Origin: a virus | IMG/VR virus record: IMGVR_UViG_3300030061_003600 | DNA length: 64,000 nt | Strand: one strand, 5' to 3' | In this document: piece after piece, positions 1 through 64,000 of the stretch | Layout of the letters: the number at the start of each line of letters is the position of its first letter | How positions within the stretch are numbered: the first letter of the stretch is position 1 | Notes under the pieces: generated by a model | Told to the model about the DNA's origin: nothing | What the model saw: only the letters and a program-made list of their open reading frames with translations | Database searches by the model: none | Made by a program: the position numbers and the translations under genes

Positions 1-34
1 TCTTTGGAAAATGAAATAACAAAATCAATGACAA

Positions 35-400
35 ATGGATGATTTAACAATAAAAATAAAAGTCAATAAAAAAATTGGCATTCCTGAATGGGAGAGATTT
101 GAGCAATTAGCAGATGATAAAGAAGATTTATGGAAGATTTTTTGGGCGATAAGTAATGATAAAAAAAATATAGTAAAAGACAACATATGTGCTATATCTT
201 ATTTTAATCGCTTTGTAATGCCATCATTGGAAAATCCTATGAGAGAATTTATTACTGAACAAATTTTAGACAAATCAGATATAGAAACAATTTTATCGTT
301 ATATGTAAGATTAATACCTCGCAATGCGTGTAAAACTTGTGACTGTGAGGAAAAGTTTTTAGATAAACTTCATAAACATCACGAATTAGACCAAATTTAA
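35..400 (+). CDS. hypothetical protein (121 aa)
   Basis: ORF tiles with the next gene; CxxCxC near C-terminus; no family recognised. Confidence 0.6.
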   Translation: MDDLTIKIKVNKKIGIPEWERFEQLADDKEDLWKIFWAISNDKKNIVKDNICAISYFNRFVMPSLENPMREFITEQILDKSDIETILSLYVRLIPRNACKTCDCEEKFLDKLHKHHELDQI

Positions 401-402
401 GT

Positions 403-807
403 ATGATAATATCAGGAAAAATATATTCACTTAATCAAGTAACAGATGATATTACAAATGTTGTTTTGGTTAAGAGTAGAAATAAAAAAGAGTATTTTGT
501 TTCAATACTTTGTTATTTTCATTTTTCCGATTTAGTAAAAAGATATTATTTAATGGGAGATTATGTCAAAATTTGGTTTAGAATAAGAAGTAATCAAAGG
601 ATGGGTCAAGACAATAAACCAAGATATTATACAGATGTTATAGCCGATAAGATGGTTTTGGTAAAACGAAAAGGGCTAAAAATTAAACGACTAACAAATG
701 AGTATGGAATGGAGGAAAAACACAAGTATGTTATAGAAGATACGGGTGAACTAATTCCTCAACATAGTGTAAAAAGTGCAATACAAGATAACCCAAATAG
801 AGATTGA
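403..807 (+). CDS. putative OB-fold ssDNA-binding protein (SSB/DUF3127-like)
   Basis: GDYVKIWFRIRSN...RYYTDVIADKM resembles the SSB-type OB-fold strand pattern. Confidence 0.45.
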   Translation: MIISGKIYSLNQVTDDITNVVLVKSRNKKEYFVSILCYFHFSDLVKRYYLMGDYVKIWFRIRSNQRMGQDNKPRYYTDVIADKMVLVKRKGLKIKRLTNEYGMEEKHKYVIEDTGELIPQHSVKSAIQDNPNRD

Positions 808-1096
808 CAAATCAGTAATGTGCTTTATTGCAATATCTGCTAACCAAGAAATAGCAGGAAAATGCTCTTTTAAAATAAGAGAAGGAAATATAATAAGATA
901 CCAAGATGCATATGTAAATGATTCGCACCGACAAAAGGGTATTTATGGACAACTATTTGATGCAAGACAAACATATGTGAATGAAAATTACCCAAACTAC
1001 AAAGTTGAAGCATTTTGTAGAGATACAACGGTAGAAAAGTTTAAGAATAATGGATTTGAAGTTAAAGGAAATTTATATTTAGTAGAAAAAAAATGA
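776..1096 (+). CDS. GNAT-family acetyltransferase
   Basis: AYVNDSHRQKGIYGQLF acetyl-CoA-binding motif A; FKNNGF motif B; GTG start. Confidence 0.75.
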   Translation: MQYKITQIEIDKSVMCFIAISANQEIAGKCSFKIREGNIIRYQDAYVNDSHRQKGIYGQLFDARQTYVNENYPNYKVEAFCRDTTVEKFKNNGFEVKGNLYLVEKK

Positions 1097-1911
1097 GATT
1101 AGGAGTAAGTTATAATGTATTTGATGGGGAAGAACATTTAGAGGAGTCAATATCCCGAATTAGAGAAAGCGTGGACTTTGTTTGCATAGTTTATCAAACA
1201 ACATCTAACTATGGCGAAAAAAGAGATGATTTAGAGCCATTTTTAGCCGATTTAAAGGTGCGGGGCTTGGTGGACTATATGTATTGTTATAATCCAAAAG
1301 AAGTTGAAGGAGGTAAAAGGGGAGAGATAAATGAAATTATTAAAAGAAATATAGGTAGGGATATATGTGTAAAAGTGGCAAATTGTACCCATCATATAAC
1401 ATTAGATTGTGATGAAATGTTTGTTTCTGAAGAATTTGAATGGGCAAAACAAGAGGTTATAAAAAACAATTATGACACTACTTATGTTTCTTATGATAAT
1501 TATTACAAAAAAAATAACCTTAAAATATGTCAATCTTCTTTTTTAAATAAAACAGGAATGAAAATAGGAAATTTAGGATATATTTCATTTATAGTAAAGT
1601 GCGATAAAAGACATTATGGTCAGGGAATATCTCCTGTTATAGTAGACCCAACAAGAACCATAGATTGTAATAAATTTGAGGTATTTAATAGAGGAAAGAT
1701 AAAAATGCATCATTATTCTTACATAAGAAATAGTGAAGAGAGTTTAAGAAGAAAATTAAATAACACTTCTTTTAAGCAGCATCAGGCGGCAGAAACCGGA
1801 ATAGAAAAGGTGGTTCAAAATTTCATTAATTACAAAGATGGAGAAAAAGCAAGTATAATGTGGCTAAATGGGTGTTTAGAAATAGATTTAATAAATGTTA
1901 AAAGTGATTAA
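1093..1911 (+). CDS. GT-A fold (GT2-like) glycosyltransferase
   Basis: N-terminal VSYNVFDGEEHLEESI strand-helix, EIIKRN, DxD motif LDCDE. Confidence 0.7.
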   Translation: MRLGVSYNVFDGEEHLEESISRIRESVDFVCIVYQTTSNYGEKRDDLEPFLADLKVRGLVDYMYCYNPKEVEGGKRGEINEIIKRNIGRDICVKVANCTHHITLDCDEMFVSEEFEWAKQEVIKNNYDTTYVSYDNYYKKNNLKICQSSFLNKTGMKIGNLGYISFIVKCDKRHYGQGISPVIVDPTRTIDCNKFEVFNRGKIKMHHYSYIRNSEESLRRKLNNTSFKQHQAAETGIEKVVQNFINYKDGEKASIMWLNGCLEIDLINVKSD

Positions 1912-2128
1912 AAAATTATTCTCTAAAATAACAATAAAGAAAATTATATTTCCTCAAATATATTGTGTTAGTCCCAAAATTATACGCAATCCGTGGTTGT
2001 TTTTGCCGCTTTGTGTTATATTTTTTTTATATAATATAGCGTGTTTATCTATATATTTTGTATCGCTTTTTTTGATTTTTTGTGTATTTTTTTTAGTTGA
2101 AAAGTTGAAAAAAATTATGAAACAATAG
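1895..2128 (+). CDS. small membrane protein
   Basis: Long hydrophobic stretch in C-terminal half; overlaps the upstream stop. Confidence 0.5.
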   Translation: MLKVIKKLFSKITIKKIIFPQIYCVSPKIIRNPWLFLPLCVIFFLYNIACLSIYFVSLFLIFCVFFLVEKLKKIMKQ

Positions 2129-2336
2129 TCACATTATTTTCTTGCTTTTTATCTTCTAATTTTGACACCCTATCTTCTAAATCTTTACTATGGTCTATTG
2201 ATTTTAACCACTTACGATAGAAGGTGAGTTGATAAAATATGACCGCAAGAGTAAGACCAAAAAAAGCCACGCTAATTGGAGAAATATCTCCACTTTCTGT
2301 GGTAAATTGTTTAGGTAAAATCTTTCCGTTTTTCAT
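2115..2336 (-). CDS. single-TM protein with short coiled coil; the only credible minus-strand gene
   Basis: Fills a gap with no + ORF; TM ISVAFFGLTLAVIFYQL then LEDRVSKLED. Confidence 0.55.
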   Translation of the reverse strand: MKNGKILPKQFTTESGDISPISVAFFGLTLAVIFYQLTFYRKWLKSIDHSKDLEDRVSKLEDKKQENNVTIVS

Positions 2337-2423
2337 AAAAATATGTTTTTTTATTTTTCAAGTTTTGATAAAAACCACTAAAAACTTGTTCTATTAAGGT
2401 GGTAAATATACGAATATATTTTC

Positions 2424-2431
2424 TATTTTTG
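2424..2431 (+). promoter_or_regulatory. Bacteroidota-type -7 promoter element TATTTTTG
   Basis: Matches TAnnTTTG, 7 nt before the ATG at 2439, in a divergent intergenic gap. Confidence 0.55.
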
Positions 2432-2438
2432 TATCATT

Positions 2439-3026
2439 ATGAGTGCAAAAGGAGGATTTACAATAGGACCATCACACGCAGAGGGTGGAATACCAATGAC
2501 CGTAAAATCAACGGGTCAGAAAATTGAGGTTGAGGGTGGAGAAGGTATTATCAATAAAAAATCTATGGCGGATAATCGTAAATTCAAAGTGGAAGGAACA
2601 CCAAAGCAAATAGCATCTGCGATAAACGAAATAGATGGTAATGGAGTGAGTTTTGATAAAGGAGCCCAAATTACAATGTTTCGCAGAGGGGGAATAATGT
2701 ACGAGCCACAGGTTTGCGATAGATATGCAAAATCTTGTGGAGAATATGATTTTTATGTATCAGATGGTGGCGAAAGTAAAAAAATAGGAGGAATTAAAAC
2801 AAAACCCAATTATTCTAATCCCCAAATGCTAAACATAGAAAAAATTAATATAGATGAAGATTTTTCCAATCCTCATACTTATAAATTCTACACCCAAGCC
2901 GTAATAGATGCATCAAAGAAAAAGGGTGCAGTTATAAACATTGAGTGTTTAGATGATAAGTGTATGTCCTCTTTGATTGACATAAGTGAGATGAATGATG
3001 ATTGCGACAAACTAACAATAAGATAA
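2439..3026 (+). CDS. protein with GPSHxxGGI...EVEGGE N-terminal domain and GG motifs
   Basis: SAKGG, GPSHAEGGIP, EVEGGEGIINKKS, MFRRGG followed by an unrelated domain. Confidence 0.6.
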   Translation: MSAKGGFTIGPSHAEGGIPMTVKSTGQKIEVEGGEGIINKKSMADNRKFKVEGTPKQIASAINEIDGNGVSFDKGAQITMFRRGGIMYEPQVCDRYAKSCGEYDFYVSDGGESKKIGGIKTKPNYSNPQMLNIEKINIDEDFSNPHTYKFYTQAVIDASKKKGAVINIECLDDKCMSSLIDISEMNDDCDKLTIR

Positions 3027-3032
3027 AAAATT

Positions 3033-5300
3033 ATGGCATTAAATAAGTCGGAAAAAGACAAAGTAGGAACCGATACTCTAAAAACAATTTTACAACTTGT
3101 AAGATATGATATTCCGGTTTTAGTAGTAGGTAAATCATCAATAGGAAAGTCATATACTTTGATAGAATTAACACAAAAATGGAGAGTTCCATCTTCTATG
3201 CTTTACATTGGTTCAGAAAAACCCGAAAATATAGAGGGTTTGGCTAAATTGATAAGCGATGATTATGATACGAAGCGAGATGATAAAGGGCAAAAAATAA
3301 GAACAGGAGAAGATATTTTAAAATTCTTAAAACCATATTGGTTCCCAAATACAAGCACTATTTCAACGCAAGTAGCAAACGGGCAAAGAATTTTTGATGA
3401 TTATATAAAAGTTTATGATAAGCCCGGAACTAAATTCAGGTATTCATATAAAATTCTACATCAGATATTAATATGTTTAATGGATGTTGATTATCCTGAA
3501 GGAGAGCAAGAAGTAGATGCAATTTTAGTGGATAGCGGAAACAACAATTTATCAGATGTTACAGGTGCTCCTGAAACCCTAAATACGACACCATTTATAT
3601 TTAAAAAGAGCCCTGATACGGCAATTCAAGCAGAAAGTGCTTATGAATATACTTTAAATGCTTTAGAGGCGGGTAGAGATGATATTAGAGATTTATGTAT
3701 GTATTTATGCACCCTTTTAGGGTATGGAAATTATTGGCTAATTCTTGATGAGTTAGACAAGGTGGGAGAAAACGAAACAGAAAAATATGCACCGCTTTTA
3801 CACATTGTTAGAGAAAGAACATTGAAAAGTTGGACTATGAAAGAAATAAACAATAAAAAGGGAATGCCAATTCCTCTTAAAGTTGATTATGGAGATTATA
3901 GTAGTATGGCGGATTTAATTCGTAAACAAATTTCGGAAGGACTTCCTTTAATGGATTGTAGAATAATAGGAATTGCTAACGCAACAAAAGACATTGAGGA
4001 AGCATTATTTAGAAGATTTTGTCAAATTGTTATGAGAAGCACAATGGCTTTATATCCACCCGACAATGAAGCAAATAAGGTTATGGAGTGTGTAGATGAA
4101 TTTTTACCAAACAGAATGGATGTTTCGTTATTATTGAAAAAAGTCGCCTTTCTTGATGAAGTAAACTTGCAATGGCAATATAGTTTTTTACCAAAAATTT
4201 TAAATAATACAGATACAAGTGGAAATTTCTTTTATCAAAACTTTAATTCATATTTCCAACAACTTATTAAATCTTCACAAGGAAATAAACAAGGAGCCGT
4301 AAATAGATTGGCGGCAGATGAGGATGTGTTTAATAAAACGGCTTGGGGAATGATATGGAGAGATAATTATTTAGGAGGAAAATCAAATTACAAAAAAGAC
4401 CCGGGACTTGCGGACTATTATCAAAGTATGGGTAACCTTTGGCTTTGTTTAGCAAAAGAATTTTATGAAGGAAGCGAGGAAGATACAGTCGGAGCAAAAA
4501 TAGCCGGTGCCACTAAAGTTGGGGCAGGTAAAATGACTCCAACAATGAGGTTAAGAAATGAAATAGCAGAAGCATTTAAAACATACGGAGATTTGTATTT
4601 TGATAATTTACAAAATGAATTATTTAATTCGTATGCAACAACTCGTGGAAACCCATCTGCATTATCAGCGTGGACTGTAAATGCATTACAATACATACAA
4701 GCGGCAAATGAAAATGAAGCAGGTGATTATGACCAATTGGCAGGAGTGGGTGATAAAATGCTTCCATTTATTTATCAGCAAATAATGATAAATTTAAGAG
4801 GAGATACTAAAATAGATTCAGATTTATTTACGCAACAAATGATAGAGGTAGATAAATTCTTTACCAAATTTTTAAATAAAGAAGGGGAAATAGGAACCCA
4901 CACCTTAAAAGTAGATGCCGACCAAACAGAAAAATTAATGTTTGGAGAAACTAAAAGCCGATTAAGAGGGATGAAACCTGCACAAAGAAAAGTTCAAGAG
5001 AAGCAAGGGTTATATGGTTTAGAAAATTATGATGAGTCCCTGTCTTTAAGTTTATATATAAGATATTACTTAATTGGTGCTTTATCAGGTTTTTATGACT
5101 CTGTATTAGGAAATAATGAGAGGTATATTGAATTTTTACAAGAAAGCAAAAAGGGTGGAAAAACTGAAAAAGTAATGAACTTTTTTAGAAACCCAAGAAT
5201 TAAAGATGTTTTAGTTAAATTTTATAATGGAAGTTTAACGGAAAGTCAGAAGGAAAGTGCTAATGGAGTAAGATTAAAAGAATTAATGGAAAGATTATAA
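3033..5300 (+). CDS. MoxR-like AAA+ ATPase
   Basis: Walker A GKSSIGKS, Walker B LILDELD, sensor IIGIAN, arginine finger EALFRRF; adjacent vWA genes. Confidence 0.85.
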   Translation: MALNKSEKDKVGTDTLKTILQLVRYDIPVLVVGKSSIGKSYTLIELTQKWRVPSSMLYIGSEKPENIEGLAKLISDDYDTKRDDKGQKIRTGEDILKFLKPYWFPNTSTISTQVANGQRIFDDYIKVYDKPGTKFRYSYKILHQILICLMDVDYPEGEQEVDAILVDSGNNNLSDVTGAPETLNTTPFIFKKSPDTAIQAESAYEYTLNALEAGRDDIRDLCMYLCTLLGYGNYWLILDELDKVGENETEKYAPLLHIVRERTLKSWTMKEINNKKGMPIPLKVDYGDYSSMADLIRKQISEGLPLMDCRIIGIANATKDIEEALFRRFCQIVMRSTMALYPPDNEANKVMECVDEFLPNRMDVSLLLKKVAFLDEVNLQWQYSFLPKILNNTDTSGNFFYQNFNSYFQQLIKSSQGNKQGAVNRLAADEDVFNKTAWGMIWRDNYLGGKSNYKKDPGLADYYQSMGNLWLCLAKEFYEGSEEDTVGAKIAGATKVGAGKMTPTMRLRNEIAEAFKTYGDLYFDNLQNELFNSYATTRGNPSALSAWTVNALQYIQAANENEAGDYDQLAGVGDKMLPFIYQQIMINLRGDTKIDSDLFTQQMIEVDKFFTKFLNKEGEIGTHTLKVDADQTEKLMFGETKSRLRGMKPAQRKVQEKQGLYGLENYDESLSLSLYIRYYLIGALSGFYDSVLGNNERYIEFLQESKKGGKTEKVMNFFRNPRIKDVLVKFYNGSLTESQKESANGVRLKELMERL

Positions 5301-6823
5301 TGCAGGAACACAAGTATTATACAGATTGGGATAGGTTTTGGGACTTTTATATGAATAGTGTAAAAGAGGATGTTGGCGAAAAAAGGTTTGCTGCATTAGA
5401 AAATAGTTCCTCAAGGTTAGCCCAAACACTTAAAAGAATTAAAGATGATTTTAGGTTGGGTGTTCTTGATGACCTAATAAGGGAGGCAGGAATGATACCT
5501 GATAAAATACTTTTAAAGTATGACCCAAAAGCAACCACTTTTTACTCTGCATATTCAAGAAAAAGAAAAAGGTTTTATATAGGTTATCCTACTTTTACTA
5601 AATATATGTGTTATTGGGAACCGGCAATGAAAGCCGCATTTAGACACGAAATGGGACACATATTAAGAGGTGATTGTTTACTTACTATGCCCTTTAGTGA
5701 TGTTCGTAATTCTAATTGTTGTATGGATATTAGAATAAATGACCAACTTGGTAGAGATGGGCTTTTAGAGGTGTATAAGTGTATGAACTTTAAGGATAAA
5801 GACAGAGAATTATTGGTTCCTGAACAACAATTTGGAAAAATTGATTTGCCTTATGATGAAGAAAATCCATATATACCTGAATGGTGGATTATAGCAAATA
5901 AATTTAATCAAGCCAACAAAAGGCAAAGAGAAGATAATGAAAAAGGAAAGGATAAAGAACCTCCAAAAGATTTTCAAGTAGGAGATTATGTAATAATAGA
6001 CACTTCAAATTCAGAATACGATGGAGAACCGGGAAAAATTGTAGATATAGATGCTGATGGAGAATATGTAATTGAAAGCATTAGTGAGGAAGAATTCAAT
6101 ATGGTAATGAATGCGGTAAAATCTTCAAGAATGCAATTAATACAAAGTGGAGATGTTATGGGGGTATTTAAAAAGGGTGAGATAATTTCAATGATACCCG
6201 AAGAAGAAGGACAAGAGGGTAGTTATGGAGATGATGGAAGTGAAGATGGACAAGGTGGAGATTCCGGAGGAGATGATGATGATGATGGAGAAGGTGGTGA
6301 AAGTGGAGAAGGAGGAGAAAGCGGAGAAAGTTCAGATGATAACAAAAAGAAAACACCGGAGGAAATAATAAAAGAAAAAGAAGAAATACTTGAAGATTTG
6401 TTAAACGGAGGAGTAGATGGAACAAATGAGGGAGATTCCGTGTGGTCAGATGAATTAAGTGAAGATGAAGAGCAAGAGGAAGATTCAGGAAGTAAGGTTA
6501 ATGAAGAAAGCGAAGAAGAAACCCAAGGAAATGCAGGAGAAGAAAATGAGGAAGAAAAAGAGTCAGGAAAAGGTGCTCAAGGAAAAGAAGAAGATGAAAT
6601 ATCAGATGAAATAGATGATGTTCCGGATTGGACAGATGAGCAGGTAAAAAGAAGAGAAGAGGTAGAGGAAAAAATAAAAGATATTAACTTAAAAAACAAT
6701 ATAAATAAGTCAATAAGTAATTTTAAAAACATAAAACAAAAGCACCAAGATAAACTATCTGAAAAAGAGATGATGCATATTGATAGTGCTTTGAATGAAT
6801 TAGAAACACTATTAAAAGATTAG
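5300..6823 (+). CDS. vWA-associated metallopeptidase-like protein (DUF2201 N-terminal type) with SH3/KOW-like insert and acidic tail
   Basis: HExxH in FRHEMGHILRG, downstream NCCMDIRIN; FQVGDYVII..PGKIVDI barrel; long D/E/G-rich region. Confidence 0.7.
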   Translation: MQEHKYYTDWDRFWDFYMNSVKEDVGEKRFAALENSSSRLAQTLKRIKDDFRLGVLDDLIREAGMIPDKILLKYDPKATTFYSAYSRKRKRFYIGYPTFTKYMCYWEPAMKAAFRHEMGHILRGDCLLTMPFSDVRNSNCCMDIRINDQLGRDGLLEVYKCMNFKDKDRELLVPEQQFGKIDLPYDEENPYIPEWWIIANKFNQANKRQREDNEKGKDKEPPKDFQVGDYVIIDTSNSEYDGEPGKIVDIDADGEYVIESISEEEFNMVMNAVKSSRMQLIQSGDVMGVFKKGEIISMIPEEEGQEGSYGDDGSEDGQGGDSGGDDDDDGEGGESGEGGESGESSDDNKKKTPEEIIKEKEEILEDLLNGGVDGTNEGDSVWSDELSEDEEQEEDSGSKVNEESEEETQGNAGEENEEEKESGKGAQGKEEDEISDEIDDVPDWTDEQVKRREEVEEKIKDINLKNNINKSISNFKNIKQKHQDKLSEKEMMHIDSALNELETLLKD

Positions 6824-6826
6824 ATT

Positions 6827-7042
6827 ATGTGGAACAACACACCAAGAAGATTAAGTGCACAAGACAGAATGAACATATGCAGCCGATGTCCGTTCTCAAA
6901 ACAAACTTTCGGAGTAGGATTAACTTGTGGAACACTATTAAGACCGGAATATGATAGAATGGGAAATAAATTAACCTGCGGATGTATATTAAAAGCAAAG
7001 ACACTACTGCCAAATGAAAAGTGTCCGCAAAATAAATGGTAA
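6827..7042 (+). CDS. small Cys-rich putative zinc-binding protein
   Basis: CSRCPF...CG...CGCILKAKT...CPQNKW. Confidence 0.7.
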   Translation: MWNNTPRRLSAQDRMNICSRCPFSKQTFGVGLTCGTLLRPEYDRMGNKLTCGCILKAKTLLPNEKCPQNKW

Positions 7043-8085
7043 TGAACTATAAAGAAAGAGAGGAAAAATATAATAACATTATTTCAGGTTTAAATGAAAA
7101 CCTTGAAGGTCTTGTCAGCAGATTAAAGGATGACATAAAGACCCAAAATAAGATATTAAATCCGATTACGGCAGAAATGCCGGACTCTTGTGGTTCAATG
7201 GAGTATAATGCATTTAATGAAGATGAACAATTAACGGCAGAAGATTTAAGAGATGTAAGAGAAGCAGAATTTAACATCGGAGAAATTAAAGCAGAGATAT
7301 TAAATAACAAAATTAAATTTCCTGATTCCGAGTATATTATACCGCCTGATAGTGTTGGAGAGGGCAAAGGAGAAGTTATGGGAACTATGGCAGTACCGGA
7401 AAGCGAGGGAGGAGAGCCGGAATGGTTTGGAGAAATAGAAGCAGGTATTGGAGAATTAATTGGTATGCCACGAATGGGAAGAAAGCATATAGATTATGAG
7501 GGGGCACAAACTTATATATCACAAGGTGTAGCAGTTTTTAGAAAGGCAAAAAACAAAATAGTAGATGATGATAAAGAGGTTATAGTTTTGCTTGACCAAT
7601 CAGGAAGTATGGGAAGTTATACAGAGGCAGGAGTTTCATTTTTAGACCTATTATCTCAATTCATACCTGATTTAGCAAAAAAGTATTCAGGTCAAATGTG
7701 GGTATGTGATGATTGTAAAATGAGTGATTACGAAAAAGACCCAAAGTTTGGTGTGCCTAACTCTGAAGAACCACTAAAAGATGTAGATAAAAGCATAATT
7801 TATCACGGAGGAGGAGGAACCAATTTTGAGGGAGCATTTAGAAAACTTGGAGATATTGAAAGAACAAAACAAAAAGAAAACCCTGACTATGAAATGTGTT
7901 TGATATTTTTTAGTGATATGTTTATTGGAAAAAGTGAATTTAAGAACTATAAGAAATATGGACCTACTAATCAAATTTGGGTTACTGCTAAAGGAAGCAG
8001 AAAAATTCTTGAAGATAGAGCCCCTTGGGTTCGTAATGACAAGAACATAAAAGAAGTTTATATTGATATGATAAAAACGAAATAA
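7036..8085 (+). CDS. von Willebrand factor A domain protein (DUF2201-like)
   Basis: MIDAS LLDQSGSM, GGGTNF, IFFSDM. Confidence 0.85.
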   Translation: MVMNYKEREEKYNNIISGLNENLEGLVSRLKDDIKTQNKILNPITAEMPDSCGSMEYNAFNEDEQLTAEDLRDVREAEFNIGEIKAEILNNKIKFPDSEYIIPPDSVGEGKGEVMGTMAVPESEGGEPEWFGEIEAGIGELIGMPRMGRKHIDYEGAQTYISQGVAVFRKAKNKIVDDDKEVIVLLDQSGSMGSYTEAGVSFLDLLSQFIPDLAKKYSGQMWVCDDCKMSDYEKDPKFGVPNSEEPLKDVDKSIIYHGGGGTNFEGAFRKLGDIERTKQKENPDYEMCLIFFSDMFIGKSEFKNYKKYGPTNQIWVTAKGSRKILEDRAPWVRNDKNIKEVYIDMIKTK

Positions 8086-8088
8086 GAA

Positions 8089-8802
8089 ATGGACTTTAAA
8101 GAGGTAAGAGAATTAAATGATAGAATAGAAAGAGTGGTAAAATCTTTACCCCAAGATTACTATGCCTCAAAGGAAGAGATTTCTTTTTATAAAAGATATA
8201 CCCGATGTGATGACTTTATTCTTTCATATGATTTAATAAATGACATATGGGAATGGATGAGGGGGGAGATAATAAATTATTCAGTAGAAGGAGATAAACA
8301 GGTTCCAAGCCCGGTTAGTGTTTTGCATACTAATAGCGGTGCAGGTAGAATGTTAGATATGGCACCTTCAAATAGCGTGATAACTGCATACAATTTAAGT
8401 TACATCTGTAAAAGGATAACTGATTTTGTATGTCAGAAGAGAGATGAGGATGGATTATATTTTTCTAATGAAAGAGATATATCGCAATACTTTGCTATAT
8501 GCAACACTAATTCTTCAAGAAAATATAACATTGTAATTACTCAACCAAATGAGGATATGACCTTTTATAAGTCAATAGATAATAATAAAGAGGTGGGAGA
8601 TTTTTCTCCTCTTGAATACTATGTAAAAAGAGGTTCACACTTTGTAAATAAAGATGGTTATTTAGTGGTTATTTACACTCCAAACTCGGATTTCACAAAA
8701 AGAGAGATGGAAGATTTGTCAGGAATGAAATTAGTTAAACAATTTAAAGATAAGAAGTTAGAATATATTTCTTATGAAGCAATTATATTAAAAAAGGAAT
8801 AG
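8089..8802 (+). CDS. degenerate N6-adenine DNA methyltransferase-fold protein
   Basis: Motif I-like VLHTNSGAGRML; motif IV position reads YNIVITQPNE rather than NPPY/F. Confidence 0.55.
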   Translation: MDFKEVRELNDRIERVVKSLPQDYYASKEEISFYKRYTRCDDFILSYDLINDIWEWMRGEIINYSVEGDKQVPSPVSVLHTNSGAGRMLDMAPSNSVITAYNLSYICKRITDFVCQKRDEDGLYFSNERDISQYFAICNTNSSRKYNIVITQPNEDMTFYKSIDNNKEVGDFSPLEYYVKRGSHFVNKDGYLVVIYTPNSDFTKREMEDLSGMKLVKQFKDKKLEYISYEAIILKKE

Positions 8803-9243
8803 ATGAGAAAGAAATTATGGTTTAATCAAGTAGGACCGGATATAAATGCATCCTTTACTCCCAACATAGACAACACTTCGTTGTGGTCACTTCCGGGAGG
8901 GGGAAACATAAATCCTTATTTTAGTGATGATGACCAAGCAGATGTTTTAGACACAGAGCCAAATGAAACCTACGAAGAGGATATGCCTTCTCTTCCTGTG
9001 GGAGATACAATAGATAAATTTGACCCAATGGGAAATATGCATTATTCACACCCATTTGATGAGTCGGGAGTTCCTGAAGAGGTTAATATAACTATTGAAA
9101 CGGGGCATTGCAATTTTATGGACTCTGAAATAGAAACTCTTTATTCAGATTTAAATTTCGCAAGAAGCCAAGAAGAAGTGGACAAGATTTATAAGAAAAT
9201 AGAAACTTTAGAAGAAATGATAAGTAATCAAAAATGTAATTAA
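8803..9243 (+). CDS. hypothetical acidic protein with LWFNQVG N-terminal motif
   Basis: N-terminus matches those of 53278 (LWFNQAG) and 60593 (LWFGQAG). Confidence 0.65.
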   Translation: MRKKLWFNQVGPDINASFTPNIDNTSLWSLPGGGNINPYFSDDDQADVLDTEPNETYEEDMPSLPVGDTIDKFDPMGNMHYSHPFDESGVPEEVNITIETGHCNFMDSEIETLYSDLNFARSQEEVDKIYKKIETLEEMISNQKCN

Positions 9244-9255
9244 AAAATAAAAAAT

Positions 9256-9525
9256 ATGGCTTATTTAGCACCAAATTTTAAAATAGATACAACCGAAAAT
9301 AGTTCAATAGATTTTTTAGAAGCAAAAACTGCTGAAGGAAAAGAAATTGTAGGATATGAGGAGAGAGAATTAATAGGTAAAACAGACCGAGATTTAGATG
9401 TCGTTAAAACAGAAAAACTAAATATGGCAAAGTTTACAAAAAACTTGCCTTTATGTAAAGGACCTGAAAATAAGTATTGGACTTTAAATGATGATGGAGA
9501 TTTAACACTTGAATATATTAAATAA
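9256..9525 (+). CDS. hypothetical protein (89 aa)
   Basis: A-rich start context; tiles with neighbours. Confidence 0.6.
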   Translation: MAYLAPNFKIDTTENSSIDFLEAKTAEGKEIVGYEERELIGKTDRDLDVVKTEKLNMAKFTKNLPLCKGPENKYWTLNDDGDLTLEYIK

Positions 9526-9767
9526 TGGAATTGCCAAAATTGTATAGTATAAAAAATATGCAGCAAAAGAAAGAAATTGTTGCAAATATCGTAGAGAAAT
9601 TAAGCCGTTTAGATGCGGAAAGGTTTCCTAATATATGTATGCAAATTGATAATGATAATAGTAAGGTAGAGTTGATAGATACAATTATAACAAACATATA
9701 TAGTCCAATGGGAGTATATAGCGTAGAAGATGCAATTTCTTCTATTGAAGTGACATTGAACAATTAA
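9525..9767 (+). CDS. hypothetical protein (80 aa)
   Basis: Stop/start overlap with the upstream gene. Confidence 0.6.
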   Translation: MELPKLYSIKNMQQKKEIVANIVEKLSRLDAERFPNICMQIDNDNSKVELIDTIITNIYSPMGVYSVEDAISSIEVTLNN

Positions 9768-9841
9768 ATATTGCAAGAATTTTAGATTATATAAGCGAAA
9801 TAGTAGGGCAACTTAATGACAACATTGATTACAATGAAATC

Positions 9842-12800
9842 TTGAGGAAGGAGGATATGTATGTGATTGGTAAATATGTGGCGAGAAATCCAAATTTTGT
9901 TTACGGAAATTGCAGTCCTTTCGCTGATACCACCAAAACTTACCCAAAAGATGGGCTTATACAAGGTCAATATGGAATAAATACTTCTTATTGGAAATCA
10001 CTTAAAAAAGTGGCTGACCAAAAAGGAAAACAAAAGACCGAATACTTTAAAGAAAGAATTTTAACAGGAAGCGGAGCCAAAGACCCTGATGTAAGAAAGT
10101 TGATGGATAGATTATTTAAACACCCTGTTTATGAAGATTTAGTAGATGCATTGGGTAATTTAATTAATTATAATGTTTTAAACAATACATTCCAATCAAT
10201 AGGTGAGAGAGGAAGCACCTTTGACAAAATAAATACAAACCTTAATTTTTCTTCACTTCCTTATGGTTTAGTTTCATCTATAAATACAGGAAACTACAAG
10301 CATTATGTAGATTATACCGGACAACTTTCAGTTACAGAGGTTAAGGAAATGATGATAGCACTTTCTCCGGTTAATCTTAATTTAAGTAATTCAACAGTAG
10401 AGCAGACAGGAAAGTATTTTCAATGCGTATTGAACTCGGATGAAAATACCATTAAGTTAGATTATAGAAAAAACTTTGCAAGGGGTTATATAAAAAATGA
10501 AAAAGTAAATTTAGACCTGCGAAGCACAGGAGAAGATTATAATTGCACACCCCTATCCTTACAATCTTCCATAGATGAATCTTATATGACAGGTGGGTAT
10601 GCCTATAATTTAGAAAAGATAAACGATGAATCAACTAAAATAAATATATCACCTATTTCGGATAAACAAAGTTGCACGGAGAGAGATTTGCAAAAGATTG
10701 AAAAACAAGCAGAATTTGTAAGTGATTTACCCAACAATGATAAATATGTAAAGGTTTCAGGTATAAAAGGAAAGGAATTATTAGATAATGTTATGCCTTT
10801 TAGTTGTTTGTCAAGAAATTTTTATGATAGTGCAAATCAAATTTTTAGTGAAAGCAAAGATGGTTTTAAAGCAATTTCTACAAGATTATATTTTGACAAA
10901 AGAAATGAGGTGTTTTTAAATGCCCGAAGTAATGATTTATTTTTTGCTTTATCCTGTGCAACATTTGGAGATATTAAAGAAGATGTAATAGATGTTTATT
11001 ATAACGAGTCAAAGGATGAAGCATATTTTGTAAATTCAAATAAAGAACAATATGGATATTGTAGAGGTTTAAATGCTTCATTGCTTTCTAATTGTGAGCA
11101 CATTATTTATGCAGAATTATATAAGCCATCTTTATCTATTCAGCAGAAAACTCAATTATTTGAGGAGCAGGATGTAAGACCGATAACTTTATCTAAAGAA
11201 ATAATAGATGAAGCAGAAAGTTTAGAGTCAGCAATTCAAAGACAGGCAAAACTACAAGACATTCAAGATGGAGAGATATTTTATAAACTCTTAATTAAAA
11301 ATATAACTGCATATGTTTATACTTATGCGGAGCAAATAAAGGTAAATGGTTCATTGGTGTGGAGAACACAAAAAAATCCAAAATGGTCATTAGATGCAAG
11401 TGAGGGTAATTGGTTTAAAAATCAAGATGGAAAGATGCAATGGTCTAATCCGGACAATTTTTATATCTATGATGTAAGAGAAACATTTTGGATGAACAAT
11501 CAGGATATGTCAATAAAAGAGGTGTTGGCATATTTTGTAACAAAAGGAGGAAGCAGTAAAGACAATTCATCTTATTACAGAAAACTTTGCCAAAGGATAT
11601 TAGGAATAGATTATTTCGTTTTTTCTAAAAAATTATTCCCAATACTTTTACAGGAAGGATATATATGCGTTGAGGAATTAGATATTTCGCCAAGTTCAGG
11701 AGAGGTAACAAACCGGAAATATAGTTATCGTTATGATTACACATCGGGAGATGTATATAAAAAATTAGAAGTTCTTGGGGGCAACCTTCAAGACAATATA
11801 AAAGCATTTTATGGAGAAAATAAAGGAAATCAAATTATAGATAATCAATTTTCTCTTCTTGATAATGCAAAACCTACACCCCTTTCTTTTGGAGATAAAA
11901 ACCCCGCATTAAATCTTGTAATTAATATACATAACCCTATTTTATTTAGAAGTAAAGATAGTTTTGTTGGTAGAATAGGTGAGGATTATGGTGTATTTAG
12001 AGATGGAAAAGTGAGAATTTCAACCGTGGAGCAGGGAGATAATATGTATAATCCTATAAAAGAAGGAGGAGGAGGAAGAAGTCAAATATATAAGTATTTT
12101 AGAGAGCAAAATCCATTGAACTTATCTAACAATCATTTAAAGAAATTTTATGAATGGATAATGTTTGGAAAAGGAGTGGATTTTATAAGTAATCCAATAA
12201 TAAAGAACAGAAAAGAGTTTTACTTAATTGAAGGATATGTTTTTCCTATTCCTTCATCAGAATTTATTACCAAGCACATACTTCCAAATTTTGAAAAGAT
12301 TGTAGATGAGGGAGATAATATACCTTGTCCTTTAGAGTTTTTGCCCCAACTTCAAAAAAATCAAAAAACATTTACTAAAGGAAATGTATATAAAAATAGT
12401 GACAGATTCCAATATAGTAACTTAACACAAGCAAGTAGAGAAAACTTAATTAAAATAGGATTAGTAGAGAAAAAACCAAAGAAGGCAGTAGAGGTAAAAA
12501 TAAAAGACCCTAAAGACCCGAAACAAACAATTACAAAAAAACAAATGTTTACTCCTATTACAGAGGAAGAGGGTAAAAGGATTTTTAATGTTATTTCAGA
12601 TAAATATAAGAAATTAGAAAGTGAGATAATAATTGAGGGTAATTCTTTATTTACTATTTTTTGTAAAACACAACTTAAACCTGATTACAGAATATATTTA
12701 GAAAAATTATGGAACTCTACATATAACAATATGGCGGTTGCTAATTATAAAAAGTTTCCTATTTTCTGTGAGCATTCAAGGTGGTTTGGCTCAATGCCAA

Positions 12801-15800
12801 AACCTTTTTTGTTTAATTTAAGAGATGCCCAAGTTGAGGGTATGAAGTTTTCGGTAGCAAACAAAAATTCAGGACTTTTGGCACACGAGGTTGGTTTTGG
12901 TAAAACAACCACATCTATTGCTATGATGTCCCATATGATATTAACCGGAGAAAGTAAAAGAACGATAGTATTTACTCCTAATCAGGTTTATGAAAAATTT
13001 GCAGATGAGATTATTGGGAGAGATACTACGGGCACATTAGGTCTATTAACAAATTGGCAAGTATTAGAAAAAGACAAAAGAGAAGGAAATAAAAGCCGAG
13101 TAGATATTATTAAGTTTGGAAATGCATCTACAACTATTTTATTTGGAACAAAAGATGTTGAGGGTCTTAAAGAATATAATCAAGATGAATTAGATATTAT
13201 AGCAAGGTGGAAGGGAAAAACTAAACCGAGAAAAGGAAAAGACACAAGAACTGAAGAAGAAAAAGGGGTGTTAGAGCAGGTTAGAAAACAACTATCTAAT
13301 TTACCCGCAGGGCGACCAACATTTTTACCTGAAGATAATCTTCCTGTCATTACTTATAGTGATGGTAGAGAAGAGGGTAGTAGGTTTTCAAAGACATTAA
13401 GAGAATCAGATGCAGGAAAATGGTTTGATTCTTTTAATTATTATCTTGGTTCAAAGATACCTGAACTTTACGATGATGAAAATGTATCTCAACTTGAGGC
13501 AATTGAAGGTGTTATTGATAAAGTACAAAGATTAATAGATTTTAATGTTGCAACAGTAGATAGTGAATATGAGAAATTTAAAACCGGATATAGATATAAT
13601 ATGCAAGATTTTACCGGAGAAAATAAATCTAAAATATCTACCTATCCACAATCAGTACAAGATTGGTGGAAGAAAGCAGACCCAAGAGCAAATAAAAACA
13701 CTCTAAATTATGCAATAGGTCAGAATTCTTATCCTCAAAAATCTTGGGTTAGCAATACCGATGATGCTTTAAAAGATGGGGTGATTACTAAAAGTCAATA
13801 TGACAGAATTAAAGCGGAAGAAAAATCTCTTCAACAAGAATGGGAGGGAACTTTATCCGAGTTGGGAATAAAGAAAATAAAACAACTTGAAAATAATCTT
13901 GGTAAAGTATTTTTTAATCCAACTGACAATAAAAATTCAGGAAAAGTTACCGTTCTATTGAAGCAAATAGAAGGGATGTTAATTGATATATTAGGCATAT
14001 ATAAACCGCAAGTATTAGCGGAAAATAGGATAATTTTATGTTCACATCAGGCAATTAAAAAGTTTAGGGCTTCTTCCGAAGCAAGAGATAAAGCCAAGAT
14101 GTATGTGCAAAATGTAGAAGATGTTCGGTATGTAAATCCAAGCACAAGTAGATTTTATGATAATCTTGCTAATCAACCACTTTCTTTTAGAAAATTAAAC
14201 ATTGATGGTATATGTGTAGATGAGATACACAATTTCAATAATTTAATAAGTAAGCCAAGAGAACATATGTTGTCTAATGTTTCTCCAAAACGATTAGGAA
14301 GAAGCAAGGCGGAGAAAGAGTTCCATTTACTTCCTACTATGTCAGCAAATGCTGCTCTTAAATTTTTACCCGATGGAGATAGTATTACATCTAATGTTGG
14401 TCTGTATATTCAAGAGGAAACACCATATCATCATCCAAACAAGAAAAATCTTAAAACAGAAAAATCGGGCAGTCAGAATGCTTACCGACTTAAATACTAT
14501 TCTTCAGGTAAGGGTAGTTTAACAAGTGGACCATCCAATCTAATGGCTTTAGTGTTCCAAATTCAAGAGAAAGAAAGCAATAAAGATGTTAATAATACAA
14601 TTTTAATGTCTGCAACCCCTTTCACGGATAACATTTTCCAAATGTTTTCAGTATTTGGTATGACTAATTTAGAAAAGATGAAAGAGAGCAACATTGCATC
14701 AGTATGGGAATTCTTTGTGACTTTTGTAAAAGAAGAATGGAGATATAACATTACACATAGGCAAACCTTCGGATTATTTCCGGAAATACAGAGTTATTAT
14801 AACACTTCAGCAATGGCGAACTTTATAAAGGCGATGGCTAATTTTAAGGTTTCCGATAAAATTATTGAAAGCACCCGACCTTTAAAATATCTTATACCAC
14901 AAGATGGTGCGGATAGTGGGTATCAAGCGGGAGCAAATACTTCATCTGTGGAATGGGCACCTGAACTTGCGGATGTGTCAAGTTATATTGAATTAAGTCC
15001 TGTTCAAACACAGATAATGAAAAAGATTTCAGAATATGTAGAAGGAAAGATAGATGTTCCTTTCCAATACTGCCCTAATTATGGAGAGGCAATACAAGTA
15101 AAGGAAGAAACCGGTGAGATAACATTTGTTAATGAGGAGGTTAAAGAAACGATTGAAGAAGTAGATGATATATTAAAAAGAGCAAAGAAAGAAGAAGAGT
15201 CAAGTAATGAGTGGAGTGAATTGCTTTTTGAGGCGAGAAGATTATTGGTTTCATTAAGAGAAGCATATCCTGAAGATGGAAGAATTGCACGAAAACAACA
15301 AAAGGTGGATAGGGCACTTTATGAGCCGGAGCAACTAAAAGAAATGAAAGAGGAGGAGTCCTTATATGATAGTAATTATGAGGACATTGATTTGACCGTA
15401 AATAGCAAGAATGAAGTTAGGTTAGCAAGAGCAATTGTTGGTCAATCTTTTGGGCAATTATGTGTGATTTCTCCTTATCTATTAAAATGTGATAAAGATG
15501 GAATAACTCCTAACGACCTACTAAAAGATTATCCTTTATATCCTGATGATAAATCTAAATCGGCAAAGAATTTTGTAGAGCAAAGTCCAAAAATTAAATA
15601 TGCCGTAGAGTGTGCAATAAACTCAATACTTTATGACTCTAAATCAGTTAGAAATGACCGGCAGGTTGGAGGTCAGATAATATACATTAATAAGGGTAAA
15701 AGTATGAAGTATGGCGGAAACTTTTATAATATATATGAACTTATACAAACTTATATAGCAGATAGAAAAATTAAGTATTATGACAATATAGAAGAGAAAG

Positions 15801-17212
15801 AAAAAATACTAACTAAAGAGCATATTGGTATTATTACGGGGGGTATGTCGGGAACAGTAAGTGCGACAGATAAGTACAATGAGGTCAAGATAGATAATAC
15901 GACTAATAAACCTAAAAAAATAGGTAAAAGAGAAGATATAAGAGATAAGTTTAATGATGGAAGAATAAAGATATTAATAGGTTCTTCGGCTATAAAAGAA
16001 GGAATAGACCTAAATAAAAGAGCCCATACTCTTTATGTATGTGATAGCGACTTTTCTCCTTCTAATGCAATGCAATTAGAGGGCAGAATATGGCGACAAG
16101 GAAATATGTGGGAGTTTGTCAGAATAGTATATGTGCTTGGGAGAGATAGTATTGATGCATTCGTTTATTCAAAACTCCAAACCAAGATAACAGAGATTAA
16201 AAAGATGTTAGAGCAGGGAGTATATGAAATGAATAAGACCCAATATACTATAAATGCAAAAGAAAGAATTAGAAATATAATTTCTGATATTGACCAATTG
16301 ACTGATTTGGCTTGGCAAGACCGGGTAGATGAATTAAACATAAAAGTTGCTAATTATTCAGATGAAAAGAGTAAACTTCAAACTATAAGAAAAAAATATG
16401 GAGAAGTAAAAATTTCTTTTGATAAATATGTATATATGATGAACCTTCTTTACAAATTGGTAATAGATAGAGAAAAAAGAATACTTGCGGATAAAGAAAA
16501 AACACAAATTGATATATTAAAACAATATGAGTGGCAAGTAAAAAGTAGAGGTAGGGGCAGGTTGTGGAGAGAGCAGAATAGGTTTGTTCCGGTTTCTATG
16601 GAGGAGGTATTGGAAATTATTGATAAGAAAATAGATAATAACGATATAGTTTTGGAAAACCAAGATATTCATCTAACCTCTTATTCAGATATGTCAGAAG
16701 TAAATGTCGTTGCAAATAAGGTTAGAAGAATGGTAAATGCACGAAAGGGCGAGATAAAAACCATTCTTTCTTTACCCCAAGACCAAAGAGATATGGAATT
16801 AAGAAATACTAATTCAGAATCAAGTTTAGGGAAACAGGTAGTTAAAGTTATTTTATATAATCAAAAGGATAAAAAGGGTTTTGTGTATGAATCTCTTGTT
16901 AAAAGAATAAATGAATTTGTTACCGGCTCTGAATATGAAAGTGTAATTACTAATTATAATTATCTAATAGAAAATAAGGGATATTCTATTGAAGATGCGG
17001 AACTATTAATTACTAAAGCAAATAACAAAATAGTAGAAGGTCAATCAGAATTAAATAGCGAAAAGAAGTGGAAGTCGGAAAGAAGAATAAAAGAGCAGGA
17101 AATTCAAGATGAAAACTCTAAAATGAGAGGAGATGACCTTGAAACATTGATAGAGAACTTTAAGAGGTCTATGTCATTATTAAAAATTAGAGTAAAAAAA
17201 GATAAAAAATGA
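9842..17212 (+). CDS. very large DarB-like SF2 (SNF2-type) helicase/translocase; true start may be upstream at 9770
   Basis: LLAHEVGFGKT (I), CVDEIHNFNNL (II), MSATPF (III), IGSSAIKEGIDL (V), QLEGRIWRQGN (VI), the motif style of P1 DarB-type proteins. Confidence 0.85.
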   Translation: MRKEDMYVIGKYVARNPNFVYGNCSPFADTTKTYPKDGLIQGQYGINTSYWKSLKKVADQKGKQKTEYFKERILTGSGAKDPDVRKLMDRLFKHPVYEDLVDALGNLINYNVLNNTFQSIGERGSTFDKINTNLNFSSLPYGLVSSINTGNYKHYVDYTGQLSVTEVKEMMIALSPVNLNLSNSTVEQTGKYFQCVLNSDENTIKLDYRKNFARGYIKNEKVNLDLRSTGEDYNCTPLSLQSSIDESYMTGGYAYNLEKINDESTKINISPISDKQSCTERDLQKIEKQAEFVSDLPNNDKYVKVSGIKGKELLDNVMPFSCLSRNFYDSANQIFSESKDGFKAISTRLYFDKRNEVFLNARSNDLFFALSCATFGDIKEDVIDVYYNESKDEAYFVNSNKEQYGYCRGLNASLLSNCEHIIYAELYKPSLSIQQKTQLFEEQDVRPITLSKEIIDEAESLESAIQRQAKLQDIQDGEIFYKLLIKNITAYVYTYAEQIKVNGSLVWRTQKNPKWSLDASEGNWFKNQDGKMQWSNPDNFYIYDVRETFWMNNQDMSIKEVLAYFVTKGGSSKDNSSYYRKLCQRILGIDYFVFSKKLFPILLQEGYICVEELDISPSSGEVTNRKYSYRYDYTSGDVYKKLEVLGGNLQDNIKAFYGENKGNQIIDNQFSLLDNAKPTPLSFGDKNPALNLVINIHNPILFRSKDSFVGRIGEDYGVFRDGKVRISTVEQGDNMYNPIKEGGGGRSQIYKYFREQNPLNLSNNHLKKFYEWIMFGKGVDFISNPIIKNRKEFYLIEGYVFPIPSSEFITKHILPNFEKIVDEGDNIPCPLEFLPQLQKNQKTFTKGNVYKNSDRFQYSNLTQASRENLIKIGLVEKKPKKAVEVKIKDPKDPKQTITKKQMFTPITEEEGKRIFNVISDKYKKLESEIIIEGNSLFTIFCKTQLKPDYRIYLEKLWNSTYNNMAVANYKKFPIFCEHSRWFGSMPKPFLFNLRDAQVEGMKFSVANKNSGLLAHEVGFGKTTTSIAMMSHMILTGESKRTIVFTPNQVYEKFADEIIGRDTTGTLGLLTNWQVLEKDKREGNKSRVDIIKFGNASTTILFGTKDVEGLKEYNQDELDIIARWKGKTKPRKGKDTRTEEEKGVLEQVRKQLSNLPAGRPTFLPEDNLPVITYSDGREEGSRFSKTLRESDAGKWFDSFNYYLGSKIPELYDDENVSQLEAIEGVIDKVQRLIDFNVATVDSEYEKFKTGYRYNMQDFTGENKSKISTYPQSVQDWWKKADPRANKNTLNYAIGQNSYPQKSWVSNTDDALKDGVITKSQYDRIKAEEKSLQQEWEGTLSELGIKKIKQLENNLGKVFFNPTDNKNSGKVTVLLKQIEGMLIDILGIYKPQVLAENRIILCSHQAIKKFRASSEARDKAKMYVQNVEDVRYVNPSTSRFYDNLANQPLSFRKLNIDGICVDEIHNFNNLISKPREHMLSNVSPKRLGRSKAEKEFHLLPTMSANAALKFLPDGDSITSNVGLYIQEETPYHHPNKKNLKTEKSGSQNAYRLKYYSSGKGSLTSGPSNLMALVFQIQEKESNKDVNNTILMSATPFTDNIFQMFSVFGMTNLEKMKESNIASVWEFFVTFVKEEWRYNITHRQTFGLFPEIQSYYNTSAMANFIKAMANFKVSDKIIESTRPLKYLIPQDGADSGYQAGANTSSVEWAPELADVSSYIELSPVQTQIMKKISEYVEGKIDVPFQYCPNYGEAIQVKEETGEITFVNEEVKETIEEVDDILKRAKKEEESSNEWSELLFEARRLLVSLREAYPEDGRIARKQQKVDRALYEPEQLKEMKEEESLYDSNYEDIDLTVNSKNEVRLARAIVGQSFGQLCVISPYLLKCDKDGITPNDLLKDYPLYPDDKSKSAKNFVEQSPKIKYAVECAINSILYDSKSVRNDRQVGGQIIYINKGKSMKYGGNFYNIYELIQTYIADRKIKYYDNIEEKEKILTKEHIGIITGGMSGTVSATDKYNEVKIDNTTNKPKKIGKREDIRDKFNDGRIKILIGSSAIKEGIDLNKRAHTLYVCDSDFSPSNAMQLEGRIWRQGNMWEFVRIVYVLGRDSIDAFVYSKLQTKITEIKKMLEQGVYEMNKTQYTINAKERIRNIISDIDQLTDLAWQDRVDELNIKVANYSDEKSKLQTIRKKYGEVKISFDKYVYMMNLLYKLVIDREKRILADKEKTQIDILKQYEWQVKSRGRGRLWREQNRFVPVSMEEVLEIIDKKIDNNDIVLENQDIHLTSYSDMSEVNVVANKVRRMVNARKGEIKTILSLPQDQRDMELRNTNSESSLGKQVVKVILYNQKDKKGFVYESLVKRINEFVTGSEYESVITNYNYLIENKGYSIEDAELLITKANNKIVEGQSELNSEKKWKSERRIKEQEIQDENSKMRGDDLETLIENFKRSMSLLKIRVKKDKK

Positions 17213-19461
17213 GAAAGTTTTTAGACACATTTCCTAATATAAAACTTCAGCAGTTATATACAGTATATCCTGATTATAATGTTTTTATTAACGAATTAAT
17301 TGAGTTAGATAAAAAGGTAAAAGAAGGTGTTTCGGTAGAGGTTGAAGAGCAATATGAATTACTTATGAATACTTTGGATGCCTTTTTATTTAGAGAAAGT
17401 AGCATTGAAAAGTTTAACAATGTATATACTAACCCTATACAACAAATTGATATATCATTGATACCACAACAAGGAGTATCATTGCCATTAGAAGAAAGAG
17501 AAGAAATAGAAGCAGATTTAGAAAGCGAGATAAAGGAGATGATGAAAGGAGTGGATAGTGATGTTGTTGAAGAAATAATGCAAGAAAACGAAGAACAAAA
17601 ACAAAAGATAATCGGAGAGGAAATGCCAATCCGAACAAGAGAAGATTTTGATGAAGAAGATAGGTTTGTGGGGATAAGTTGGAAATATGATACTTTCAAG
17701 CAAACTGAATTTGCCCTTGCTCTTGCTATGTTAAAGCAAGGTTGTAAATTTTATTATACTACATATGGGTCCAAGCATTTCGCAATGTTTAAGTTAAAGG
17801 GAATGGGTAGAATAATTATAGAAACATCAGAGGAAAGATATAGTTATGATAACTTATTTCAACCATCTAATAAAGAATTAAAAGTATTTATGCTTGATGA
17901 TAGTGGAAAATCATTGCAAACTATTTTCAATATATTCAAAGATGCTTGGGATATGGATGAGGATTCTTATTCCAAATTAGATGATGAATTTTTATTTAAT
18001 ACTCCATACATATATTCAGCATATCAAGAAGGTGTATTGTGGAAAGAGGCAGAATTGCTACAACAGTCAAGGGGTATTGTTGAAAGAGGAAGATGGCTCA
18101 ATGAGTATTTTTCATTATATGTTCCTTTAGAAAGAATATGCACATTACAGTTGTGTAAAGAGGTTCACCAAAACACAAGGGGAAGCGAGGCAGATGCAAA
18201 AGAAGTTATACAAAGAGATTTAAAGGAAAATACCTTTTATATAGAGGGTATTGGGGATGTAAATCATTCCTATGATATTTTAGAAAAATTACAAACTCAA
18301 AACCTATTAGATATAAATTATAAACCTACTCCACTTGCATCCGGATTGCTTTCTTACAATAGCGATAAAATTATGCCGCAGTTCAGACCATTTATGTATT
18401 ATATGAACAATTTGGGTGAAAATTTGAAAAAATCAAAAGAAACTTATTATTCCTCTTTTAATGGTCAAACAGTTTATCACACCAAAAAAGATGTTAAGGA
18501 TATAAAATTTGCTTTAGCAATTCCAAGTACGGACAGACAACTGATGGGTGTTGAGAATGCTATTCAGGCAGATTCTTTTCCTGTTAAATGGCAACAAGAA
18601 GAAGATTTTAAGAACTACCACGAGTATTTAACATTTGCTTCCGGAGGTAGTTTAAGTATTAGAAAAATGCACGAAGCCCGTGAGCAAAGAAAAGCAACAC
18701 AGGGTAAAATAATGTTTAGAGATTTAGACCGAAAAGAATTATATGTAGCAAGTACAGAAAGACCCGGCATAAATTACTGCATTAACGGACAAGATTATAG
18801 GTATATATGCTCAATGTACGGAGAGGATAATATACGAATTTTAGGAACACCCGATTCACCTTTTAGTAAGCCATCATTAGTATTTTTTATGATAGTAGAT
18901 GCCAAAAACAACTTATTAGCAGTATTGTCTGCACTTGGCTCACAGGCACAACCGGCAACTAAAATGGTGGAAACAAGAAAGGGGGTTTGGGAGGAACAAG
19001 ATAGACAGATTTCTCCACGAATTCCAATAGATATGCAAGAAAAGATTTTGAATCAAAGGGAGGAAATACAATTAGATATTCTTGCAAGTTGGATAACCCT
19101 ATCTTCAAGAAATTACCCAAAAGAAATTTGGGATATGCAGAGTGCCGTAGAAGAGGTAGAAAAAACTGCACCTGTTCTAACATTAGAGGGAAAAATGATA
19201 GGTGAAAAAGAAGATATAGACACGAGTAATGAAGAGGAAATAAAAACAGATGAGGCGGAAAAAAGGGAAGATATAATTATAGATTTTGACAACCCTGAAG
19301 AGCCAATCGTTTTAGTAGAAGATGAGAAAACAATTAAATTAAAAGAACTAAATGAAGAGTTACTTGACCTGCAAGATTATATAGAGGAGATAGGAAATGA
19401 CCCGGATGCAGAAAAAGAAATTGAAGAAATAAAACAAAATATAGAAGCATTAAAACAATAA
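17209..19461 (+). CDS. large hypothetical protein (750 aa) with acidic ends
   Basis: Long ORF overlapping the helicase stop; one FASGG; no family recognised. Confidence 0.75.
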   Translation: MRKFLDTFPNIKLQQLYTVYPDYNVFINELIELDKKVKEGVSVEVEEQYELLMNTLDAFLFRESSIEKFNNVYTNPIQQIDISLIPQQGVSLPLEEREEIEADLESEIKEMMKGVDSDVVEEIMQENEEQKQKIIGEEMPIRTREDFDEEDRFVGISWKYDTFKQTEFALALAMLKQGCKFYYTTYGSKHFAMFKLKGMGRIIIETSEERYSYDNLFQPSNKELKVFMLDDSGKSLQTIFNIFKDAWDMDEDSYSKLDDEFLFNTPYIYSAYQEGVLWKEAELLQQSRGIVERGRWLNEYFSLYVPLERICTLQLCKEVHQNTRGSEADAKEVIQRDLKENTFYIEGIGDVNHSYDILEKLQTQNLLDINYKPTPLASGLLSYNSDKIMPQFRPFMYYMNNLGENLKKSKETYYSSFNGQTVYHTKKDVKDIKFALAIPSTDRQLMGVENAIQADSFPVKWQQEEDFKNYHEYLTFASGGSLSIRKMHEAREQRKATQGKIMFRDLDRKELYVASTERPGINYCINGQDYRYICSMYGEDNIRILGTPDSPFSKPSLVFFMIVDAKNNLLAVLSALGSQAQPATKMVETRKGVWEEQDRQISPRIPIDMQEKILNQREEIQLDILASWITLSSRNYPKEIWDMQSAVEEVEKTAPVLTLEGKMIGEKEDIDTSNEEEIKTDEAEKREDIIIDFDNPEEPIVLVEDEKTIKLKELNEELLDLQDYIEEIGNDPDAEKEIEEIKQNIEALKQ

Positions 19462-19464
19462 GAT

Positions 19465-22400
19465 ATGGAGGAATATAAAGGTAAAACAATTGAGGAGTTA
19501 AGCGAGTTATTAGATGATTTGCAAGAGCAACAAGAGGTTTTGATTGATGACCTTGATGACCCGGATTTAAAAGAGGCATATGATAGTAATGAAGCCGAAA
19601 TTGCAAGAATAAAATCTGCTATGGGGACAACAGTTGGTAGTGTAGAGCAAGATTTAGAGTATAGAGAAGAAATGGATGCTATGGAAAAAGAGATAGATGA
19701 AAAAGATGAAACCTTTGTAGTTACGGAAAAAGAAGTTAAAAATTCTGATTTAGAAAATAGTAAATTCTCCGATATTAAAATAGATAAAAGCATCTTTTTT
19801 GGAGATGGTGGAAAAACAAAAACAGGAATTATGAAAAATATAGATTTAGACACTTACCATAAAATGCGTAATGCAGAATTTAATAAAGAAGTGAAAGCGG
19901 GAAGAATGGAAGATACTGATGAAAATTGGGAAAGATTTGATGAGGAGTATTTTGAGGAACTTTATGCTAAAGGATATACGATAGAAATGGCAAAAGGTGG
20001 TGCAATTTATAAGGGACATAAAGTAAAGATAAAGGATAGCGGTAAAACAATGAAGGTTACTGATGTATCTAAAAACAAAAAAGACCAAGTAGAGTTTTCA
20101 GGAGATGAAGGAACATACTTGATTGGAGATATTGAAAAAATGGAAAAAGGTGGTAAGGTTTTTAAGGCACCTAAAGGTTGGAGAAAAACAAAACAAGATG
20201 AAGGAGAAAAAACTTATAAGCATAAAGATGGAAGAGAAATTATAGTATCTGATAGTATGGTGGGAACCCCATCTTTTGAGGTAATATGGGAAATAGAAAA
20301 ATCTTACAATTGGGAAGATTGGAAAACAAAAAAGTTTCCGATGAACAAAGAGGGCACTAAAAAAATGGAAGAATTTTTGACAAAACTAATGAGTAGTTCT
20401 TATGCAAAAGGTGGTAAGATTGAAATTACATCTGCACCCGACTATCATAAGGTAAGAAATAAGGAGTATGATAAAAGAGTAAGAGAGGGAAAAATCAAAG
20501 ATACTGATGAAAATTTTGAAAAATTTGATGATGAGTATTTTAATGAATTAGTCAAAAAAGGTAAAATTGATATGGACAATTATTTCGCAAAAGGTGGTAA
20601 AACTGATGATGTAATTATGATTAAAATAGGTGGGGATAAAAAATACCCATATTATATTAAGAAGATTGACACTACACATATGTCTATGGCTAACAATAAA
20701 GATGGAGTTGATTTAGTTGTTCCATCTCATATTTTGCAACACAAAGGAGAAAGTTATTATGATGATGTTCGTTCTTGGTTAAAAGGAGGGCAAAGTCCTA
20801 ATGGAAAATCTTATGATAGTGATTATTACGCTAAAGGTGGTGAAGTAGACAAAGAATACATAATTAGAGTTTACGAAAATCAACAAGATTACGAATTTGA
20901 TGAAAACTATGATAATGTTTATTTAGATGATAAAGCACCAAGCAAAAAAAGAGCCATTAGGAAAGCCCGAGAAATAGAAAATAATAAAGGTAAAAAAGAT
21001 ACTTGGGTAAGAGTAATAGATAATGCATCACAATACAATGATGAAATATATTCTACTACATTTCCTCAAGGTTTTGAAAAAGGTGGAGAAGTAAAATGGG
21101 ATTTTAGTGAAGAAGAAGTTATAGATGGTGCTAATAATTTAGCATCTGCACTAACGCTTATAGATGGAAAATTATTTCAGGTACACGATTTTGAATATGA
21201 CAAAGGTAAAGGTGCCGGTTTTGAACTATCAATAGATGATGAAAAATATGCAGGAGGAAGTTATTATATTGATGCAGATGGCACAATGATAAATGCGGCT
21301 ATGAGTGGTGCTCCTTATGGTAATATAAAAGATAGTAAAAGGGAGTTAATAAAAGCATCTAAATCATTTGCAAAAGGTGGAGAAACTGCTACCGATTATT
21401 CAGGAGAATATAGAGATTTAAGAACTTTTGTAATGAGAAATGGTTTGCGAGAAGCAATGGGTAAAAAATATGGCTTTGAGGCAAAAGATTATGAAGATTA
21501 TGTAAGAGGAGAGTTGGGATATGATACTGAAGTTATACAAGAATTAGCAGGAGATAGATATAAAGTTGAGTATATAGAGAGATACGATGAAGCAACAGGA
21601 AGGAGAGATAAAGATGGAGAAGGAGTTATTATTGTAAGCAAATCATTTGCAAAAGGTGGTATGACAGGATTTAATAAGTTTTTTGATAAATTCAAAAGAA
21701 GTGATGCTTATATATCTGAACCAAGGAAAACTGCTAAAGGAAATTACATAGTAGAAGTAGAGCCACACGATAAAGAAACATCTAAACAAATGAAAGATTA
21801 TATGCAAAGTGAAGGTATAGGATATAGTCCTAAACCTATGGGTAAAGGTTTTTATACTCAATTTGCAAAAGGTGGAGAAACTGAAAAAGGTTATTTAGTT
21901 CTTTTATATGCAGGTTCATATCAATTTAAGAACTCATCAGAGTCAAATATATATTTAAATACTTTGGTTGATGCAATAGAATATGCCAAAAAAGAAATGC
22001 GAAAACAAAGAAATTATCGTTCATCAACGGATAAAATGTGGGCAGTAATTAAAGGAGAAGGGCAAGATATAAGAATAACTGAAGATGATGTTAAAGATTA
22101 TTATGAAAAAGGTGGTCCTATCAAAAGAGGAAGTGGAGCAAGAATGAGTATTGATTTTATAAAAGAAACAAGAAAAGTTGGTGATTTTGTAAGGGTTGAA
22201 ACTGATATTTTGGGAAAAGAAGAATTAACAGGAGAAATTGAGAGTTTCAGTCCTTTAAAAATAAGAACAGATGAAACATCAGTTGTAGTAATTCCTAATG
22301 AGTCCATCAAATATCTTACAGACCCAAGTCCTTTCAACTATGCAAAAGGTGGAGAAATTAGTATAGAGGGAAATCCTTATAAAAATGAAGATTTTTTCAT

Positions 22401-24051
22401 ATATAGAAATGGAAAAGAAGTAGCAAGTTGGAATGTAGATGAAATGGCAGAAGATGAAGATGTAGAAGATTTAGCCAAAGAAATGTTTTATTTGTGGAAA
22501 AATGATGAAGAAGAATTAGGAAAAAGATTAGATAGAATAAGTTATGCAAAAGGTGGTAGTATAGAAAAAGAATTAGAGGGTTATCAGGGAATGTATGATT
22601 ATGCGATAGCCAACAATTTTACACCAAGCCAATTAGCAGATGAATTAGAATTTACAACAGGTTTAAAAGATGAAAGAGATAAAAAGTTTTATGCTCATCT
22701 TAAAAATTTAACTCGTATGTTTCCTGATAAACCCCTTTCTGAATTTGCAAAAGGTGGTGTAACTAAAGGGCAAACATTAGCCGAAAATTTTAATAGGAAA
22801 GATGAAGTTAAAAATGTGGAATTTTGGAAAAATGATGTCATAGTTAAAGATAAAGATGGAAAAGCAGTAAGAATAGATTTGGATAAAGGAGAAAGAATAG
22901 AGTTAAATGCAAAAGGAGGAGAAACTGCTTCACCAATAACTAATTATCATAGAACTATAATGGGGACATTAGGGTTTGATTTGAAAGTTAAAGGAATGAG
23001 AAAAGCACAAGATTTTATTGTATATCCTATTGTTGCAAAAACAGATACTATAAGAATTCAAAGTGATAAAAAATGGGGAGAGATACATATTAATACAGGA
23101 AAAGGAATTTTAAGCAAGTCAGGAAGCACGAGTTGGCATTTACACGCTGATATGATGAATATGAATGTCATTAAGTTTGAATTAACACCCGAAGAATTGG
23201 AAGAATTAAAAAAACAAATAAAATCTACTTCAGGAAAAGATGTAGGTAATACTATTATGAGAACTGATAATAGCGGAGCAGCACTTCTTGAGCACGGAGG
23301 AGAAATTGATTTAAATGAGGTTGATATATATGAAGCGGATGAAAATGGAAATTTTACGGTTGTGATTGATGGAGATGTCTTTGATATGAATTATCATACT
23401 ATGCCTAATATGAGTGTTAATATGTATGCAGGAAGTCGTTCAGAATATCCTTCAGACATTAGTCATTGGGGTAAAAAAATAACATTTGAAGATGCACCTC
23501 AAGTTATAAAAGATAAAATAGGAAAGAGAATAGAGGAATTCCATACGCATTTAGATAAGGGAGGTAAAATCAAGGAAGATAAAAGAAAGTGGTCACATCA
23601 TATGTGGTTCACAAATGAAAAACCGGGTGACACTTATTATTATGAAGATGCCGTAATAGATTATTTGATAGATAATCCACGAACTTTTAAGTTAGATATA
23701 AATAGAAGAGCCCTAAATAAGCCGGGTAAATTATCTGAAGTTTATAAAGATATGGGAATAAGCACAAGTAGTGGATATTTAAATCCTCAAGATATAAAGC
23801 AGTTTGCTATTGATAATGAGAAATACGATTGGTTAAAGATAGAAGGAGATAGAGGTTCTGACTCAAGAAAAAGAACGATTAAAAAGTATTTAGATAGAAG
23901 AAAAAAATATGCAGAATATGCAGAGGGTTTATCAAGAGAAGAATTATTAGAGCAAATTGAAATGTTAAATACGATGGCTTGGGAAGAAAAGGATAATGAA
24001 ATGAGGTCAGAAATGTTAGCAGAAGTAAATAAAATGAGAACACAACTATAA
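19465..24051 (+). CDS. modular protein of about 18 small domains separated by 17 [YFM][AE]KGG-type motifs
   Basis: Motifs in order: FGDGG, MAKGG, MEKGG, YAKGG, FAKGG, YAKGG, FEKGG, FAKGG x3, YEKGG, YAKGG x2, FAKGG, NAKGG, LEHGG, LDKGG. Confidence 0.85.
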   Translation: MEEYKGKTIEELSELLDDLQEQQEVLIDDLDDPDLKEAYDSNEAEIARIKSAMGTTVGSVEQDLEYREEMDAMEKEIDEKDETFVVTEKEVKNSDLENSKFSDIKIDKSIFFGDGGKTKTGIMKNIDLDTYHKMRNAEFNKEVKAGRMEDTDENWERFDEEYFEELYAKGYTIEMAKGGAIYKGHKVKIKDSGKTMKVTDVSKNKKDQVEFSGDEGTYLIGDIEKMEKGGKVFKAPKGWRKTKQDEGEKTYKHKDGREIIVSDSMVGTPSFEVIWEIEKSYNWEDWKTKKFPMNKEGTKKMEEFLTKLMSSSYAKGGKIEITSAPDYHKVRNKEYDKRVREGKIKDTDENFEKFDDEYFNELVKKGKIDMDNYFAKGGKTDDVIMIKIGGDKKYPYYIKKIDTTHMSMANNKDGVDLVVPSHILQHKGESYYDDVRSWLKGGQSPNGKSYDSDYYAKGGEVDKEYIIRVYENQQDYEFDENYDNVYLDDKAPSKKRAIRKAREIENNKGKKDTWVRVIDNASQYNDEIYSTTFPQGFEKGGEVKWDFSEEEVIDGANNLASALTLIDGKLFQVHDFEYDKGKGAGFELSIDDEKYAGGSYYIDADGTMINAAMSGAPYGNIKDSKRELIKASKSFAKGGETATDYSGEYRDLRTFVMRNGLREAMGKKYGFEAKDYEDYVRGELGYDTEVIQELAGDRYKVEYIERYDEATGRRDKDGEGVIIVSKSFAKGGMTGFNKFFDKFKRSDAYISEPRKTAKGNYIVEVEPHDKETSKQMKDYMQSEGIGYSPKPMGKGFYTQFAKGGETEKGYLVLLYAGSYQFKNSSESNIYLNTLVDAIEYAKKEMRKQRNYRSSTDKMWAVIKGEGQDIRITEDDVKDYYEKGGPIKRGSGARMSIDFIKETRKVGDFVRVETDILGKEELTGEIESFSPLKIRTDETSVVVIPNESIKYLTDPSPFNYAKGGEISIEGNPYKNEDFFIYRNGKEVASWNVDEMAEDEDVEDLAKEMFYLWKNDEEELGKRLDRISYAKGGSIEKELEGYQGMYDYAIANNFTPSQLADELEFTTGLKDERDKKFYAHLKNLTRMFPDKPLSEFAKGGVTKGQTLAENFNRKDEVKNVEFWKNDVIVKDKDGKAVRIDLDKGERIELNAKGGETASPITNYHRTIMGTLGFDLKVKGMRKAQDFIVYPIVAKTDTIRIQSDKKWGEIHINTGKGILSKSGSTSWHLHADMMNMNVIKFELTPEELEELKKQIKSTSGKDVGNTIMRTDNSGAALLEHGGEIDLNEVDIYEADENGNFTVVIDGDVFDMNYHTMPNMSVNMYAGSRSEYPSDISHWGKKITFEDAPQVIKDKIGKRIEEFHTHLDKGGKIKEDKRKWSHHMWFTNEKPGDTYYYEDAVIDYLIDNPRTFKLDINRRALNKPGKLSEVYKDMGISTSSGYLNPQDIKQFAIDNEKYDWLKIEGDRGSDSRKRTIKKYLDRRKKYAEYAEGLSREELLEQIEMLNTMAWEEKDNEMRSEMLAEVNKMRTQL
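19993..22760 (+). repeat. dispersed in-frame repeat AAAGGTGG (core of WWTGCAAAAGGTGG), 13 consecutive motif copies
   Basis: Motifs 2-14 of the 1528-aa ORF all use AAA GGT GGN; spacing about 150-300 nt. Confidence 0.85.
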
Positions 24052-24060
24052 CTTAATTAT

Positions 24061-26289
24061 ATGAGCATAGAAGAGAATAGAAAAAAAGAAATGGGTTTTC
24101 CTAAAAATCCTGACAATATAACTAAAGATGAACTTCACGAACATTTTGATTTAAATAATGATGGTAAAGTTAATATAGAAGAGTATGCTGAACATATTAA
24201 TTATCATTGTGAAAACCCTGATGTTTTAGAGGATGAAATGCAACAAGCAGATTTTGAACGAGGTTTTAAATATGCAGAGGGTGGAAAGGTAGAAAAATAT
24301 ATAATTGTAAGGGGTACTAAATATGGTGAAAAGTATTATTACCAAAAGGGTACTAATGAACATAACAACAAATGGTTAAGAACTAAAAAAGGGGCTACTA
24401 TTTTTACTGACATTAAAGAAGCAGAAAAATATGCTGATGAATCCGATGGAGATATAGAAAATTTAACTACCTATGCAAAAGGTGGAGAGGTAGAGATATT
24501 TAGTTATTACTTTGATGTTGATAAAGTAAAAAGCATAGAAAATGTAGAAGTATTTACAAATCAAAGAAAAGGACATAAGAATTATGTGAGAGTAGATTAT
24601 ATTCAGTTGTCTAAACCCCAAACTATGCAAGTTGATTTTAGAAAAATACCATTTGATACACAAGAGGAATTAACCTACATTAAAAAAACTTTACGAGATA
24701 ATTTCGGCTCTACCTATGCAAAAGGTGGTAAAACTAAAAAAGCCAAAACTTGGAAAGAAAAGTATAATAAAAAGTATGGTAATGATTTAGATGCATCAAA
24801 TTCTTTATCAGACATTGCAGAAGATACAGGAGTTTCAAAAAAAGGAATACAAAAGATATATAATAAAGGTATTGGGGCATATAAAACAAACCCCTCAAGT
24901 GTTAGACCTAATGTTAAGTCAAAAGAGCAATGGGCTCAAGCAAGAGTTTATAGTGCAGTAATGGGAGGCAACGCAGCCAAAGTAGATGCTAAAGAGTTAA
25001 AAATGGAAAAAGGTGGAGCATTAAAAAAAGAGTTTAAATTTGACAAAAATTTTGTAATATATGTTCCTTCTACTACTGATGTTGGAGAAAAAATATCTAA
25101 AAAAGAATTAGAAAAGAGGGTTCAAGAAGTAGAAAAATATGTAGCCAATGAATTTGGAGGATATACTGAAACAGAAACCGATGGAGGGTATAAATCAACT
25201 TCAGGAGAGATAATAGAGGAAGATATTGTTAAAGTATCAGTATTTGCTAATAATAAAGATTGGAAAAATAACGAAAACAAAGTTGTAAAGAAAGTAAAAG
25301 AATGGTCTAAAAAATGGGGTCAGGAAGCCATAGGATTTGAATTTGAAGGAGATTTATATTATATAGATGCAGATGGAAAGTTTGGATGGGGAGGAACTAT
25401 ACTTGGTGCTCTTGTCGGGGGGTATGCAGGATATAAGATAGGAAGGGCAAGACCCCAAAAGAAAGGATTTGACACCGAAAAGAAATTAATTAATAGAGCC
25501 AAAAACACAAGATGGGACAAAGATGGCGGCATAAGGTATGCAAAAGGAGGAGAAATGATGAAAGGAATTAGAACACCTAAAATAGTAGAGTTTGAAGATG
25601 GTGGAGAAGTTGATTTATTTGAGCATTATGAAAAACTGCCAACTAAATCAAAAATTATTGTTGATTATTATATGCAAAAGTATGAAGATGGAGATTACGA
25701 TTATAGTGATAGTAAAAAGTTCCTTGAAGAAATGGAAAAAACCGGATATACTTTTGAATATGGGTTAGATAATGAGCCATATGATTTAAGAAAAATGAAA
25801 ATAGGCGGGGCATTAGAATTAGTACACGCATATGATGATGATGGCTCCTTATTTGGAACAGGACATATAGAAAAAGTAGAAGGCGGAAAGACCTATGTTA
25901 GATTTGATAGCCAAAAGGTTAAGGCATTTGATAATGACAAAGTTAAGCCCGTAATGGCAAAGGGTGGATTAACACCTGCCAAAGCAAAGAAAATGTTAGA
26001 TGATGGAATGGCTCAAGGAAAGCCGCTTACTGATAGGCAAAAAAGATATTTTGGGGCAATATCGCAAGGAAAAGCAGATAAAGCAAGAGAAAAATCAAGT
26101 ATGAAGAGGGGAGGAAAAACAAAATCTATAAATTATAAAAAGAAAGATTATGGTTTAGATTATTTATATAATCAATTAAAAATTAGTCGTGAACTTTTAG
26201 ATAGAGCAACAACTACTGATGAAAAAGATATTCTTTCATTAAGATTGAAAAGCATACAAAAGGTAATTGATAATACATTGAGAATATGA
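24061..26289 (+). CDS. second GG-motif modular protein with N-terminal EF-hand
   Basis: EF-hand loop DLNNDGKVNIEE; motifs YAEGG, YAKGG x3, MEKGG, FEDGG, MKIGG, MAKGG, MKRGG. Confidence 0.8.
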   Translation: MSIEENRKKEMGFPKNPDNITKDELHEHFDLNNDGKVNIEEYAEHINYHCENPDVLEDEMQQADFERGFKYAEGGKVEKYIIVRGTKYGEKYYYQKGTNEHNNKWLRTKKGATIFTDIKEAEKYADESDGDIENLTTYAKGGEVEIFSYYFDVDKVKSIENVEVFTNQRKGHKNYVRVDYIQLSKPQTMQVDFRKIPFDTQEELTYIKKTLRDNFGSTYAKGGKTKKAKTWKEKYNKKYGNDLDASNSLSDIAEDTGVSKKGIQKIYNKGIGAYKTNPSSVRPNVKSKEQWAQARVYSAVMGGNAAKVDAKELKMEKGGALKKEFKFDKNFVIYVPSTTDVGEKISKKELEKRVQEVEKYVANEFGGYTETETDGGYKSTSGEIIEEDIVKVSVFANNKDWKNNENKVVKKVKEWSKKWGQEAIGFEFEGDLYYIDADGKFGWGGTILGALVGGYAGYKIGRARPQKKGFDTEKKLINRAKNTRWDKDGGIRYAKGGEMMKGIRTPKIVEFEDGGEVDLFEHYEKLPTKSKIIVDYYMQKYEDGDYDYSDSKKFLEEMEKTGYTFEYGLDNEPYDLRKMKIGGALELVHAYDDDGSLFGTGHIEKVEGGKTYVRFDSQKVKAFDNDKVKPVMAKGGLTPAKAKKMLDDGMAQGKPLTDRQKRYFGAISQGKADKAREKSSMKRGGKTKSINYKKKDYGLDYLYNQLKISRELLDRATTTDEKDILSLRLKSIQKVIDNTLRI

Positions 26290-26353
26290 CCCTGCTTTTA
26301 AGGGGTAAAAAAAAATTAACTTAACAAATGTGGTTAATTATTTTAAAAAATAA

Positions 26354-26361
26354 TATATTTG
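26354..26361 (+). promoter_or_regulatory. Bacteroidota-type -7 element TATATTTG
   Basis: TAnnTTTG in the intergenic gap, 20 nt before the ATG at 26382. Confidence 0.55.
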
Positions 26362-26381
26362 TAACTTAAAATGATAATAAA

Positions 26382-26960
26382 ATGGCAACTAAAATAGAAG
26401 CATTAGAAAAGACAATAAGGGCACAGGAAAAAATGAAAGCCAACTTTGAAAAGAAGGGTAAAGATAAATTTTCAAAGAAAATAGAGGAAAAAGTAAAGGA
26501 CTTAAAAGCAGAACTTAAAAAATTGAAAGATGCTGATAAGCCAAAGAAAGAAGCAAAAAAACCTGCAAAATCAAAATCAAAGAAAATTGCAGGAACAATG
26601 TCCGAAGAAGATTGTAGAAAATTACTGAAAAAGATGAGGGGCAAATATATGAAATCAGAAAGCACTACTAAAAAGAACATTGAAGAAGGTAGAGCAACAA
26701 AGGATGGTGTTTTGAAGCCAAGTGCTTCATTAGAAAATGAGTCAGAAAGTATTGAAAATAAAGCCGACTCCGGACAAACTATCAATAAAAAAGAACAAAA
26801 AGCCATTGCTTTTAACATTGAAACAATTGTAAAAAATTGTGTAGAGATGATAAAATATAAAAAAGATGCCGACCAATTACTTAAAGATTTAATAAGGTCT
26901 TTAGGGGAATTAAGAGCAGATATAGCATCGGGAAGATTAAAGCCCGGAGCACAAAATTAA
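26382..26960 (+). CDS. very basic Lys-rich protein, possible DNA-binding/condensing protein
   Basis: KPKKEAKKPAKSKSKK and overall Lys excess. Confidence 0.6.
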   Translation: MATKIEALEKTIRAQEKMKANFEKKGKDKFSKKIEEKVKDLKAELKKLKDADKPKKEAKKPAKSKSKKIAGTMSEEDCRKLLKKMRGKYMKSESTTKKNIEEGRATKDGVLKPSASLENESESIENKADSGQTINKKEQKAIAFNIETIVKNCVEMIKYKKDADQLLKDLIRSLGELRADIASGRLKPGAQN

Positions 26961-26984
26961 TTAATAACCAAAACTTATACAATT

Positions 26985-27494
26985 ATGTACCCACACCAAG
27001 TTTTAATGGAAGAGCATTCTCTTCAAAAACAAGACCTTTCAAAAGAGGCACAGAATTATTTAAAAGATTTTAATCATTTTCACAGAGGAGTTTCTTTAAA
27101 GAAGTCAAGAGCCGAAAAAAAAGGAGTAGAATTTGCTATGACTGAAGCGGACAATGATAAATTAAATAGATTTTCTAAATCAGTATGTATTCAAATTTAT
27201 GAAGATATGAATACTACAAGGCAAGAGGCAGAAAAAAAGAAAGCCGAGGAACTTAAAATCCAAGAGGAAGCCCTGCAATTAAAGAAAGCCCAAGAGGAAG
27301 AAGATGCTAAAAGAAAATCGGAAGCAGAGGAAAAGAAAAAAGAAGAAGAAAAAAGATTAGAATTAGAAAAATTAGCCCAAGCAGAGCAACAGGAGAGAGA
27401 ATTAGCCGAAAAAGCACAAGCAGAAGCACAAGAAAAAGCCAAAGCCAAAGCAAAGGCGGAAGAGGGCGGAGGGCTATTTGATTACTTTTTTTAA
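26985..27494 (+). CDS. coiled-coil protein (E/K/A-rich)
   Basis: Long charged helical repeat region. Confidence 0.65.
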   Translation: MYPHQVLMEEHSLQKQDLSKEAQNYLKDFNHFHRGVSLKKSRAEKKGVEFAMTEADNDKLNRFSKSVCIQIYEDMNTTRQEAEKKKAEELKIQEEALQLKKAQEEEDAKRKSEAEEKKKEEEKRLELEKLAQAEQQERELAEKAQAEAQEKAKAKAKAEEGGGLFDYFF

Positions 27495-27503
27495 AATTAT
27501 ATT

Positions 27504-28472
27504 ATGGCAAGAAATAGAAGAAGAACTAAAAATTCACCACAAAATATAAATACTTCCTCACCCAAAACCAAATATGGGCTAATACCGGTAAATAATCTTA
27601 CCTATGGAAATCCAAATGCTGCCCAAGATATAATGGTAAGACAAGAGGGTAATTTTGACTATATAGCAAACCACTATATGGATAAGCCCTATCCCAACAA
27701 TGATGGTAATTATGCTCATAAAGAGTTAAAATCTATACGAAAAGATATGGAGAAACTACAACACGATAAAGTTGTAGAATTGAGCATAAAATTTGATGAA
27801 GATTTAAGTGGAATGTTAATTGATACTGCTGACAAATGCGGTGTTTCTAATCCTTCAGAATTTGTTAAAGAATTAATGCAGGATATAAATCCTATTATAA
27901 TGAAGTTAAAATACTTCTACAATAGAATTAGACCTTATCAATTAGCCAATGTAACTTCATTCCCTCTAAATCCAATGCCTACTATTTCTGCACAATCACC
28001 ATCTTATCCATCAGGACATACTGTTCAAAGTAGAGTTTTTGCAGATGTATTAAGTTTTCGTTATCCTGACCAACAGGATATGTTAGACAAGTTTGCAGAT
28101 AAGTGCTCTAAATCAAGAATTATTTTGGGGGTTCACTTTCCATCTGATGAGGTTTTTGGTAAGCAGTTAGCCGCAGGAATTGTTAAAGATGAAAACTTTA
28201 AACATAAGTATTTTAATGCAGAGAGAATTGCCGAAGGTGTTAGCAAAAGTCCTATAAAAAACTATGCCAACGCACATCCCGAAAATGACCCATTTGGAAT
28301 ATCTAATTCAATTAATGGTCAAAGTCAAAGACAACAAAATAGAGATTCTCAACCAAGACCGGGTGCAGATTTATACACACCCCCTAAAACAGTAAATGAA
28401 GATGAAATTTTTGGCGGAGTTCCTAAAGCACCTGATGGCAATATGCCGTTCCCGGGTGCCCCAAGACCTTAA
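27504..28472 (+). CDS. PAP2/acid phosphatase-haloperoxidase superfamily protein
   Basis: All three motifs: KYFYNRIRP, PSYPSGH, SRIILGVHFPSD. Confidence 0.85.
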   Translation: MARNRRRTKNSPQNINTSSPKTKYGLIPVNNLTYGNPNAAQDIMVRQEGNFDYIANHYMDKPYPNNDGNYAHKELKSIRKDMEKLQHDKVVELSIKFDEDLSGMLIDTADKCGVSNPSEFVKELMQDINPIIMKLKYFYNRIRPYQLANVTSFPLNPMPTISAQSPSYPSGHTVQSRVFADVLSFRYPDQQDMLDKFADKCSKSRIILGVHFPSDEVFGKQLAAGIVKDENFKHKYFNAERIAEGVSKSPIKNYANAHPENDPFGISNSINGQSQRQQNRDSQPRPGADLYTPPKTVNEDEIFGGVPKAPDGNMPFPGAPRP

Positions 28473-28500
28473 TAATAAAAATAATAATAACCCGATAGTT

Positions 28501-29136
28501 ATGAAAAATGATAAGTACCATTGGATTTTAGATGCAGGGCACGGAGGTTTAGACCCCAAAAGCGGAGAGTATCAAACACGGGGAAAAAGAAGCCCTATGT
28601 TTCCACCCACAAGTGAATATGGAGGAAAAGTTTTATATGAAGGTGTGCGAAATAGGCAAGTTTTAAAATGCCTTAAAGAATTGTTAGATGAAAATAATTA
28701 TGAATATAGTGTTGTTTCAGATGAGTGGAAAGACAATACTTTAAGTGATAGAGTAGCAAGAGCAAATAAAATAGCAGAAACAAAAGAGAATTGCATATAT
28801 GTATCTATACATCATAATGCATATGGTAAAGGATGGAACAATGCTCACGGAATATCCACATATCATTTTCCTAAATCTGAAAAAGGTTTTAGATTGGCGG
28901 GAGTATTTAATAGTCAAATAGTAGAAGAAATGGGTTGGAGAAATAGAGGTGTTAAAAGTGCAAACTTTTATGTTCTAAAATATACAAAAATGCCATCTGT
29001 TTTAACTGAAAACGGATTTATGACCAACCTTAAAGAAGCCGAAGTATTAATGAGTGATGAAGGAAGTTATAAACTTTCATTAGCACATTTTGAGGCAATT
29101 AAGGAGATAAATGACAGAGGATTAAATTTTTTATAA
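28501..29136 (+). CDS. N-acetylmuramoyl-L-alanine amidase (Amidase_3), probable endolysin
   Basis: ILDAGHGG, YEGVRN, VSIHHNA, VLTENGFMTN; ATG at 28501 preferred over the 28396 extension overlapping PAP2. Confidence 0.9.
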   Translation: MKNDKYHWILDAGHGGLDPKSGEYQTRGKRSPMFPPTSEYGGKVLYEGVRNRQVLKCLKELLDENNYEYSVVSDEWKDNTLSDRVARANKIAETKENCIYVSIHHNAYGKGWNNAHGISTYHFPKSEKGFRLAGVFNSQIVEEMGWRNRGVKSANFYVLKYTKMPSVLTENGFMTNLKEAEVLMSDEGSYKLSLAHFEAIKEINDRGLNFL

Positions 29137-29174
29137 AAAAAAAGACAGTAATGACTTGTTTTAATTATTTTTTG

Positions 29175-29182
29175 TATATTTG
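29175..29182 (+). promoter_or_regulatory. Bacteroidota-type -7 element TATATTTG
   Basis: TAnnTTTG in the gap after the amidase; nearest TTG is 16 nt upstream (short spacing). Confidence 0.45.
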
Positions 29183-29228
29183 TCCTTTAAACATCTCATT
29201 TTTACAAGTTGTTTATTCCTTTAAATTC

Positions 29229-29256
29229 AGTCAGGTTGGTGCCTGACTTTTTTTTT
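29229..29256 (+). terminator. intrinsic terminator
   Basis: Stem AGTCAGG / CCTGACT, 6-nt loop, followed by 8 T. Confidence 0.8.
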
Positions 29257-29260
29257 GTAT

Positions 29261-29656
29261 ATGTTATATAGAAAAGTAATACCTGCACCATTAGAAAAAG
29301 TAGAATTAGGAAAAAATAAAAAATCCACCTACTACTTAACTGCAAACTTATTTTATAGTAGTGTTCATTATCAAGTTAGAAAACAAGTAGTGGATGAAGC
29401 AAAGGCATTTCTCGCCCCACATTTGCAGGATTGCCCTGTGCTTGGAACTAATTTAAGCATTTCAATTGGATATAGAACCGATAAAAATTCACATTTTGAT
29501 TTAGATAACAAAGCATTTTTTTGGCAAAAAGTTATGTGTGACCTATTAAAAAGAATGGGTAAAATAGAAGATGATAGCGTTAAGCACATCCAACAAATAC
29601 ATTATTTTTATCAAAAAGGAGAGCCGAGTATAACTTTGCAAGTAAATAAGTTGTAA
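29261..29656 (+). CDS. rusA: RusA-like Holliday junction resolvase
   Basis: FDLDNKAFFWQKVMCDLL...GKIEDDSVKHI matches DxDN..K..D..DD; ATG at 29261 preferred over TTG at 29255. Confidence 0.75.
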   Translation: MLYRKVIPAPLEKVELGKNKKSTYYLTANLFYSSVHYQVRKQVVDEAKAFLAPHLQDCPVLGTNLSISIGYRTDKNSHFDLDNKAFFWQKVMCDLLKRMGKIEDDSVKHIQQIHYFYQKGEPSITLQVNKL

Positions 29657-29680
29657 TTACAATTATTTTATTTACTTTTG
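29651..29680 (+). promoter_or_regulatory. complete Bacteroidota-type promoter TTG-N19-TACTTTTG with overlapping palindrome TTGTAATTACAA
   Basis: -33 TTG at 29651-29653, 19-nt spacer, -7 at 29673-29680. Confidence 0.7.
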
Positions 29681-29714
29681 TTGCAATTAGATATTATTTA
29701 TTAAAATAAAATTT

Positions 29715-30158
29715 TTGTTCGTGAAACACACCAATTCTTTTGACCTCATTAAAAAATTAATGAAACTTGTTGATGCAAAAGGAATAGAAAAAGCAAAAAA
29801 AATTATTGAAAAAGGACTGAATGAAGGGTATGAAACTCAAGATTATCTTGTAGCATTTATTATTCAATCTGTATGTAAAAGTTTTAATATCTCCGAGAGT
29901 GAACTATTCATAGGCAAGAGCCGAAAGTTTGGAGTCAGAACCAAGGCAAGAGCAATGTTAGTATATATGTTGAAAACTCATCTTAACTTCTCTCAATCTC
30001 AAATTTCTCAAAATCTAAAATTAAATAAAGCAACCGTTAGTCGGGACTTTAAGTATATGGAAAATTTAAACCCCAAATTTCCTGAAGAAAAAAGACAATT
30101 AAATAAATTAAGTAATTTAAACACCGAAATACTACATTTCGTTGAAAATAATAAATAA
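29715..30158 (+). CDS. HTH DNA-binding protein, DnaA C-terminal-domain-like
   Basis: VCKSFNISESELFIGKSRK...KARAMLVYML...SQSQISQNLKLNKATVS; start may be GTG at 29721. Confidence 0.7.
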   Translation: MFVKHTNSFDLIKKLMKLVDAKGIEKAKKIIEKGLNEGYETQDYLVAFIIQSVCKSFNISESELFIGKSRKFGVRTKARAMLVYMLKTHLNFSQSQISQNLKLNKATVSRDFKYMENLNPKFPEEKRQLNKLSNLNTEILHFVENNK

Positions 30159-30159
30159 T

Positions 30160-31341
30160 ATGGCGGATATAAATACACCGGATTATTCGGAATTAAGTAC
30201 ACCTGACAACTTTAACCCATTTGATGAGCCGGTTATACAAAGAGAATATACAAAGCCAAAGGTTTCATATGACCCAAACTCTATTCAAACTATACCGGAA
30301 CCAACATATCAACAACCTAATTTAGATGAGTTACAGGAGGATGATTATGAGGATGATAAACCGGCATCTAAAAAAGAAAGACCATCTAAACCAAAATCAG
30401 GGTTTGGTTCGGATGACCCATTTGTAAATAACGATTTAGAAGATTATAGTAAAAAAGATGCAGATGAAAGTGCATCTCAAATGGTAGATACATTTTTAGA
30501 GGGATATAAGGTTGCTCATACTTTTGGACAAAAATACTTTACAATAGGCGAGGAAGAGATAGTAAAAAAAGCCATTAAAGGAGAGTTAAATCCTGATATG
30601 AGAATACCAATTTCTCAAACTAAAACAATTTCAGTTCACGAATTTATTGGAGAATATAATAGACAAGTTACTGAAGTTCTTGTAGTGGAAGATGAGTTTG
30701 TAGAAAAGGTAAGACCCGTAATGATTAGAGTATTCTCTGCAAGAGGTTATGGAATGACCGATGAGCAGTACCTAATGTTCGCATTTGGAAAGGATATATT
30801 ACAAAAAGGAGCACAACTTTATACATTCAAAAAATCACTTACACAGTCATTAAAAATGATGACAGAAATGTGGAACCAACAAGTTCAGCCACAATATAAT
30901 CCATCATCACCACCACCTTCTGAAGCAGGAGGACCTCCACCACAAGGACCTCCACCACAAGGACCTCCGCCACAGGAGCCACCACAACCTCCGCCTCCAC
31001 CACCAATGCAGCCACAACAACCAATGCCGAATGAAATGAATGATATTCCAATGGATGATATGCCAATGGATAATATGCCAATGGATGATATGCCTATAAA
31101 TGAAACCGTAGAAGAAGAAATGCTTCCACAAACTCAAGATATAGTTACGATGCACGATGATATGGAAGATGAAATTACACCAAAACCTGCAAAGAGAAGA
31201 AGAGGCAGACCAAAGAAAAAAATGAGATTAGAACCTACGGAAGAAGAAACTAAAACCACTATTATAGAGCCGGAGATAACAGATGTAGATTTAAATAAAG
31301 GTTTTGATATGTCAGATGCTATGGAAACTGAAGAAAAATAA
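30160..31341 (+). CDS. hypothetical protein with acidic N-terminus, helical core and Pro-rich repeats
   Basis: ATG directly after the upstream stop; GPPPQ x3, PMDDM x3, C-terminal KRRRGRPKKK. Confidence 0.75.
   Translation: MADINTPDYSELSTPDNFNPFDEPVIQREYTKPKVSYDPNSIQTIPEPTYQQPNLDELQEDDYEDDKPASKKERPSKPKSGFGSDDPFVNNDLEDYSKKDADESASQMVDTFLEGYKVAHTFGQKYFTIGEEEIVKKAIKGELNPDMRIPISQTKTISVHEFIGEYNRQVTEVLVVEDEFVEKVRPVMIRVFSARGYGMTDEQYLMFAFGKDILQKGAQLYTFKKSLTQSLKMMTEMWNQQVQPQYNPSSPPPSEAGGPPPQGPPPQGPPPQEPPQPPPPPPMQPQQPMPNEMNDIPMDDMPMDNMPMDDMPINETVEEEMLPQTQDIVTMHDDMEDEITPKPAKRRRGRPKKKMRLEPTEEETKTTIIEPEITDVDLNKGFDMSDAMETEEK
30931..31092 (+). repeat. two 15-bp tandem repeats (GGACCTCCACCACAA x3 at 30931-30975; CCAATGGATGATATG x3 at 31048-31092)
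   Basis: Read directly; near-perfect copies. Confidence 0.85.
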
Positions 31342-31985
31342 TGACTCATAGATTGACTGAAATATCAGAAAGATTAGGTGCTTGTAAGGCAGTTCATAAC
31401 TTTACAGAAGTATATGGTCCTATTTTTGACAAATATAAATCTCCTAAAATTTTAGAAGTAGGAATTGCAGAAGCAAAATCTATTAAAACATATTTAGAAT
31501 TTTTTGATTCTCCTACAATAATAGGTATGGATAAAATGTCAAAACATCCAAATATGGAAACGGATTATAAAACTGATTCCGAGAAAAATAATTGGAAATT
31601 TATTGAGGGCGACCAAACTTTTCCGGATGACCTTATGAAGTGTGAGTTAAAGGGGGGTTATGATATTATAATAGATGATGGGGGTCATATGATGAACCAA
31701 CAACAAATATCTTTTGGAATACTTATAGATATGGTTAAAAAGGGAGGTTATTATATTATAGAAGATTTGCACACTTCTTTTATGAGTGGATTTCAAATGT
31801 ATGACTCAAAATTCACAACCTATGAAATGTTAGAAAAAATTGAAAAAAGGGAATTAGGGTTTAGCAGTTATTTGACTAAAGAAATGCAGGAAAATATATT
31901 AGAAAAAGTGGACAAAATAAAAATATGGTCTACTAAAAATAAAAAATATGATAAAGGTATGACTGCAATTATAAAATTAAAATGA
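31341..31985 (+). CDS. class I SAM-dependent methyltransferase, sugar O-methyltransferase-like
   Basis: ILEVGI, FIEGDQT, YDIIIDDGGH, YYIIEDLHTS. Confidence 0.8.
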   Translation: MTHRLTEISERLGACKAVHNFTEVYGPIFDKYKSPKILEVGIAEAKSIKTYLEFFDSPTIIGMDKMSKHPNMETDYKTDSEKNNWKFIEGDQTFPDDLMKCELKGGYDIIIDDGGHMMNQQQISFGILIDMVKKGGYYIIEDLHTSFMSGFQMYDSKFTTYEMLEKIEKRELGFSSYLTKEMQENILEKVDKIKIWSTKNKKYDKGMTAIIKLK

Positions 31986-32007
31986 GTATTAACCTAAAAT
32001 TTAAATT

Positions 32008-32217
32008 ATGAAAACATTTATTTTTTTAGTAGTTCTTGTTCTTTTTGGTCTTTCTGTTTATTATTTGTGCCATAAAAAAGGTAAGTGTAAAACCACTCCT
32101 TCAAAGGCAAAAGATAAAAGAGTAGAAAGCATTAAAAGGGCACAAAAGAATCTACACCCTGAATACAACAAAGGAGTTGATAGGGGAGCAAATGGAAGAT
32201 TTACAAAAAAGCGATAG
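32008..32217 (+). CDS. small N-terminal TM protein with basic tail
   Basis: TM FIFLVVLVLFGLSVYYL; C-terminal RGANGRFTKKR. Confidence 0.65.
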   Translation: MKTFIFLVVLVLFGLSVYYLCHKKGKCKTTPSKAKDKRVESIKRAQKNLHPEYNKGVDRGANGRFTKKR

Positions 32218-32222
32218 ACACT

Positions 32223-32930
32223 ATGAAATATAGGAGAAAGAGGGTTTTAGTATGTGGACCCCAATCAGATATTAAAAAGTATTGTTTTGATGATTGGGCA
32301 GAAAATGTAAAAAAATTTACTTATCCTGATTACGATGTCTTTCTTGCTGACAATTCATTAACAAAAGATTTTAGCGAGTACATAAAATCTAAAGGTTTTG
32401 ATTGTATAAATATAACTGAAGAGGATAATAAAGATTCAGTATTAAAAAGATTAGCCATAAGCCACGAATTATGCAGACAATATGCATTAAGAAAAAATTA
32501 TGACTATATACTTCATCTTGAAACAGATGTTTTTCCTCCTCCTGATGTTATTGAGAAATTAATGTTTGAAAGAAAGCCAATTATTGGTGCAGTTTATCAA
32601 TTAAATGATAATGAGAATAGACAACCAATGCTTAATAGGATTTCTTCTAATTCTGATGACCATAGGTGTGCTATATCAGGAAGCAGCAATAACTTTATGA
32701 TAAATGGTAAACCTGTTCAAACACTATCCGCAGGGTTAGGTTGCATTTTAATTGCAAGACCTATATTTAAAAAATATGACTTTAGATATATTGAGGGTCA
32801 AAGTTGGTTTCCTGATGTAGTTTTTATAAATGATTTGTATAGAAGCAATCAAAAGTATTTTGCTCATACAGGAATTATATGCGAACATAGAAACTCAAAA
32901 TGGGGAGAATGGGGAAAAGATTATAAATAA
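32223..32930 (+). CDS. GT-A fold glycosyltransferase
   Basis: YILHLETDVFPP, AGLGCILIAR, PDVVF, C-terminal CEH. Confidence 0.75.
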   Translation: MKYRRKRVLVCGPQSDIKKYCFDDWAENVKKFTYPDYDVFLADNSLTKDFSEYIKSKGFDCINITEEDNKDSVLKRLAISHELCRQYALRKNYDYILHLETDVFPPPDVIEKLMFERKPIIGAVYQLNDNENRQPMLNRISSNSDDHRCAISGSSNNFMINGKPVQTLSAGLGCILIARPIFKKYDFRYIEGQSWFPDVVFINDLYRSNQKYFAHTGIICEHRNSKWGEWGKDYK

Positions 32931-33015
32931 AATAAAAAAAAATGACAGGAGAACAATACAAAGGTATGATGGACTTGCTTAAACAAATTTTAATACAACT
33001 CAAAAGAATAAAAAA

Positions 33016-33168
33016 ATGCTAATAACATATTTGGGATTTATTTTTTTAGGAATAATACTATTTTGTTTTGCGTGTAGTATTATCTCATTAATTGTTAATA
33101 GGAATAGTCCTGTTGATAAGCAAAACGAAAAATTGATAAAAAATATGAATAAACTAAAAAATAAATAG
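33016..33168 (+). CDS. small TM protein (50 aa, not in ORF track)
   Basis: MLITYLGFIFLGIILFCFACSIISLIV...; stop abuts the ATG at 33169. Confidence 0.6.
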   Translation: MLITYLGFIFLGIILFCFACSIISLIVNRNSPVDKQNEKLIKNMNKLKNK

Positions 33169-33594
33169 ATGGCAGATTTTAAAGAAAACATAACTAATGT
33201 TAGTCAATCAGATAAAAACAAATACTATAAAAATTTTAAATGGAAAATGCCCGGGGATATAAATAAATATCTTGGTGAAAGGGAAAAGGGAAGGGACACT
33301 TCTATGAAAGGACAAAAAGGAAGATTAGAGGAGCAGTTAGATTTAAGAAAAAAGTATGTAGAACTTTTAGAGCAAAAAGAAAAATCACTTAAAAAGTTTG
33401 TTGAAGAGCCGAGTGATGAAAATAAATTAATACTTGAATTAGCAACCGCAGAAGTAGATTTATACAATATAAAGATTGAAATCGTTGCTCAAAAAAATGT
33501 CTATGTAGACACCTATATTTATTATAAAGAAGATTTTATGAAAAGATTTGAAAATGGAGAAGAGGAAAAGAAGGTTAATAATTACGAAAAATAA
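33169..33594 (+). CDS. coiled-coil hypothetical protein
   Basis: Helical charged pattern; tiles with neighbours. Confidence 0.65.
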   Translation: MADFKENITNVSQSDKNKYYKNFKWKMPGDINKYLGEREKGRDTSMKGQKGRLEEQLDLRKKYVELLEQKEKSLKKFVEEPSDENKLILELATAEVDLYNIKIEIVAQKNVYVDTYIYYKEDFMKRFENGEEEKKVNNYEK

Positions 33595-33597
33595 GAT

Positions 33598-34416
33598 ATG
33601 AGAGAACCAAAACTCGGTATGGCAGTAGGAAAAAAAGGGATTGGTAAAACTTACCAAACCAAAATTCTAATTGAGTCCTATGTATATGGAAACCCTGAAA
33701 AGGGTGTGTTGCCAAGAAGAGTTTTAATTTTAGATGTAAATGATGAGTTTGTAGATTATAAAGCCATTTCAATGAAAGATTTGGTAAAGTTTTCAGTTAT
33801 GCCTAATGCAGAAATAAGAAGAGTAAGACCTTTTGATGAGAAAACAGGAATTAGATTAACTTTAAAAGAGATAGCAAATTGCTTATGGGACATACTTCAT
33901 TATTTCCGAGGGGGTATGCTATTAATTGAAGATATAAACAAATATGTAGGTGACCACTTGCCAACAGATATAGTTGGTGCAATATGTTCTAATAGACATA
34001 CGGATTTAGATATAATTATGCATTTTCAGAGCATTGGAAGAATAACAACAAAAGTATGGCAAAATGCTAATTGGTTAAGATTTCATAAAAACTCTGATAG
34101 TATAGAAAGGCATAGAAATAAATTTCCTGATAAATATGAAATGTTTAGTATTGCGGAAAATATAGTAAATACTCAATACTTTAATGACAATCCACGGTAT
34201 TTTGTATATGTAGATTTAGATGAGGAAAAGATAAAAGGAAAAATGAGTGAAACAATTATTTTAAATGGAATTGATGAATATCTGTCCCGAAATTTTAATT
34301 CAGTTGTAAAACCTGCTATAAACAAAAAAAGTTTAACAGATGGCTCTAAAATAGATAGAGATGAAGCAATACAAAAGGTAAGAGATAGAATCAGGATTCA
34401 ATACTTTGATAAATAA
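33598..34416 (+). CDS. FtsK/HerA-superfamily (A32/P9-like) genome packaging ATPase
   Basis: Walker A GKKGIGKT near N-terminus, VLILDVNDEF, Walker B LLIEDIN, RH...IIMHFQS motif; single-domain size (272 aa). Confidence 0.75.
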   Translation: MREPKLGMAVGKKGIGKTYQTKILIESYVYGNPEKGVLPRRVLILDVNDEFVDYKAISMKDLVKFSVMPNAEIRRVRPFDEKTGIRLTLKEIANCLWDILHYFRGGMLLIEDINKYVGDHLPTDIVGAICSNRHTDLDIIMHFQSIGRITTKVWQNANWLRFHKNSDSIERHRNKFPDKYEMFSIAENIVNTQYFNDNPRYFVYVDLDEEKIKGKMSETIILNGIDEYLSRNFNSVVKPAINKKSLTDGSKIDRDEAIQKVRDRIRIQYFDK

Positions 34417-34921
34417 TATGCCATATAGTTATAGCGATTATAAAATAGAGATTAGATTTTTTTTAAAAAAAACCATACCGGTTGGTGCAAAAATTTTAGA
34501 TGTAGGACCGGGTGCGGGAACCTATTTGAATTTGTGTCAGGGGTTAGGTTATAAAATGGATTGCATTGAAATACATAAACCCTATATAAATGAATTCAAA
34601 TTAAAAGAAAAATATGACAATGTATATGAAGGAGATATTTTAGATTTTGACATATCTAAATACGAGGTTATTATTTTAGGAGATATTTTAGAACACTTAA
34701 ACATTAAAGATGCTCAAGATTTGATAAATAAAATAACTGAAAAAAAAATAAAATGTTTAGTAGCAGTTCCTTATGAAATGGAACAAGGAGAACTTGAAGG
34801 TAATGTTTATGAAACTCATTTGCAACCTGATTTAACTCCCGATATTATGTTAGAAAGATACCCGAATTTAAAGTTGCTTATTGGAAATGAAAGGTATGGA
34901 TATTATATAAATAAAAATTAA
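34406..34921 (+). CDS. class I SAM-dependent methyltransferase
   Basis: ILDVGPGAG, IILGDILEHL; start may be 34418. Confidence 0.8.
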   Translation: MINNMPYSYSDYKIEIRFFLKKTIPVGAKILDVGPGAGTYLNLCQGLGYKMDCIEIHKPYINEFKLKEKYDNVYEGDILDFDISKYEVIILGDILEHLNIKDAQDLINKITEKKIKCLVAVPYEMEQGELEGNVYETHLQPDLTPDIMLERYPNLKLLIGNERYGYYINKN

Positions 34922-34930
34922 AAATAAAAA

Positions 34931-36403
34931 ATGAAGAGATACGATATTATAAATGCGTTAATCAAAAAAAATAATTATAAAACATATCTTGAAATAGGAG
35001 TTAGAGATAAAAAATGTTTTAATAAAATAAATATAGAAGATAAGAAAGGATGCGACCCATTAAATGAGGAGTTTTTAAAAGATTTCTCTGCTCATAAGAG
35101 CACTTTAACAAATCAATGGCACCCCTCTCAAGTAGATGTAGATTTTAGAATGACTTCCGATGAGTATTTTAAAAATTATAAGCACAAATATGATATTATT
35201 TTTATAGATGGATTACACGAAAATGAGCAAGTATATAGAGATATTAATAATTCTTTAGAATCTTTAAATAAAGGTGGCACAATTGTAATGCACGATTGTT
35301 TGCCAACAGAAGAAATTCATCAAATAGTTCCGCAGCAACAAAGTTTTTGGAATGGAGATGTATGGAAAGCATTTGTAAGAGTTAGAAACGAAAGAAAAGA
35401 TGTAGAGATGTCAGTTGTTGATACTGATACAGGTGTTGGCATAATTACATTTGATAAAAAGAAAAAACCTGCTATTGATGGAAAAGTAATTCTTGATTGG
35501 AAAAACTATTCTAATAACAAAGAGGATTGGATGAATGTTAAAAGTAAAGCCGATTTTAAAAAAGAAGTAGGAGAAGAAAACTTTTTACAAAAAAGAGCCC
35601 AAAGTTTTTTTCATAGCGGAAGTTTAGGAGATGTTATATTCTCATTGCCTTTTATCATTAAAAAAGGAGGTGGAGATATATATTTAAAAAATAAACATCA
35701 GTTTTCTGCAATTGATAAACAATACAATTCTTTGTATAGATTATTAAAATCACAACCATACATAAATAATGTAAATTTATATAAAGATGGATATGGAGAT
35801 AAAACTTATAAAAAAGGTTCAACTTCTGAAATAGACACTAATGCTAAAGTTAAATATGATAACTCGGTAGAATTAGATATTGATTTAGATTATTTTAGAT
35901 TATCTCCAAAATTATGGGAAGAACAATTGGTGTTTTCATATTTCCGTGTTTGGAATGAAAGCCCTGACAAAACACCTTTTCCTTTTATCTTGCTAAAAGA
36001 AGATTTTAAATTCAAAACTGAATCTTTAAATAATAATATAGAAATTCCAAAAGGAAATTTCAATGTATTTCATATTACTCAAAGATATAGAGATGGGGTA
36101 GAATTTGATTGGGAAAAATGCATTAAAAAGCAAGAAAACAAAAACTATTATATAGGGCTACAATCAGAATACGATGCTTTTATAAAAGAGTATGATGTAA
36201 AAGATGATTTGATATTTTATGGGGATAAAGTAAAAGACCTTTATGATATGGCTTGGATTATCAAAAAATGTGATAATTTTTATTGCAATCCATCCGTTTC
36301 TCAAGCAATTGCTATGGGTCTATATAAAAAATATCATATAGCAATCAATCCTAAAATAAAAAATGTTTTGACAGGTATGCCAATTGAAATAGTATTGAAA
36401 TAA
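34931..36403 (+). CDS. fusion of a Methyltransf_24-like domain and a GT-B (GT9-like) glycosyltransferase
   Basis: YLEIGV, YDIIFIDGLH, IVMHDCLP; then HSGSLGDVIFSLP. Confidence 0.7.
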   Translation: MKRYDIINALIKKNNYKTYLEIGVRDKKCFNKINIEDKKGCDPLNEEFLKDFSAHKSTLTNQWHPSQVDVDFRMTSDEYFKNYKHKYDIIFIDGLHENEQVYRDINNSLESLNKGGTIVMHDCLPTEEIHQIVPQQQSFWNGDVWKAFVRVRNERKDVEMSVVDTDTGVGIITFDKKKKPAIDGKVILDWKNYSNNKEDWMNVKSKADFKKEVGEENFLQKRAQSFFHSGSLGDVIFSLPFIIKKGGGDIYLKNKHQFSAIDKQYNSLYRLLKSQPYINNVNLYKDGYGDKTYKKGSTSEIDTNAKVKYDNSVELDIDLDYFRLSPKLWEEQLVFSYFRVWNESPDKTPFPFILLKEDFKFKTESLNNNIEIPKGNFNVFHITQRYRDGVEFDWEKCIKKQENKNYYIGLQSEYDAFIKEYDVKDDLIFYGDKVKDLYDMAWIIKKCDNFYCNPSVSQAIAMGLYKKYHIAINPKIKNVLTGMPIEIVLK

Positions 36404-36424
36404 AAGAAAGTTTATTTTTTTATA

Positions 36425-36432
36425 TATCTTTG
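36425..36432 (+). promoter_or_regulatory. Bacteroidota-type -7 element TATCTTTG
   Basis: TAnnTTTG 4 nt before the ATG at 36437 (would give a leaderless mRNA). Confidence 0.45.
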
Positions 36433-36436
36433 CCTA

Positions 36437-36664
36437 ATGAAAAATAAATTAGGTTTAATAGTTGGAGGAACCACTTTTGTTTTGTTTATGACCGAAGCAA
36501 TTATGCATTTTAATATGGGTCAAAACTATAAAAAACATAAAAAAGAAGATATTGACACTTTCAAATTACCTGATACAAAAGAGTTAGGAAAATTGGCTTT
36601 AGTTGTCGGCATTTTCTCTATAATGAATGGGGTTATAATAAGTGAAATAAAAAAAACACTTTAA
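36437..36664 (+). CDS. small two-TM membrane protein
   Basis: Hydrophobic segments at both ends. Confidence 0.7.
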   Translation: MKNKLGLIVGGTTFVLFMTEAIMHFNMGQNYKKHKKEDIDTFKLPDTKELGKLALVVGIFSIMNGVIISEIKKTL

Positions 36665-36763
36665 TCTCAACCTAATTTCAACATTTTTCATATGTTTTCA
36701 GGGTTAAATGATATTTTTTAAAATAACTTCAACAAAACCCGTTTCACAATTTATTTACTATAT

Positions 36764-36796
36764 ATATAACCAAACCTGTTATATCTTCTAAATTTG
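36764..36796 (+). promoter_or_regulatory. putative capsid-operon promoter: -7 element TAAATTTG (36789-36796) preceded by inverted repeat ATATAAC-N7-GTTATAT
   Basis: Read directly in a ~190-nt non-coding gap. Confidence 0.5.
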
Positions 36797-36851
36797 TCCT
36801 GTATTAATTAATGGCTTGTGCCAAGTTTAATTTAAAAAAATCTTTAGTAAG

Positions 36852-36986
36852 ATGATTGAAGGCAAAGGAAAAAAATCAATGTGGATGGGAGTATTCGGAG
36901 TTGCATTTGGTGTAATGGTAGGTATCATTGCGGCAGATATGGTGAAGAAAAACTTCTTAAACAAAGATGGAGAAGAAGCAGCATAG
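36852..36986 (+). CDS. small TM protein (44 aa, not in ORF track)
   Basis: MIEGKGKKSMWMGVFGVAFGVMVGIIAADMVKK... Confidence 0.7.
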   Translation: MIEGKGKKSMWMGVFGVAFGVMVGIIAADMVKKNFLNKDGEEAA

Positions 36987-37179
36987 TTATGGATTGTAAG
37001 TCCTACGGGCATTTCGTTAAAAGTTCTCCTCCCGTTGAGCAATGCTCCGGTTGAGTTGAGAATGGATAACAAACATAGTTATGAAGTTTTGTAAAAATGG
37101 GACAACCCGTAAGGGGAGTTTTTGATTTAATAGGAAAGTCCTATTAATTAGTGTTAAACCAAAAAAAATTAAAGAAAAA
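36987..37179 (+). ncRNA. putative structured RNA / 5' leader of the capsid gene
   Basis: GC-richer than flanks; CCC-GTAA-GGG, TTAATAGGA-AAG-TCCTATTAA (37127-37147), possible GGGCATT/AATGCTC pairing. Confidence 0.4.
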
Positions 37180-37899
37180 ATGGAAAATTTAAACCGTTAT
37201 TTCTCTGATGCAGAAGAAAACATCTCAAATGAGTATATGTCAGCAGATGGCGTAAACGAATGGGATGATGCTTTTGACTTTGGTGGTTCCGAAGAAGAGT
37301 ACCTAAATGCAGTAGGGTCTGCTGATGCAAGTTCATCACAACCTTACATCATTTCACTTTATAACTCTACGGCAGCAGATATTGCTTCTGTTGAGGTAGG
37401 AGGTGCGTATAACAACATTACAACGACTGTTGGCGATAAAGCCAATACTGCGGGTGTTGCATATACAATGGGTATTTCAGGTGTAACTTATCTTGAATTT
37501 TTGTGGCAAAGTAGTTCAAAACCATTCGTGGTTGGACTTACTTACTTACAATCTGATGGAGGTTCATCTCAAGTTCTTGAAACTATCGTAGTGAAAGTAG
37601 TGGACTCTAATGGTAACCAACAACAAAAAACTCTTGTTCCAACAATTGACCCTTACCAAAACCAAACAGACATTACTGTATTAAAGCATACCTACAAGTG
37701 GGATGGCTTTACTACATTAACAGTTAATAATGTGACTGCAAAGAAAACTTTAAAAGTTTACTTGTTCCCATCTGAAACTGTTTCTCAAGGTCGTGCTCTA
37801 ACAGGCAATTCAATTGCTCGTGGTTATGGTAATCCAAATGTTGTAAGACAAGATAAAATTGTTTTAGGTCAAGGAGTTGCTCGTGCATTAAGAGGTTAG
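37180..37899 (+). CDS. major capsid protein candidate (single jelly-roll-sized beta domain after an acidic leader)
   Basis: About eight beta-strand segments in ~140 aa; high-expression codon bias (CGT, GGT, TAC, AAC, ATC) unlike neighbours; own leader and terminator; near the ATPase. Confidence 0.6.
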   Translation: MENLNRYFSDAEENISNEYMSADGVNEWDDAFDFGGSEEEYLNAVGSADASSSQPYIISLYNSTAADIASVEVGGAYNNITTTVGDKANTAGVAYTMGISGVTYLEFLWQSSSKPFVVGLTYLQSDGGSSQVLETIVVKVVDSNGNQQQKTLVPTIDPYQNQTDITVLKHTYKWDGFTTLTVNNVTAKKTLKVYLFPSETVSQGRALTGNSIARGYGNPNVVRQDKIVLGQGVARALRG

Positions 37900-37924
37900 T
37901 ATTAACCTTATGAGATTAGATATT

Positions 37925-37977
37925 AAATGGGGCAGAGGCATATGCAAAGGCATTTGTTTCAAGCCCCATTTTTTTTA
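37925..37977 (+). terminator. intrinsic terminator after the capsid gene
   Basis: AAATGGGGC ... GCCCCATTT stem followed by a T-run. Confidence 0.8.
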
Positions 37978-38000
37978 CGAAAAGATTAAAAAAAGATAGA

Positions 38001-38519
38001 ATGAGTTTATACGAATATATTGCATTAAACAATTCCCACGGGGCAAATGACCTGTTGGGAAATTATGGTTTTAAAGCCACAGATAGTATAGATAAGTTAA
38101 TAGATAGATTAAAAATGATTGTGAGGAAATATAAAAAGATTGCCTTGCAAGATATTAGTGAGATACATCCTGATAAGGATTTACTCTCTTCATTTACTAT
38201 CTCTAATAGTTCGGATAAAGAATTTGCTTATGCAACCGGTAGAACACCCGGATTTGAAGAACCAATTGTAGAGGTAGCACCTGAAGAACCAACCTTTGAG
38301 CCACCCCCAAAAGACCCTTTCGTTGCTACGGAAGTAATAGCGGAAATAAAAGATGTAAAAAAACAAATTCTGAAAGATAAAGTCCGAAGAGAAATAAATG
38401 AAAGGAGAAGAAGAAGGGAAAGAAACAGAAGAACTAATCATATGGGTTCAATGCAAAATTCTCCAATGCTTCTTTTAGCAGTAGGTTTCGCAGTAGGATA
38501 TATTATAGCAAAAAAATAA
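38001..38519 (+). CDS. putative virion membrane protein
   Basis: C-terminal TM; FAYATG motif; Arg-rich stretch. Confidence 0.7.
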   Translation: MSLYEYIALNNSHGANDLLGNYGFKATDSIDKLIDRLKMIVRKYKKIALQDISEIHPDKDLLSSFTISNSSDKEFAYATGRTPGFEEPIVEVAPEEPTFEPPPKDPFVATEVIAEIKDVKKQILKDKVRREINERRRRRERNRRTNHMGSMQNSPMLLLAVGFAVGYIIAKK

Positions 38520-38520
38520 T

Positions 38521-39330
38521 ATGAGATATGAATATCACAACTTTTCAGAGAATTTTAAAGCAATACAAAATACAAAAGATATGGCTATAACAAGAGAATT
38601 GATGCTATCAGAGGTTGCGAAAGTGATAGATGGTAGACCTGCATTAGTAAGAAAGGCACTTATAAAGTGTGGAGTAAGATTATCAGCAAGACCGGGTAAA
38701 AGAGAATTAGTAAGTGCAGTAGCAGTAAATTTAGTAAGTAAGTGTGTGAGAGTGGCGATAATGAAATTAGTTTTAGCCAATCAACTTCCTTTTATTGATG
38801 GTGCAGACAGAGCATATGGAGATTTAGGAGAAAAAGTAGGAGATTTTGACACAGATTTAAGTAGAGATGAATTTATGAACCACCCGGGTTTCATTAGCGG
38901 ATTATTTGGTGGTGGTGGTGGAGGTTCTTCTACAACTACAACTACTCCTACAAATACTACATCTAATGTAACAAACAGTAGTAGTAAGGGTATTTCAGGA
39001 GGAGAAGCATTAGGAGCCGGAGTTCAAGTTTTATCTACTATTGCAGGAATTTGGCAAGGTAATAAAGGATATAAAGAAATGGGTAAGCAAAGAGCACACG
39101 AAATGGAACTTGCTCAAATGAATAGAGATTTAATGTTAGAGCAAATGAATTTGTCGGCTAATCAACCGGTTTCAGGTCCTACACAGGCAGGAATGGGCGG
39201 AGGAGCAAATATGACAACTTTTGTGTTGTTAGGTATTGGTGTAGTAGCCATTATAGGATTTGGTATATATAGTGCAATGAAAGGTAGAGGAAGAGTAAAA
39301 TCTTCTGCACCGGTAACTGCTGCTAATTAG
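38521..39330 (+). CDS. putative virion membrane protein with NHPGF motif
   Basis: FMNHPGFISGLFGGG, S/T-rich linker, amphipathic helix, C-terminal TM. Confidence 0.7.
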   Translation: MRYEYHNFSENFKAIQNTKDMAITRELMLSEVAKVIDGRPALVRKALIKCGVRLSARPGKRELVSAVAVNLVSKCVRVAIMKLVLANQLPFIDGADRAYGDLGEKVGDFDTDLSRDEFMNHPGFISGLFGGGGGGSSTTTTTPTNTTSNVTNSSSKGISGGEALGAGVQVLSTIAGIWQGNKGYKEMGKQRAHEMELAQMNRDLMLEQMNLSANQPVSGPTQAGMGGGANMTTFVLLGIGVVAIIGFGIYSAMKGRGRVKSSAPVTAAN

Positions 39331-39341
39331 TTCTTTGACAT

Positions 39342-39635
39342 ATGTTTGATGAAGTAGATGAAATATCTTTTGATAGCAATAAGCAAGTTTCTAACGGAAT
39401 GTTAATGCCGGAAGGAACTCAAGACAATGTAAATAACATCGTTAATGATGGAAAAGCAGCATTGGTTAAAGAAAGTACGAAAGAAATGTTGAAAGGAGCA
39501 GTTTTAGGAAGTGTTTTAGGAGCAATCCTTTCATTATGGAGAAAAAAAAGTGTTTGGATGGGAGTTTTAGCAGGAGGTTTAGCCGGAGGTTACCTTGCTA
39601 AAGAAAGCATTATAGATTTTAAAAAAGAAGAATAA
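39342..39635 (+). CDS. small glycine-zipper membrane protein
   Basis: GAVLGSVLGAILS, GVLAGGLAGG. Confidence 0.7.
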   Translation: MFDEVDEISFDSNKQVSNGMLMPEGTQDNVNNIVNDGKAALVKESTKEMLKGAVLGSVLGAILSLWRKKSVWMGVLAGGLAGGYLAKESIIDFKKEE

Positions 39636-39772
39636 TGGCTTTAGAACCTTACGAACAAGAAGAGATGGAAATGGATGTAATACAGAATGGAATATCCGTA
39701 AAGTATTTAGCCATTGCCGGTGGAGTGTTAGTAGCATTAATAGTAGGAATAAATTGGTTAATTAGAAGATGA
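39635..39772 (+). CDS. small TM protein (45 aa, not in ORF track)
   Basis: Overlaps the upstream stop and downstream ATG; YLAIAGGVLVALIVGINWLIRR. Confidence 0.7.
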   Translation: MALEPYEQEEMEMDVIQNGISVKYLAIAGGVLVALIVGINWLIRR

Positions 39773-40599
39773 ATATATTATTTAAAACAAAGCAAAAGTC
39801 ATTAACAATAATGATAGAGGTCGTTACAGATGGTCCTCAAAAAATGCAAATTGTTGTAAAGGATATAAATAAGCCAAATACGGATTATACAAACCGATAT
39901 GCAACCATAAATGGAACACAGAGGTTTTTTGTAAGAATGCCAATGTCACCATATGAAGCATTAATTAGCGTGTATAATAAAGCAAATGGCAATTTAAAAC
40001 AAGGTCAAGACCCAACTTTTAAAGTAGTAAAAGTGGATGCAAGACCTTTAGAAAGAAAAATGGATTGTGTTGATTGGAGTAATCCAAAAATTAGGGATTT
40101 TGTGAATTTTGCACAACAATTCTCTGACAACGCAGGTATATTAAGTGCAGGAAAGTTTCCTAATGGGAGCACATATATCTCTGATGAGGGTAATTTTAGA
40201 ATAGATTACTTTGATGATATAAGAACAAAAAGAGGTTTGGTAATACAAACCCCTGCAAGAATTAGTCAGTCCAAAGGAATTATACAAGTGAGCAAAGCAC
40301 ATTATAAAAAGTTCACAGTTCCAATGAGAATGGCAATTCTATTACACGAATTTTCTCATTTTTATTTAAATGAGAATATGGAAGATGAAACAGAAGCAGA
40401 TTTGAATGGATTATTAATTTATTTGGCTCTTGGTTATCCAAGGATAGAGGCATATCAAAGTTTCCTTACAACATTTAAGGACACACCGACACCTCAAAAC
40501 AAAGAAAGGTTTGACATTTTAAATCAGTTTATAACAAATTTTGAAAGAAATAAATTTTGTACTCAATATAACACACCCAATTTGAATGCAAGTAGATAA
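39769..40599 (+). CDS. HExxH zinc metalloprotease (gluzincin-type), candidate maturation protease
   Basis: AILLHEFSHFYLN followed by ETEAD; N-terminal beta domain; no TM. Confidence 0.7.
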   Translation: MNILFKTKQKSLTIMIEVVTDGPQKMQIVVKDINKPNTDYTNRYATINGTQRFFVRMPMSPYEALISVYNKANGNLKQGQDPTFKVVKVDARPLERKMDCVDWSNPKIRDFVNFAQQFSDNAGILSAGKFPNGSTYISDEGNFRIDYFDDIRTKRGLVIQTPARISQSKGIIQVSKAHYKKFTVPMRMAILLHEFSHFYLNENMEDETEADLNGLLIYLALGYPRIEAYQSFLTTFKDTPTPQNKERFDILNQFITNFERNKFCTQYNTPNLNASR

Positions 40600-40618
40600 T
40601 AATAAATAAAAAAAAGTT

Positions 40619-41326
40619 ATGGCAGGAACAATAATAGGAAGATTACCCAATGGGGGAACAATTTGCGATTGTGGTGGAGATACACCATATATTAATTGTG
40701 GAAGCGGGTGTCAATGTTGTAATGTTGCACCTAATACGGGTACAACAGATTATATAAGCAAAACAAGAGGAGTTCCTTCTGAAGGAAATTCAAATCGTGG
40801 AGCAAGAGGTCAAGAATTAGCATTTAGAAATGCTTCAGGAAAATATAGAAATGATATGAGCAGTTCTTCAGATTATAGGTCAGACAATGACCCATTTTGG
40901 ATGACATATGCTCGTAATGGACAGAGAGTTAGTTATCCTGTTCACCCACCATTATATATGGCAAGAAATAATGATTTCAGACCTGATTGGATGAAAAACA
41001 ACCAAAGAGATATGACACCAATTCACCCACCGTTATATCAATCACGAAGAGGAGCAACTCCTATTCACCCACCATTATATCAGTCAAGAAAAGGAGCAAC
41101 TCCTATTCACCCACCGTTATATCAATCAAGAAGAGGTATGACACCAATTCACCCACCATTATATCAATCACGAAGAAGCACAGGATTTAGAAGATTTTCG
41201 GGTGATGAAAATGGTACGATGATGACAATGAGTGTAGGAAAATTACTAATGGGATATTTAGCAATAGGTTTAAGTGCTTTTGTAGTTGGTTATGCAATTA
41301 AAAAAGGATGCGATACCGCAAAATAA
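40619..41326 (+). CDS. putative virion membrane protein with Cys-rich N-terminus and 14-aa repeats
   Basis: CDCGG..CGSGCQCC; FRNASG; TPIHPPLYQSR[RK]G x4; C-terminal TM. Confidence 0.7.
   Translation: MAGTIIGRLPNGGTICDCGGDTPYINCGSGCQCCNVAPNTGTTDYISKTRGVPSEGNSNRGARGQELAFRNASGKYRNDMSSSSDYRSDNDPFWMTYARNGQRVSYPVHPPLYMARNNDFRPDWMKNNQRDMTPIHPPLYQSRRGATPIHPPLYQSRKGATPIHPPLYQSRRGMTPIHPPLYQSRRSTGFRRFSGDENGTMMTMSVGKLLMGYLAIGLSAFVVGYAIKKGCDTAK
41012..41179 (+). repeat. 42-bp tandem repeat x4 encoding xTPIHPPLYQSR[RK][GS]
   Basis: Read directly; mostly synonymous variation. Confidence 0.9.
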
Positions 41327-41333
41327 AAAGATT

Positions 41334-41489
41334 ATGGAAAAAACAATAATAATAGGAACAAGCGAAGATAAAAGAAAACCAATGAAAACAATGCCTGTTA
41401 GTGCATATGTGCTATCAATGTTGTCAGTTGGAATTTTGTTTTATGTAATAGGGTATGGCTACTGTAAGGGTAGAGATGCTGCTAAATAA
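41334..41489 (+). CDS. small TM protein (51 aa)
   Basis: ATG at 41334 after the upstream stop; GYGYCKG tail like those of 40619 and 59847. Confidence 0.7.
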   Translation: MEKTIIIGTSEDKRKPMKTMPVSAYVLSMLSVGILFYVIGYGYCKGRDAAK

Positions 41490-41496
41490 TTAAAAT

Positions 41497-42204
41497 ATGA
41501 AAGAAATGACAGACAAATTTTTAAATTTTGATGGAATGCCATCAGATGTGCCAAATGATATGCCTTGGAGTGATACAAAATGGTCAAATCAAGCAGGTCA
41601 ATTAACAGAGCAGGAGGCGGTAAATGTTTCTACTATATACGGAACTGCATTAAATGCTTCCGGTCAGGAAAGTATTACATTAGACCATCATATGAATATG
41701 AGTCCTAATATGGTCTTAACAGATGATGACAATAGCAAAATGCCTGATAGTGATAATTGGAGCAATCATCCGGGATTTTTAGGTATTACTTGGAGTTCAA
41801 AGAAAGCGGAATCAGAAAGATACCAAAAAGAACTTAACAAAGTAAATAGTCAATATCCTAATACAGGAAGTTGTGCAATTCTAACTGATAGTTTAGATAG
41901 GATAGATGCTGACCTTGCAAACTTAAATGCCAATAAAGATGGCGGAGGAAGAGGTGCTAAAAGAGTAAATGCAAGAGCAAGAAAAGCAAGAAATGCTCGT
42001 AGAAAAGGTATCGCAAGTGGTGCGGCTGCGGCTTGTGCAGGAGAAGAAGCGGCTTGGCAAAGACAACAGGTAGAGTTACCACAGTTAATGTTACAAGCGG
42101 CACCTCAAGCAAGACAAGCAGGAATGAGCACAACTAATCTTATTCTTGGAGTTTTAGTTCTTGGAGGTATTGGTTTTGCTCTTTATAAAATGGGAAAAAG
42201 ATAA
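41497..42204 (+). CDS. putative virion membrane protein with several motif copies
   Basis: FLNFDG, WSNQAG, LNASG, WSNHPGF; Cys-flanked helical hairpin; C-terminal TM. Confidence 0.7.
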   Translation: MKEMTDKFLNFDGMPSDVPNDMPWSDTKWSNQAGQLTEQEAVNVSTIYGTALNASGQESITLDHHMNMSPNMVLTDDDNSKMPDSDNWSNHPGFLGITWSSKKAESERYQKELNKVNSQYPNTGSCAILTDSLDRIDADLANLNANKDGGGRGAKRVNARARKARNARRKGIASGAAAACAGEEAAWQRQQVELPQLMLQAAPQARQAGMSTTNLILGVLVLGGIGFALYKMGKR

Positions 42205-42207
42205 GAT

Positions 42208-42720
42208 ATGAGTAAAGTAATGAAATGTAATGGTCAGTATATAAAAGACCACGCTTGTTATCCTTTATGTCCATCACCTGATGGTTGGGGATGTGATACT
42301 TCTTCAATTTTTGGAGGAGGAGATGGCATAGGTGGACCAACTGATAACTATACAGTAACAACAGGTAATGCCGTATCAGGAAATACTTCAACAAGAACGA
42401 ATGTAAGCCCGATAGACCCATATCAAAGTATAACACCTGATATGTTAAATGCAAGTGGTGATTTATGGTTTGGGGTAAACGGAGAACAACAAAATAATCC
42501 TCTTTGGTTTAATCAATCAGGGGATGCGGTAATAAAAGTAGATGGCGATACTTATGCTTATGAGCCGGTTTTGACTTGGGATAGAGGTTGTGATGCTATG
42601 GATGATAGTGGAGATGGTATTATGACTAACAAAGATTGTAGTCATAGGTCAAAATTTGGGGGTGTTCCGGGATTAAGATTAGGAGCATATAGGTTTAAGA
42701 ATGGTGTAATGGACAATTAA
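42208..42720 (+). CDS. Cys-containing putative virion protein
   Basis: KCNGQYIKDHACYPLCP; MLNASG, WFNQSG. Confidence 0.65.
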   Translation: MSKVMKCNGQYIKDHACYPLCPSPDGWGCDTSSIFGGGDGIGGPTDNYTVTTGNAVSGNTSTRTNVSPIDPYQSITPDMLNASGDLWFGVNGEQQNNPLWFNQSGDAVIKVDGDTYAYEPVLTWDRGCDAMDDSGDGIMTNKDCSHRSKFGGVPGLRLGAYRFKNGVMDN

Positions 42721-42730
42721 AAAATAAAAT

Positions 42731-43648
42731 ATGTTTATAGATAGCGATTTTAATGGTAACAGTTTTGGGTCTTTTGAGGAGGATATGAACTCTAACTTTA
42801 TAGGACATAATAATATAATGCAAACTGTGTTGGCAAATACCGACATAGGAAAATCAACTGCCTCTGCTTGGTGGTCATTTGTAAATGATTATGGTATAAC
42901 GCCAAGCACTAAACAAATGAAAGATGCCGGGTGTACAGGAGGTGTAACAAATACAGGAGGTTTTATGGCGGGTTCAATTTCAAATCTTCTTGCAAATACT
43001 AAATGTCGTTGGGATAGAAGAGTATGGGAATATGGAGATGATAGTGCGGTAACTCAAGCATTTGATACCAAAGCAAAAACAAAGAACTCATACGATTATG
43101 GTATGGCGGAAATGAGTAATGCTTTAAATGATGCTCAATCTGATGTAGATGCAGACATTCCTTTTGGAAGTGATATGACTTGTGCTCAATATGACCAAGC
43201 AATTAATTCTTTAAATGGTGCGATGTCAGATTGGAATGCAGCAAGTGTAACTCATAAATACGATAGAGATTTAAGAGCAGCATATTTAGCAGCAATTGCT
43301 AATAACATTTCAGAGATTTCTAATTATATGGATGTTAGAGATTGTAATGGAGCAACATCTGCTATTGACACTTCACAACAGGCGGCACAGGATGCTTTGG
43401 ATGCACAACAAGCAGCAGAAACGGCAGCAGCACAATCAGAGGCAGAAAGTGCAGCAGCAGCACAAGAAGCACACGAAAGAATTGAAGCACAAGAGAGAGC
43501 AAATCAATTAGCGATTGCTCAATTAGAAAACGAAGCAGAAGAGAATAGATTAGCAGCCGAAGAAGAAAAAGCGGCTTTAGATAAAAGAAATAAAATGATT
43601 ATGTATGGGGCAGGGGTTGTCATCTTACTATTAATACTTAAAAAATAA
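42731..43648 (+). CDS. coiled-coil C-terminal TM protein, paralogue of 43655
   Basis: Shared MFIDS start, RDC, A/Q/E coiled coil, terminal TM. Confidence 0.7.
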   Translation: MFIDSDFNGNSFGSFEEDMNSNFIGHNNIMQTVLANTDIGKSTASAWWSFVNDYGITPSTKQMKDAGCTGGVTNTGGFMAGSISNLLANTKCRWDRRVWEYGDDSAVTQAFDTKAKTKNSYDYGMAEMSNALNDAQSDVDADIPFGSDMTCAQYDQAINSLNGAMSDWNAASVTHKYDRDLRAAYLAAIANNISEISNYMDVRDCNGATSAIDTSQQAAQDALDAQQAAETAAAQSEAESAAAAQEAHERIEAQERANQLAIAQLENEAEENRLAAEEEKAALDKRNKMIMYGAGVVILLLILKK

Positions 43649-43654
43649 AAAGAT

Positions 43655-44251
43655 ATGTTTATAGATAGCGAACAAAATTCAAGTTGGAGTAATATGACTC
43701 AAAATGATGATGGTTATATGAACCATCCCGGTTTCCTTGGAGGAACTTGGTGGAAAGATACTTTTAATCCTAAAAAAGCAGAGGAAGAAAGGTATCAAGA
43801 TGAAAAAGCCAAGCAAAAATCAAATTGTGATTATGCAGCAGGAGATAGTTGCGAGGACTTATATGATTGTAAAGAATACTTTCAAGGTCTTTACAATGCT
43901 AATACAGGAAACACAAGAGTTCCTAAAAGAATAAGAAAAGCATCTTCTCATCATATGGGAAAAGTAAATGAGTATTTAGCAGCAAGAGATTGTGATGTTC
44001 AAACAAGTGTTTCTTCATCAGTAGATACTTCATATCAAGCAGTTGATGACAAAAACGAAGAGTTAGCGGCTATTAGAGAACAACTTACTCAAATTAGTCA
44101 AGATTCTGCTACTGCTCAAGAGAGCACTTTTAAACAAGCACAAGATATGATTAATGCAGAAGCGGCTAAATCAGAACAAGAAAAAAAGAATTTAATGATA
44201 GGAGGAGGGGCAGTAGTTGCCATTCTATTATTAGTAGTATTAATGAAGTAA
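43655..44251 (+). CDS. coiled-coil C-terminal TM protein with NHPGF motif
   Basis: YMNHPGFLGGTWW; RDC; terminal TM. Confidence 0.7.
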   Translation: MFIDSEQNSSWSNMTQNDDGYMNHPGFLGGTWWKDTFNPKKAEEERYQDEKAKQKSNCDYAAGDSCEDLYDCKEYFQGLYNANTGNTRVPKRIRKASSHHMGKVNEYLAARDCDVQTSVSSSVDTSYQAVDDKNEELAAIREQLTQISQDSATAQESTFKQAQDMINAEAAKSEQEKKNLMIGGGAVVAILLLVVLMK

Positions 44252-44281
44252 ATAATAATAATTAACAAAAAATAATAAATT

Positions 44282-44863
44282 ATGGCATTTTTAGGAAACA
44301 TTTTTAATTCCGGCAACTTTGGAAATAATCAAGGGTCAGGAGCAGCAACATCAGGTGCAGGAGGTGTATTAGGAGGTATCGCAGGAGCAGGTACAGGTAT
44401 TATACCGGGAACAGTAGCAACATCAATCCCAAGACCGGGTAGACCGATAAAACCGGGTGGTTTTATTGGGGGACAATGGTGGAATAGACCGGGTAGACCG
44501 GGTAGACCGGTTAGACCGGGTAGACCGGGTAGACCTATTTTTGATACACCATCAAGATACACGGTTCCTTACCATACACATACTATGGAGCACAATGGAT
44601 GGACAAAAGAAACAGGAGGTCCAACTAATATGAGAATGACTAAACCAAGACCACCATTTTTCGGAGGAGGATTTATAGGCAGACCAAGACCTATTCCACA
44701 GGTTCCTATTCAACCAAGACCGGTAACCACTATTAAACCGGGAATGAATATACCGGCAGTACCACAGGCACCAATGATGAGAAATGCAAGTGGATGTGGA
44801 GCAGGATATTCTAATGCAAGTGGAGATGAGTGTGGATTATGGATGTGTGCATCAGGACACTAA
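44282..44863 (+). CDS. Gly/Pro/Arg-rich low-complexity protein
   Basis: RPG repeats; MRNASG, YSNASG, MCASG at C-terminus. Confidence 0.65.
   Translation: MAFLGNIFNSGNFGNNQGSGAATSGAGGVLGGIAGAGTGIIPGTVATSIPRPGRPIKPGGFIGGQWWNRPGRPGRPVRPGRPGRPIFDTPSRYTVPYHTHTMEHNGWTKETGGPTNMRMTKPRPPFFGGGFIGRPRPIPQVPIQPRPVTTIKPGMNIPAVPQAPMMRNASGCGAGYSNASGDECGLWMCASGH
44486..44530 (+). repeat. 9-bp tandem repeat AGACCGGGT x5 (one variant)
   Basis: Read directly. Confidence 0.9.
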
Positions 44864-44904
44864 TAATAAAAATAAGTAATAATAAATTTTAAAAAAAAAT
44901 AAAA

Positions 44905-45261
44905 ATGACTGCAAATCAAGTTTACAAATTATCAGGTTCAGATACACCATTCAGCGAGTGGGTAGGAGAACAAAAAATTAAATACGGAGAAAAATTCGTA
45001 GAAAATGAAGAGTTTATCAATATGAATGGAGAGGGCTTTGTACAAGAAACTCCACCAACTGCTGCTGATGTAGTAATGCAAAATTCTGATGAGAATATAC
45101 AATTCCCAAGAGGTGCTGCAATAGGTGGTAGCGTAACTTTAGGAGGTTCAGAATTAGAAGGAAATGTTAGTGTTTCTAACTTCCCAACTAAAAAAGTTCT
45201 TTTTGCGGCAGGAGTAATAGTAGTAGGGCTTTGGGCATATAATAAATATATAAAGAAGTAG
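44905..45261 (+). CDS. C-terminal TM protein
   Basis: FINMNG; VLFAAGVIVVGLWAY. Confidence 0.7.
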   Translation: MTANQVYKLSGSDTPFSEWVGEQKIKYGEKFVENEEFINMNGEGFVQETPPTAADVVMQNSDENIQFPRGAAIGGSVTLGGSELEGNVSVSNFPTKKVLFAAGVIVVGLWAYNKYIKK

Positions 45262-45265
45262 AGTT

Positions 45266-45715
45266 ATGGCGAATACTAATAATATACTTATTGGTGTTGG
45301 TGCGGTTGCGGCTTTAGGTGTCGGTGTATGGCTTTTAACTAAAAAGTCAAATACAACTACAACTACTACAACGGGTGGAGGTCAAAATGACCCTTCTACA
45401 AATACAGTAGATAGTTTAGGAACGACTCTTGGAAATTTATTTTCCGAAATTTTTGCTAATAAGACAAAAAACGATAACAATACGACCTGTAATGCTCCGG
45501 CAGACCCTTATTCTTATGATGGTATAGATAAAGATGACTATTCATCAAGTGAGATTGAGAAAATGCAAGAGAAATTATCTAATATGAGTCCTGAAATAAA
45601 AGCCATTATAGATGGTTCAGGAGGAGTAGATGGATATATAGGTCCGGGTTTTAAAAATGCTTATAATATGGCAAGAAAAGCGTGTTTAATAAATGGAGTT
45701 TCTAATCTGACATAA
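45266..45715 (+). CDS. N-terminal TM protein with degenerate peptidoglycan-binding-like domain
   Basis: EIEKMQEKL...VDGYIGPGFKNA. Confidence 0.55.
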   Translation: MANTNNILIGVGAVAALGVGVWLLTKKSNTTTTTTTGGGQNDPSTNTVDSLGTTLGNLFSEIFANKTKNDNNTTCNAPADPYSYDGIDKDDYSSSEIEKMQEKLSNMSPEIKAIIDGSGGVDGYIGPGFKNAYNMARKACLINGVSNLT

Positions 45716-45724
45716 AAATAAAGT

Positions 45725-46297
45725 ATGGGATTTATAAATAATCATTCAGATAATTTTCTAAAAAGTAATTCGGCTTGGGGAGATGATAATGTGACTTACT
45801 ATAATATACCTCAAGGTAGAGAGAAGTCGCAGGGATTTGACCCAAGAGATATGAATTATGAAGATATAGAGGATATGATTTCTCAAGTATCTTCTGTTGT
45901 TCCAAGTAATCAGCAAGATGCTGAAGTTTTACAAAGAAAGTTAAATTATCTTGAAGAGGAAAAGTCAAAGAGAGATGAATTGGAAGAGGTAACTCGTATT
46001 GAGAGAGATGATGCTTTTGAGCCGCATAATACTTTAGTAAAAGAGGATGTGGTAGATAAAAAACCACCAATAAAAGTAACTGAAAGACCATCACCAAAGC
46101 CAATTGAACCAAAACCGGTAAAGCCAATAGTAACCGGTCTTGAGGATATGTTAGAAGAGTCGGATATGGAGTTAGAAGAAATCTTAAATGATGATATTAC
46201 AATTCCTGAAGTTAATACAACTACCGGAGATGATGATACTACTAATTTTTTAATAGCGGCATTAATAATAATTGTTGCAATAAAAATAATGGATTAA
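45725..46297 (+). CDS. acidic C-terminal TM protein
   Basis: PKPIEPKPVKP linker; terminal TM. Confidence 0.65.
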   Translation: MGFINNHSDNFLKSNSAWGDDNVTYYNIPQGREKSQGFDPRDMNYEDIEDMISQVSSVVPSNQQDAEVLQRKLNYLEEEKSKRDELEEVTRIERDDAFEPHNTLVKEDVVDKKPPIKVTERPSPKPIEPKPVKPIVTGLEDMLEESDMELEEILNDDITIPEVNTTTGDDDTTNFLIAALIIIVAIKIMD

Positions 46298-46298
46298 A

Positions 46299-46811
46299 AT
46301 GGAAAAGAATACTAAAATAATCTTAATCGTAGGTGTGGCAGCAGCCGTAGGAGCATACTTTATGTTTGCTAATAAACCTGAAGAAAAAATTGGTGATACC
46401 GATGATGATTCGGGAGATATACCTGATGTTAATACTGACCCATTAGATAATCCTGCGGTAGGACCTTATCAAGGAGATAAGCCAAGAAGTCAAGGAAATT
46501 CAAATACTATTACAACAACTGTTGAACCTTATGGGGATTTTGCTATGTGTGTTCCGGCAATGGAATCAGAAGGAGGTGGTAAAGGTAAATACATTAGTGT
46601 TGATGACCCTTATACACCAAAAGCAGTTGAGTCAGAAAGAAGGCAATTAATTACTGATAATTTAAGCGTAGGTGATACTATTGATTTAGATGGCAGGGCT
46701 TGTACAATTAAGAAGTTTTGGGCAGATAGTGCCGGAAGAAATGCAGCAATTCAATGTGAAAATCACGAGAATATAACATATGATAACAACTCTCAAATTT
46801 GTTGGTCATAA
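46299..46811 (+). CDS. N-terminal TM protein, paralogue of 46825
   Basis: C-terminal LSVGD..CTIKKFWADSAGR..AIQCE domain. Confidence 0.7.
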   Translation: MEKNTKIILIVGVAAAVGAYFMFANKPEEKIGDTDDDSGDIPDVNTDPLDNPAVGPYQGDKPRSQGNSNTITTTVEPYGDFAMCVPAMESEGGGKGKYISVDDPYTPKAVESERRQLITDNLSVGDTIDLDGRACTIKKFWADSAGRNAAIQCENHENITYDNNSQICWS

Positions 46812-46824
46812 AAATTAAAAAAAA

Positions 46825-47190
46825 ATGGATAAAAAGAAAAAAATAATGATAGGTGTAGGAGTAATAGCAGCAATAGGTGCATACTTCTTATTTTTCCGTA
46901 AAGGAAGTAATGGTGATGTAGCCAAAAGCGGAGCATCAGCCGGATTATCAATTGGTGTAAATCAAGCCAAAGGTAAAGGAGATGGAAAATGGCTTGGTAT
47001 TAGAAAAATGTCAGATAGAGATATTGCAAGTTCTTCACTATCATTAGGAACGGTTGCTTCATATAATGGTTCTCCTTGTACGGTAAGCAAATTTTGGAAA
47101 GATGATAACGGAAGAACGGGTGCAGTTCAATGTGAAGAAATATCAGCAGGAAATTATAATGTGCCTGAAGGAAGCAGTTTATCTTGGTAA
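46825..47190 (+). CDS. N-terminal TM protein, paralogue of 46299
   Basis: LSLGT..CTVSKFWKDDNGR..AVQCE domain. Confidence 0.7.
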   Translation: MDKKKKIMIGVGVIAAIGAYFLFFRKGSNGDVAKSGASAGLSIGVNQAKGKGDGKWLGIRKMSDRDIASSSLSLGTVASYNGSPCTVSKFWKDDNGRTGAVQCEEISAGNYNVPEGSSLSW

Positions 47191-47200
47191 TATATAGGAT

Positions 47201-47650
47201 ATGAGTAGTAAATCTTGTCTAATAATACCTACAAATTCAAGCAGTTATGCTACTTGGATAGAATGGCATAAGTCATTAAAAAAGTGCGTTGGTAAATCTA
47301 ATGCTAATCAACTTTGGATGATGAATTATGATAAAGAAGTTCCGGGGGATAGTGTAGAGGTGCGAGAATATATGCGTACACAAGGGGTTGATTTAGACAG
47401 AAATGTTGCCGAGAGATTAACAGATTTTGGTTCAGGAGTATATAATTGGTTTGGAGGAGCAATAGATTTTACATCCGGAATTTCAATGGTTATTGTATTA
47501 ATAATAGTTGGAGGGGCGGGATTAATGATATATAACATTGTGAAAACACCGGAAGGTTCAACAAGATTAGCAGCCGCAATAGGAACAAGAGGAATGTCAG
47601 AAGGAGTTGGAGCAATAGGAGGAGGTTCACAAAAACAAATAGCAGGATAA
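47201..47650 (+). CDS. membrane protein
   Basis: Trp-rich helical N-terminus; TM ISMVIVLIIVGGAGLMIY. Confidence 0.7.
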   Translation: MSSKSCLIIPTNSSSYATWIEWHKSLKKCVGKSNANQLWMMNYDKEVPGDSVEVREYMRTQGVDLDRNVAERLTDFGSGVYNWFGGAIDFTSGISMVIVLIIVGGAGLMIYNIVKTPEGSTRLAAAIGTRGMSEGVGAIGGGSQKQIAG

Positions 47651-48105
47651 TGAATAGAAAGACACAAATAACATTAGGAGCATCCATCGTAGCATTGGGG
47701 GGAGGTTACCTTATAGTAAATTCTATTCGCAGAAAATCATTGTTTAATAAGATAGCAGAAGCGATAGGCGGAGCAGCAACTAATTTAGGAAATTATGATG
47801 CGTGGTTTAGCCCTTCTTATTATCAAGATTTTACAAATGGAAACTATATTCTATTAACAGATGGAACGACTTTGCAAAAAGCAAGAAAGATAGGAGATGC
47901 TTTTGGGGTTATATGGAATGATACAGATGATATAATGGGGGTTATGAGAAGCATACCTGATGGGGTAGCATTAAGTCAAGTGTCGGCAAAGTTTCAAGAA
48001 AAAGGATATGGTGATTTAAGAACAAAAATAGGGGAAATGGGTAAAGCAGAATCTAATCAAGTTGGTCAGATTTTATCTCAAATTCCTGCATATAGACAAG
48101 TATAA
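47650..48105 (+). CDS. N-terminal TM protein with one annexin-like repeat
   Basis: KARKIGDAFGVIWNDTDDIMGVMRSI..LSQVSAKF...GDLRTKI follows the annexin repeat pattern. Confidence 0.5.
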   Translation: MNRKTQITLGASIVALGGGYLIVNSIRRKSLFNKIAEAIGGAATNLGNYDAWFSPSYYQDFTNGNYILLTDGTTLQKARKIGDAFGVIWNDTDDIMGVMRSIPDGVALSQVSAKFQEKGYGDLRTKIGEMGKAESNQVGQILSQIPAYRQV

Positions 48106-48107
48106 TT

Positions 48108-49139
48108 ATGGAAAACCAAGGAATGTCAAAAGGAGTAAAAATAGCATTATGGTCTGTTAGTGGATTATTATTAGCGACAGGTTTATTTTTTGGAATCCGT
48201 GCAATAGTTAAGGCGGGAGGTAAGAAAAATAATAAATTAAGTGATGCCGAAAGAAGAGAGTTAGAACTTTTAAAGCAGAAAGAAAAAGATGGTACACTAA
48301 CAAATGAAGAACAAATTATTTTAGATGATTTAGAAAAAGACACCCCTATATACACTCCTAATCCGGGTGAAACAACTACTCCGGGAGGTTCATCTTTTCC
48401 AATTAAGGTAGGAGATGGTAATGATGATATAGCAAGAATTCAGTTGGCAATGAACGGAAAGCATTCCGGCAAAGTAGTTCCGGGATGGTGTTGTACTCCG
48501 GGTAATGGATTCACAAATACTGATATAGCAGTAGATGGGTTGTTAGGACCTGAAACTGCGGAAGTATTAGGGGCATATGAAGATTTTTGTAAGTGTGGAG
48601 GTTTTGCGTGGAGTTATTGTCAATGTAATGATATTAGTATAAGCGAAAAAAGATACCAAGCACTTATACAAGGAGTTGATACAAGCGATGCTGCACTTGC
48701 TGCTGCGGGATATACAGTTCAAAATCCTTCAACAAGTTCATTTGCAGGATTTAATGGATATTCAAACGCAAAAGGAAGGGTTGATGAAAGACCTAATTCT
48801 TATTATAGAGCAAGAAAAGGAATGCAAGATTGTCCTCCGGGACAAGTATATGAAGATGGAATGTGTAAACCAATTGGAGCACCTTCAGCAAGATTTTCAG
48901 GATATTCCAATTTTAATTTACCTGAATATGGAGCAAAATACGATAGTCCATTAGGTAATTTTTATAAAAGTCAATTTGCATTTACTAATGATTACCCTAA
49001 TCAAAGTCCAATGCAACATAGTTATGGAATGGGTAAGGGATTTGGATTTGCAGGGGCTCCTCACTTTCCTTTTGAAGGAAAAACGGGTTCTGAAAGTGAA
49101 ATACAAACGGTACAAGAATTTATAGATGATGTGCCATAA
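48108..49139 (+). CDS. N-terminal TM protein with peptidoglycan-binding domain and aromatic/Gly-rich tail
   Basis: FPIKVGDGNDDIARIQLAM...VDGLLGPETAEVL; YSNAKG; DERPNSYYR block shared with 49826. Confidence 0.65.
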   Translation: MENQGMSKGVKIALWSVSGLLLATGLFFGIRAIVKAGGKKNNKLSDAERRELELLKQKEKDGTLTNEEQIILDDLEKDTPIYTPNPGETTTPGGSSFPIKVGDGNDDIARIQLAMNGKHSGKVVPGWCCTPGNGFTNTDIAVDGLLGPETAEVLGAYEDFCKCGGFAWSYCQCNDISISEKRYQALIQGVDTSDAALAAAGYTVQNPSTSSFAGFNGYSNAKGRVDERPNSYYRARKGMQDCPPGQVYEDGMCKPIGAPSARFSGYSNFNLPEYGAKYDSPLGNFYKSQFAFTNDYPNQSPMQHSYGMGKGFGFAGAPHFPFEGKTGSESEIQTVQEFIDDVP

Positions 49140-49151
49140 ATAAAAAAGAAT

Positions 49152-49210
49152 TAGGAGAGAGATGACTCTTACGAGTTATGGGGAGGGTGTGTCCCCTTTC
49201 TCTCCCCTTT
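49152..49210. other. GC-rich intergenic multi-stem element
   Basis: Outer GGAGAGA/TCTCTCC stem enclosing ATGACTC-TTAC-GAGTTAT and a GGG/CCC stem. Confidence 0.5.
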
Positions 49211-49252
49211 AATATAAAAAATAAATAAATTAATAAACTAAAAAAAAATAGT

Positions 49253-49813
49253 ATGGGATTTTATAGAGATACAGAAAATTACGCTTGGATTAATCAAGCA
49301 GGACCGGGAGTTGGAGCAGACCCGGCAGGAGGGGCAGTTGTAGGACCACCTGCACCACCACCTATTGGAGGAGGAGCAGCAGGAGCATTTCCTTCGTGTG
49401 CTTCTACAATGAACCAATGTCCGTGTAGTTACGGAGGGTGTATGGATAATTCTTATATGGAGTATGATGCAAATGCAACTTGTGATAATGGAAGTTGTGC
49501 AACACCTATTGTTGCAGGATGTATGACTCCTTCAGCAATAAACTATAATCCGGCTGCAAATGTGGATGATGGTAGTTGTATAGGTGCCATTTCAGGATGT
49601 ACTGACCCTAATGCTACAAACTATAATGCTCAAGCAAATACAGATTGTAGTGGTAATATAGTTCAAGGCGGAGGTGGAGCAGCCCAACCACAACCGGGAG
49701 GAAATATAGGTTTTAATGGATATTCTAATGCATCAGGTTGTGGAAACACCTATTCAAACTTCAATCAACAAGGTTTTGGAGGATATAATGACCAATTGTG
49801 GTTTAACGACTAA
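49253..49813 (+). CDS. Cys-rich protein with three GC[TM]D repeats
   Basis: WINQAG; GCMD..NGSC, GCMT..DDGSC, GCTDPNATNY. Confidence 0.7.
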   Translation: MGFYRDTENYAWINQAGPGVGADPAGGAVVGPPAPPPIGGGAAGAFPSCASTMNQCPCSYGGCMDNSYMEYDANATCDNGSCATPIVAGCMTPSAINYNPAANVDDGSCIGAISGCTDPNATNYNAQANTDCSGNIVQGGGGAAQPQPGGNIGFNGYSNASGCGNTYSNFNQQGFGGYNDQLWFND

Positions 49814-49825
49814 AAAATAAAAAAT

Positions 49826-50440
49826 ATGAATAATTATTATAATATGGGGGGCTGCGGAAACTATTCTAATGCAGTAGGTAGAAATGCAATGATTAATCCA
49901 ATGCCACCTATGCCACCGGCAATGTCAATGGATGAAAGACCAAATTCTTATTATAGAGGAAGAGGAGGTAGACCAAGTGTTTCTCGCCCCGGTCAAGACA
50001 GAAGAAAATGTTCGGTAACCTGTGGTTATGGTCCAAGAGCAGGAAGAGTTTGTAGCGGTGCTTGTAGTTTAAATTTAACAGAAGGAATGTGTTGTTCAGG
50101 TCCGGGAGTATATATGGAAGAAGGAAGTCGCAATAGTAGAAACTTTATGGGATTTGATGGTTCAAATAGGATGGGATATGATAATGATGGAATGGCATCG
50201 GACATTTGGTTTAACCAAAAAGGAAGAGGAAATTCAAGAAGTTGGTCAGGCGGATGTAGAACAAGTGGAGATTGTGTAAATGACAGACCGGCAGATTGTG
50301 CACCTTGTTGTGAATCAATGTGTGTTTCCGACTCAACAGGTTATGGAACTTGTGAATACGAGGGTGTTCCTTGTGGAAGTCAAGTTTATCAATCAAGTAA
50401 AAGTAGAGGTTTTTCAGGAAACGGCTTTACATCTTATTAA
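49826..50440 (+). CDS. Cys-rich putative virion protein, mosaic paralogue of 58454
   Basis: Shared FDGSNRMG.DNDGMASDIWFN and terminal FSGNGFTSY. Confidence 0.7.
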   Translation: MNNYYNMGGCGNYSNAVGRNAMINPMPPMPPAMSMDERPNSYYRGRGGRPSVSRPGQDRRKCSVTCGYGPRAGRVCSGACSLNLTEGMCCSGPGVYMEEGSRNSRNFMGFDGSNRMGYDNDGMASDIWFNQKGRGNSRSWSGGCRTSGDCVNDRPADCAPCCESMCVSDSTGYGTCEYEGVPCGSQVYQSSKSRGFSGNGFTSY

Positions 50441-50468
50441 TTAAATAAAATATATAAAAAATAAAAAT

Positions 50469-50606
50469 ATGCAAGAAGGTACAGGAACAGATAGTTCTAC
50501 AACAACAGAAGAAAAAGGTTATACATTATTTACTAAACAATACTTTATAGGTATTATAGTAGGTGTAGTTGGTTTAATGGCTTACCAAAAATATATTAAA
50601 AAATAA
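50469..50606 (+). CDS. small TM protein (45 aa, not in ORF track)
   Basis: YFIGIIVGVVGLMAYQKYIKK; stop overlaps the next ATG. Confidence 0.7.
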   Translation: MQEGTGTDSSTTTEEKGYTLFTKQYFIGIIVGVVGLMAYQKYIKK

Positions 50607-50848
50607 TGAGTTTAATTGGAGGAATAAATGATTGCGAAACTGCCGTAACTACAATGAGATTCGCTTCAGAGGCGGATAAAGATGCGTGGTTAGAAAATTG
50701 CAAGGCATCGGCTCAAGATGATACTGAAATTACAAGTTCAGTAGAGGAAACGGGTACAGATTCTTCTAAAAAAAATTCAAAAATCTTATTATATGTATTA
50801 GTGGGAGTTTTTGCGTATTGGATATATAGTCAGAATAAAAAAATATAA
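50606..50848 (+). CDS. small C-terminal TM protein
   Basis: Cys pair, terminal TM. Confidence 0.7.
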   Translation: MSLIGGINDCETAVTTMRFASEADKDAWLENCKASAQDDTEITSSVEETGTDSSKKNSKILLYVLVGVFAYWIYSQNKKI

Positions 50849-50850
50849 TT

Positions 50851-53265
50851 ATGAAATTAAGTTCTTTTAGGAATAAAGTAAATAAGTTAAGTTGCGACAG
50901 GTTGAAACCCATACTTTCAATTTTAGTTAGAAAACTTAAAGCGACTCCTGCTTTTAGAAGAAGAAGAAGAGAGCAGATAAGAGTAAAAATTAGAGTAATT
51001 CAAAGGGCTATAAATCGTAAATGTATGCAGGGAGGCGATATGAAACAAGCAACTGATGTGGCGACTATGTACGGAATGTATTTAAATCAAAGCGGAAGGG
51101 CAAGTGCTTCAATTCAACCTACAAAAACATTTAAGGACAATATGATGAATGGCTTTAAGAAGTTTGGAGTTAGTTTTCTTAATAATAGAAAGACATCAAA
51201 CCTTGAAACCTTAAAGGGATTAGAAAAAACAGGTAGAAATCCTCTTTGGCAACAAAAAATAAGAAATAAAATTGCTTTTATAGATTCTATAATTAGTGGT
51301 AGAGTAAATCCTACATATTATAGTGCTTCAGGAGTAAGAAGAGGGGCAAGAAATTCAGCAGTTACTTCAATGCCGCAACTACCAATGGCACCAACTGTAC
51401 CATCGGCAGGAATTTCAACAACACCTCCAAGTACATCTATTACAGTCCCACCGGTAAATAATTATGCAGAGGTAGATAAGCGTTGCAGAGAGTATTCAGC
51501 AGCATATTTATCCGGCAATATGGTTATAATGGATTCTATTGCTTCACAAGTAGCAGCAATATATAATACAAGTGTAGGTCAAGCAAAGATTTTACTTGCA
51601 GAAAGATGTTTATGTCAAGGATTAACAATAGGTGATGACCCTTGTCCACCATCAGACCCAAATTCACCATTTTATACAACAGATAATTTCTGTACTTCAG
51701 ATTGGTGTGTAGATGGTCAAGGAAATCCAAAGCCAAATGCTCATCCTGATTGTGAGTGTTGTCCAACAACGACAACCGAAATACCTTGCGATGAAATTTT
51801 CCAAAACCCACAAATGCAACAAAGTTGGTGTCAAAAATGGACACAAGCACAACAAAGTGGTAATTCTATGCAAATTCAGTCAGAGATAAGTAATTTAGCA
51901 ACTGCTTATAATATAACAAATGCACAGGCACAAAGTGTATTTTTAAGATGTTGCCCGGGAACAGGTGATGACCCTTGTCCACCATCAGACCCAAATTCAC
52001 CATTCTATACAACAGATAATTTCTGTAACTCTGATTGGTGTGTAGATGGTCAAGGAAATCCAAAGCCAAATGCTCATCCTGATTGCAGATGTTGTGATGA
52101 TGGAACAAGCACCGGTTCGGATATTCCGTGTAAGTATGTTCGTGCAGAAGGTATATGTCAAAAGTATTGGATGCATATGAATAATAATGATGCTCAAGCA
52201 GCAATGCAAGAGGTAAATCAATTTGCTTTAAATGAAGGAATTAGCACACCGGCTGCCTATGCATTAGTATTAAAATGTTGTGATGATAGTGGATTAGGAG
52301 AATTCTCTTGTGAAAGAGTATCTGATGATTGGTGTACAAAATTTCACGCAGCATTCCCATATGGACAACAATCTCCAAATATGCAAGGAACCGTAAATCC
52401 ATTTATTGCATATGCAAGTGGCTTTGGCTATACATTAACTTATAACCAAGCATACGATATTTTATTAAGATGTTGTGGAGATGGAACAAGCACAGGAGAT
52501 AATCCTTGTGAGGACCCTAATTGGACTAATTTACAATGGCAAGGAACTATCGGTCAGCCAAATTATCCGGGAGGTAAACACAACTATTGTGATAGATGTG
52601 GAACTAATAGTCAGGGGGCTAATTTCCCTGTTATTTGGATGAATGGACAATGGCAGTATGACCCTGTAAATGGAACTAATTACTGTCAATGTTGCCCTCC
52701 TCCGGTTACTCCTGACCCTGATTTGCCTTGTGGCTCATTAAATGAAGAAGCAGCAATATGTTCTCATTATTTACAAGCACAAGCGACTAACAATAGTTTG
52801 ATGCTTAATAATATAATAACAACTGTTTCAAATCAATTAGGATTAAGTAATTCTCAAGCAGTATCATATTTAGATAGATGTTGTGGTTCAAATACTTCTC
52901 CTTGTGATGGATTCCAAGACAATGGATGTTGTGGAAAATGTGATGCTTGGGATGGCGACCCAACTACTAATAATATGGGAGGTTTACCTTTAATGGGACA
53001 AAATGATGGTTGTTATAATTGGTGTCAGCAAAATCAACTTTGTTGTAATCCACCTACAAATACTACAACAGGAACGGGGACAAATACAGGAGTTGCAGTT
53101 GGCGGAGTAAATCAAGCAGATGTAGTACCTGCTGCCGACTCAAATAACGGAACAGGAGGATATAATCCTGTAAATCAAACACAAACTAATATAAATAATA
53201 CCGGATATACTACTCCGTTAAGGTTTTCAGGAGCCAATGGAGAGTTTATGTTTGGAGATTATTAA
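50851..53265 (+). CDS. large Cys-rich repeat protein with basic N-terminal region (possible spike or receptor-binding protein)
   Basis: Arg/Lys-rich first ~150 aa; five helical C...C...RCC-type repeats; two near-identical GDDPCPPSDPNSPF...CC units. Confidence 0.7.
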   Translation: MKLSSFRNKVNKLSCDRLKPILSILVRKLKATPAFRRRRREQIRVKIRVIQRAINRKCMQGGDMKQATDVATMYGMYLNQSGRASASIQPTKTFKDNMMNGFKKFGVSFLNNRKTSNLETLKGLEKTGRNPLWQQKIRNKIAFIDSIISGRVNPTYYSASGVRRGARNSAVTSMPQLPMAPTVPSAGISTTPPSTSITVPPVNNYAEVDKRCREYSAAYLSGNMVIMDSIASQVAAIYNTSVGQAKILLAERCLCQGLTIGDDPCPPSDPNSPFYTTDNFCTSDWCVDGQGNPKPNAHPDCECCPTTTTEIPCDEIFQNPQMQQSWCQKWTQAQQSGNSMQIQSEISNLATAYNITNAQAQSVFLRCCPGTGDDPCPPSDPNSPFYTTDNFCNSDWCVDGQGNPKPNAHPDCRCCDDGTSTGSDIPCKYVRAEGICQKYWMHMNNNDAQAAMQEVNQFALNEGISTPAAYALVLKCCDDSGLGEFSCERVSDDWCTKFHAAFPYGQQSPNMQGTVNPFIAYASGFGYTLTYNQAYDILLRCCGDGTSTGDNPCEDPNWTNLQWQGTIGQPNYPGGKHNYCDRCGTNSQGANFPVIWMNGQWQYDPVNGTNYCQCCPPPVTPDPDLPCGSLNEEAAICSHYLQAQATNNSLMLNNIITTVSNQLGLSNSQAVSYLDRCCGSNTSPCDGFQDNGCCGKCDAWDGDPTTNNMGGLPLMGQNDGCYNWCQQNQLCCNPPTNTTTGTGTNTGVAVGGVNQADVVPAADSNNGTGGYNPVNQTQTNINNTGYTTPLRFSGANGEFMFGDY
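51631..52095 (+). repeat. ~130-bp direct repeat pair (about 51631-51762 and 51964-52095)
   Basis: Read directly; only five codons differ; offset 333 nt, in frame. Confidence 0.9.
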
Positions 53266-53277
53266 AAAATAAAGATT

Positions 53278-54291
53278 ATGGAAAATAAATTATGGTTTAA
53301 TCAGGCAGGAGAATCTTACAATGGAATACCGTGTGATGACATATATGGAGGATGTCCTGTAAGTCAAGCGGGAACACCTATTATAGATACTAATCCTCCT
53401 GTACCACTTGCTATTCCGGCACCTAATGCTACTGATGCTCAAATTGCAAATGACCCGGGATATTTACAGGTATTGGCAGATGGTTCAGTAATAGATGCTA
53501 ATGGAAATATAGTTTCCGAGGGAACAGATGATGGTTTAGCACCGGTACAACCTATGTTACAAGCGGGACAAAGAGTTAGTAAGGTATTTTCAGCATCAGG
53601 TCAAATAAGTGCTAATTTAATGATAGGAACGGTTACGGGAATAATACAAAAAACATTACCGGCTAAATACGAAATTATTTGGGATAATGGAACGAGTTCT
53701 TTTGATTTAGCAAGTGATGTAACTCCTATGCCAAATCAACCTGTGCAACCAATAACAGAACCTATTTATTCAATAGGTCAAGAAATAGTATATAATTCTT
53801 ACCATAATTGTCCTGTGGGTGGAGGTCCAATTGCTCCTAATGACCCTTGTGTAGTAAGCGGGAGAGGTGTTATAGTGGGAATGGATGAAACAAGCCCGGT
53901 GCCAAGATACCAAGTTCAAATGGTGAATGGCGATATAAAATTCTTAATGGAAGGAGAAATGCAACCATTTCAACCTACCGGTGAAGAATTATCATATGAA
54001 GAAAAATTTTGCCAAGATAAAGTGAATGGTATGTCTTGGGCAGATGTAGACCCAAATCCGGATAAAGAAAATTATTATGCAACTTGTGTACAAGAACAAT
54101 TGGCTCTTGGAGATGGAACAGTATTTACTCCTCCATCGCCTGTTGTGGTTGAGCCACCATCAGGAGCAGACAGTTGTGGAAAAGATAAATATGCTTTACC
54201 TATACAGATAGGAGAAGAAAAGTGTATAGATAAAACTTTAGCATTAGTGTTAGGTGCACTTGCTATATATTATATAATGACAAAAAAGTAA
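53278..54291 (+). CDS. C-terminal TM protein with two SH3/Tudor-like barrels
   Basis: LWFNQAG; LQAGQRV..GTVTG..YEIIWDNG; YSIGQEIV..GVIVG..YQVQMVNG. Confidence 0.6.
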   Translation: MENKLWFNQAGESYNGIPCDDIYGGCPVSQAGTPIIDTNPPVPLAIPAPNATDAQIANDPGYLQVLADGSVIDANGNIVSEGTDDGLAPVQPMLQAGQRVSKVFSASGQISANLMIGTVTGIIQKTLPAKYEIIWDNGTSSFDLASDVTPMPNQPVQPITEPIYSIGQEIVYNSYHNCPVGGGPIAPNDPCVVSGRGVIVGMDETSPVPRYQVQMVNGDIKFLMEGEMQPFQPTGEELSYEEKFCQDKVNGMSWADVDPNPDKENYYATCVQEQLALGDGTVFTPPSPVVVEPPSGADSCGKDKYALPIQIGEEKCIDKTLALVLGALAIYYIMTKK

Positions 54292-55089
54292 TTGATTATG
54301 GAAAACAACGATAAATACTTAAATTTCTTTGGGGATTCTCAAAATTATAAACTCCATAACCCACTACCTAATCCTTATGGATTAAGAGGTAATCCGGATT
54401 TGAATGCAAATTCTGCTGACCACGGAGATGGATTAAATGGAACTCCCGATTATAGAAGTTTTACGGGAGAAGTTCAAGATGATGCTTGGAGTAATCACCC
54501 GGGATTTATAGCCGGTTTATTTGGAGGAGGAAATAATAATGATGAGCCAAATACTTTGAGTGATGGTCAAGTAGATGCAAATAACGATGGATTGCCTGAC
54601 TATTTAGAAGTGGGACCGCAACCTGACCCTAATGCAGCCCAAGAGAGTGGGGGCGGAGGATTTATTTCTGCTTGGTTTGATGGCAAAAGAACTTATTATT
54701 CTTGTCAAAACGGACAAGTTATAAGCCAACAATTTGAGAGAGGTTCTCAACCTTCGGGATGGGGAACAAACCGAAGTAATGCTTGTTTAAATCCTGACCA
54801 AATAGCACAAAAACAAGCAAATACTTGGAGCACTATTGGAAATATATTTAAAAGTATAAATACAGGTTTTAAAACGGGTTTAAATGCAGGAAGTCCTAAT
54901 ACAGGAGGCGGAACAGGCGGAGGAGTTATAGACCCGGGAACAACAACAACTACAACTACTCAAGCAGGAGTAGGAGGTGATACTTCCAAAATTATTGGAT
55001 GGGTATTAGTTGCAGGAGTAGTATTTGGATTGGGATATATGGCGATTAAAGCGGCAGGAGCACCAAGACCTGATTTTTATAACGATTAA
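54292..55089 (+). CDS. C-terminal TM protein with NHPGF motif
   Basis: WSNHPGFIAGLFGGG; amphipathic WSTIGNIFKSI; terminal TM; start may be 54298. Confidence 0.7.
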   Translation: MIMENNDKYLNFFGDSQNYKLHNPLPNPYGLRGNPDLNANSADHGDGLNGTPDYRSFTGEVQDDAWSNHPGFIAGLFGGGNNNDEPNTLSDGQVDANNDGLPDYLEVGPQPDPNAAQESGGGGFISAWFDGKRTYYSCQNGQVISQQFERGSQPSGWGTNRSNACLNPDQIAQKQANTWSTIGNIFKSINTGFKTGLNAGSPNTGGGTGGGVIDPGTTTTTTTQAGVGGDTSKIIGWVLVAGVVFGLGYMAIKAAGAPRPDFYND

Positions 55090-55092
55090 AAA

Positions 55093-55593
55093 ATGGAAAA
55101 GAAACATTTAATATATGCAGGATTAGGGGTTGCCGTAATAGCAATCATATCTTATCTTAATAGGCAAAGAAAGTTGCTTCAGGGATTTGGATATGAGTTA
55201 TTAGCAGTCACTTATTTAGGCACAACTGATAATGTTTCTAAATTAGAAGTGAAAATGAAATTCACTAATACTGCGGATTTTAACATAGAAATAAAGGGGT
55301 ATAAATTTGATGTATTAGTAGACAATAGAGTAGTAGCCAAAGCAGAAGGTTCGGAGGTTTATAGTATTCCACCAAAACAATCAGTTATTATTCCATTTAT
55401 AGGTAATGCAGATACCAAATTAACTTTGACTTTAGGTATATCTTCTCTTATAGAGCATTTTGTAGATAGCACACAAAGTAATGCTACATTAAGGGGTACT
55501 GTAAATATAAAAGCGGGTGTAGTAAGTATTAAAAATTTACCCTTGGAATTTTCTGCAACAACCGAGGAGTTAATTAATGAGTTAAAAACATAG
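55093..55593 (+). CDS. LEA_2/WHy-domain protein with N-terminal TM
   Basis: LEVKMKFTNTADFNIEIKGYKFDVLVDNRVVA...IPPKQSVIIP. Confidence 0.7.
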   Translation: MEKKHLIYAGLGVAVIAIISYLNRQRKLLQGFGYELLAVTYLGTTDNVSKLEVKMKFTNTADFNIEIKGYKFDVLVDNRVVAKAEGSEVYSIPPKQSVIIPFIGNADTKLTLTLGISSLIEHFVDSTQSNATLRGTVNIKAGVVSIKNLPLEFSATTEELINELKT

Positions 55594-55612
55594 AAAAATT
55601 AGATAATTTTAT

Positions 55613-55620
55613 TATTTTTG
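55613..55620 (+). promoter_or_regulatory. possible -7 element TATTTTTG
   Basis: TAnnTTTG 17 nt before the ATG at 55638. Confidence 0.4.
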
Positions 55621-55637
55621 AAAATAAAAAATAGAAG

Positions 55638-56078
55638 ATGAATAAGGCATTAAAAACACAAATAGTAAATTCGGCAATTGACATAATGAGCAATGCCCTA
55701 AAAAGATTATCTGCAAAAAACAATTGTGATGCAAAAGACATTCAACTTGTAATTAAGTTTAATGGACAAAGTGTTTTATATTCATATATGAAGGAGTATC
55801 AAGAAATTAGCGATTTAACATTTAATGAAATTTTAGATGTAAAGTTTGATTTTAAGCAAAGAGAATTTTTAACGGCTCCATTTTTACAAAAAGCAATAAT
55901 TAGATTAGCAGAGGAAAAAAATGTTGATGCAAATGAAATATCATCAGTTATAGTAACAAAAGATAGTGATGCTGACAAGGTTTATATTTTAGCATACCAC
56001 AATAATGAATTTTTTAAACAAATATCTTTCAATTGGTTGTTTGAGAACCCGGAGGAAGTATTAGGAAATATAGGATAA
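55638..56078 (+). CDS. hypothetical protein (146 aa)
   Basis: Tiles with neighbours; no TM. Confidence 0.7.
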   Translation: MNKALKTQIVNSAIDIMSNALKRLSAKNNCDAKDIQLVIKFNGQSVLYSYMKEYQEISDLTFNEILDVKFDFKQREFLTAPFLQKAIIRLAEEKNVDANEISSVIVTKDSDADKVYILAYHNNEFFKQISFNWLFENPEEVLGNIG

Positions 56079-56079
56079 T

Positions 56080-56358
56080 ATGAGTGCAATTTTTACAAGA
56101 AGATTAAATGCAGCAGATGTGGTAACCGTAAGTGAAGGAAACGGTGCCACTTATGTTTCCGTGCTTTGTAAAACGGACAATAGTGGAGCAGCAGGGATAA
56201 CCATACTTGGAACCGGAGGTTTAGGAGGTTTGACTTCTAACGCTATAACTCTATTAGCCAATGAAAGTATAACAATACAATCTCCTGATGGAAGAAACAT
56301 AGGTGATTTAACAATAACTGCCGGAGCAAGTAGCACCGGAATAGTTGTATCAATGTAA
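56080..56358 (+). CDS. small beta-rich putative structural protein
   Basis: Alternating hydrophobic strands rich in G/T/S. Confidence 0.6.
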   Translation: MSAIFTRRLNAADVVTVSEGNGATYVSVLCKTDNSGAAGITILGTGGLGGLTSNAITLLANESITIQSPDGRNIGDLTITAGASSTGIVVSM

Positions 56359-56361
56359 TTT

Positions 56362-56619
56362 ATGGCAACACAAAAAGAAAATATAACTTATATTAAGCAA
56401 GAGATAAAAAAACAAGGTGTTTTGTTAGAAAGATTAGCAACTGCCGTGTGTGGAGATGCAGAGTTTGGTCAAAAAGGATTGATTGAACAAGTTAATGAGC
56501 ACTCGGACTATATAGCGGAAGATAAAACATTTAAGAACAAAATTATGGGAGGAATAACTGCCATAACAACGGTATGGGGTTTAATAATAACCGCAGTAAT
56601 AAAATTTTGGAAAGATTAA
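56362..56619 (+). CDS. coiled coil plus C-terminal TM protein (holin/XhlA-like architecture)
   Basis: Architecture only; IMGGITAITTVWGLIITAVIKFW. Confidence 0.45.
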   Translation: MATQKENITYIKQEIKKQGVLLERLATAVCGDAEFGQKGLIEQVNEHSDYIAEDKTFKNKIMGGITAITTVWGLIITAVIKFWKD

Positions 56620-56646
56620 TAATTTAAATAATAAAAAAGAAGAATT

Positions 56647-56802
56647 ATGAATGCAATGCAGAAAAAAAGAATGTTCACTCATTATGAAGAATTAGGGTGG
56701 AGTCAAAGAGAAATTGTTGCTTATGGAACAGTAGATTTAACAGGAGAAAAACCTTCAGAATCTAAAAAGAAAGTAAGTAAGAAAGAAAGCAAGAAAGATT
56801 AA
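56647..56802 (+). CDS. small basic protein (51 aa, not in ORF track)
   Basis: Fills the gap between neighbours; Lys-rich tail. Confidence 0.55.
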   Translation: MNAMQKKRMFTHYEELGWSQREIVAYGTVDLTGEKPSESKKKVSKKESKKD

Positions 56803-56805
56803 TTA

Positions 56806-57060
56806 ATGAAGAAAGCACCAACATTATATATCATCGGGGCTTTTGCGGCAGGATTTATCCTTTATGGGATATACAAGAGCCGAAAGCAAGAGGAAAGCAC
56901 AAATACACCTTTACCTTCACAAGAAGGGACTACTCCATTAGAGAATAGTCAGGCAGTAGAGCCAACTTCTACCACACCTGTTTCCGGGACATCGCAAACA
57001 ATCCTTGATGGTTTTAATGAAAATGATGCACAACTTTTAAAAGAAGAACTTAAAAATTAG
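56806..57060 (+). CDS. N-terminal TM protein with S/T/P linker
   Basis: LYIIGAFAAGFILYGIY. Confidence 0.7.
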   Translation: MKKAPTLYIIGAFAAGFILYGIYKSRKQEESTNTPLPSQEGTTPLENSQAVEPTSTTPVSGTSQTILDGFNENDAQLLKEELKN

Positions 57061-57065
57061 ATAAA

Positions 57066-58436
57066 ATGGATAAAAATTTATTGGGACTAATAGGTGTCGG
57101 TGTGGCTGCCTATTTTATTCTTAACAAGAAGAAGGATGAGGAGGTTGCTATAACCACCAATGAACCTACCACACCCGTAGACCCAATTATTTCTGATGTA
57201 ACACCCGTTACACCAATAGTAGACCCATATATAGACCCTAACACAGGAGTTGTAACACCCGTTACACCAATAGTAGACCCATATATAGACCCTAACACAG
57301 GAGTTATTGTAGACCCTATTGTACCACCTGTAACAGATGTAATAGGATGTATGGACCCTAACTCAATTACTTATAACCCATTAGCAACTATGGAACCTGT
57401 TTCAGGATTAGATGCAAATGGTAATCCGGTATGTCAGTATGGCGACCCGATTGACCCAACTCCGGTTATAACACCGGGATGTATGGACCCATTAGCAACT
57501 AACTATGACCCATTAGCAACAATAGACAATGGGACTTGTGTATTACCTGTAACTCCGGTTGCAGGATGTACTGATGCTACTGCAACTAACTATGACCCAT
57601 TAGCCACATCTGATGATGGTAGTTGTGCTTATGCTCCTGCTCCAATAGCAGGATGTATGAACCCGTTGTCAGATAATTATAACCCATTAGCAACAATTGA
57701 TGGGGAACCTTGTATAGGTCCATTTAATCCAATGCCATTAATTCCGGGATGTACAGATGCAACTGCAAACAATTATAATCCAAGTGCCGAAGAAGATGAT
57801 GGCTCGTGTACTTATGATATAGGCGGGTGTATTGACCCAACTGCAAATAATTATAATGCAGGTGCGAATATAGATGATGGAAGTTGTACATATGATATAG
57901 GCGGGTGTATTGACCCAACTGCTACTAATTATAATATAAATGCCAATATAGATGATGGCTCTTGTGATTACACACCGGCTGCCGTTATGGGATGCGTAGA
58001 CCCTACGGCTAACAACTATAATCCTTCCGCAAATGCAGATGATGGTAGTTGTACTTATGATATAGGAGGATGTACTGATGCTACGGCAGCCAACTACAAT
58101 CCAAGTGCGAATGTTAATGATGGAAGTTGTGCTTATACTGTAAATTGTTATCCTCAAGGATGTTTAAGTCCGGGTGTACCTGAACCTATGCAATCATATT
58201 CAGTAATTGGTTCGGCAACTTGCCCACAATACACACAACAAACACCGGCTGACTGCGGTGCATTACCTACAACAGGATGTACTGACCCAAATGCTATTAA
58301 CTATGATGCAGGAGCAACTACACCTTGTGCAGGTCAAGGCGGAGGCGGAGGTAACGCAGGTGGAGGAGGTCTAAATCCAACACCAAATGTCGGAAGAAAC
58401 TTTAGTGGAGGACAATTTATGTTTGGAGATTATTAA
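57066..58436 (+). CDS. N-terminal TM protein with ten GC[TMIV][DN]..A.NY...A..DDGSC repeats
   Basis: Repeats counted in the translation; ends FSGGQFMFGDY like 50851. Confidence 0.8.
   Translation: MDKNLLGLIGVGVAAYFILNKKKDEEVAITTNEPTTPVDPIISDVTPVTPIVDPYIDPNTGVVTPVTPIVDPYIDPNTGVIVDPIVPPVTDVIGCMDPNSITYNPLATMEPVSGLDANGNPVCQYGDPIDPTPVITPGCMDPLATNYDPLATIDNGTCVLPVTPVAGCTDATATNYDPLATSDDGSCAYAPAPIAGCMNPLSDNYNPLATIDGEPCIGPFNPMPLIPGCTDATANNYNPSAEEDDGSCTYDIGGCIDPTANNYNAGANIDDGSCTYDIGGCIDPTATNYNINANIDDGSCDYTPAAVMGCVDPTANNYNPSANADDGSCTYDIGGCTDATAANYNPSANVNDGSCAYTVNCYPQGCLSPGVPEPMQSYSVIGSATCPQYTQQTPADCGALPTTGCTDPNAINYDAGATTPCAGQGGGGGNAGGGGLNPTPNVGRNFSGGQFMFGDY
57197..57304 (+). repeat. 54-bp tandem duplication encoding VTPVTPIVDPYIDPNTGV x2
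   Basis: Read directly; copies identical. Confidence 0.9.
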
Positions 58437-58453
58437 TATATAAAAAGAATAAA

Positions 58454-59263
58454 ATGGGATTTTTAGAAAATAATGAAACAATGGCTTGGTTAAATCAAGC
58501 AGGGGGCGGATGTCCTTGTCAGTATGCAGGTTGTACAGACCCGGCAGCAAATAATTATGATGCAAGTGCATCTGTTGATGATGGAAGTTGTACTTATCCA
58601 CAAATATCGTGTTACAAATGTGTTGGAAGCAATTTAGTAGGAAATAACTTTAACGGACCAAGTTGTCCGGGAGGATGGAGTGCAACTCCACCAAATTGTA
58701 CACCTATAATTAGAAATTTTAGTGGAGATTACTATAATATACAAGGAAATGATGGAAAACCTTATGATATAAGAAATTGTCCTTGTGGAACTTGTCCCGG
58801 GGCAAATAGTTGTGTTCCGTGTGACCATAATCCTTGTGGAGAAGAAGCAATTATGCAAGACCGACCAAATAGAGGTATAATGCCTATTTCTCTACCACGA
58901 ATGGATGGAAGAAAAGTACAAGCGGGAGGAAGATTATCTCAAAGAATTTCAAAAGGAGATACTGACCCTACTGATGATATGGGTTTTAGAAGATTTGATG
59001 GTTCTAACAGAATGGGCTTTGATAATGATGGAATGGCATCGGATATTTGGTTTAACGCAAGAGGTAGGAAAGGAAGAAGAGGTAGAGGACAATCAAGGTT
59101 AGATTCAGGAGGAAATTGTTATTATACCTGTCCTAATGGCGGAACTGTGACTTTACCTTGTGATGAGCCGGTAGTAAATATAACTGCTGCTTGTGGTACA
59201 CAATTAGCACCTGCTGATGATAGAATGAATAGATTTTCAGGAAACGGCTTTACATCATATTAA
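58454..59263 (+). CDS. Cys-rich mosaic putative virion protein
   Basis: N-terminus like 49253, C-terminal blocks like 49826. Confidence 0.7.
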   Translation: MGFLENNETMAWLNQAGGGCPCQYAGCTDPAANNYDASASVDDGSCTYPQISCYKCVGSNLVGNNFNGPSCPGGWSATPPNCTPIIRNFSGDYYNIQGNDGKPYDIRNCPCGTCPGANSCVPCDHNPCGEEAIMQDRPNRGIMPISLPRMDGRKVQAGGRLSQRISKGDTDPTDDMGFRRFDGSNRMGFDNDGMASDIWFNARGRKGRRGRGQSRLDSGGNCYYTCPNGGTVTLPCDEPVVNITAACGTQLAPADDRMNRFSGNGFTSY

Positions 59264-59265
59264 TT

Positions 59266-59811
59266 ATGGGAAAAGGACTTAAAATAACATTAATAACAGT
59301 AGGTCTGCTTGGAACAGGAGTAGGTTTATATTTCTTATTACGACCTCGTGGAGGAAAGAATGGAAAAAATAAATCTACTGATGATAGTATCTTTGATAAA
59401 GTAATAAGAAACACTTTTTATGGTGATGACTCTTTTCCTTTAAAGAAAGGAAGTGGAGGCGACAAAGTGAAAGCACTACAAAGATTTTTGAACGATGCGA
59501 ACTCTAATAATAATTTAGATGTAGATGGAAAGTTTGGTCCTTTAACTGAAGCGGCATTAAAAAGTGAGCAAGACCCATTTGAGCAATTTAAAGTTTCTTA
59601 TCCTAATGCAGTTTATGGTCAAGTTTCGCAAGGTTATTATAATGACTTTGTAAAAGAATATGAAGGTACAACGACTACCATACCAACAACTCCAAACCCT
59701 TCTAATTTTTTAGATAGGGATAATGATGGTGTTTCGGATTATATAGATGGAGATGGTGGAGCAGGAACAAATTTTACAGGCGGAATATATAATAATGCTT
59801 GTGGGTGTTAA
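59266..59811 (+). CDS. N-terminal TM protein with peptidoglycan-binding domain (PG_binding_1-like)
   Basis: FPLKKGSGGDKVKALQRFLN...LDVDGKFGPLTEAALK. Confidence 0.8.
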   Translation: MGKGLKITLITVGLLGTGVGLYFLLRPRGGKNGKNKSTDDSIFDKVIRNTFYGDDSFPLKKGSGGDKVKALQRFLNDANSNNNLDVDGKFGPLTEAALKSEQDPFEQFKVSYPNAVYGQVSQGYYNDFVKEYEGTTTTIPTTPNPSNFLDRDNDGVSDYIDGDGGAGTNFTGGIYNNACGC

Positions 59812-59846
59812 TAATAAATAATATAAATTGAATAAATAATATAGTT

Positions 59847-59978
59847 ATGGCAAAACAAAAAATGAATATCGGAGGATTTGCAGTTTCACTTGTATTAACA
59901 GGTGCTCTGTTTTTTGCACTTGGTTATGGGTGGCAAAAAGGTAGAAATATAGCAGATAGAAGAAGAGAAGAAGCATAA
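59847..59978 (+). CDS. small TM protein (43 aa, not in ORF track)
   Basis: FAVSLVLTGALFFALGYGWQKG, a tail similar to 41334 and 40619. Confidence 0.7.
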   Translation: MAKQKMNIGGFAVSLVLTGALFFALGYGWQKGRNIADRRREEA

Positions 59979-59998
59979 ATTAATATATAGTATATACT

Positions 59999-60478
59999 AT
60001 GGGAATAGATTCAGGTTTTAATAGTTTTGGGTTTGTAGATGACCGAGAAGAGGAAGAAAGATGGGGGCTTTTAGATAAGAAATTATCTGAAGCGAACTCT
60101 CCTACTCCTCCTAAAGAAGAAGATACAATTCATACTATTGATGGAAAAATGGAAGTTGGTGATGATGGCACTTCTGATTGGGTTGAAGATATGCAGAAAA
60201 GTAGTTTAAAAACCTATAAAAGAAAAAGTGCTAAAAACAGAAATTTCTTTCAAAGAAATAAGAGAGAGATATTTGATGCGGTAATTATATTAGGCATCAT
60301 ATATGTAGGTTATAAATTATTCTTTGAGAAAGATGAAGATGGCGATTTTGACCACGGGGGAGAAGTAGATTATACTCCTACTCCTCAATCCGTACCGGCA
60401 CCTGAACCTGCGGCTCCTATAAATCCTGCACCTCCAAGACCGGAGATGCCGGAAGCAACTTTTAACCCTGAAGCATAA
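59999..60478 (+). CDS. membrane protein with one FDHGG motif and Pro-rich tail
   Basis: TM AVIILGIIYVGYKLFF, then FDHGGEV. Confidence 0.7.
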   Translation: MGIDSGFNSFGFVDDREEEERWGLLDKKLSEANSPTPPKEEDTIHTIDGKMEVGDDGTSDWVEDMQKSSLKTYKRKSAKNRNFFQRNKREIFDAVIILGIIYVGYKLFFEKDEDGDFDHGGEVDYTPTPQSVPAPEPAAPINPAPPRPEMPEATFNPEA

Positions 60479-60588
60479 TGAGAGAAGATAATAGAGGGGA
60501 TAAAAAAAAGAGGAAGCCAAGAATAGTGTTTTGGACAATTTTAGCAGTAGGACTATGGTATATGAACGAAAAAGTATTTAAAAAATAA
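60478..60588 (+). CDS. small TM protein (36 aa, not in ORF track)
   Basis: Overlaps the upstream stop; IVFWTILAVGLWYM. Confidence 0.6.
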   Translation: MREDNRGDKKKRKPRIVFWTILAVGLWYMNEKVFKK

Positions 60589-60592
60589 AATT

Positions 60593-61108
60593 ATGAAAGA
60601 ATTATGGTTTGGTCAAGCGGGGGTTACTTTATCTCAACACGGAGATGGAGATGATAGATTTCCGGGATGGCAAGAAAGTTTTGGAGCCGGTACATATTTA
60701 GGAAATGATGATTTCCCTAACGATGATGCATCGCATATAGAAATAGATAGCGGATATACTGCAACATTAAGAGAACACGGTCCATCTGATGACAGATACC
60801 CGGGTAATGAATATACTTACACAGGACCTACTACTATGAACTTAAATCATTTTAATGATGAATTAAGCGAACTTGAGGTAGATGAGATTGTGGAGCCAAC
60901 ACCTGACCCAATACCTGACCCAATACCTGACCCAACAATAGAGGATGAAATAATAGATGCAGATATTCCCGTAGATGTGCCTGATATGCCTGATACAGAT
61001 ACAGGAGATGTTGATGAAGCAGGTTTAGCAGGAGGAGGTAATACAATGTTATATGTTGGAATAGGAGCAGTTGCATTAGTGGCAATCGTTTTAATGATGA
61101 AAAAATAA
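60593..61108 (+). CDS. beta/gamma-crystallin-like domain protein with C-terminal TM
   Basis: VTLSQH...NDDASHIEIDSGYTATLREH...FNDELSELEV two-motif pattern; PDPI repeat linker. Confidence 0.6.
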   Translation: MKELWFGQAGVTLSQHGDGDDRFPGWQESFGAGTYLGNDDFPNDDASHIEIDSGYTATLREHGPSDDRYPGNEYTYTGPTTMNLNHFNDELSELEVDEIVEPTPDPIPDPIPDPTIEDEIIDADIPVDVPDMPDTDTGDVDEAGLAGGGNTMLYVGIGAVALVAIVLMMKK

Positions 61109-61112
61109 AATT

Positions 61113-62201
61113 ATGGCTGAAAACAAAAAATGGATAGCAGCAGTAAATGCAGAAATGAAAAAGAAGGGAACAGTAGGTTCTTTTACTAAACAAGCCAAAA
61201 GAGCAGGAATGTCTGTTCACGATTTTGCTATGAAAGTAAAGGAGAATCCTGAAGATTATTCTAAAAAAACACACGAAAGAGCAGGTTTGGCTTTAACTTT
61301 TGAGAAAATGGCTAAAGATAGAAAGTATGCAGCAGGTGGAAAAACTCAAGGATATAATGATAAGTTAGATGAAGATTTAGGAACAAGATTAGGTAGAGAG
61401 AGAGGTTATAAACAATCATTAAAAGACCGTAGAGATGAAAGTAAAGCAGGAAATAAAACTCTTGGTCGTAGAGCATATGCAAGTGTAGATACTATGGATA
61501 AAGGAGATAGAATGTTTATGCACGGAGGAAAAACTAAAATGATGCACGGAGGTTTTACAGAAGATTACACATTAAAATTCAAAAGAGATACAGATGTTAG
61601 AATTGTAGGTGAAGATGGAAATGTAGTTGATGTTGAAAATTATAAAAAAGGTGACCAAGAAAAAGTAGATATATTATCTTCTGATGGTAAATTTTTAATG
61701 GTACAATTTCAAGATGGTTATGTAGGTCATATCAATAAAGAAGATGTGCAAGACCAAATGTATATGCACGGAGGCAAAACGCAAGGTTATGCCGATGAGC
61801 AAGATGAGAGTTTAGGAATGAGAACAGGAGCAGAATCTACTAAAAAACAAAGTATGAAAGCCCGTAGAGATGATTCTTACGGAAAGTGGGGTAAAAGAGA
61901 TATGGAAGATAGAGATATTACTATGGCACGAGGTGGGTCTGTAAAAGGAAAAATTGATAGAGATAGATATGTAAAACTGCGAAGAGATAAAGACAAAGAA
62001 ATTGCTAAACTAAAGAAAGAAAAAGGTGCTTTAAGAAAAGCAACTATCACTAAAGAAAAATGTGATGACAAAATTGAAACTCGTTTAGAGGGAGAGTCAA
62101 ATGCAATAAAATTGAAAGAGTCAAGTGGAGATACCAACCAAACTTTACTTATTGGAGGTGTAGCCGGAATTTTATTTGGAGCATTCTTAATTGGAAGATA
62201 A
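61113..62201 (+). CDS. third GG-motif modular protein, with C-terminal TM
   Basis: YAAGG, FMHGG, MMHGG, YMHGG, MARGG; two related GGKTQGY modules. Confidence 0.75.
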   Translation: MAENKKWIAAVNAEMKKKGTVGSFTKQAKRAGMSVHDFAMKVKENPEDYSKKTHERAGLALTFEKMAKDRKYAAGGKTQGYNDKLDEDLGTRLGRERGYKQSLKDRRDESKAGNKTLGRRAYASVDTMDKGDRMFMHGGKTKMMHGGFTEDYTLKFKRDTDVRIVGEDGNVVDVENYKKGDQEKVDILSSDGKFLMVQFQDGYVGHINKEDVQDQMYMHGGKTQGYADEQDESLGMRTGAESTKKQSMKARRDDSYGKWGKRDMEDRDITMARGGSVKGKIDRDRYVKLRRDKDKEIAKLKKEKGALRKATITKEKCDDKIETRLEGESNAIKLKESSGDTNQTLLIGGVAGILFGAFLIGR

Positions 62202-62203
62202 TT

Positions 62204-64000
62204 ATGAAAAGAAGAAATAGACAAAATAGTTATGAGAGAGGGGGGCAGTTAGAACTTGCCAAGGCAATGGGTAATGTTGCCAAAAAAGGTGAAAAAGAAA
62301 TTAATGAGGGAAGAGAAGAAATAAAAAGTTTAAGAAAGGATATTACAAAGACAGAAAATGAAGTTAATAATTTGAAAAGAGGTATTGACATTCAAAATAA
62401 ACTTAAAACAAAAAAAGAAGGTATTATTAAGGACATAAAGAAAGATTTAGGCGGAATATATAATACTGTTCAAGATGCAAAAAAACAAAAAGCAAAATTT
62501 GCCGATGGTGGAGATATAAAAGCCACATCTGAATACACTTTTAGCGAATTATATAAAATGCCTTATGGTAAATTAGAAAAGTATTTTAAGAAGTTTTATG
62601 GATATGAGGGAGATGAAGAAGTTGTTTTTGATGAAATATATACAGATAGTCAATTTGTGGGTAAAAGCGAAAAAGAAAAAAAGAAAATACTAATAGATAA
62701 TTTCAAAGATTTTGCAAAAGGTGGGGAAATAACAAATGCAGATGGCGAAACTAAAACAAAAGAAGAGTGGATAAAAGATTGGGAGGAATGGCAAGAAAAA
62801 TCATACGGAAGTGAGTATTATGATGTTCCTAAACTTGTAGAGCACTATGATATGCAAGGAGAACTTGCAGAACAAGTCAAATATGATTTAGAAATAAGTA
62901 GAAGTCAAGCCGAAGAGTTGGCAGAAATGATATATAAAAAACATTCAGAAGGGGGGACAAAATTTAAAAAAGGTGGGGATTTAGATTGGGGAGATGAATA
63001 CACAATAGAAATTTGGGAAACGGAAGAACACAGGGAGCATTTAGGACCTGACACTATATTGCCTGATGGCACGACTGATGAAGAGGTTATTTCAGAGGCA
63101 CGGAAGTTTTTTGAAGATTATGCTGCGGTAGAGGTTGAGAAAAATGGAGAAGTTATTTTTCATATATCTACTGATGCCCCTAAAGGAAAAAGATATGCAA
63201 AAGGTGGTAGTGTAGAAGATAAAGAATATGTATTAGAAAGATACTATGTATATGTAAGCCGAGATAGTTATGAAGAGGGAGAGTTAGATAATGTGCATAA
63301 TTGGGATAGTTCTGATATGCAAGAAAATAATAAAACTTTCTCATCAAAATCTGCTTTAATGGACTTTATCAAAGAAGTAATTGATAGAGATACACAAGAG
63401 GACAGGACAATAGATGATTACTTTATGATTGAAAGTGATGATGATGAAACTACTATTGATTATTCAGTATTATGTAAGTATAATGCATTAGGTAGAGGTT
63501 ATGACCATTACGAAAAAGCATCTGATGAAGAAATAGAAAAATGGAAGAAAGGTGATTTAGAACTATTTAATGTTGGTTTTACATTTAAAGTAAAGGTATA
63601 TGAGCCGAGAAAGAAAGCAGAATTTGCAAAAGGTGGAATTACCAAAGAAGAAGCCATAAAGGAAGCATTAAGGCAGGGGGTAGATTTTGAAAAAGATTTT
63701 CACGCACAAAGTAAAGGGAATGAATTAGTAGAGATAGCCAAAAAACAAGGTTATCAAAAGCCAAAAAGTGCAAGTGGGAGTAGAGGGAGATATTTCTTTT
63801 ATTATTTACAAAAAGAATATGATAAGAATAAAGAATATGGCTACTATGATGATTATGCTAAAGGTGGATTTATTAAAGACAACTATTGGGGAATTGATGA
63901 AGATGAATTTAATGAATTAAAAGAAGAAAAGCAGTTAGATTTAGGAAAATGGCATCTGTATTATAATGATACTATGAATGAGTGGGAGGCAACAATGGAT
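62204..64000 (+). CDS. fourth GG-motif modular protein, 3'-truncated by the window end (not in ORF track)
   Basis: Manual translation from ATG 62204 stays open to 64000 (599 codons); YERGG, FADGG, FAKGG, FKKGG, YAKGG, FAKGG, YAKGG. Confidence 0.85.
   Translation, partial: MKRRNRQNSYERGGQLELAKAMGNVAKKGEKEINEGREEIKSLRKDITKTENEVNNLKRGIDIQNKLKTKKEGIIKDIKKDLGGIYNTVQDAKKQKAKFADGGDIKATSEYTFSELYKMPYGKLEKYFKKFYGYEGDEEVVFDEIYTDSQFVGKSEKEKKKILIDNFKDFAKGGEITNADGETKTKEEWIKDWEEWQEKSYGSEYYDVPKLVEHYDMQGELAEQVKYDLEISRSQAEELAEMIYKKHSEGGTKFKKGGDLDWGDEYTIEIWETEEHREHLGPDTILPDGTTDEEVISEARKFFEDYAAVEVEKNGEVIFHISTDAPKGKRYAKGGSVEDKEYVLERYYVYVSRDSYEEGELDNVHNWDSSDMQENNKTFSSKSALMDFIKEVIDRDTQEDRTIDDYFMIESDDDETTIDYSVLCKYNALGRGYDHYEKASDEEIEKWKKGDLELFNVGFTFKVKVYEPRKKAEFAKGGITKEEAIKEALRQGVDFEKDFHAQSKGNELVEIAKKQGYQKPKSASGSRGRYFFYYLQKEYDKNKEYGYYDDYAKGGFIKDNYWGIDEDEFNELKEEKQLDLGKWHLYYNDTMNEWEATMD

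Follow-up and report, generated by a model that had tools for sequence, protein, structure and literature searches.

We found that the predicted structural proteins of this virus share a short motif, aromatic-x-N-x-x-G, and sequence comparisons support the view that it is functional, under protein-level selection, restricted to the morphogenesis module and conserved throughout its lineage, which consists of widespread, undescribed aquatic phages. The window (the whole stretch of 64,000 nucleotides analysed, from IMG/VR record IMGVR_UViG_3300030061_003600) contains 30 motif sites in 18 proteins, including the variant WFGQAG and one site, WFNQVG, outside positions 37180–61108 (Table 1). Most likely, the motif marks these approximately 18 predicted virion proteins for processing or docking by a zinc protease-like protein during assembly. 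We favour, with a probability of roughly 0.4, the interpretation that virion maturation uses the motif as a common signal for recognition and processing. The first-pass annotation had proposed either a cleavage code or a docking motif; this was borne out in part, in that our comparisons support a lineage-conserved functional motif.

Enrichment and conservation of the motif

Within positions 37180–61108 (40 ORFs, 7712 aa) the strict motif [FYW]xN[AQH]xG was observed 19 times, against 0.59 ± 0.75 expected from 2000 within-protein shuffles (shuffle maximum 4), and a broad pattern was observed 28 times against 2.4 expected. In the remainder of the window (12745 aa) the strict motif was found twice, against 0.41 expected. 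Enrichment over background was the test named beforehand in the first-pass annotation, and each instance which it had listed was present in the translated ORFs of the genes concerned. Its estimate was about 20 proteins; the exact figure was 17–18 of the 40 ORFs. The RxFSG/RxFDG variants which it had claimed were likewise enriched in this region (8 vs 0.24 expected) and absent from the rest of the window. Using the same shuffles, seven control patterns occurred 0–2 times against approximately 0.5 expected: the reversed motif, D in place of N, A or S in place of G, ILV in place of the aromatic residue and two of three shifted registers. The remaining one, [FYW]N[AQH]xG, did rise above baseline (5 vs 0.57 expected, shuffle maximum 4). 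The motif is not a DNA repeat, because codon usage inside it equals background and synonymous codons vary likewise; nor is it due to paralogy, because 27 sites still formed 21 independent groups when sites aligned within BLAST HSPs were linked.

Across 85 related loci there were 424 matches from the capsid gene onward against 70 expected, compared to 16 against 12 upstream, and in 80 of these loci the motif reached at least three times its expected count, while shifted and substituted controls stayed at 0.7–1.8×. The lineage consensus is [FY]-x-N-A-D-G-[FD], preceded by an acidic stretch, and leave-one-out counts showed each position to be independently enriched (F 7.4×, N 6.7×, A 4.6×, D 6.1×, G 7.6×), as was F directly after the Gly (4.5×). 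Roughly one site in four has Ser or Gly in place of the Asn, and in the subclade of the window the motif has diversified to WFNQAG, xxNHPG-F and YSNAxG types. In-register conservation spans genomes which are 30–85% divergent, which points to a common selective agent. Among 106 loci, 99 had a capsid-family gene and 103 a gene for the HExxH protein encoded at 39769, a co-occurrence which is partly built in because the HExxH protein was the query by which most loci were retrieved.

Placement of the motif in its carriers

The first 25 residues of proteins held 9 of 26 sites against 2.9 ± 1.6 expected. In alignments of orthologues, N-terminal extensions of 4, 8, 11, 73 and 155 residues all terminate at the motif, whose register is constant while its flanks diverge and carry indels; extensions of such varied length with a constant end suggest propeptide-like behaviour. 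As the first-pass annotation had claimed for the leaders, the 12 residues upstream of the motif are acidic (net charge −1.5 vs −0.23 ± 0.32 at random positions). Its description of the segments as disordered is borne out for the capsid leader (AF2 pLDDT < 50, residues 21–47); for the other proteins, composition and indel-rich alignments suggest the same.

Table 1. Predicted motif carriers and the HExxH protein in the window.
Position	Strand	Product	Sites and features
8803..9243	+	Outlier beyond 37180–61108, 146 aa	5-residue leader, then WFNQVG (8818–8835)
37180..37899	+	Putative major capsid protein, 239 aa	YMSADG (37234–37251), YLNAVG (37300–37317) in leader
38001..38519	+	Tail-anchored membrane protein	Degenerate FAYATG, then RTP, closing conserved N-terminal domain
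38521..39330	+	Tail-anchored membrane protein	FMNHPG (38872–38889), then Gly-rich hydrophobic stretch
39769..40599	+	HExxH protein, 276 aa	N-terminal beta-sandwich (1–97), C-terminal M48-like zinc-peptidase domain
40619..41326	+	Tail-anchored protein	FRNASG (40823–40840); RRFSG variant (41189–41203)
41497..42204	+	Tail-anchored protein, three copies	FLNFDG (41518–41535), WSNQAG (41581–41598), WSNHPG (41758–41775)
42208..42720	+	Cys-containing soluble protein	MLNASG (42442–42459), WFNQSG (42505–42522)
43655..44251	+	Tail-anchored protein	YMNHPG (43715–43732)
44282..44863	+	Pro/Gly-rich protein	MRNASG (44777–44794), YSNASG (44807–44824), near C-terminus
44905..45261	+	Small tail-anchored protein	FINMNG (45013–45030) at end of conserved N-terminal domain
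48108..49139	+	Protein with N-terminal TM segment	YSNAKG (48759–48776), ARFSG (48891–48902)
49253..50440	+	Two Cys-rich proteins (49253, 49826)	N-terminal WINQAG, YYNMGG, YSNAVG; internal WFNQKG; C-terminal YSNASG; GFSG/GFDG variants
50851..53265	+	Cys-rich protein, 804 aa	YLNQSG (51079–51096), YYSASG (51316–51333); RFSG in C-terminal tail
53278..55089	+	Two tail-anchored proteins (53278, 54298)	53278: WFNQAG at residue 6; 54298: YLNFFG, YRSFTG, WSNHPG
57066..59811	+	Three motif and variant carriers (57066, 58454, 59266)	57066: RNFSG tail; 58454: WLNQAG, WFNARG, three RxFSG/RxFDG sites; 59266: PG_binding_1 domain, C-terminal YNNACG
60593..61108	+	Tail-anchored acidic protein	Variant WFGQAG at residue 5 (60605–60622)

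The putative capsid protein belongs to a family of 414 clusters at 50% identity and is predicted to have an N-terminal helix, a disordered acidic leader and, beginning near residue 52, a single jelly roll (AF2 pLDDT 83), with weak jelly-roll matches in structure comparison (Z 5–7). This predicted fold contradicts the earlier assignment to the PRD1/PM2 type, which has a double jelly roll. Motif density is about 20 times higher in the leader than in the body, and both copies are retained in 108 homologues, the best-conserved site being YMSADG, with Ser in the Asn position.

Orthologues of other carriers keep the site in register: FVNATG, FSYATG and YLNITG for 38001; FLNHPG and FQNHPG for 43655; FMNMAG, FLNMAG and FINHAG for 44905, with YRNAVG in a distant relative (L088). 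The NHPG site of 41497 is retained in four orthologues, and WFNQ[ST]G of 42208 in both orthologues found (L006 and L008). Conservation of the motif Gly is 0.9 in the 38001 family (85 homologues) and then drops to approximately 0 until the TM segment, and in the 38521 family (107 homologues) the motif columns form the local conservation peak. Among orthologues of 49253 the extensions ending at the motif are of 8, 11 and 73 residues. YLNQSG of the 50851 protein sits within a basic N-terminal extension, which terminates at YYSASG; the orthologous proteins of L006 and L008 have just 4 residues ahead of the aligned site, which reads WFNQAG or FNQRG.

The HExxH protein and readings of the motif

The protein encoded at 39769 has 1664 homologues and looks like a protease, because its HExxH residues, E207 and D211 are invariant (H193, E194, H197, E207 and D211 across 90 sequences with identities as low as 30%) and its predicted fold is M48-like. 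In the model (AF2 pLDDT 89), the C-terminal domain matched BepA (Z 8.2 over 121 residues), 3c37 (Z 6.3) and Ste24 (Z 6.1), and Foldseek returned jannalysin at a probability of 0.89. Searches against Pfam and PHROG gave no match; the missing Pfam M48 match counts against processing. On these sequence and model grounds the protein is a candidate enzyme or receptor for the motif. The first-pass annotation had called it a protease; a conserved zinc-protease-like protein within the same module is what these data support, and we tentatively infer that it is catalytically active, that it reads the motif and that a bond is cut.

Co-folding of the capsid leader with the 39769 protein, as suggested earlier, gave a predicted complex with an ipSAE of 0.52 against 0.02 for the best control. 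In calibration, 58 of the 80 solved complexes scored this high, as did 2 of the 110 mismatches; values of up to 0.60 are graded as weak support. The capsid side of the predicted interface includes residues 4–28 (the helix and YMSADG), and the 39769 side comprises residues 13–56 and 92–95 of the beta-sandwich and helices 224–252, a basic face which includes R43, R52, R56, R92, R225, K237 and K245. The capsid leader with its first motif copy may thus bind outside the catalytic cleft: the predicted contact lies away from H193, E194, H197 and E207, which fits docking or an exosite. Conservation of this face is no higher than that of random residue sets (0.583 vs 0.577 ± 0.045), and both its location and its average conservation speak against processing.

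Under the processing interpretation, precursors would bear the motif either within a flexible acidic leader or where a folded domain passes into a linker, a placement at leader ends and domain borders which fits cleavage, and relative to the membrane anchors all sites would be cytoplasmic. The soluble, conserved 39769 protein, with its beta-sandwich and minimal M48-like gluzincin domain, would recognise these precursors, and the leader or linker would be cut at or beside the motif, the scissile bond either following the Gly or preceding the aromatic residue. Thermolysin-like gluzincins prefer a hydrophobic P1′, which the hydrophobic residue after the Gly would suit. Such a cut would remove the acidic leader of the capsid protein and trim short N-terminal leaders from the Cys-rich, spike-like proteins; members of the NHPG-F class would gain a hydrophobic Gly-rich new N-terminus. 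It should be noted that the 38001, 38521 and 44905 families have a conserved domain upstream of the motif, which speaks against processing; here cleavage would detach the domain from its anchor, which is possible but differs from classic leader removal. Some sites also lie only 6–30 residues from the C-terminus, again a point against processing.

These last two placements would suit a docking or assembly motif which is never cut, a possible though somewhat doubtful alternative in which a multivalent handle brings membrane and spike proteins, as well as the N-terminal arm of the capsid protein, to one shared receptor surface as particles assemble; this could be the non-catalytic face of the HExxH protein or the capsid lattice. 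Tandem copies spaced 10–40 residues apart in single acidic low-complexity leaders are typical of multivalent linear motifs, and the complex model places the capsid helix and first motif on a basic non-catalytic surface. However, the average conservation of that surface and the weak-support grade of the complex score count against docking, which would also leave unexplained both the exact end of variable-length extensions at the motif and the invariant catalytic HExxH...E...D signature of the partner.

Modification of the conserved Asn, for example atypical N-glycosylation by the phage's own glycosyltransferases, appears unlikely. We know of no parallel for glycosylation with a strict aromatic residue two before the Asn and a Gly three after it, both of which are strictly needed here, and no oligosaccharyltransferase-like or NGT-like enzyme was identified. 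In its favour, no residue at position 3 is more enriched than Asn, the capsid gene is directly preceded, in this virus as in its relatives, by genes for glycosyltransferase, methyltransferase, epimerase and sulfotransferase enzymes, and the N-glycans of chlorovirus Vp54 are attached to Asn residues that do not lie in a standard sequon (PMC5408694). However, the Ser or Gly substitutions do not fit it, and the sites are found not on folded surface loops but in disordered leaders and at the very N-terminus.

It is similarly improbable that the motif has no common partner and is a recurrent local structure (an Asx-turn and Gly ending helices) or a by-product of module shuffling. N, G, S and aromatic residues are indeed abundant in the structural proteins, and longer modules are shared, such as a block of about 25 residues (FDGSNR...WFNQxG) in 49826, 58454 and relatives. 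However, a 30-fold excess over shuffles which keep composition, controls flat but for one shifted register, the independent groups left after linking paralogues and in-register conservation all argue otherwise.

Least probable is a self-cleaving site in which Asn would cyclise on assembly and the N-A/Q/H bond would break. Asparagine peptide lyases act in the maturation of nodaviruses, tetraviruses, reovirus mu1 and picornavirus VP0, at N-A, N-F, N-P and N-S sites which often release membrane-active peptides; the dominant Asn followed by A, Q, H or F and the NHPG-F class would resemble this, but such cleavage needs a specific folded catalytic setting, whereas the motif occurs here in over 20 contexts that are unrelated and mostly disordered, and many orthologous positions have Ser or Gly, including YMSADG.

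Comparison with known systems

The 39769 protein resembles M48 and minigluzincin peptidases (BepA, HtpX and Ste24; jannalysin) in having HExxH with downstream Glu and Asp, but it differs in having no sequence-level family match, no membrane segments, a shorter spacing to the third ligand and a fused N-terminal beta-sandwich. Adenovirus AVP, African swine fever virus pS273R and poxvirus I7L cut many virion precursors at a Gly-containing consensus, and poxvirus maturation needs the G1 metalloprotease besides I7L. The likeness lies in jelly-roll capsids or internal membranes and in many precursors with one Gly consensus; however, these are cysteine proteases cutting GG-X, G-G or AG-X, with no counterpart to the aromatic and Asn positions, and no cysteine protease of this kind was recognised here. 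In chloroviruses a viral sugar toolkit also adjoins structural genes and modified Asn lies outside N-x-S/T (PMC5408694), but these are eukaryotic viruses whose sites are on folded capsid surfaces, with no shared aromatic...Gly frame known.

T4, phiKZ and SPN3US are tailed HK97-fold phages with known cleavage, whereas here the capsid is a predicted single jelly roll and cleavage is a proposed step; their proteases (T4 gp21, phiKZ/SPN3US gp175/gp245) are serine enzymes of the herpesvirus-assemblin type rather than a candidate HExxH metalloprotease, and their motifs end in Glu rather than following aromatic-x-N-x-x-G. Nevertheless, in these phages, as here, one short consensus is common to many head proteins, and N-terminal propeptides differ widely in length, some being short and others very long, and a single one can hold several motif copies, like the leaders described above (PMC10052503; PMC5694885). 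Substrates of SPN3US gp245 have propeptides of 20–254 residues with several cleavage motifs (PMC10052503). The protease gene of all three lies within the morphogenesis module, as 39769 does here (PMC10052503; PMC5694885).

Enrichment of the motif in the structural genes and across the lineage

The first-pass annotation had listed a recurring aromatic-x-Asn-Ala/Gln/His-x-Gly motif in the predicted virion proteins encoded between 37180 and 61108, and had proposed it as a maturation cleavage code or a capsid-docking motif. All of the listed instances were found in translated ORFs and, in the comparison which had been proposed as a check, the motif was enriched in structural genes over other genes: the strict form [FYW]xN[AQH]xG occurs 19 times in the ORFs of 37180-61108 against 0.59 ± 0.75 expected (shuffle maximum 4) and twice in the rest of the window against 0.41 expected. 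A broad pattern gave 28 instances against 2.4 expected in 37180-61108 and was not enriched in the rest of the window, while the variant R.?F[SD]G was found 8 times against 0.24 expected and not at all elsewhere in the window. Seven control patterns (the reversed motif, Asp for Asn, Ala or Ser for Gly, an aliphatic for the aromatic residue and two of three shifted spacings) were flat in 37180-61108, with 0–2 instances each against approximately 0.5 expected; the remaining one of the three, [FYW]N[AQH]xG, was found 5 times against 0.57 expected.

Paralogy as the sole cause was ruled out, as 27 sites still formed 21 independent groups once sites aligned in BLAST HSPs were linked. The Gly, Asn, Ala and Gln codons within the motif follow background usage, which indicates selection on the protein and not a DNA repeat; a DNA-level repeat or recombination site was ruled out on the same variation in synonymous codons. 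The claim that the motif follows acidic stretches was also borne out: the 12 residues before it have a mean net charge of −1.5, compared to −0.23 ± 0.32 at random positions in the same proteins; none of 2000 random trials reached −1.5. Nine of 26 sites begin within the first 25 residues of their protein (2.9 ± 1.6 expected).

Conservation within the module is highest in two genes, 37180 (the putative capsid gene) and 39769 (the HExxH gene). After clustering at 50% identity the capsid family comprises 414 representatives, and homologues of the HExxH protein number 1664, on contigs of up to 177 kb, many of them from Tara and lake metagenomes. Neither protein had a match in the GenBank phage collection (50,697 records), and a search of IMG/VR with the single capsid sequence found nothing. 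For scanning contigs the capsid alignment was too variable, and the HExxH-protein alignment worked. We fetched 106 loci and counted motifs in the 85 with distinct HExxH proteins, which are 30–85% identical to that of the window. From the capsid gene onward the broad motif was found 424 times against 70 expected, compared to 16 against 12 expected in the genes 5' of the capsid gene; an excess of at least 3-fold was seen in 80 of the 85 loci, while five control patterns ranged from 0.7 to 1.8 fold. The window and its 85 relatives therefore have one short consensus which is common to many virion proteins and rare elsewhere, as a virion maturation cleavage code of the T4, phiKZ or adenovirus type would be.

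In a leave-one-out analysis the enriched residues were F (7.4x) and Y (5.6x) at position 1, N (6.7x; S 1.5x, G 1.7x) at position 3, A (4.6x) at position 4, D (6.1x) at position 5, G (7.6x) at position 6 and F (4.5x) directly after the Gly. Each position is thus separately constrained, giving a lineage consensus of [FY]-x-N-A-D-G-[FD] with acidic residues ahead of it; forms with Trp and with Gln/His-Pro (WFNQAG, NHPG-F) are particular to the subclade to which the window belongs. In an unbiased scan of all three-position patterns over the 85 loci, the dominant signals came from conservation between orthologues (HExxH) and from Gly/Ser/Thr repeats, which hid the rank of the motif.

Genomic setting, capsid-family protein and HExxH protein

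All genes of the window are on the + strand and G + C content is approximately 32%. The region 37180-61108 contains 40 ORFs (minimum length 40 residues), the majority of which are small with a single C-terminal or N-terminal membrane segment, and several of which are soluble Cys-rich proteins. Pfam and PHROG searches of its structural genes found no family except PG_binding_1 in 59266; 55093 had a sub-threshold match to a LEA_2-like sandwich (23.3 bits against a cut-off of 25.4). The genes 5' of the capsid gene include methyltransferase and glycosyltransferase-like genes, a PAP2 protein, a 2451-residue SNF2-like helicase and, at 33598, a weakly matched FtsK/HerA-type ATPase (DUF87 at E = 5e−4 only).

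Relatives of the window encode Amidase_3, RusA and a faint SLT match, indicating a bacterial host. Sixteen related contigs were found in species-representative MAGs (GTDB), which cover many phyla with Bacteroidota the commonest: 9 of the 16 have Bacteroidota or Ignavibacteria titles (Sediminibacterium, Flavobacteriales, Lishizhenia, Paludibacter, two Saprospiraceae, two plain Bacteroidota/Bacteroidetes and one Ignavibacteria), and binning errors are likely among the remainder. The titles point to Flavobacteriales, Chitinophagales or Saprospiraceae as probable hosts. Some of these contigs are 100–132 kb in length and apparently viral throughout. The moraphage lineage was set aside, as the published description (PMC12619734) is of tailed jumbo phages.

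The predicted fold of 37180 (pLDDT 83) consists of an N-terminal helix (residues 4–18), a leader which is disordered over residues 21–47 (pLDDT < 50) and a jelly roll which the model shows as single and not double. Structural matches were weak and generic (Z 5–7), and included the PR772 penton, the FLiP and phiCjT23 capsid proteins and the coats of plant and insect viruses. We infer from its abundance, conservation and position that 37180 is the major capsid protein. A likeness to Varidnaviria-like phages with an internal membrane, which combine a jelly-roll major capsid protein with an FtsK/HerA-type packaging ATPase, would consist of this single jelly roll and the weakly matched ATPase.

Within the window only 37180 clearly matches the capsid family. 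The Cys-containing protein 42208 (170 aa) has a marginal match to the family profile (E = 5.7e−4) and an IDPYQ segment in common with 37180, and may be a diverged jelly-roll relative. Approximately 12 relatives have a second capsid-family jelly-roll gene without the acidic motif leader; most of these genes are small (143–170 aa) and lie approximately 6–9 kb downstream of the HExxH gene. Their presence suggests a particle built of two single-jelly-roll proteins. Two adjacent capsid-family copies are found at L070, both with a leader, and at L009, one with and one without. For a comparison of leaderless capsid genes with absence of the protease, L009 ends 3.9 kb past its first capsid-family gene and its second paralogue bears the leader. 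The apparently leaderless capsid gene of L088 was an artefact of calling ORFs from ATG only: an acidic leader carrying FFNADG precedes the first ATG in the same frame and has no ATG ahead of it, which implies a non-ATG start codon.

The HExxH protein 39769 is encoded with the structural genes, co-occurs with the capsid gene and is a candidate dedicated protease. Its predicted fold (pLDDT 89) combines a beta-sandwich (residues 1–97) with a helical domain of M48-like fold, which matched BepA (Z 8.2, rmsd 4.1, 121 aligned residues), 3c37 (Z 6.3) and Ste24 (Z 6.1) with moderate scores. Foldseek also returned jannalysin, ImmA/IrrE and "peptidase MA-like" entries, and the language-model neighbours of 39769, which serve as leads only, included M48 and DUF4344 clusters (0.79–0.87). 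As in M48, a Glu that would provide the third zinc ligand lies downstream of the HExxH motif; across 90 sequences down to 30% identity, no variation was seen at H193, E194, H197, E207 or D211, or along the strand T161-R164. Sequence searches with 39769 gave no Pfam family at E ≤ 0.1, the M48 profile included, and its profile had no match in the PDB at E ≤ 10. It has neither a membrane segment nor a signal peptide.

Co-folding of motif peptides with this protein and with the capsid protein had been suggested as a check. A single complex prediction of the HExxH protein (with alignment and zinc ion) and capsid residues 1–60 did pair the two, with scores of 0.52, 0.58 and 0.52 (ipSAE 0.52) against 0.02 for the best control, which the tool grades as weak support; in its calibration 58 of 80 solved complexes came up to the mark, as did 2 of 110 mismatched pairs, and passes at or below 0.60 are rare among true pairs. 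The pairing did not extend to the catalytic cleft. Confident contacts involve capsid residues 4–28 (the helix and first motif) and, on the HExxH protein, the sandwich (13–56 and 92–95) and the last two helices (224–252), leaving the catalytic residues outside the interface. The surface on the HExxH protein has seven Arg/Lys residues, which would complement the acidic capsid leader; at 0.583, the conservation of the interface did not exceed that of residues drawn at random (0.577 ± 0.045). The model is thus a modest hint that the leader docks at an exosite, and is not evidence of cleavage.

Position of the motif in orthologues and other shared signals

The first capsid leader copy (YMSADG in the window) is kept in all 6 relatives compared and the second (YLNAVG) in the 4 closest. 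Among 108 capsid homologues the two motif Gly columns are conserved at 0.8 and 0.7 while the rest of the acidic leader is variable, and the strict motif is approximately 20 times as dense in capsid leaders as in the jelly-roll body. Distant relatives, at 30% HExxH-protein identity, have up to 4 motif copies in a single acidic leader of 70 residues. In the 38001 family the motif is the final conserved element (Gly 0.9), followed by approximately zero conservation up to the membrane anchor. In 50851, a Cys-rich protein of 804 residues, a strongly basic N-terminal extension of 155 residues ends at YYSASG; the orthologues at L006 and L008 are missing this extension and start only 4 residues ahead of the motif aligned with it, WFNQAG or FNQRG. 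In 49253 and its orthologues the extensions are of 11, 73 and 8 residues, and each ends at the motif. Variable extensions thus stop at the motif as propeptides would, and sites are enriched N-terminally, yet in three families the conserved domain precedes the motif.

The NHPG site is kept in 41497, 43655, 54298, 38521 and their orthologues. Sites of this class have F or W directly after the motif and then a hydrophobic, Gly-rich or amphipathic segment, with K-K-A-E-x-E-R-Y downstream of it in two families; a cut after the Gly, if made, would leave an N-terminus similar to a fusion peptide.

Several further sequence signals were observed (table). Four Cys-rich proteins have paired conserved C-terminal tails, two with RFSG/RNFSG and then ...FMFGDY and two with RFSG/GFSG and then NGFTSY; these tails are a second shared signal, C-terminal and with an aromatic last residue. 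A module of approximately 25 residues, F[DS]GSNR-x3-D-x-D-G-x2-S-[DN]-[IL]-WFNQ-x-G, recurs in unrelated proteins and unites the RxFDG variant, a DxDxDG-like loop and the main motif. Tandem repeats of approximately 35 residues, C-[TM]-D-P-x-A-x-N-Y-[ND]-x3-A-x3-D-D-G-S-C, are present in approximately 10 copies in 57066 and matched no Pfam family beyond a weak Fn1_2 match. Motifs of the type [YFM][AE/x]KGG occur every 50–130 residues in giant and anchor-bearing proteins (seen for 61113 and 62204); this separate Gly motif may mark a further substrate class of the same enzyme, or the true one.

Coordinates of the genes, sites and repeats discussed, by source sequence
Feature	Source	Coordinates	Strand
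Putative major capsid protein 37180 (239 aa)	window	37180..37899	+
HExxH protein 39769 (276 aa)	window	39769..40599	+
Marginal capsid-family match 42208	window	42208-42720	
Leaderless second capsid-family genes	L039; L045; L055; L063; others	18908-19354; 19330-19761; 18945-19406; 16132-16575	
Adjacent capsid-family paralogues	L009	9253-9918; 10255-10959	
Leader with FFNADG	L088	7400-7566	
50851, basic extension	window	50851-51333	
NHPG-class sites and downstream segment	window	38872-38920; 41758-41800; 43715-43760; 54487-54530	
Paired tails of Cys-rich proteins	window	53221-53265; 58395-58436; 59228-59263; 50405-50440	
FDGSNR...WFNQxG module	window	50150-50224; 58988-59065	
FDGSNR...WFNQxG module	L006	17563-18381	
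FDGSNR...WFNQxG module	42208 orthologues		
Tandem ~35-residue repeats	window	57066-58436; 49253-49813; 58454-59263	
[YFM][AE/x]KGG-type arrays	window	19465-26289; 61113-64000	

Readings of the motif and comparison with known systems

We give a probability of roughly 40% to the reading, drawn from sequence, that the motif is a recognition and processing signal at which the proteins would be cleaved. This reading is favoured by the variable leaders which end at the motif and the N-terminal clustering of sites, by the small residue which closes the motif with Phe frequently next (which would suit a thermolysin-like P1' preference), and by the invariant catalytic signature of an enzyme encoded within the module. 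It is also favoured by the several copies per leader, as the propeptides of SPN3US hold several motif copies each (PMC10052503).

There is a lesser but substantial possibility that the motif serves in docking and is never cut, which would account for its multivalency, for motifs which close conserved domains upstream of linkers, for sites near C-termini and for the non-catalytic predicted interface. We consider it improbable that the Asn is a modification site: Asn is dominant, sugar genes adjoin the module and there is a precedent in chloroviruses (PMC5408694), but the aromatic and Gly positions would be left unexplained. A purely structural or compositional origin, with no common partner, has a similarly slim chance, being countered by the shuffles, the controls and the register kept across the lineage. 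Self-cleavage at Asn is very improbable, as sites in orthologues can have Ser or Gly in its place.

Three known signals were rejected: an EF-hand or DxDxDG calcium loop, as position 1 is F/Y instead of Asp and position 5 in the window is A, S, P, V or K where the loop needs D/N/S; the canonical sequon N-x-S/T, as the residue two past Asn is Asp in 89 of 291 cases, Ser in 40 and Thr in 28; and a sortase-type sorting signal, as the motif lies 60–150 residues from the transmembrane segment.

In C-terminally anchored proteins the motifs are in the N-terminal parts, which would be exposed to the cytoplasm. In N-terminally anchored proteins the tail ahead of the membrane segment is very short and basic residues are commoner behind the segment than in front of it, which by the positive-inside rule would make their large domains cytoplasmic too. 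All motif sites would therefore be within reach of a soluble reader in the cytoplasm.

The lineage is one of large phages, undescribed and worldwide, with contigs of up to approximately 177 kb, a single-jelly-roll capsid protein, probably membrane-containing particles and bins mostly of Bacteroidota; none of its members has been cultured, and neither Pfam nor PHROGs annotate it. One six-residue signal links approximately 18 otherwise unannotatable virion proteins, the capsid family and a protease-like protein. The motif can be used as a marker of virion components in a dark-matter lineage, yields precise predictions of mature N-termini, and opens a two-protein assay of particle maturation (39769 and a motif-bearing leader). 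A more speculative extension, less likely than not, is that the entire virion maturation of this global phage lineage runs on the single aromatic-x-N-x-x-G code, with a capsid-associated M48-like metalloprotease as its reader. If so, the acidic leader of the capsid would be stripped, domains would be freed from their membrane anchors and fusion-peptide-like N-termini would be exposed in the NHPG-F proteins, a maturation system without counterpart among known membrane-containing phages.

Shared maturation signals are already known from T4, phiKZ/SPN3US, adenovirus, ASFV and poxviruses. To our knowledge, neither a maturation protease nor a shared processing signal is known from membrane-containing phages with jelly-roll capsids. 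Among their relatives, adenovirus and large eukaryotic viruses have such systems and use cysteine proteases, whereas the candidate here is an M48-like metalloprotease fused to a beta-sandwich. What is new compared to these systems is the motif itself, this candidate enzyme and the setting, a large, uncultured, unannotated and apparently membrane-rich lineage with a single-jelly-roll capsid protein.

What the first reader, a model, noticed from the sequence alone, without database searches (positions are those of the whole stretch)
59999..64000. Second GG-array locus at the end of the structural operon, partly missed by the ORF track
Seen: FDHGG in TM protein 59999; five motifs and a C-terminal TM in 61113; at least seven motifs in the open-ended ORF from 62204. 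A module there (DEYTIEIWETEE...ISEARK...VEVE) resembles one in the first array (KEYIIRVYENQQ...IRKARE...VRVI). Inference: both loci belong to one system; linkage to structural genes and TM anchors suggests cargo is tethered to the viral membrane and released by GG cleavage.
Basis: partly seen in the sequence, partly recalled or inferred. Interest (0 to 1): 0.7.

Follow-up and report, generated by a model that had tools for sequence, protein, structure and literature searches.

The report
Membrane-anchored swappable protein-cassette arrays in marine virus
Two neighbouring genes of an uncultured marine bacterial virus encode membrane-anchored strings of unrelated small protein modules joined by one standard seven-residue joint, and related viruses swap whole modules, in frame, exactly at that joint and between three separate gene loci.

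Summary
The motifs and membrane anchors are real. ORF 62204 carries 7 strict [FYM]x[KERDH]GG joints (0.08 expected). ORF 61113 carries 5 of a variant form (M[AH][HKR]GG) and a C-terminal anchor. FDHGG in ORF 59999 is conserved in 5 relatives.

A 100%-identical Tara contig extends the window. ORF 62204 is 677 aa and also ends in a C-terminal anchor.

Both proteins share one plan: a conserved head, variable cassettes and a conserved anchor. Twenty-seven relatives of the second show 19 different cassette orders.

Across genomes the link is direct. A strain 99% identical in locus 1 carries the 231-nt cassette of window 62978-63208 inserted precisely at a locus-1 joint, with crossover inside AAAGGTGG.

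Relatives have a third array locus that includes an ArdA anti-restriction module. Distant arrays carry RelA/SpoT and zeta-toxin domains.

Best reading: a tail-anchored variant of phage polyvalent effector proteins, with the joint serving as an in-frame recombination site. Cleavage at GG and a virion membrane remain untested, and no protease was identified.

The scan had already reported the locus-1 arrays of this genome, and arrays with other linkers elsewhere.

The parts
59999..60478 (+). 159-aa bitopic membrane protein. Basic stretch, hydrophobic helix (aa 91-107), then the conserved F-D-H-G-G-E-V-D (nt 60347-60361) and a Pro-rich tail.
   Evidence: The motif is invariant in 5 homologues, with synonymous Gly codons. 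It lies on the acidic (outer) side of the helix, opposite to the array joints.
60593..61108 (+). 171-aa acidic tail-anchored protein (hydrophobic helix aa 149-165). It is a conserved neighbour just upstream of the arrays.
61113..62201 (+). Array B1, 362 aa. Head aa 1-76 (nt 61113-61340, phrog_20603). Basic 'QGYND.LDE.LG...RRDES' module copy 1, aa 77-139 (61341-61529). 8-aa mini-spacer. Inserted cassette aa 148-221 (61554-61775). Module copy 2, aa 222-275 (61776-61937). Conserved charged C-terminal region with anchor (61938-62198; helix 62142-62192).
   Evidence: Insertions and deletions among 5 orthologues begin and end at GG.
62204..64000 (+). Array B2, 677 aa in full; it continues 237 nt (78 codons plus stop) beyond the window. 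Head aa 1-103 (62204-62512). Cassettes at 62513-62725, 62726-62977, 62978-63208, 63209-63637 (the near-universal 143-aa module c0), 63638-63868 and 63869 onward. It ends with YAKGG and a C-terminal anchor, both outside the window.
62978..63208 (+). Mobile cassette (B2 aa 259-335, 231 nt). The same DNA is inserted at the locus-1 joint (window 21084/21085) in a 99%-identical strain.
   Evidence: L005:11444-11688 is 99.2% identical, and both crossovers fall inside the shared AAAGGTGG.
63209..63637 (+). Module c0, a compact alpha/beta domain present in 22 of 27 head-and-tail relatives.
   Evidence: (pLDDT 83.9, pTM 0.72). There is no clear PDB match. Two stand-alone uncharacterised proteins of about 120 aa in AlphaFold DB match at E 6e-7 and 2e-6.
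19465..26289 (+). Locus-1 arrays A1 and A2. They use the same joint but have no anchor, and they draw on the same cassette pool.

Best explanation
Window 61113-64000 (running 237 nt past the window end) encodes two tail-anchored cassette-array proteins, B1 (362 aa) and B2 (677 aa). Each has a conserved N-terminal head and a conserved C-terminal GxxxG-type membrane anchor. Between them lies a variable string of small, autonomous, mutually unrelated modules. Every module ends in one standard joint, [YFM]-A-K-G-G-[KE]-[VTI]; B1 uses M-[AH]-[HKR]-G-G. The two proteins belong to the same cassette system as the arrays at 19465-26289 and a third locus downstream in relatives. SHOWN: the DNA core of the joint (AAA GGT GG) is where whole cassettes are inserted, lost and moved, in frame, between loci and between viruses. 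INFERRED: the modules are counter-defence or host-takeover effectors, making this a membrane-anchored variant of phage polyvalent proteins. INFERRED: the anchor places them on the cytoplasmic face of a membrane, together with at least 12 other tail-anchored products of the same gene run. That membrane is most likely the internal membrane of a tailless virion. The joint also has a role at protein level, as a structured turn or a recognition/cleavage site. Cleavage is possible (about 1 in 3) but is not needed to explain the data.
For: Motif excess: 7 strict joints in B2 against 0.08 in shuffles, and 1 in 16,186 aa elsewhere.

Architecture: head and anchor are conserved while the interior turns over. 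The closest relative, L001, is 94.5% identical in nucleotides up to the FADGG joint at 62511, and similarity then stops. Twenty-seven head-and-tail proteins show 19 interiors drawn from at least 66 module families. B1 orthologues differ by insertions and deletions bounded by GG.

Breakpoints: 19 of 28 homology ends fall within 15 nt of a joint, against 3.6 expected by chance (P < 1e-4).

Exact event: a 231-nt cassette from B2 is inserted at an A1 joint in a 99%-identical strain, with crossover inside AAAGGTGG on both sides.

DNA-level constraint: the first Gly codon is GGT in 24 of 25 window joints. GGT is used at that position in only 16% of the 146 non-array GG dipeptides. Shine-Dalgarno avoidance is excluded, because the genes have A-rich leaders with no SD.

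Protein-level constraint: position +2 after GG, which was not used to select the joints, is V/T/I in 80% of 607 joints (1.98 bits). Orthologous B1 joints keep GG while residues and codons vary. FxxGG[ED][VI] is conserved in ORF 59999 with synonymous codons.

Content: a full ArdA domain (E 4e-23) is the first module of a tail-anchored locus-C array. Distant arrays with the same joint carry RelA_SpoT, Zeta_toxin and ArdA. A DarB-like helicase flanks locus 1. Stand-alone versions of modules lack the joint.

Membrane context.
Against: No module of B1 or B2 in this window has an assigned function. The effector reading therefore rests on relatives and on strain-level turnover. A virion membrane is not shown: the capsid candidate gives only weak jelly-roll matches (Z 6.3 or less), and the ATPase assignment rests on a DUF87 hit below Pfam's cut-off. 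By analogy with PRD1 assembly (established knowledge), a tail-anchored protein would face the capsid rather than the DNA-filled lumen, so delivery into the host is not obvious. Only 11 of 87 long relatives that share a B1 module have a C-terminal hydrophobic tail, so anchoring is a local speciality and not a property of the whole system. The bias to GGT could partly reflect joints spreading together with cassettes, rather than selection for recombination.
Confidence: 0.6

Rival explanations
1. One reading: true polyproteins. The main job of the joint is to be a cleavage site. A virus-encoded protease cuts after GG and frees each module from the membrane anchor, in the maturing virion or after entry.
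For: The motif is uniform over seven residues, with invariant GG and conserved positions on both sides. The same motif is conserved at protein level in a non-array membrane protein, where cassette exchange cannot explain it. Stand-alone module homologues lack it. Two unassigned HExxH proteins are encoded (5300-6823 and 39769-40599), and the second sits nearest to metallopeptidase clusters by language-model features (score 0.87, a lead only). Precedents from established knowledge: ASFV pp220/pp62 cut at GG-X, adenovirus (M/I/L)XGG-X sites, T4 internal proteins, and processing of P1 DdrB (PMC5512222).
Against: No protease family was detected in 59 window ORFs or in neighbours of relatives (gene tables). 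The FDHGG of ORF 59999 lies on the opposite side of the membrane from the array joints, so one protease could not reach both (positive-inside rule). B1 tolerates M-H-G-G and A-A-G-G joints. The AF2 model of module c0 draws its N-terminal joint as a beta-hairpin turn rather than a free linker, though at low confidence (pLDDT 65-75). A few joints are followed by Pro.
Confidence: 0.3
2. Structural matrix proteins. B1 and B2 are uncleaved virion building blocks, a tegument-like or spacer layer between membrane and capsid. Their bead-like modules would vary neutrally or for packing reasons, not as effectors.
For: The genes lie inside a run of tail-anchored genes downstream of the capsid candidate. 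Head and anchor are strictly conserved. No catalytic domain was found in B1 or B2.
Against: A cassette differs in location between strains that are 99% identical, and there are 19 interiors in 27 relatives. This is atypical of structural proteins. The same cassettes occur in anchor-less arrays next to a DarB-like helicase, and the same array family carries ArdA, RelA/SpoT and zeta-toxin modules.
Confidence: 0.12
3. Host-membrane proteins that are not virion components. The anchor targets the arrays to the host inner membrane during infection, for example for superinfection exclusion or to act on membrane-bound defence systems. The virus may not contain lipid at all.
For: A virion membrane is unproven. 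Tail-anchored topology exposes the modules to the cytoplasm, where defence systems act. Locus-1 arrays lack anchors and so do not need a membrane.
Against: Single-pass proteins are strikingly concentrated around the capsid candidate: 25 of 42 ORFs, against 7 of 36 in the first 37 kb. A small HerA-type ATPase is present, and no terminase, portal or tail family was found in 64 kb.
Confidence: 0.2
4. A chance or compositional artefact in Lys/Gly-rich sequence.
For: None beyond the overall K/E/G richness.
Against: Shuffles, conservation in hundreds of relatives and the coincidence of breakpoints with joints.
Confidence: 0.01

Closest known systems
Polyvalent proteins of phages and conjugative elements (Iyer, Burroughs, Anand, de Souza, Aravind 2017, PMC5512222)
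   Same: Many unrelated domains sit in one phage polypeptide, with extensive mosaicism. ArdA, RelA/SpoT and a DarB-type helicase appear in the same system. The predicted role is in conflict with host defences, and processing is possible.
   Different: The modules here are mostly tiny (50-140 aa) and uncatalogued. They are separated by one uniform seven-residue joint whose DNA core is the recombination point. The locus-2 proteins add a fixed head and a C-terminal membrane anchor. The paper contains neither 'linker' nor 'transmembrane' (0 occurrences each), and no held paper contains YAKGG or FAKGG.
GG-X processed polyproteins of large membrane-containing DNA viruses (ASFV pp220/pp62 with protease pS273R) and adenovirus precursor cleavage at (M/I/L)XGG-X
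   Same: There are repeated Gly-Gly sites in proteins encoded among morphogenesis genes. ASFV pp220 is membrane-attached (by myristoylation), as these arrays are by a tail anchor. This comparison rests on established knowledge and was not tested here.
   Different: No clan CE cysteine protease was found. The aromatic/Met residue sits at P5 with Ala at P4, whereas adenovirus sites have a hydrophobic residue at P4. The products would be variable accessory modules rather than conserved core proteins. Cleavage is not shown.
Integron gene cassettes and other cassette-exchange systems
   Same: A standard short site delimits interchangeable units, and arrays differ between near-identical genomes.
   Different: Exchange here is in frame, inside one ORF, and at a 9-11-nt core. 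There is no attC-like structure and no integrase in view. It most likely runs on ordinary homologous or microhomology recombination between co-infecting viruses (inference).
Linker-delimited module arrays noted earlier in this scan in other uncultured phages (e1-5380179, e1-3415899, e1-5341019; unchecked AI notes)
   Same: One standard linker, module swapping at the linker, and an unproven suspicion of cleavage.
   Different: The linker sequences differ (for example Q-G-V-A-E-G). Those arrays are in tailed phages, and none is reported as tail-anchored with a fixed head and anchor.

Membership tests
Polyvalent proteins (Iyer et al. 2017) | Two to 15 distinct domains in one polypeptide encoded by a phage or conjugative element | tested here: met
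   B2 has a head, 6 cassettes and an anchor; B1 has a head, 3 modules, a conserved C-terminal region and an anchor. Modules are unrelated to each other in a profile all-versus-all comparison. One module folds autonomously.
Polyvalent proteins (Iyer et al. 2017) | Presence of the family's hallmark conflict domains (DarB-type helicase/methylase, MuF, MPTase, ART, RelA/SpoT, ArdA and others) | tested here: inconclusive
   None is present in B1 or B2 of the window. ArdA is in the locus-C array of L004, and RelA_SpoT, Zeta_toxin and ArdA are in distant arrays that share B1 modules and the joint. A DarB-like helicase flanks locus 1.
Polyvalent proteins (Iyer et al. 2017) | Packaged and delivered into the host with the DNA | not testable with these tools
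   This needs virion proteomics and infection assays.
GG-X processed viral polyproteins (ASFV, adenovirus type) | Repeated Gly-Gly-X sites at domain boundaries | tested here: met
GG-X processed viral polyproteins (ASFV, adenovirus type) | A clan CE (adenain/Ulp1-like) cysteine protease encoded by the virus | tested here: inconclusive
   Pfam found no such family in 59 window ORFs. However, only about 71 kb of an estimated 90-100 kb genome was seen, and the proteins are very divergent.
GG-X processed viral polyproteins (ASFV, adenovirus type) | Cleavage products demonstrated | not testable with these tools
Double-glycine leader peptides with C39 peptidase/ABC exporter | An N-terminal leader of 15-30 aa ending in GG, and a C39-domain transporter nearby | tested here: not met
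   The joints are internal and repeated. No C39 or ABC transporter hit was found in the window.
Tail-anchored membrane proteins | A single hydrophobic helix within about 30 residues of the C-terminus and no N-terminal signal or other TM segment | tested here: met
   Hydropathy places the helix at B1 aa 344-360 of 362. The B2 tail is IIGGLAGVLLGIFL followed by NK at the end. The tail is conserved in a cluster of 40. Insertion has not been tested experimentally.
Membrane-containing tailless dsDNA phages (PRD1/PM2-like, Varidnaviria) | A jelly-roll major capsid protein and an FtsK/HerA-type packaging ATPase | tested here: inconclusive
   The 272-aa ATPase has an N-terminal Walker A motif and hits DUF87 at E 5e-4, below the Pfam cut-off. 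The capsid candidate has 906 homologues. Its AF2 model has pLDDT 65.6 and gives weak beta-sandwich matches, including the PR772 penton (Z 6.0), FLiP MCP (5.5) and PRD1 P3 (4.6). All are below the tool's Z 8 guide.

The most novel reading that the evidence does not exclude
A large (about 90-100 kb) tailless, membrane-containing virus of marine Bacteroidota anchors polyproteins of counter-defence modules in its internal membrane. It releases them by a dedicated protease that cuts at [YFM]AKGG. This would be a bacterial counterpart of the GG-X polyprotein maturation of ASFV and adenovirus. The same joint would double as an in-frame, integron-like exchange site that lets the virus re-deal its effector set between three loci.
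Probability: 0.2. Interest if true: 0.88.

Novelty: new variant of a known kind. Interest (0 to 1): 0.66.

Why it matters
If the reading holds, these arrays form a naturally indexed library. Every stretch between two joints is a self-contained small protein that viruses keep trading, probably to beat host defences, so new anti-defence proteins could be harvested simply by cutting array sequences at the joint. At least 66 module families sit in just 27 relatives of B2, and 74 of 87 long representatives that share a B1 module carry the joint.

The fixed head-and-anchor frame of locus 2 shows that the cassette system can be plugged into a membrane-targeting scaffold. That gives a defined construct for testing localisation, packaging and cleavage.

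The exact cassette move between loci in 99%-identical strains is a clean natural example of in-frame domain shuffling at a 9-11-nt site. It is relevant to how multidomain proteins evolve and to the design of modular fusion proteins.

Tried and rejected
Searches that found nothing:
- tblastn of B2, the 804-aa ORF and the ATPase against 50,697 deposited phage genomes gave no match.
- The search for related loci in IMG/VR with B1 and B2 found no relative.
- No whole genome is held for this window. The contigs behind the loci are not searchable as genomes.
- PDB sequence searches of the ATPase and both HExxH proteins found nothing.
- Contexts of P0292 and P0224 came from short contigs and were uninformative.
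- Literature searches found no description of this virus group.

Tests with negative or unclear results:
A within-window profile all-versus-all search found no module shared between loci A and B.
- Aligning homologue fragments to the whole B2 for a full-length fold failed, because MAFFT misplaced the head and cassette pieces (A5). Only module c0 was folded.
- Module c0 against the PDB: Foldseek best E 0.1; VIA-align best Z 5.2, with AcrIE2 at Z 4.4. No fold was assigned.
- The capsid candidate's fold searches were inconclusive, and the Atlas feature search was uninformative.
- Complex prediction of the conserved B1 C-terminal region with the B2 head gave no verdict (score 0.01).

Explanation rejected:
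- Shine-Dalgarno avoidance cannot explain GGT at the first Gly of the joint. Genes here have A-rich leaders without SD, and non-array GG and KG dipeptides prefer GGA.


Full report
**Observation.**
All genes in the window lie on the + strand, and GC is about 0.32. ORF 62204-64000 contains seven matches to the strict pattern [FYM][AEFSHK][KERDH]GG. These are YERGG, FADGG, FAKGG, FKKGG, YAKGG, FAKGG and YAKGG, spaced 70-140 residues apart. Five thousand shuffles of the protein give a mean of 0.08 and a maximum of 2. Only one match occurs in 16,186 aa of non-array ORFs.

ORF 61113-62201 has five joints of a variant form (YAAGG, FMHGG, MMHGG, YMHGG, MARGG) and a hydrophobic helix at aa 344-360 of 362.

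ORF 59999-60478 has FDHGG about 10 residues after its single helix. In five homologues F-x-x-G-G-[ED]-[VI]-D-Y-T-P-T-P-Q is invariant while the Gly codons vary.

**Extending the contig.**
The protein search returned a 365-aa fragment identical to the window's ORF that runs on past the window end. Its contig L009, from a Tara Oceans assembly, is 100% identical to window 63139-64000 and continues for 6.7 kb. ORF 62204 (B2) is therefore 677 aa. It ends with one more YAKGG, a short basic stretch and a C-terminal hydrophobic helix, very like the tail of ORF 61113 (B1).

The next five genes (78, 172, 183, 185 and 97 aa) are again tail-anchored. The locus therefore lies inside a run of tail-anchored genes, not at its end. 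In the window, 25 of 42 ORFs at 37-64 kb have one hydrophobic segment, against 7 of 36 in the first 37 kb. At least 12 of these segments are C-terminal.

**Conserved frame, variable interior.**
Four related contigs (L001, L002, L004, L006) are syntenic. The order is a PG_binding_1 gene, a 40-43-aa TM gene, the 149-160-aa FxxGG protein, a further TM gene (167-175 aa in three contigs), array B1 (287-616 aa) and array B2 (425-798 aa).

B1 orthologues share a head (phrog_20603), two copies of a basic module (QGYND.LDE.LG...RRDES), a charged C-terminal region and the anchor. They differ by insertions that start and stop at GG.

B2 orthologues share a 103-aa head and the anchor. The closest relative, L001, is 94.5% identical in DNA up to the FADGG joint at 62511. 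Similarity then stops. Among 27 proteins with this head and anchor there are 19 different interior cassette orders, drawn from at least 66 module families. One 143-aa module (c0) is present in 22 of them.

c0 folds confidently on its own (pLDDT 83.9, pTM 0.72). It has no clear PDB relative. It does match two stand-alone uncharacterised proteins of about 120 aa in AlphaFold DB (E 6e-7 and 2e-6).

**Are the two loci one system?**
The two named modules are not significantly alike (BLASTP E about 1, hhalign probability 2%). With the joint stripped, profile searches among all window modules find only three links: a duplicate inside A1, the duplicate inside B1, and the shared B1/B2 tail.

Across genomes, however, the link is direct. 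Contig L005 is 99.2% identical to window 9414-20424. Inside its locus-1 array it carries a 245-nt segment that is 99.2% identical to window 62963-63207 in B2. Read base by base, L005 follows window A1 up to ...GAAAAAGGTGG. It then follows the B2 cassette 62978-63208 up to ...GCAAAAGGTGG. It then returns to A1 at the same joint, 21084/21085. This is a precise, in-frame insertion of one cassette.

Other cassettes of window A1 occur in the B2 array of L006 (85% identity) and in a third array locus, C, of L001 (93%) and L004 (76%). At least seven module families span locus types. Locus C lies about 7.5 kb downstream of B2 in relatives, after an Fe-SOD gene. In L004 it starts with a full ArdA domain (E 4e-23) and ends in the same anchor.

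**The joint.**
Homology breakpoints between the window's locus 2 and six related contigs fall within 15 nt of a joint in 19 of 28 cases. Chance would give 3.6 (P < 1e-4).

At DNA level the first Gly codon is GGT in 24 of 25 window joints, 17/21 in L001, 14/16 in L004, 10/10 in L002 and 5/5 in L006. GGT is used for the first Gly of only 16% of 146 non-array GG dipeptides. The second Gly codon follows background usage. Avoidance of a Shine-Dalgarno-like AAGGAGG does not explain this, because genes here have A-rich leaders without SD (as in Bacteroidota) and non-array KG pairs prefer AAAGGA.

There is also a constraint at protein level. In 607 distinct joints from many arrays, the residue two positions after GG was not used to select the joints, yet it is V, T or I in 80% (1.98 bits). 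Orthologous B1 joints keep GG while neighbouring residues and codons vary. The lone motif in ORF 59999 is conserved with synonymous codons, at a place where no cassette exchange occurs. Stand-alone homologues of the B1 basic module lack the joint.

The joint is thus both a recombination core and a protein feature. The c0 model draws its N-terminal joint as a strand-GG-strand hairpin, but at low confidence.

**What the modules are.**
Pfam and PHROGs assign nothing to B1 or B2 beyond phrog_20603. In relatives, arrays contain ArdA, DUF5824 and about ten PHROG families of unknown function.

A search of 1.84 billion representatives with B1 found 640 proteins. Of the 87 listed that are 300 aa or longer, 74 carry two or more strict joints. 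Some include RelA_SpoT, Zeta_toxin or ArdA domains at one end. Locus 1 follows a 2,456-aa DarB-like SNF2 helicase.

These contents, the module sizes and the strain-level turnover fit the polyvalent proteins of Iyer et al. (PMC5512222). Those authors propose that such proteins travel with the DNA and may be processed. Their paper does not describe a uniform linker or membrane anchoring, and no held paper contains YAKGG or FAKGG.

**Membrane and cleavage.**
There is a small ATPase with an N-terminal Walker A motif and a sub-threshold HerA/DUF87 match. No terminase, portal or tail family was found in 64 kb. The abundant 239-aa structural candidate has 906 homologues, and its model is a beta-sandwich with weak matches to jelly-roll capsid and penton proteins. 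These fit a tailless, membrane-containing virus but do not prove it.

No protease family was detected. Two HExxH proteins (5300-6823 and 39769-40599) remain candidates; for the latter, metallopeptidase clusters are nearest in the Atlas at score 0.87, which is a lead only.

Two points weigh against simple 'cargo release'. First, the FDHGG of ORF 59999 sits on the opposite side of the membrane from the array joints. Second, a tail-anchored protein should face the capsid rather than the DNA lumen if the virion membrane forms as it does in PRD1 (inference from established knowledge).

I put cleavage at about 0.3-0.35 and a virion-membrane location at about 0.5.

**Verdict.**

Locus 2 is a distinct, tail-anchored form with a fixed head and anchor. 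It is a new variant of polyvalent effector proteins in which a standard joint serves in-frame cassette exchange. Release by cleavage remains an open hypothesis.

The scan had already followed up the locus-1 arrays of this genome (e1-5324823, e1-5324824) and noted analogous arrays with other linkers in other phages. New here are the anchored architecture, the completion of ORF 62204, the third locus, the exact inter-locus cassette move, and the protein-level constraint outside the arrays.

Noticed in passing
L004:19545-21851; L001:19943-22396; L002:17840-19570: Relatives have a third cassette-array locus, about 7.5 kb downstream of B2 and after an Fe-superoxide dismutase gene. In L004 it begins with a complete ArdA anti-restriction domain and ends in the same C-terminal anchor. 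In L002 all five joints read YEKGG or YEDGG, which suggests the joint is homogenised within an array.
   Followed up: partly
window 3033-8085: Three consecutive genes lie just upstream of the DarB-like helicase and locus 1. They are a 755-aa protein with an N-terminal P-loop, a 507-aa protein with HEMGH (weak DUF2201_N hit, E 0.89) and an acidic Gly-rich insert, and a 349-aa protein with a weak VWA_2 hit (E 0.0046). This looks like an ATPase/metallopeptidase/VWA trio rather than head genes.
   Followed up: partly
window 61341-61529 and 61776-61937: The basic module QGYND.LDE.LG...RRDES...RAY.SV.TMDK is very widespread; B1 matches 640 representatives. It often sits at the extreme C-terminus of long arrays and also exists as a stand-alone 65-111-aa protein without the joint. 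Its function is unknown. A role as a packaging or DNA-binding tag is conceivable.
   Followed up: partly
window 61509-61553: Joints occur 8 residues apart (HGGKTKMMHGG). Relatives have two or three such mini-repeats in tandem (GGKTEMMHGGKMKMMKGG). These look like scars or slippage products of recombination at the joint.
   Followed up: no
L009:1099-3246 (directly downstream of the window end): Five further tail-anchored small proteins follow B2. One (172 aa) carries the SNHPGFLGG motif that other window proteins share (38521, 43655, 54292).
   Followed up: no
window 57066-58436: A 456-aa protein with an N-terminal TM segment carries about nine tandem copies of a Cys-framed unit, C.DP.A.NYN..A..DDGSC.Y. 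The next ORF (58454) has one more copy.
   Followed up: no
window 2439-3026: The N-terminus of a 195-aa protein is dense in GG motifs (MSAKGG, SHAEGGI, EVEGGEG). It has no family hit, and any relation to the array joint is unknown.
   Followed up: no
whole window, gene starts: There are no Shine-Dalgarno sequences. Leaders are A-rich (for example AAAAAATAAAAT before ATG), which, together with GC of about 0.32, points to a Bacteroidota (Flavobacteriia-like) host.
   Followed up: partly
window 37180-37899: This 239-aa protein has an acidic, disordered leader and a beta-sandwich core. It has 906 metagenomic homologues, many from long contigs of 50-90 kb. It is probably the major structural protein of an abundant, undescribed marine virus group.
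   Followed up: partly
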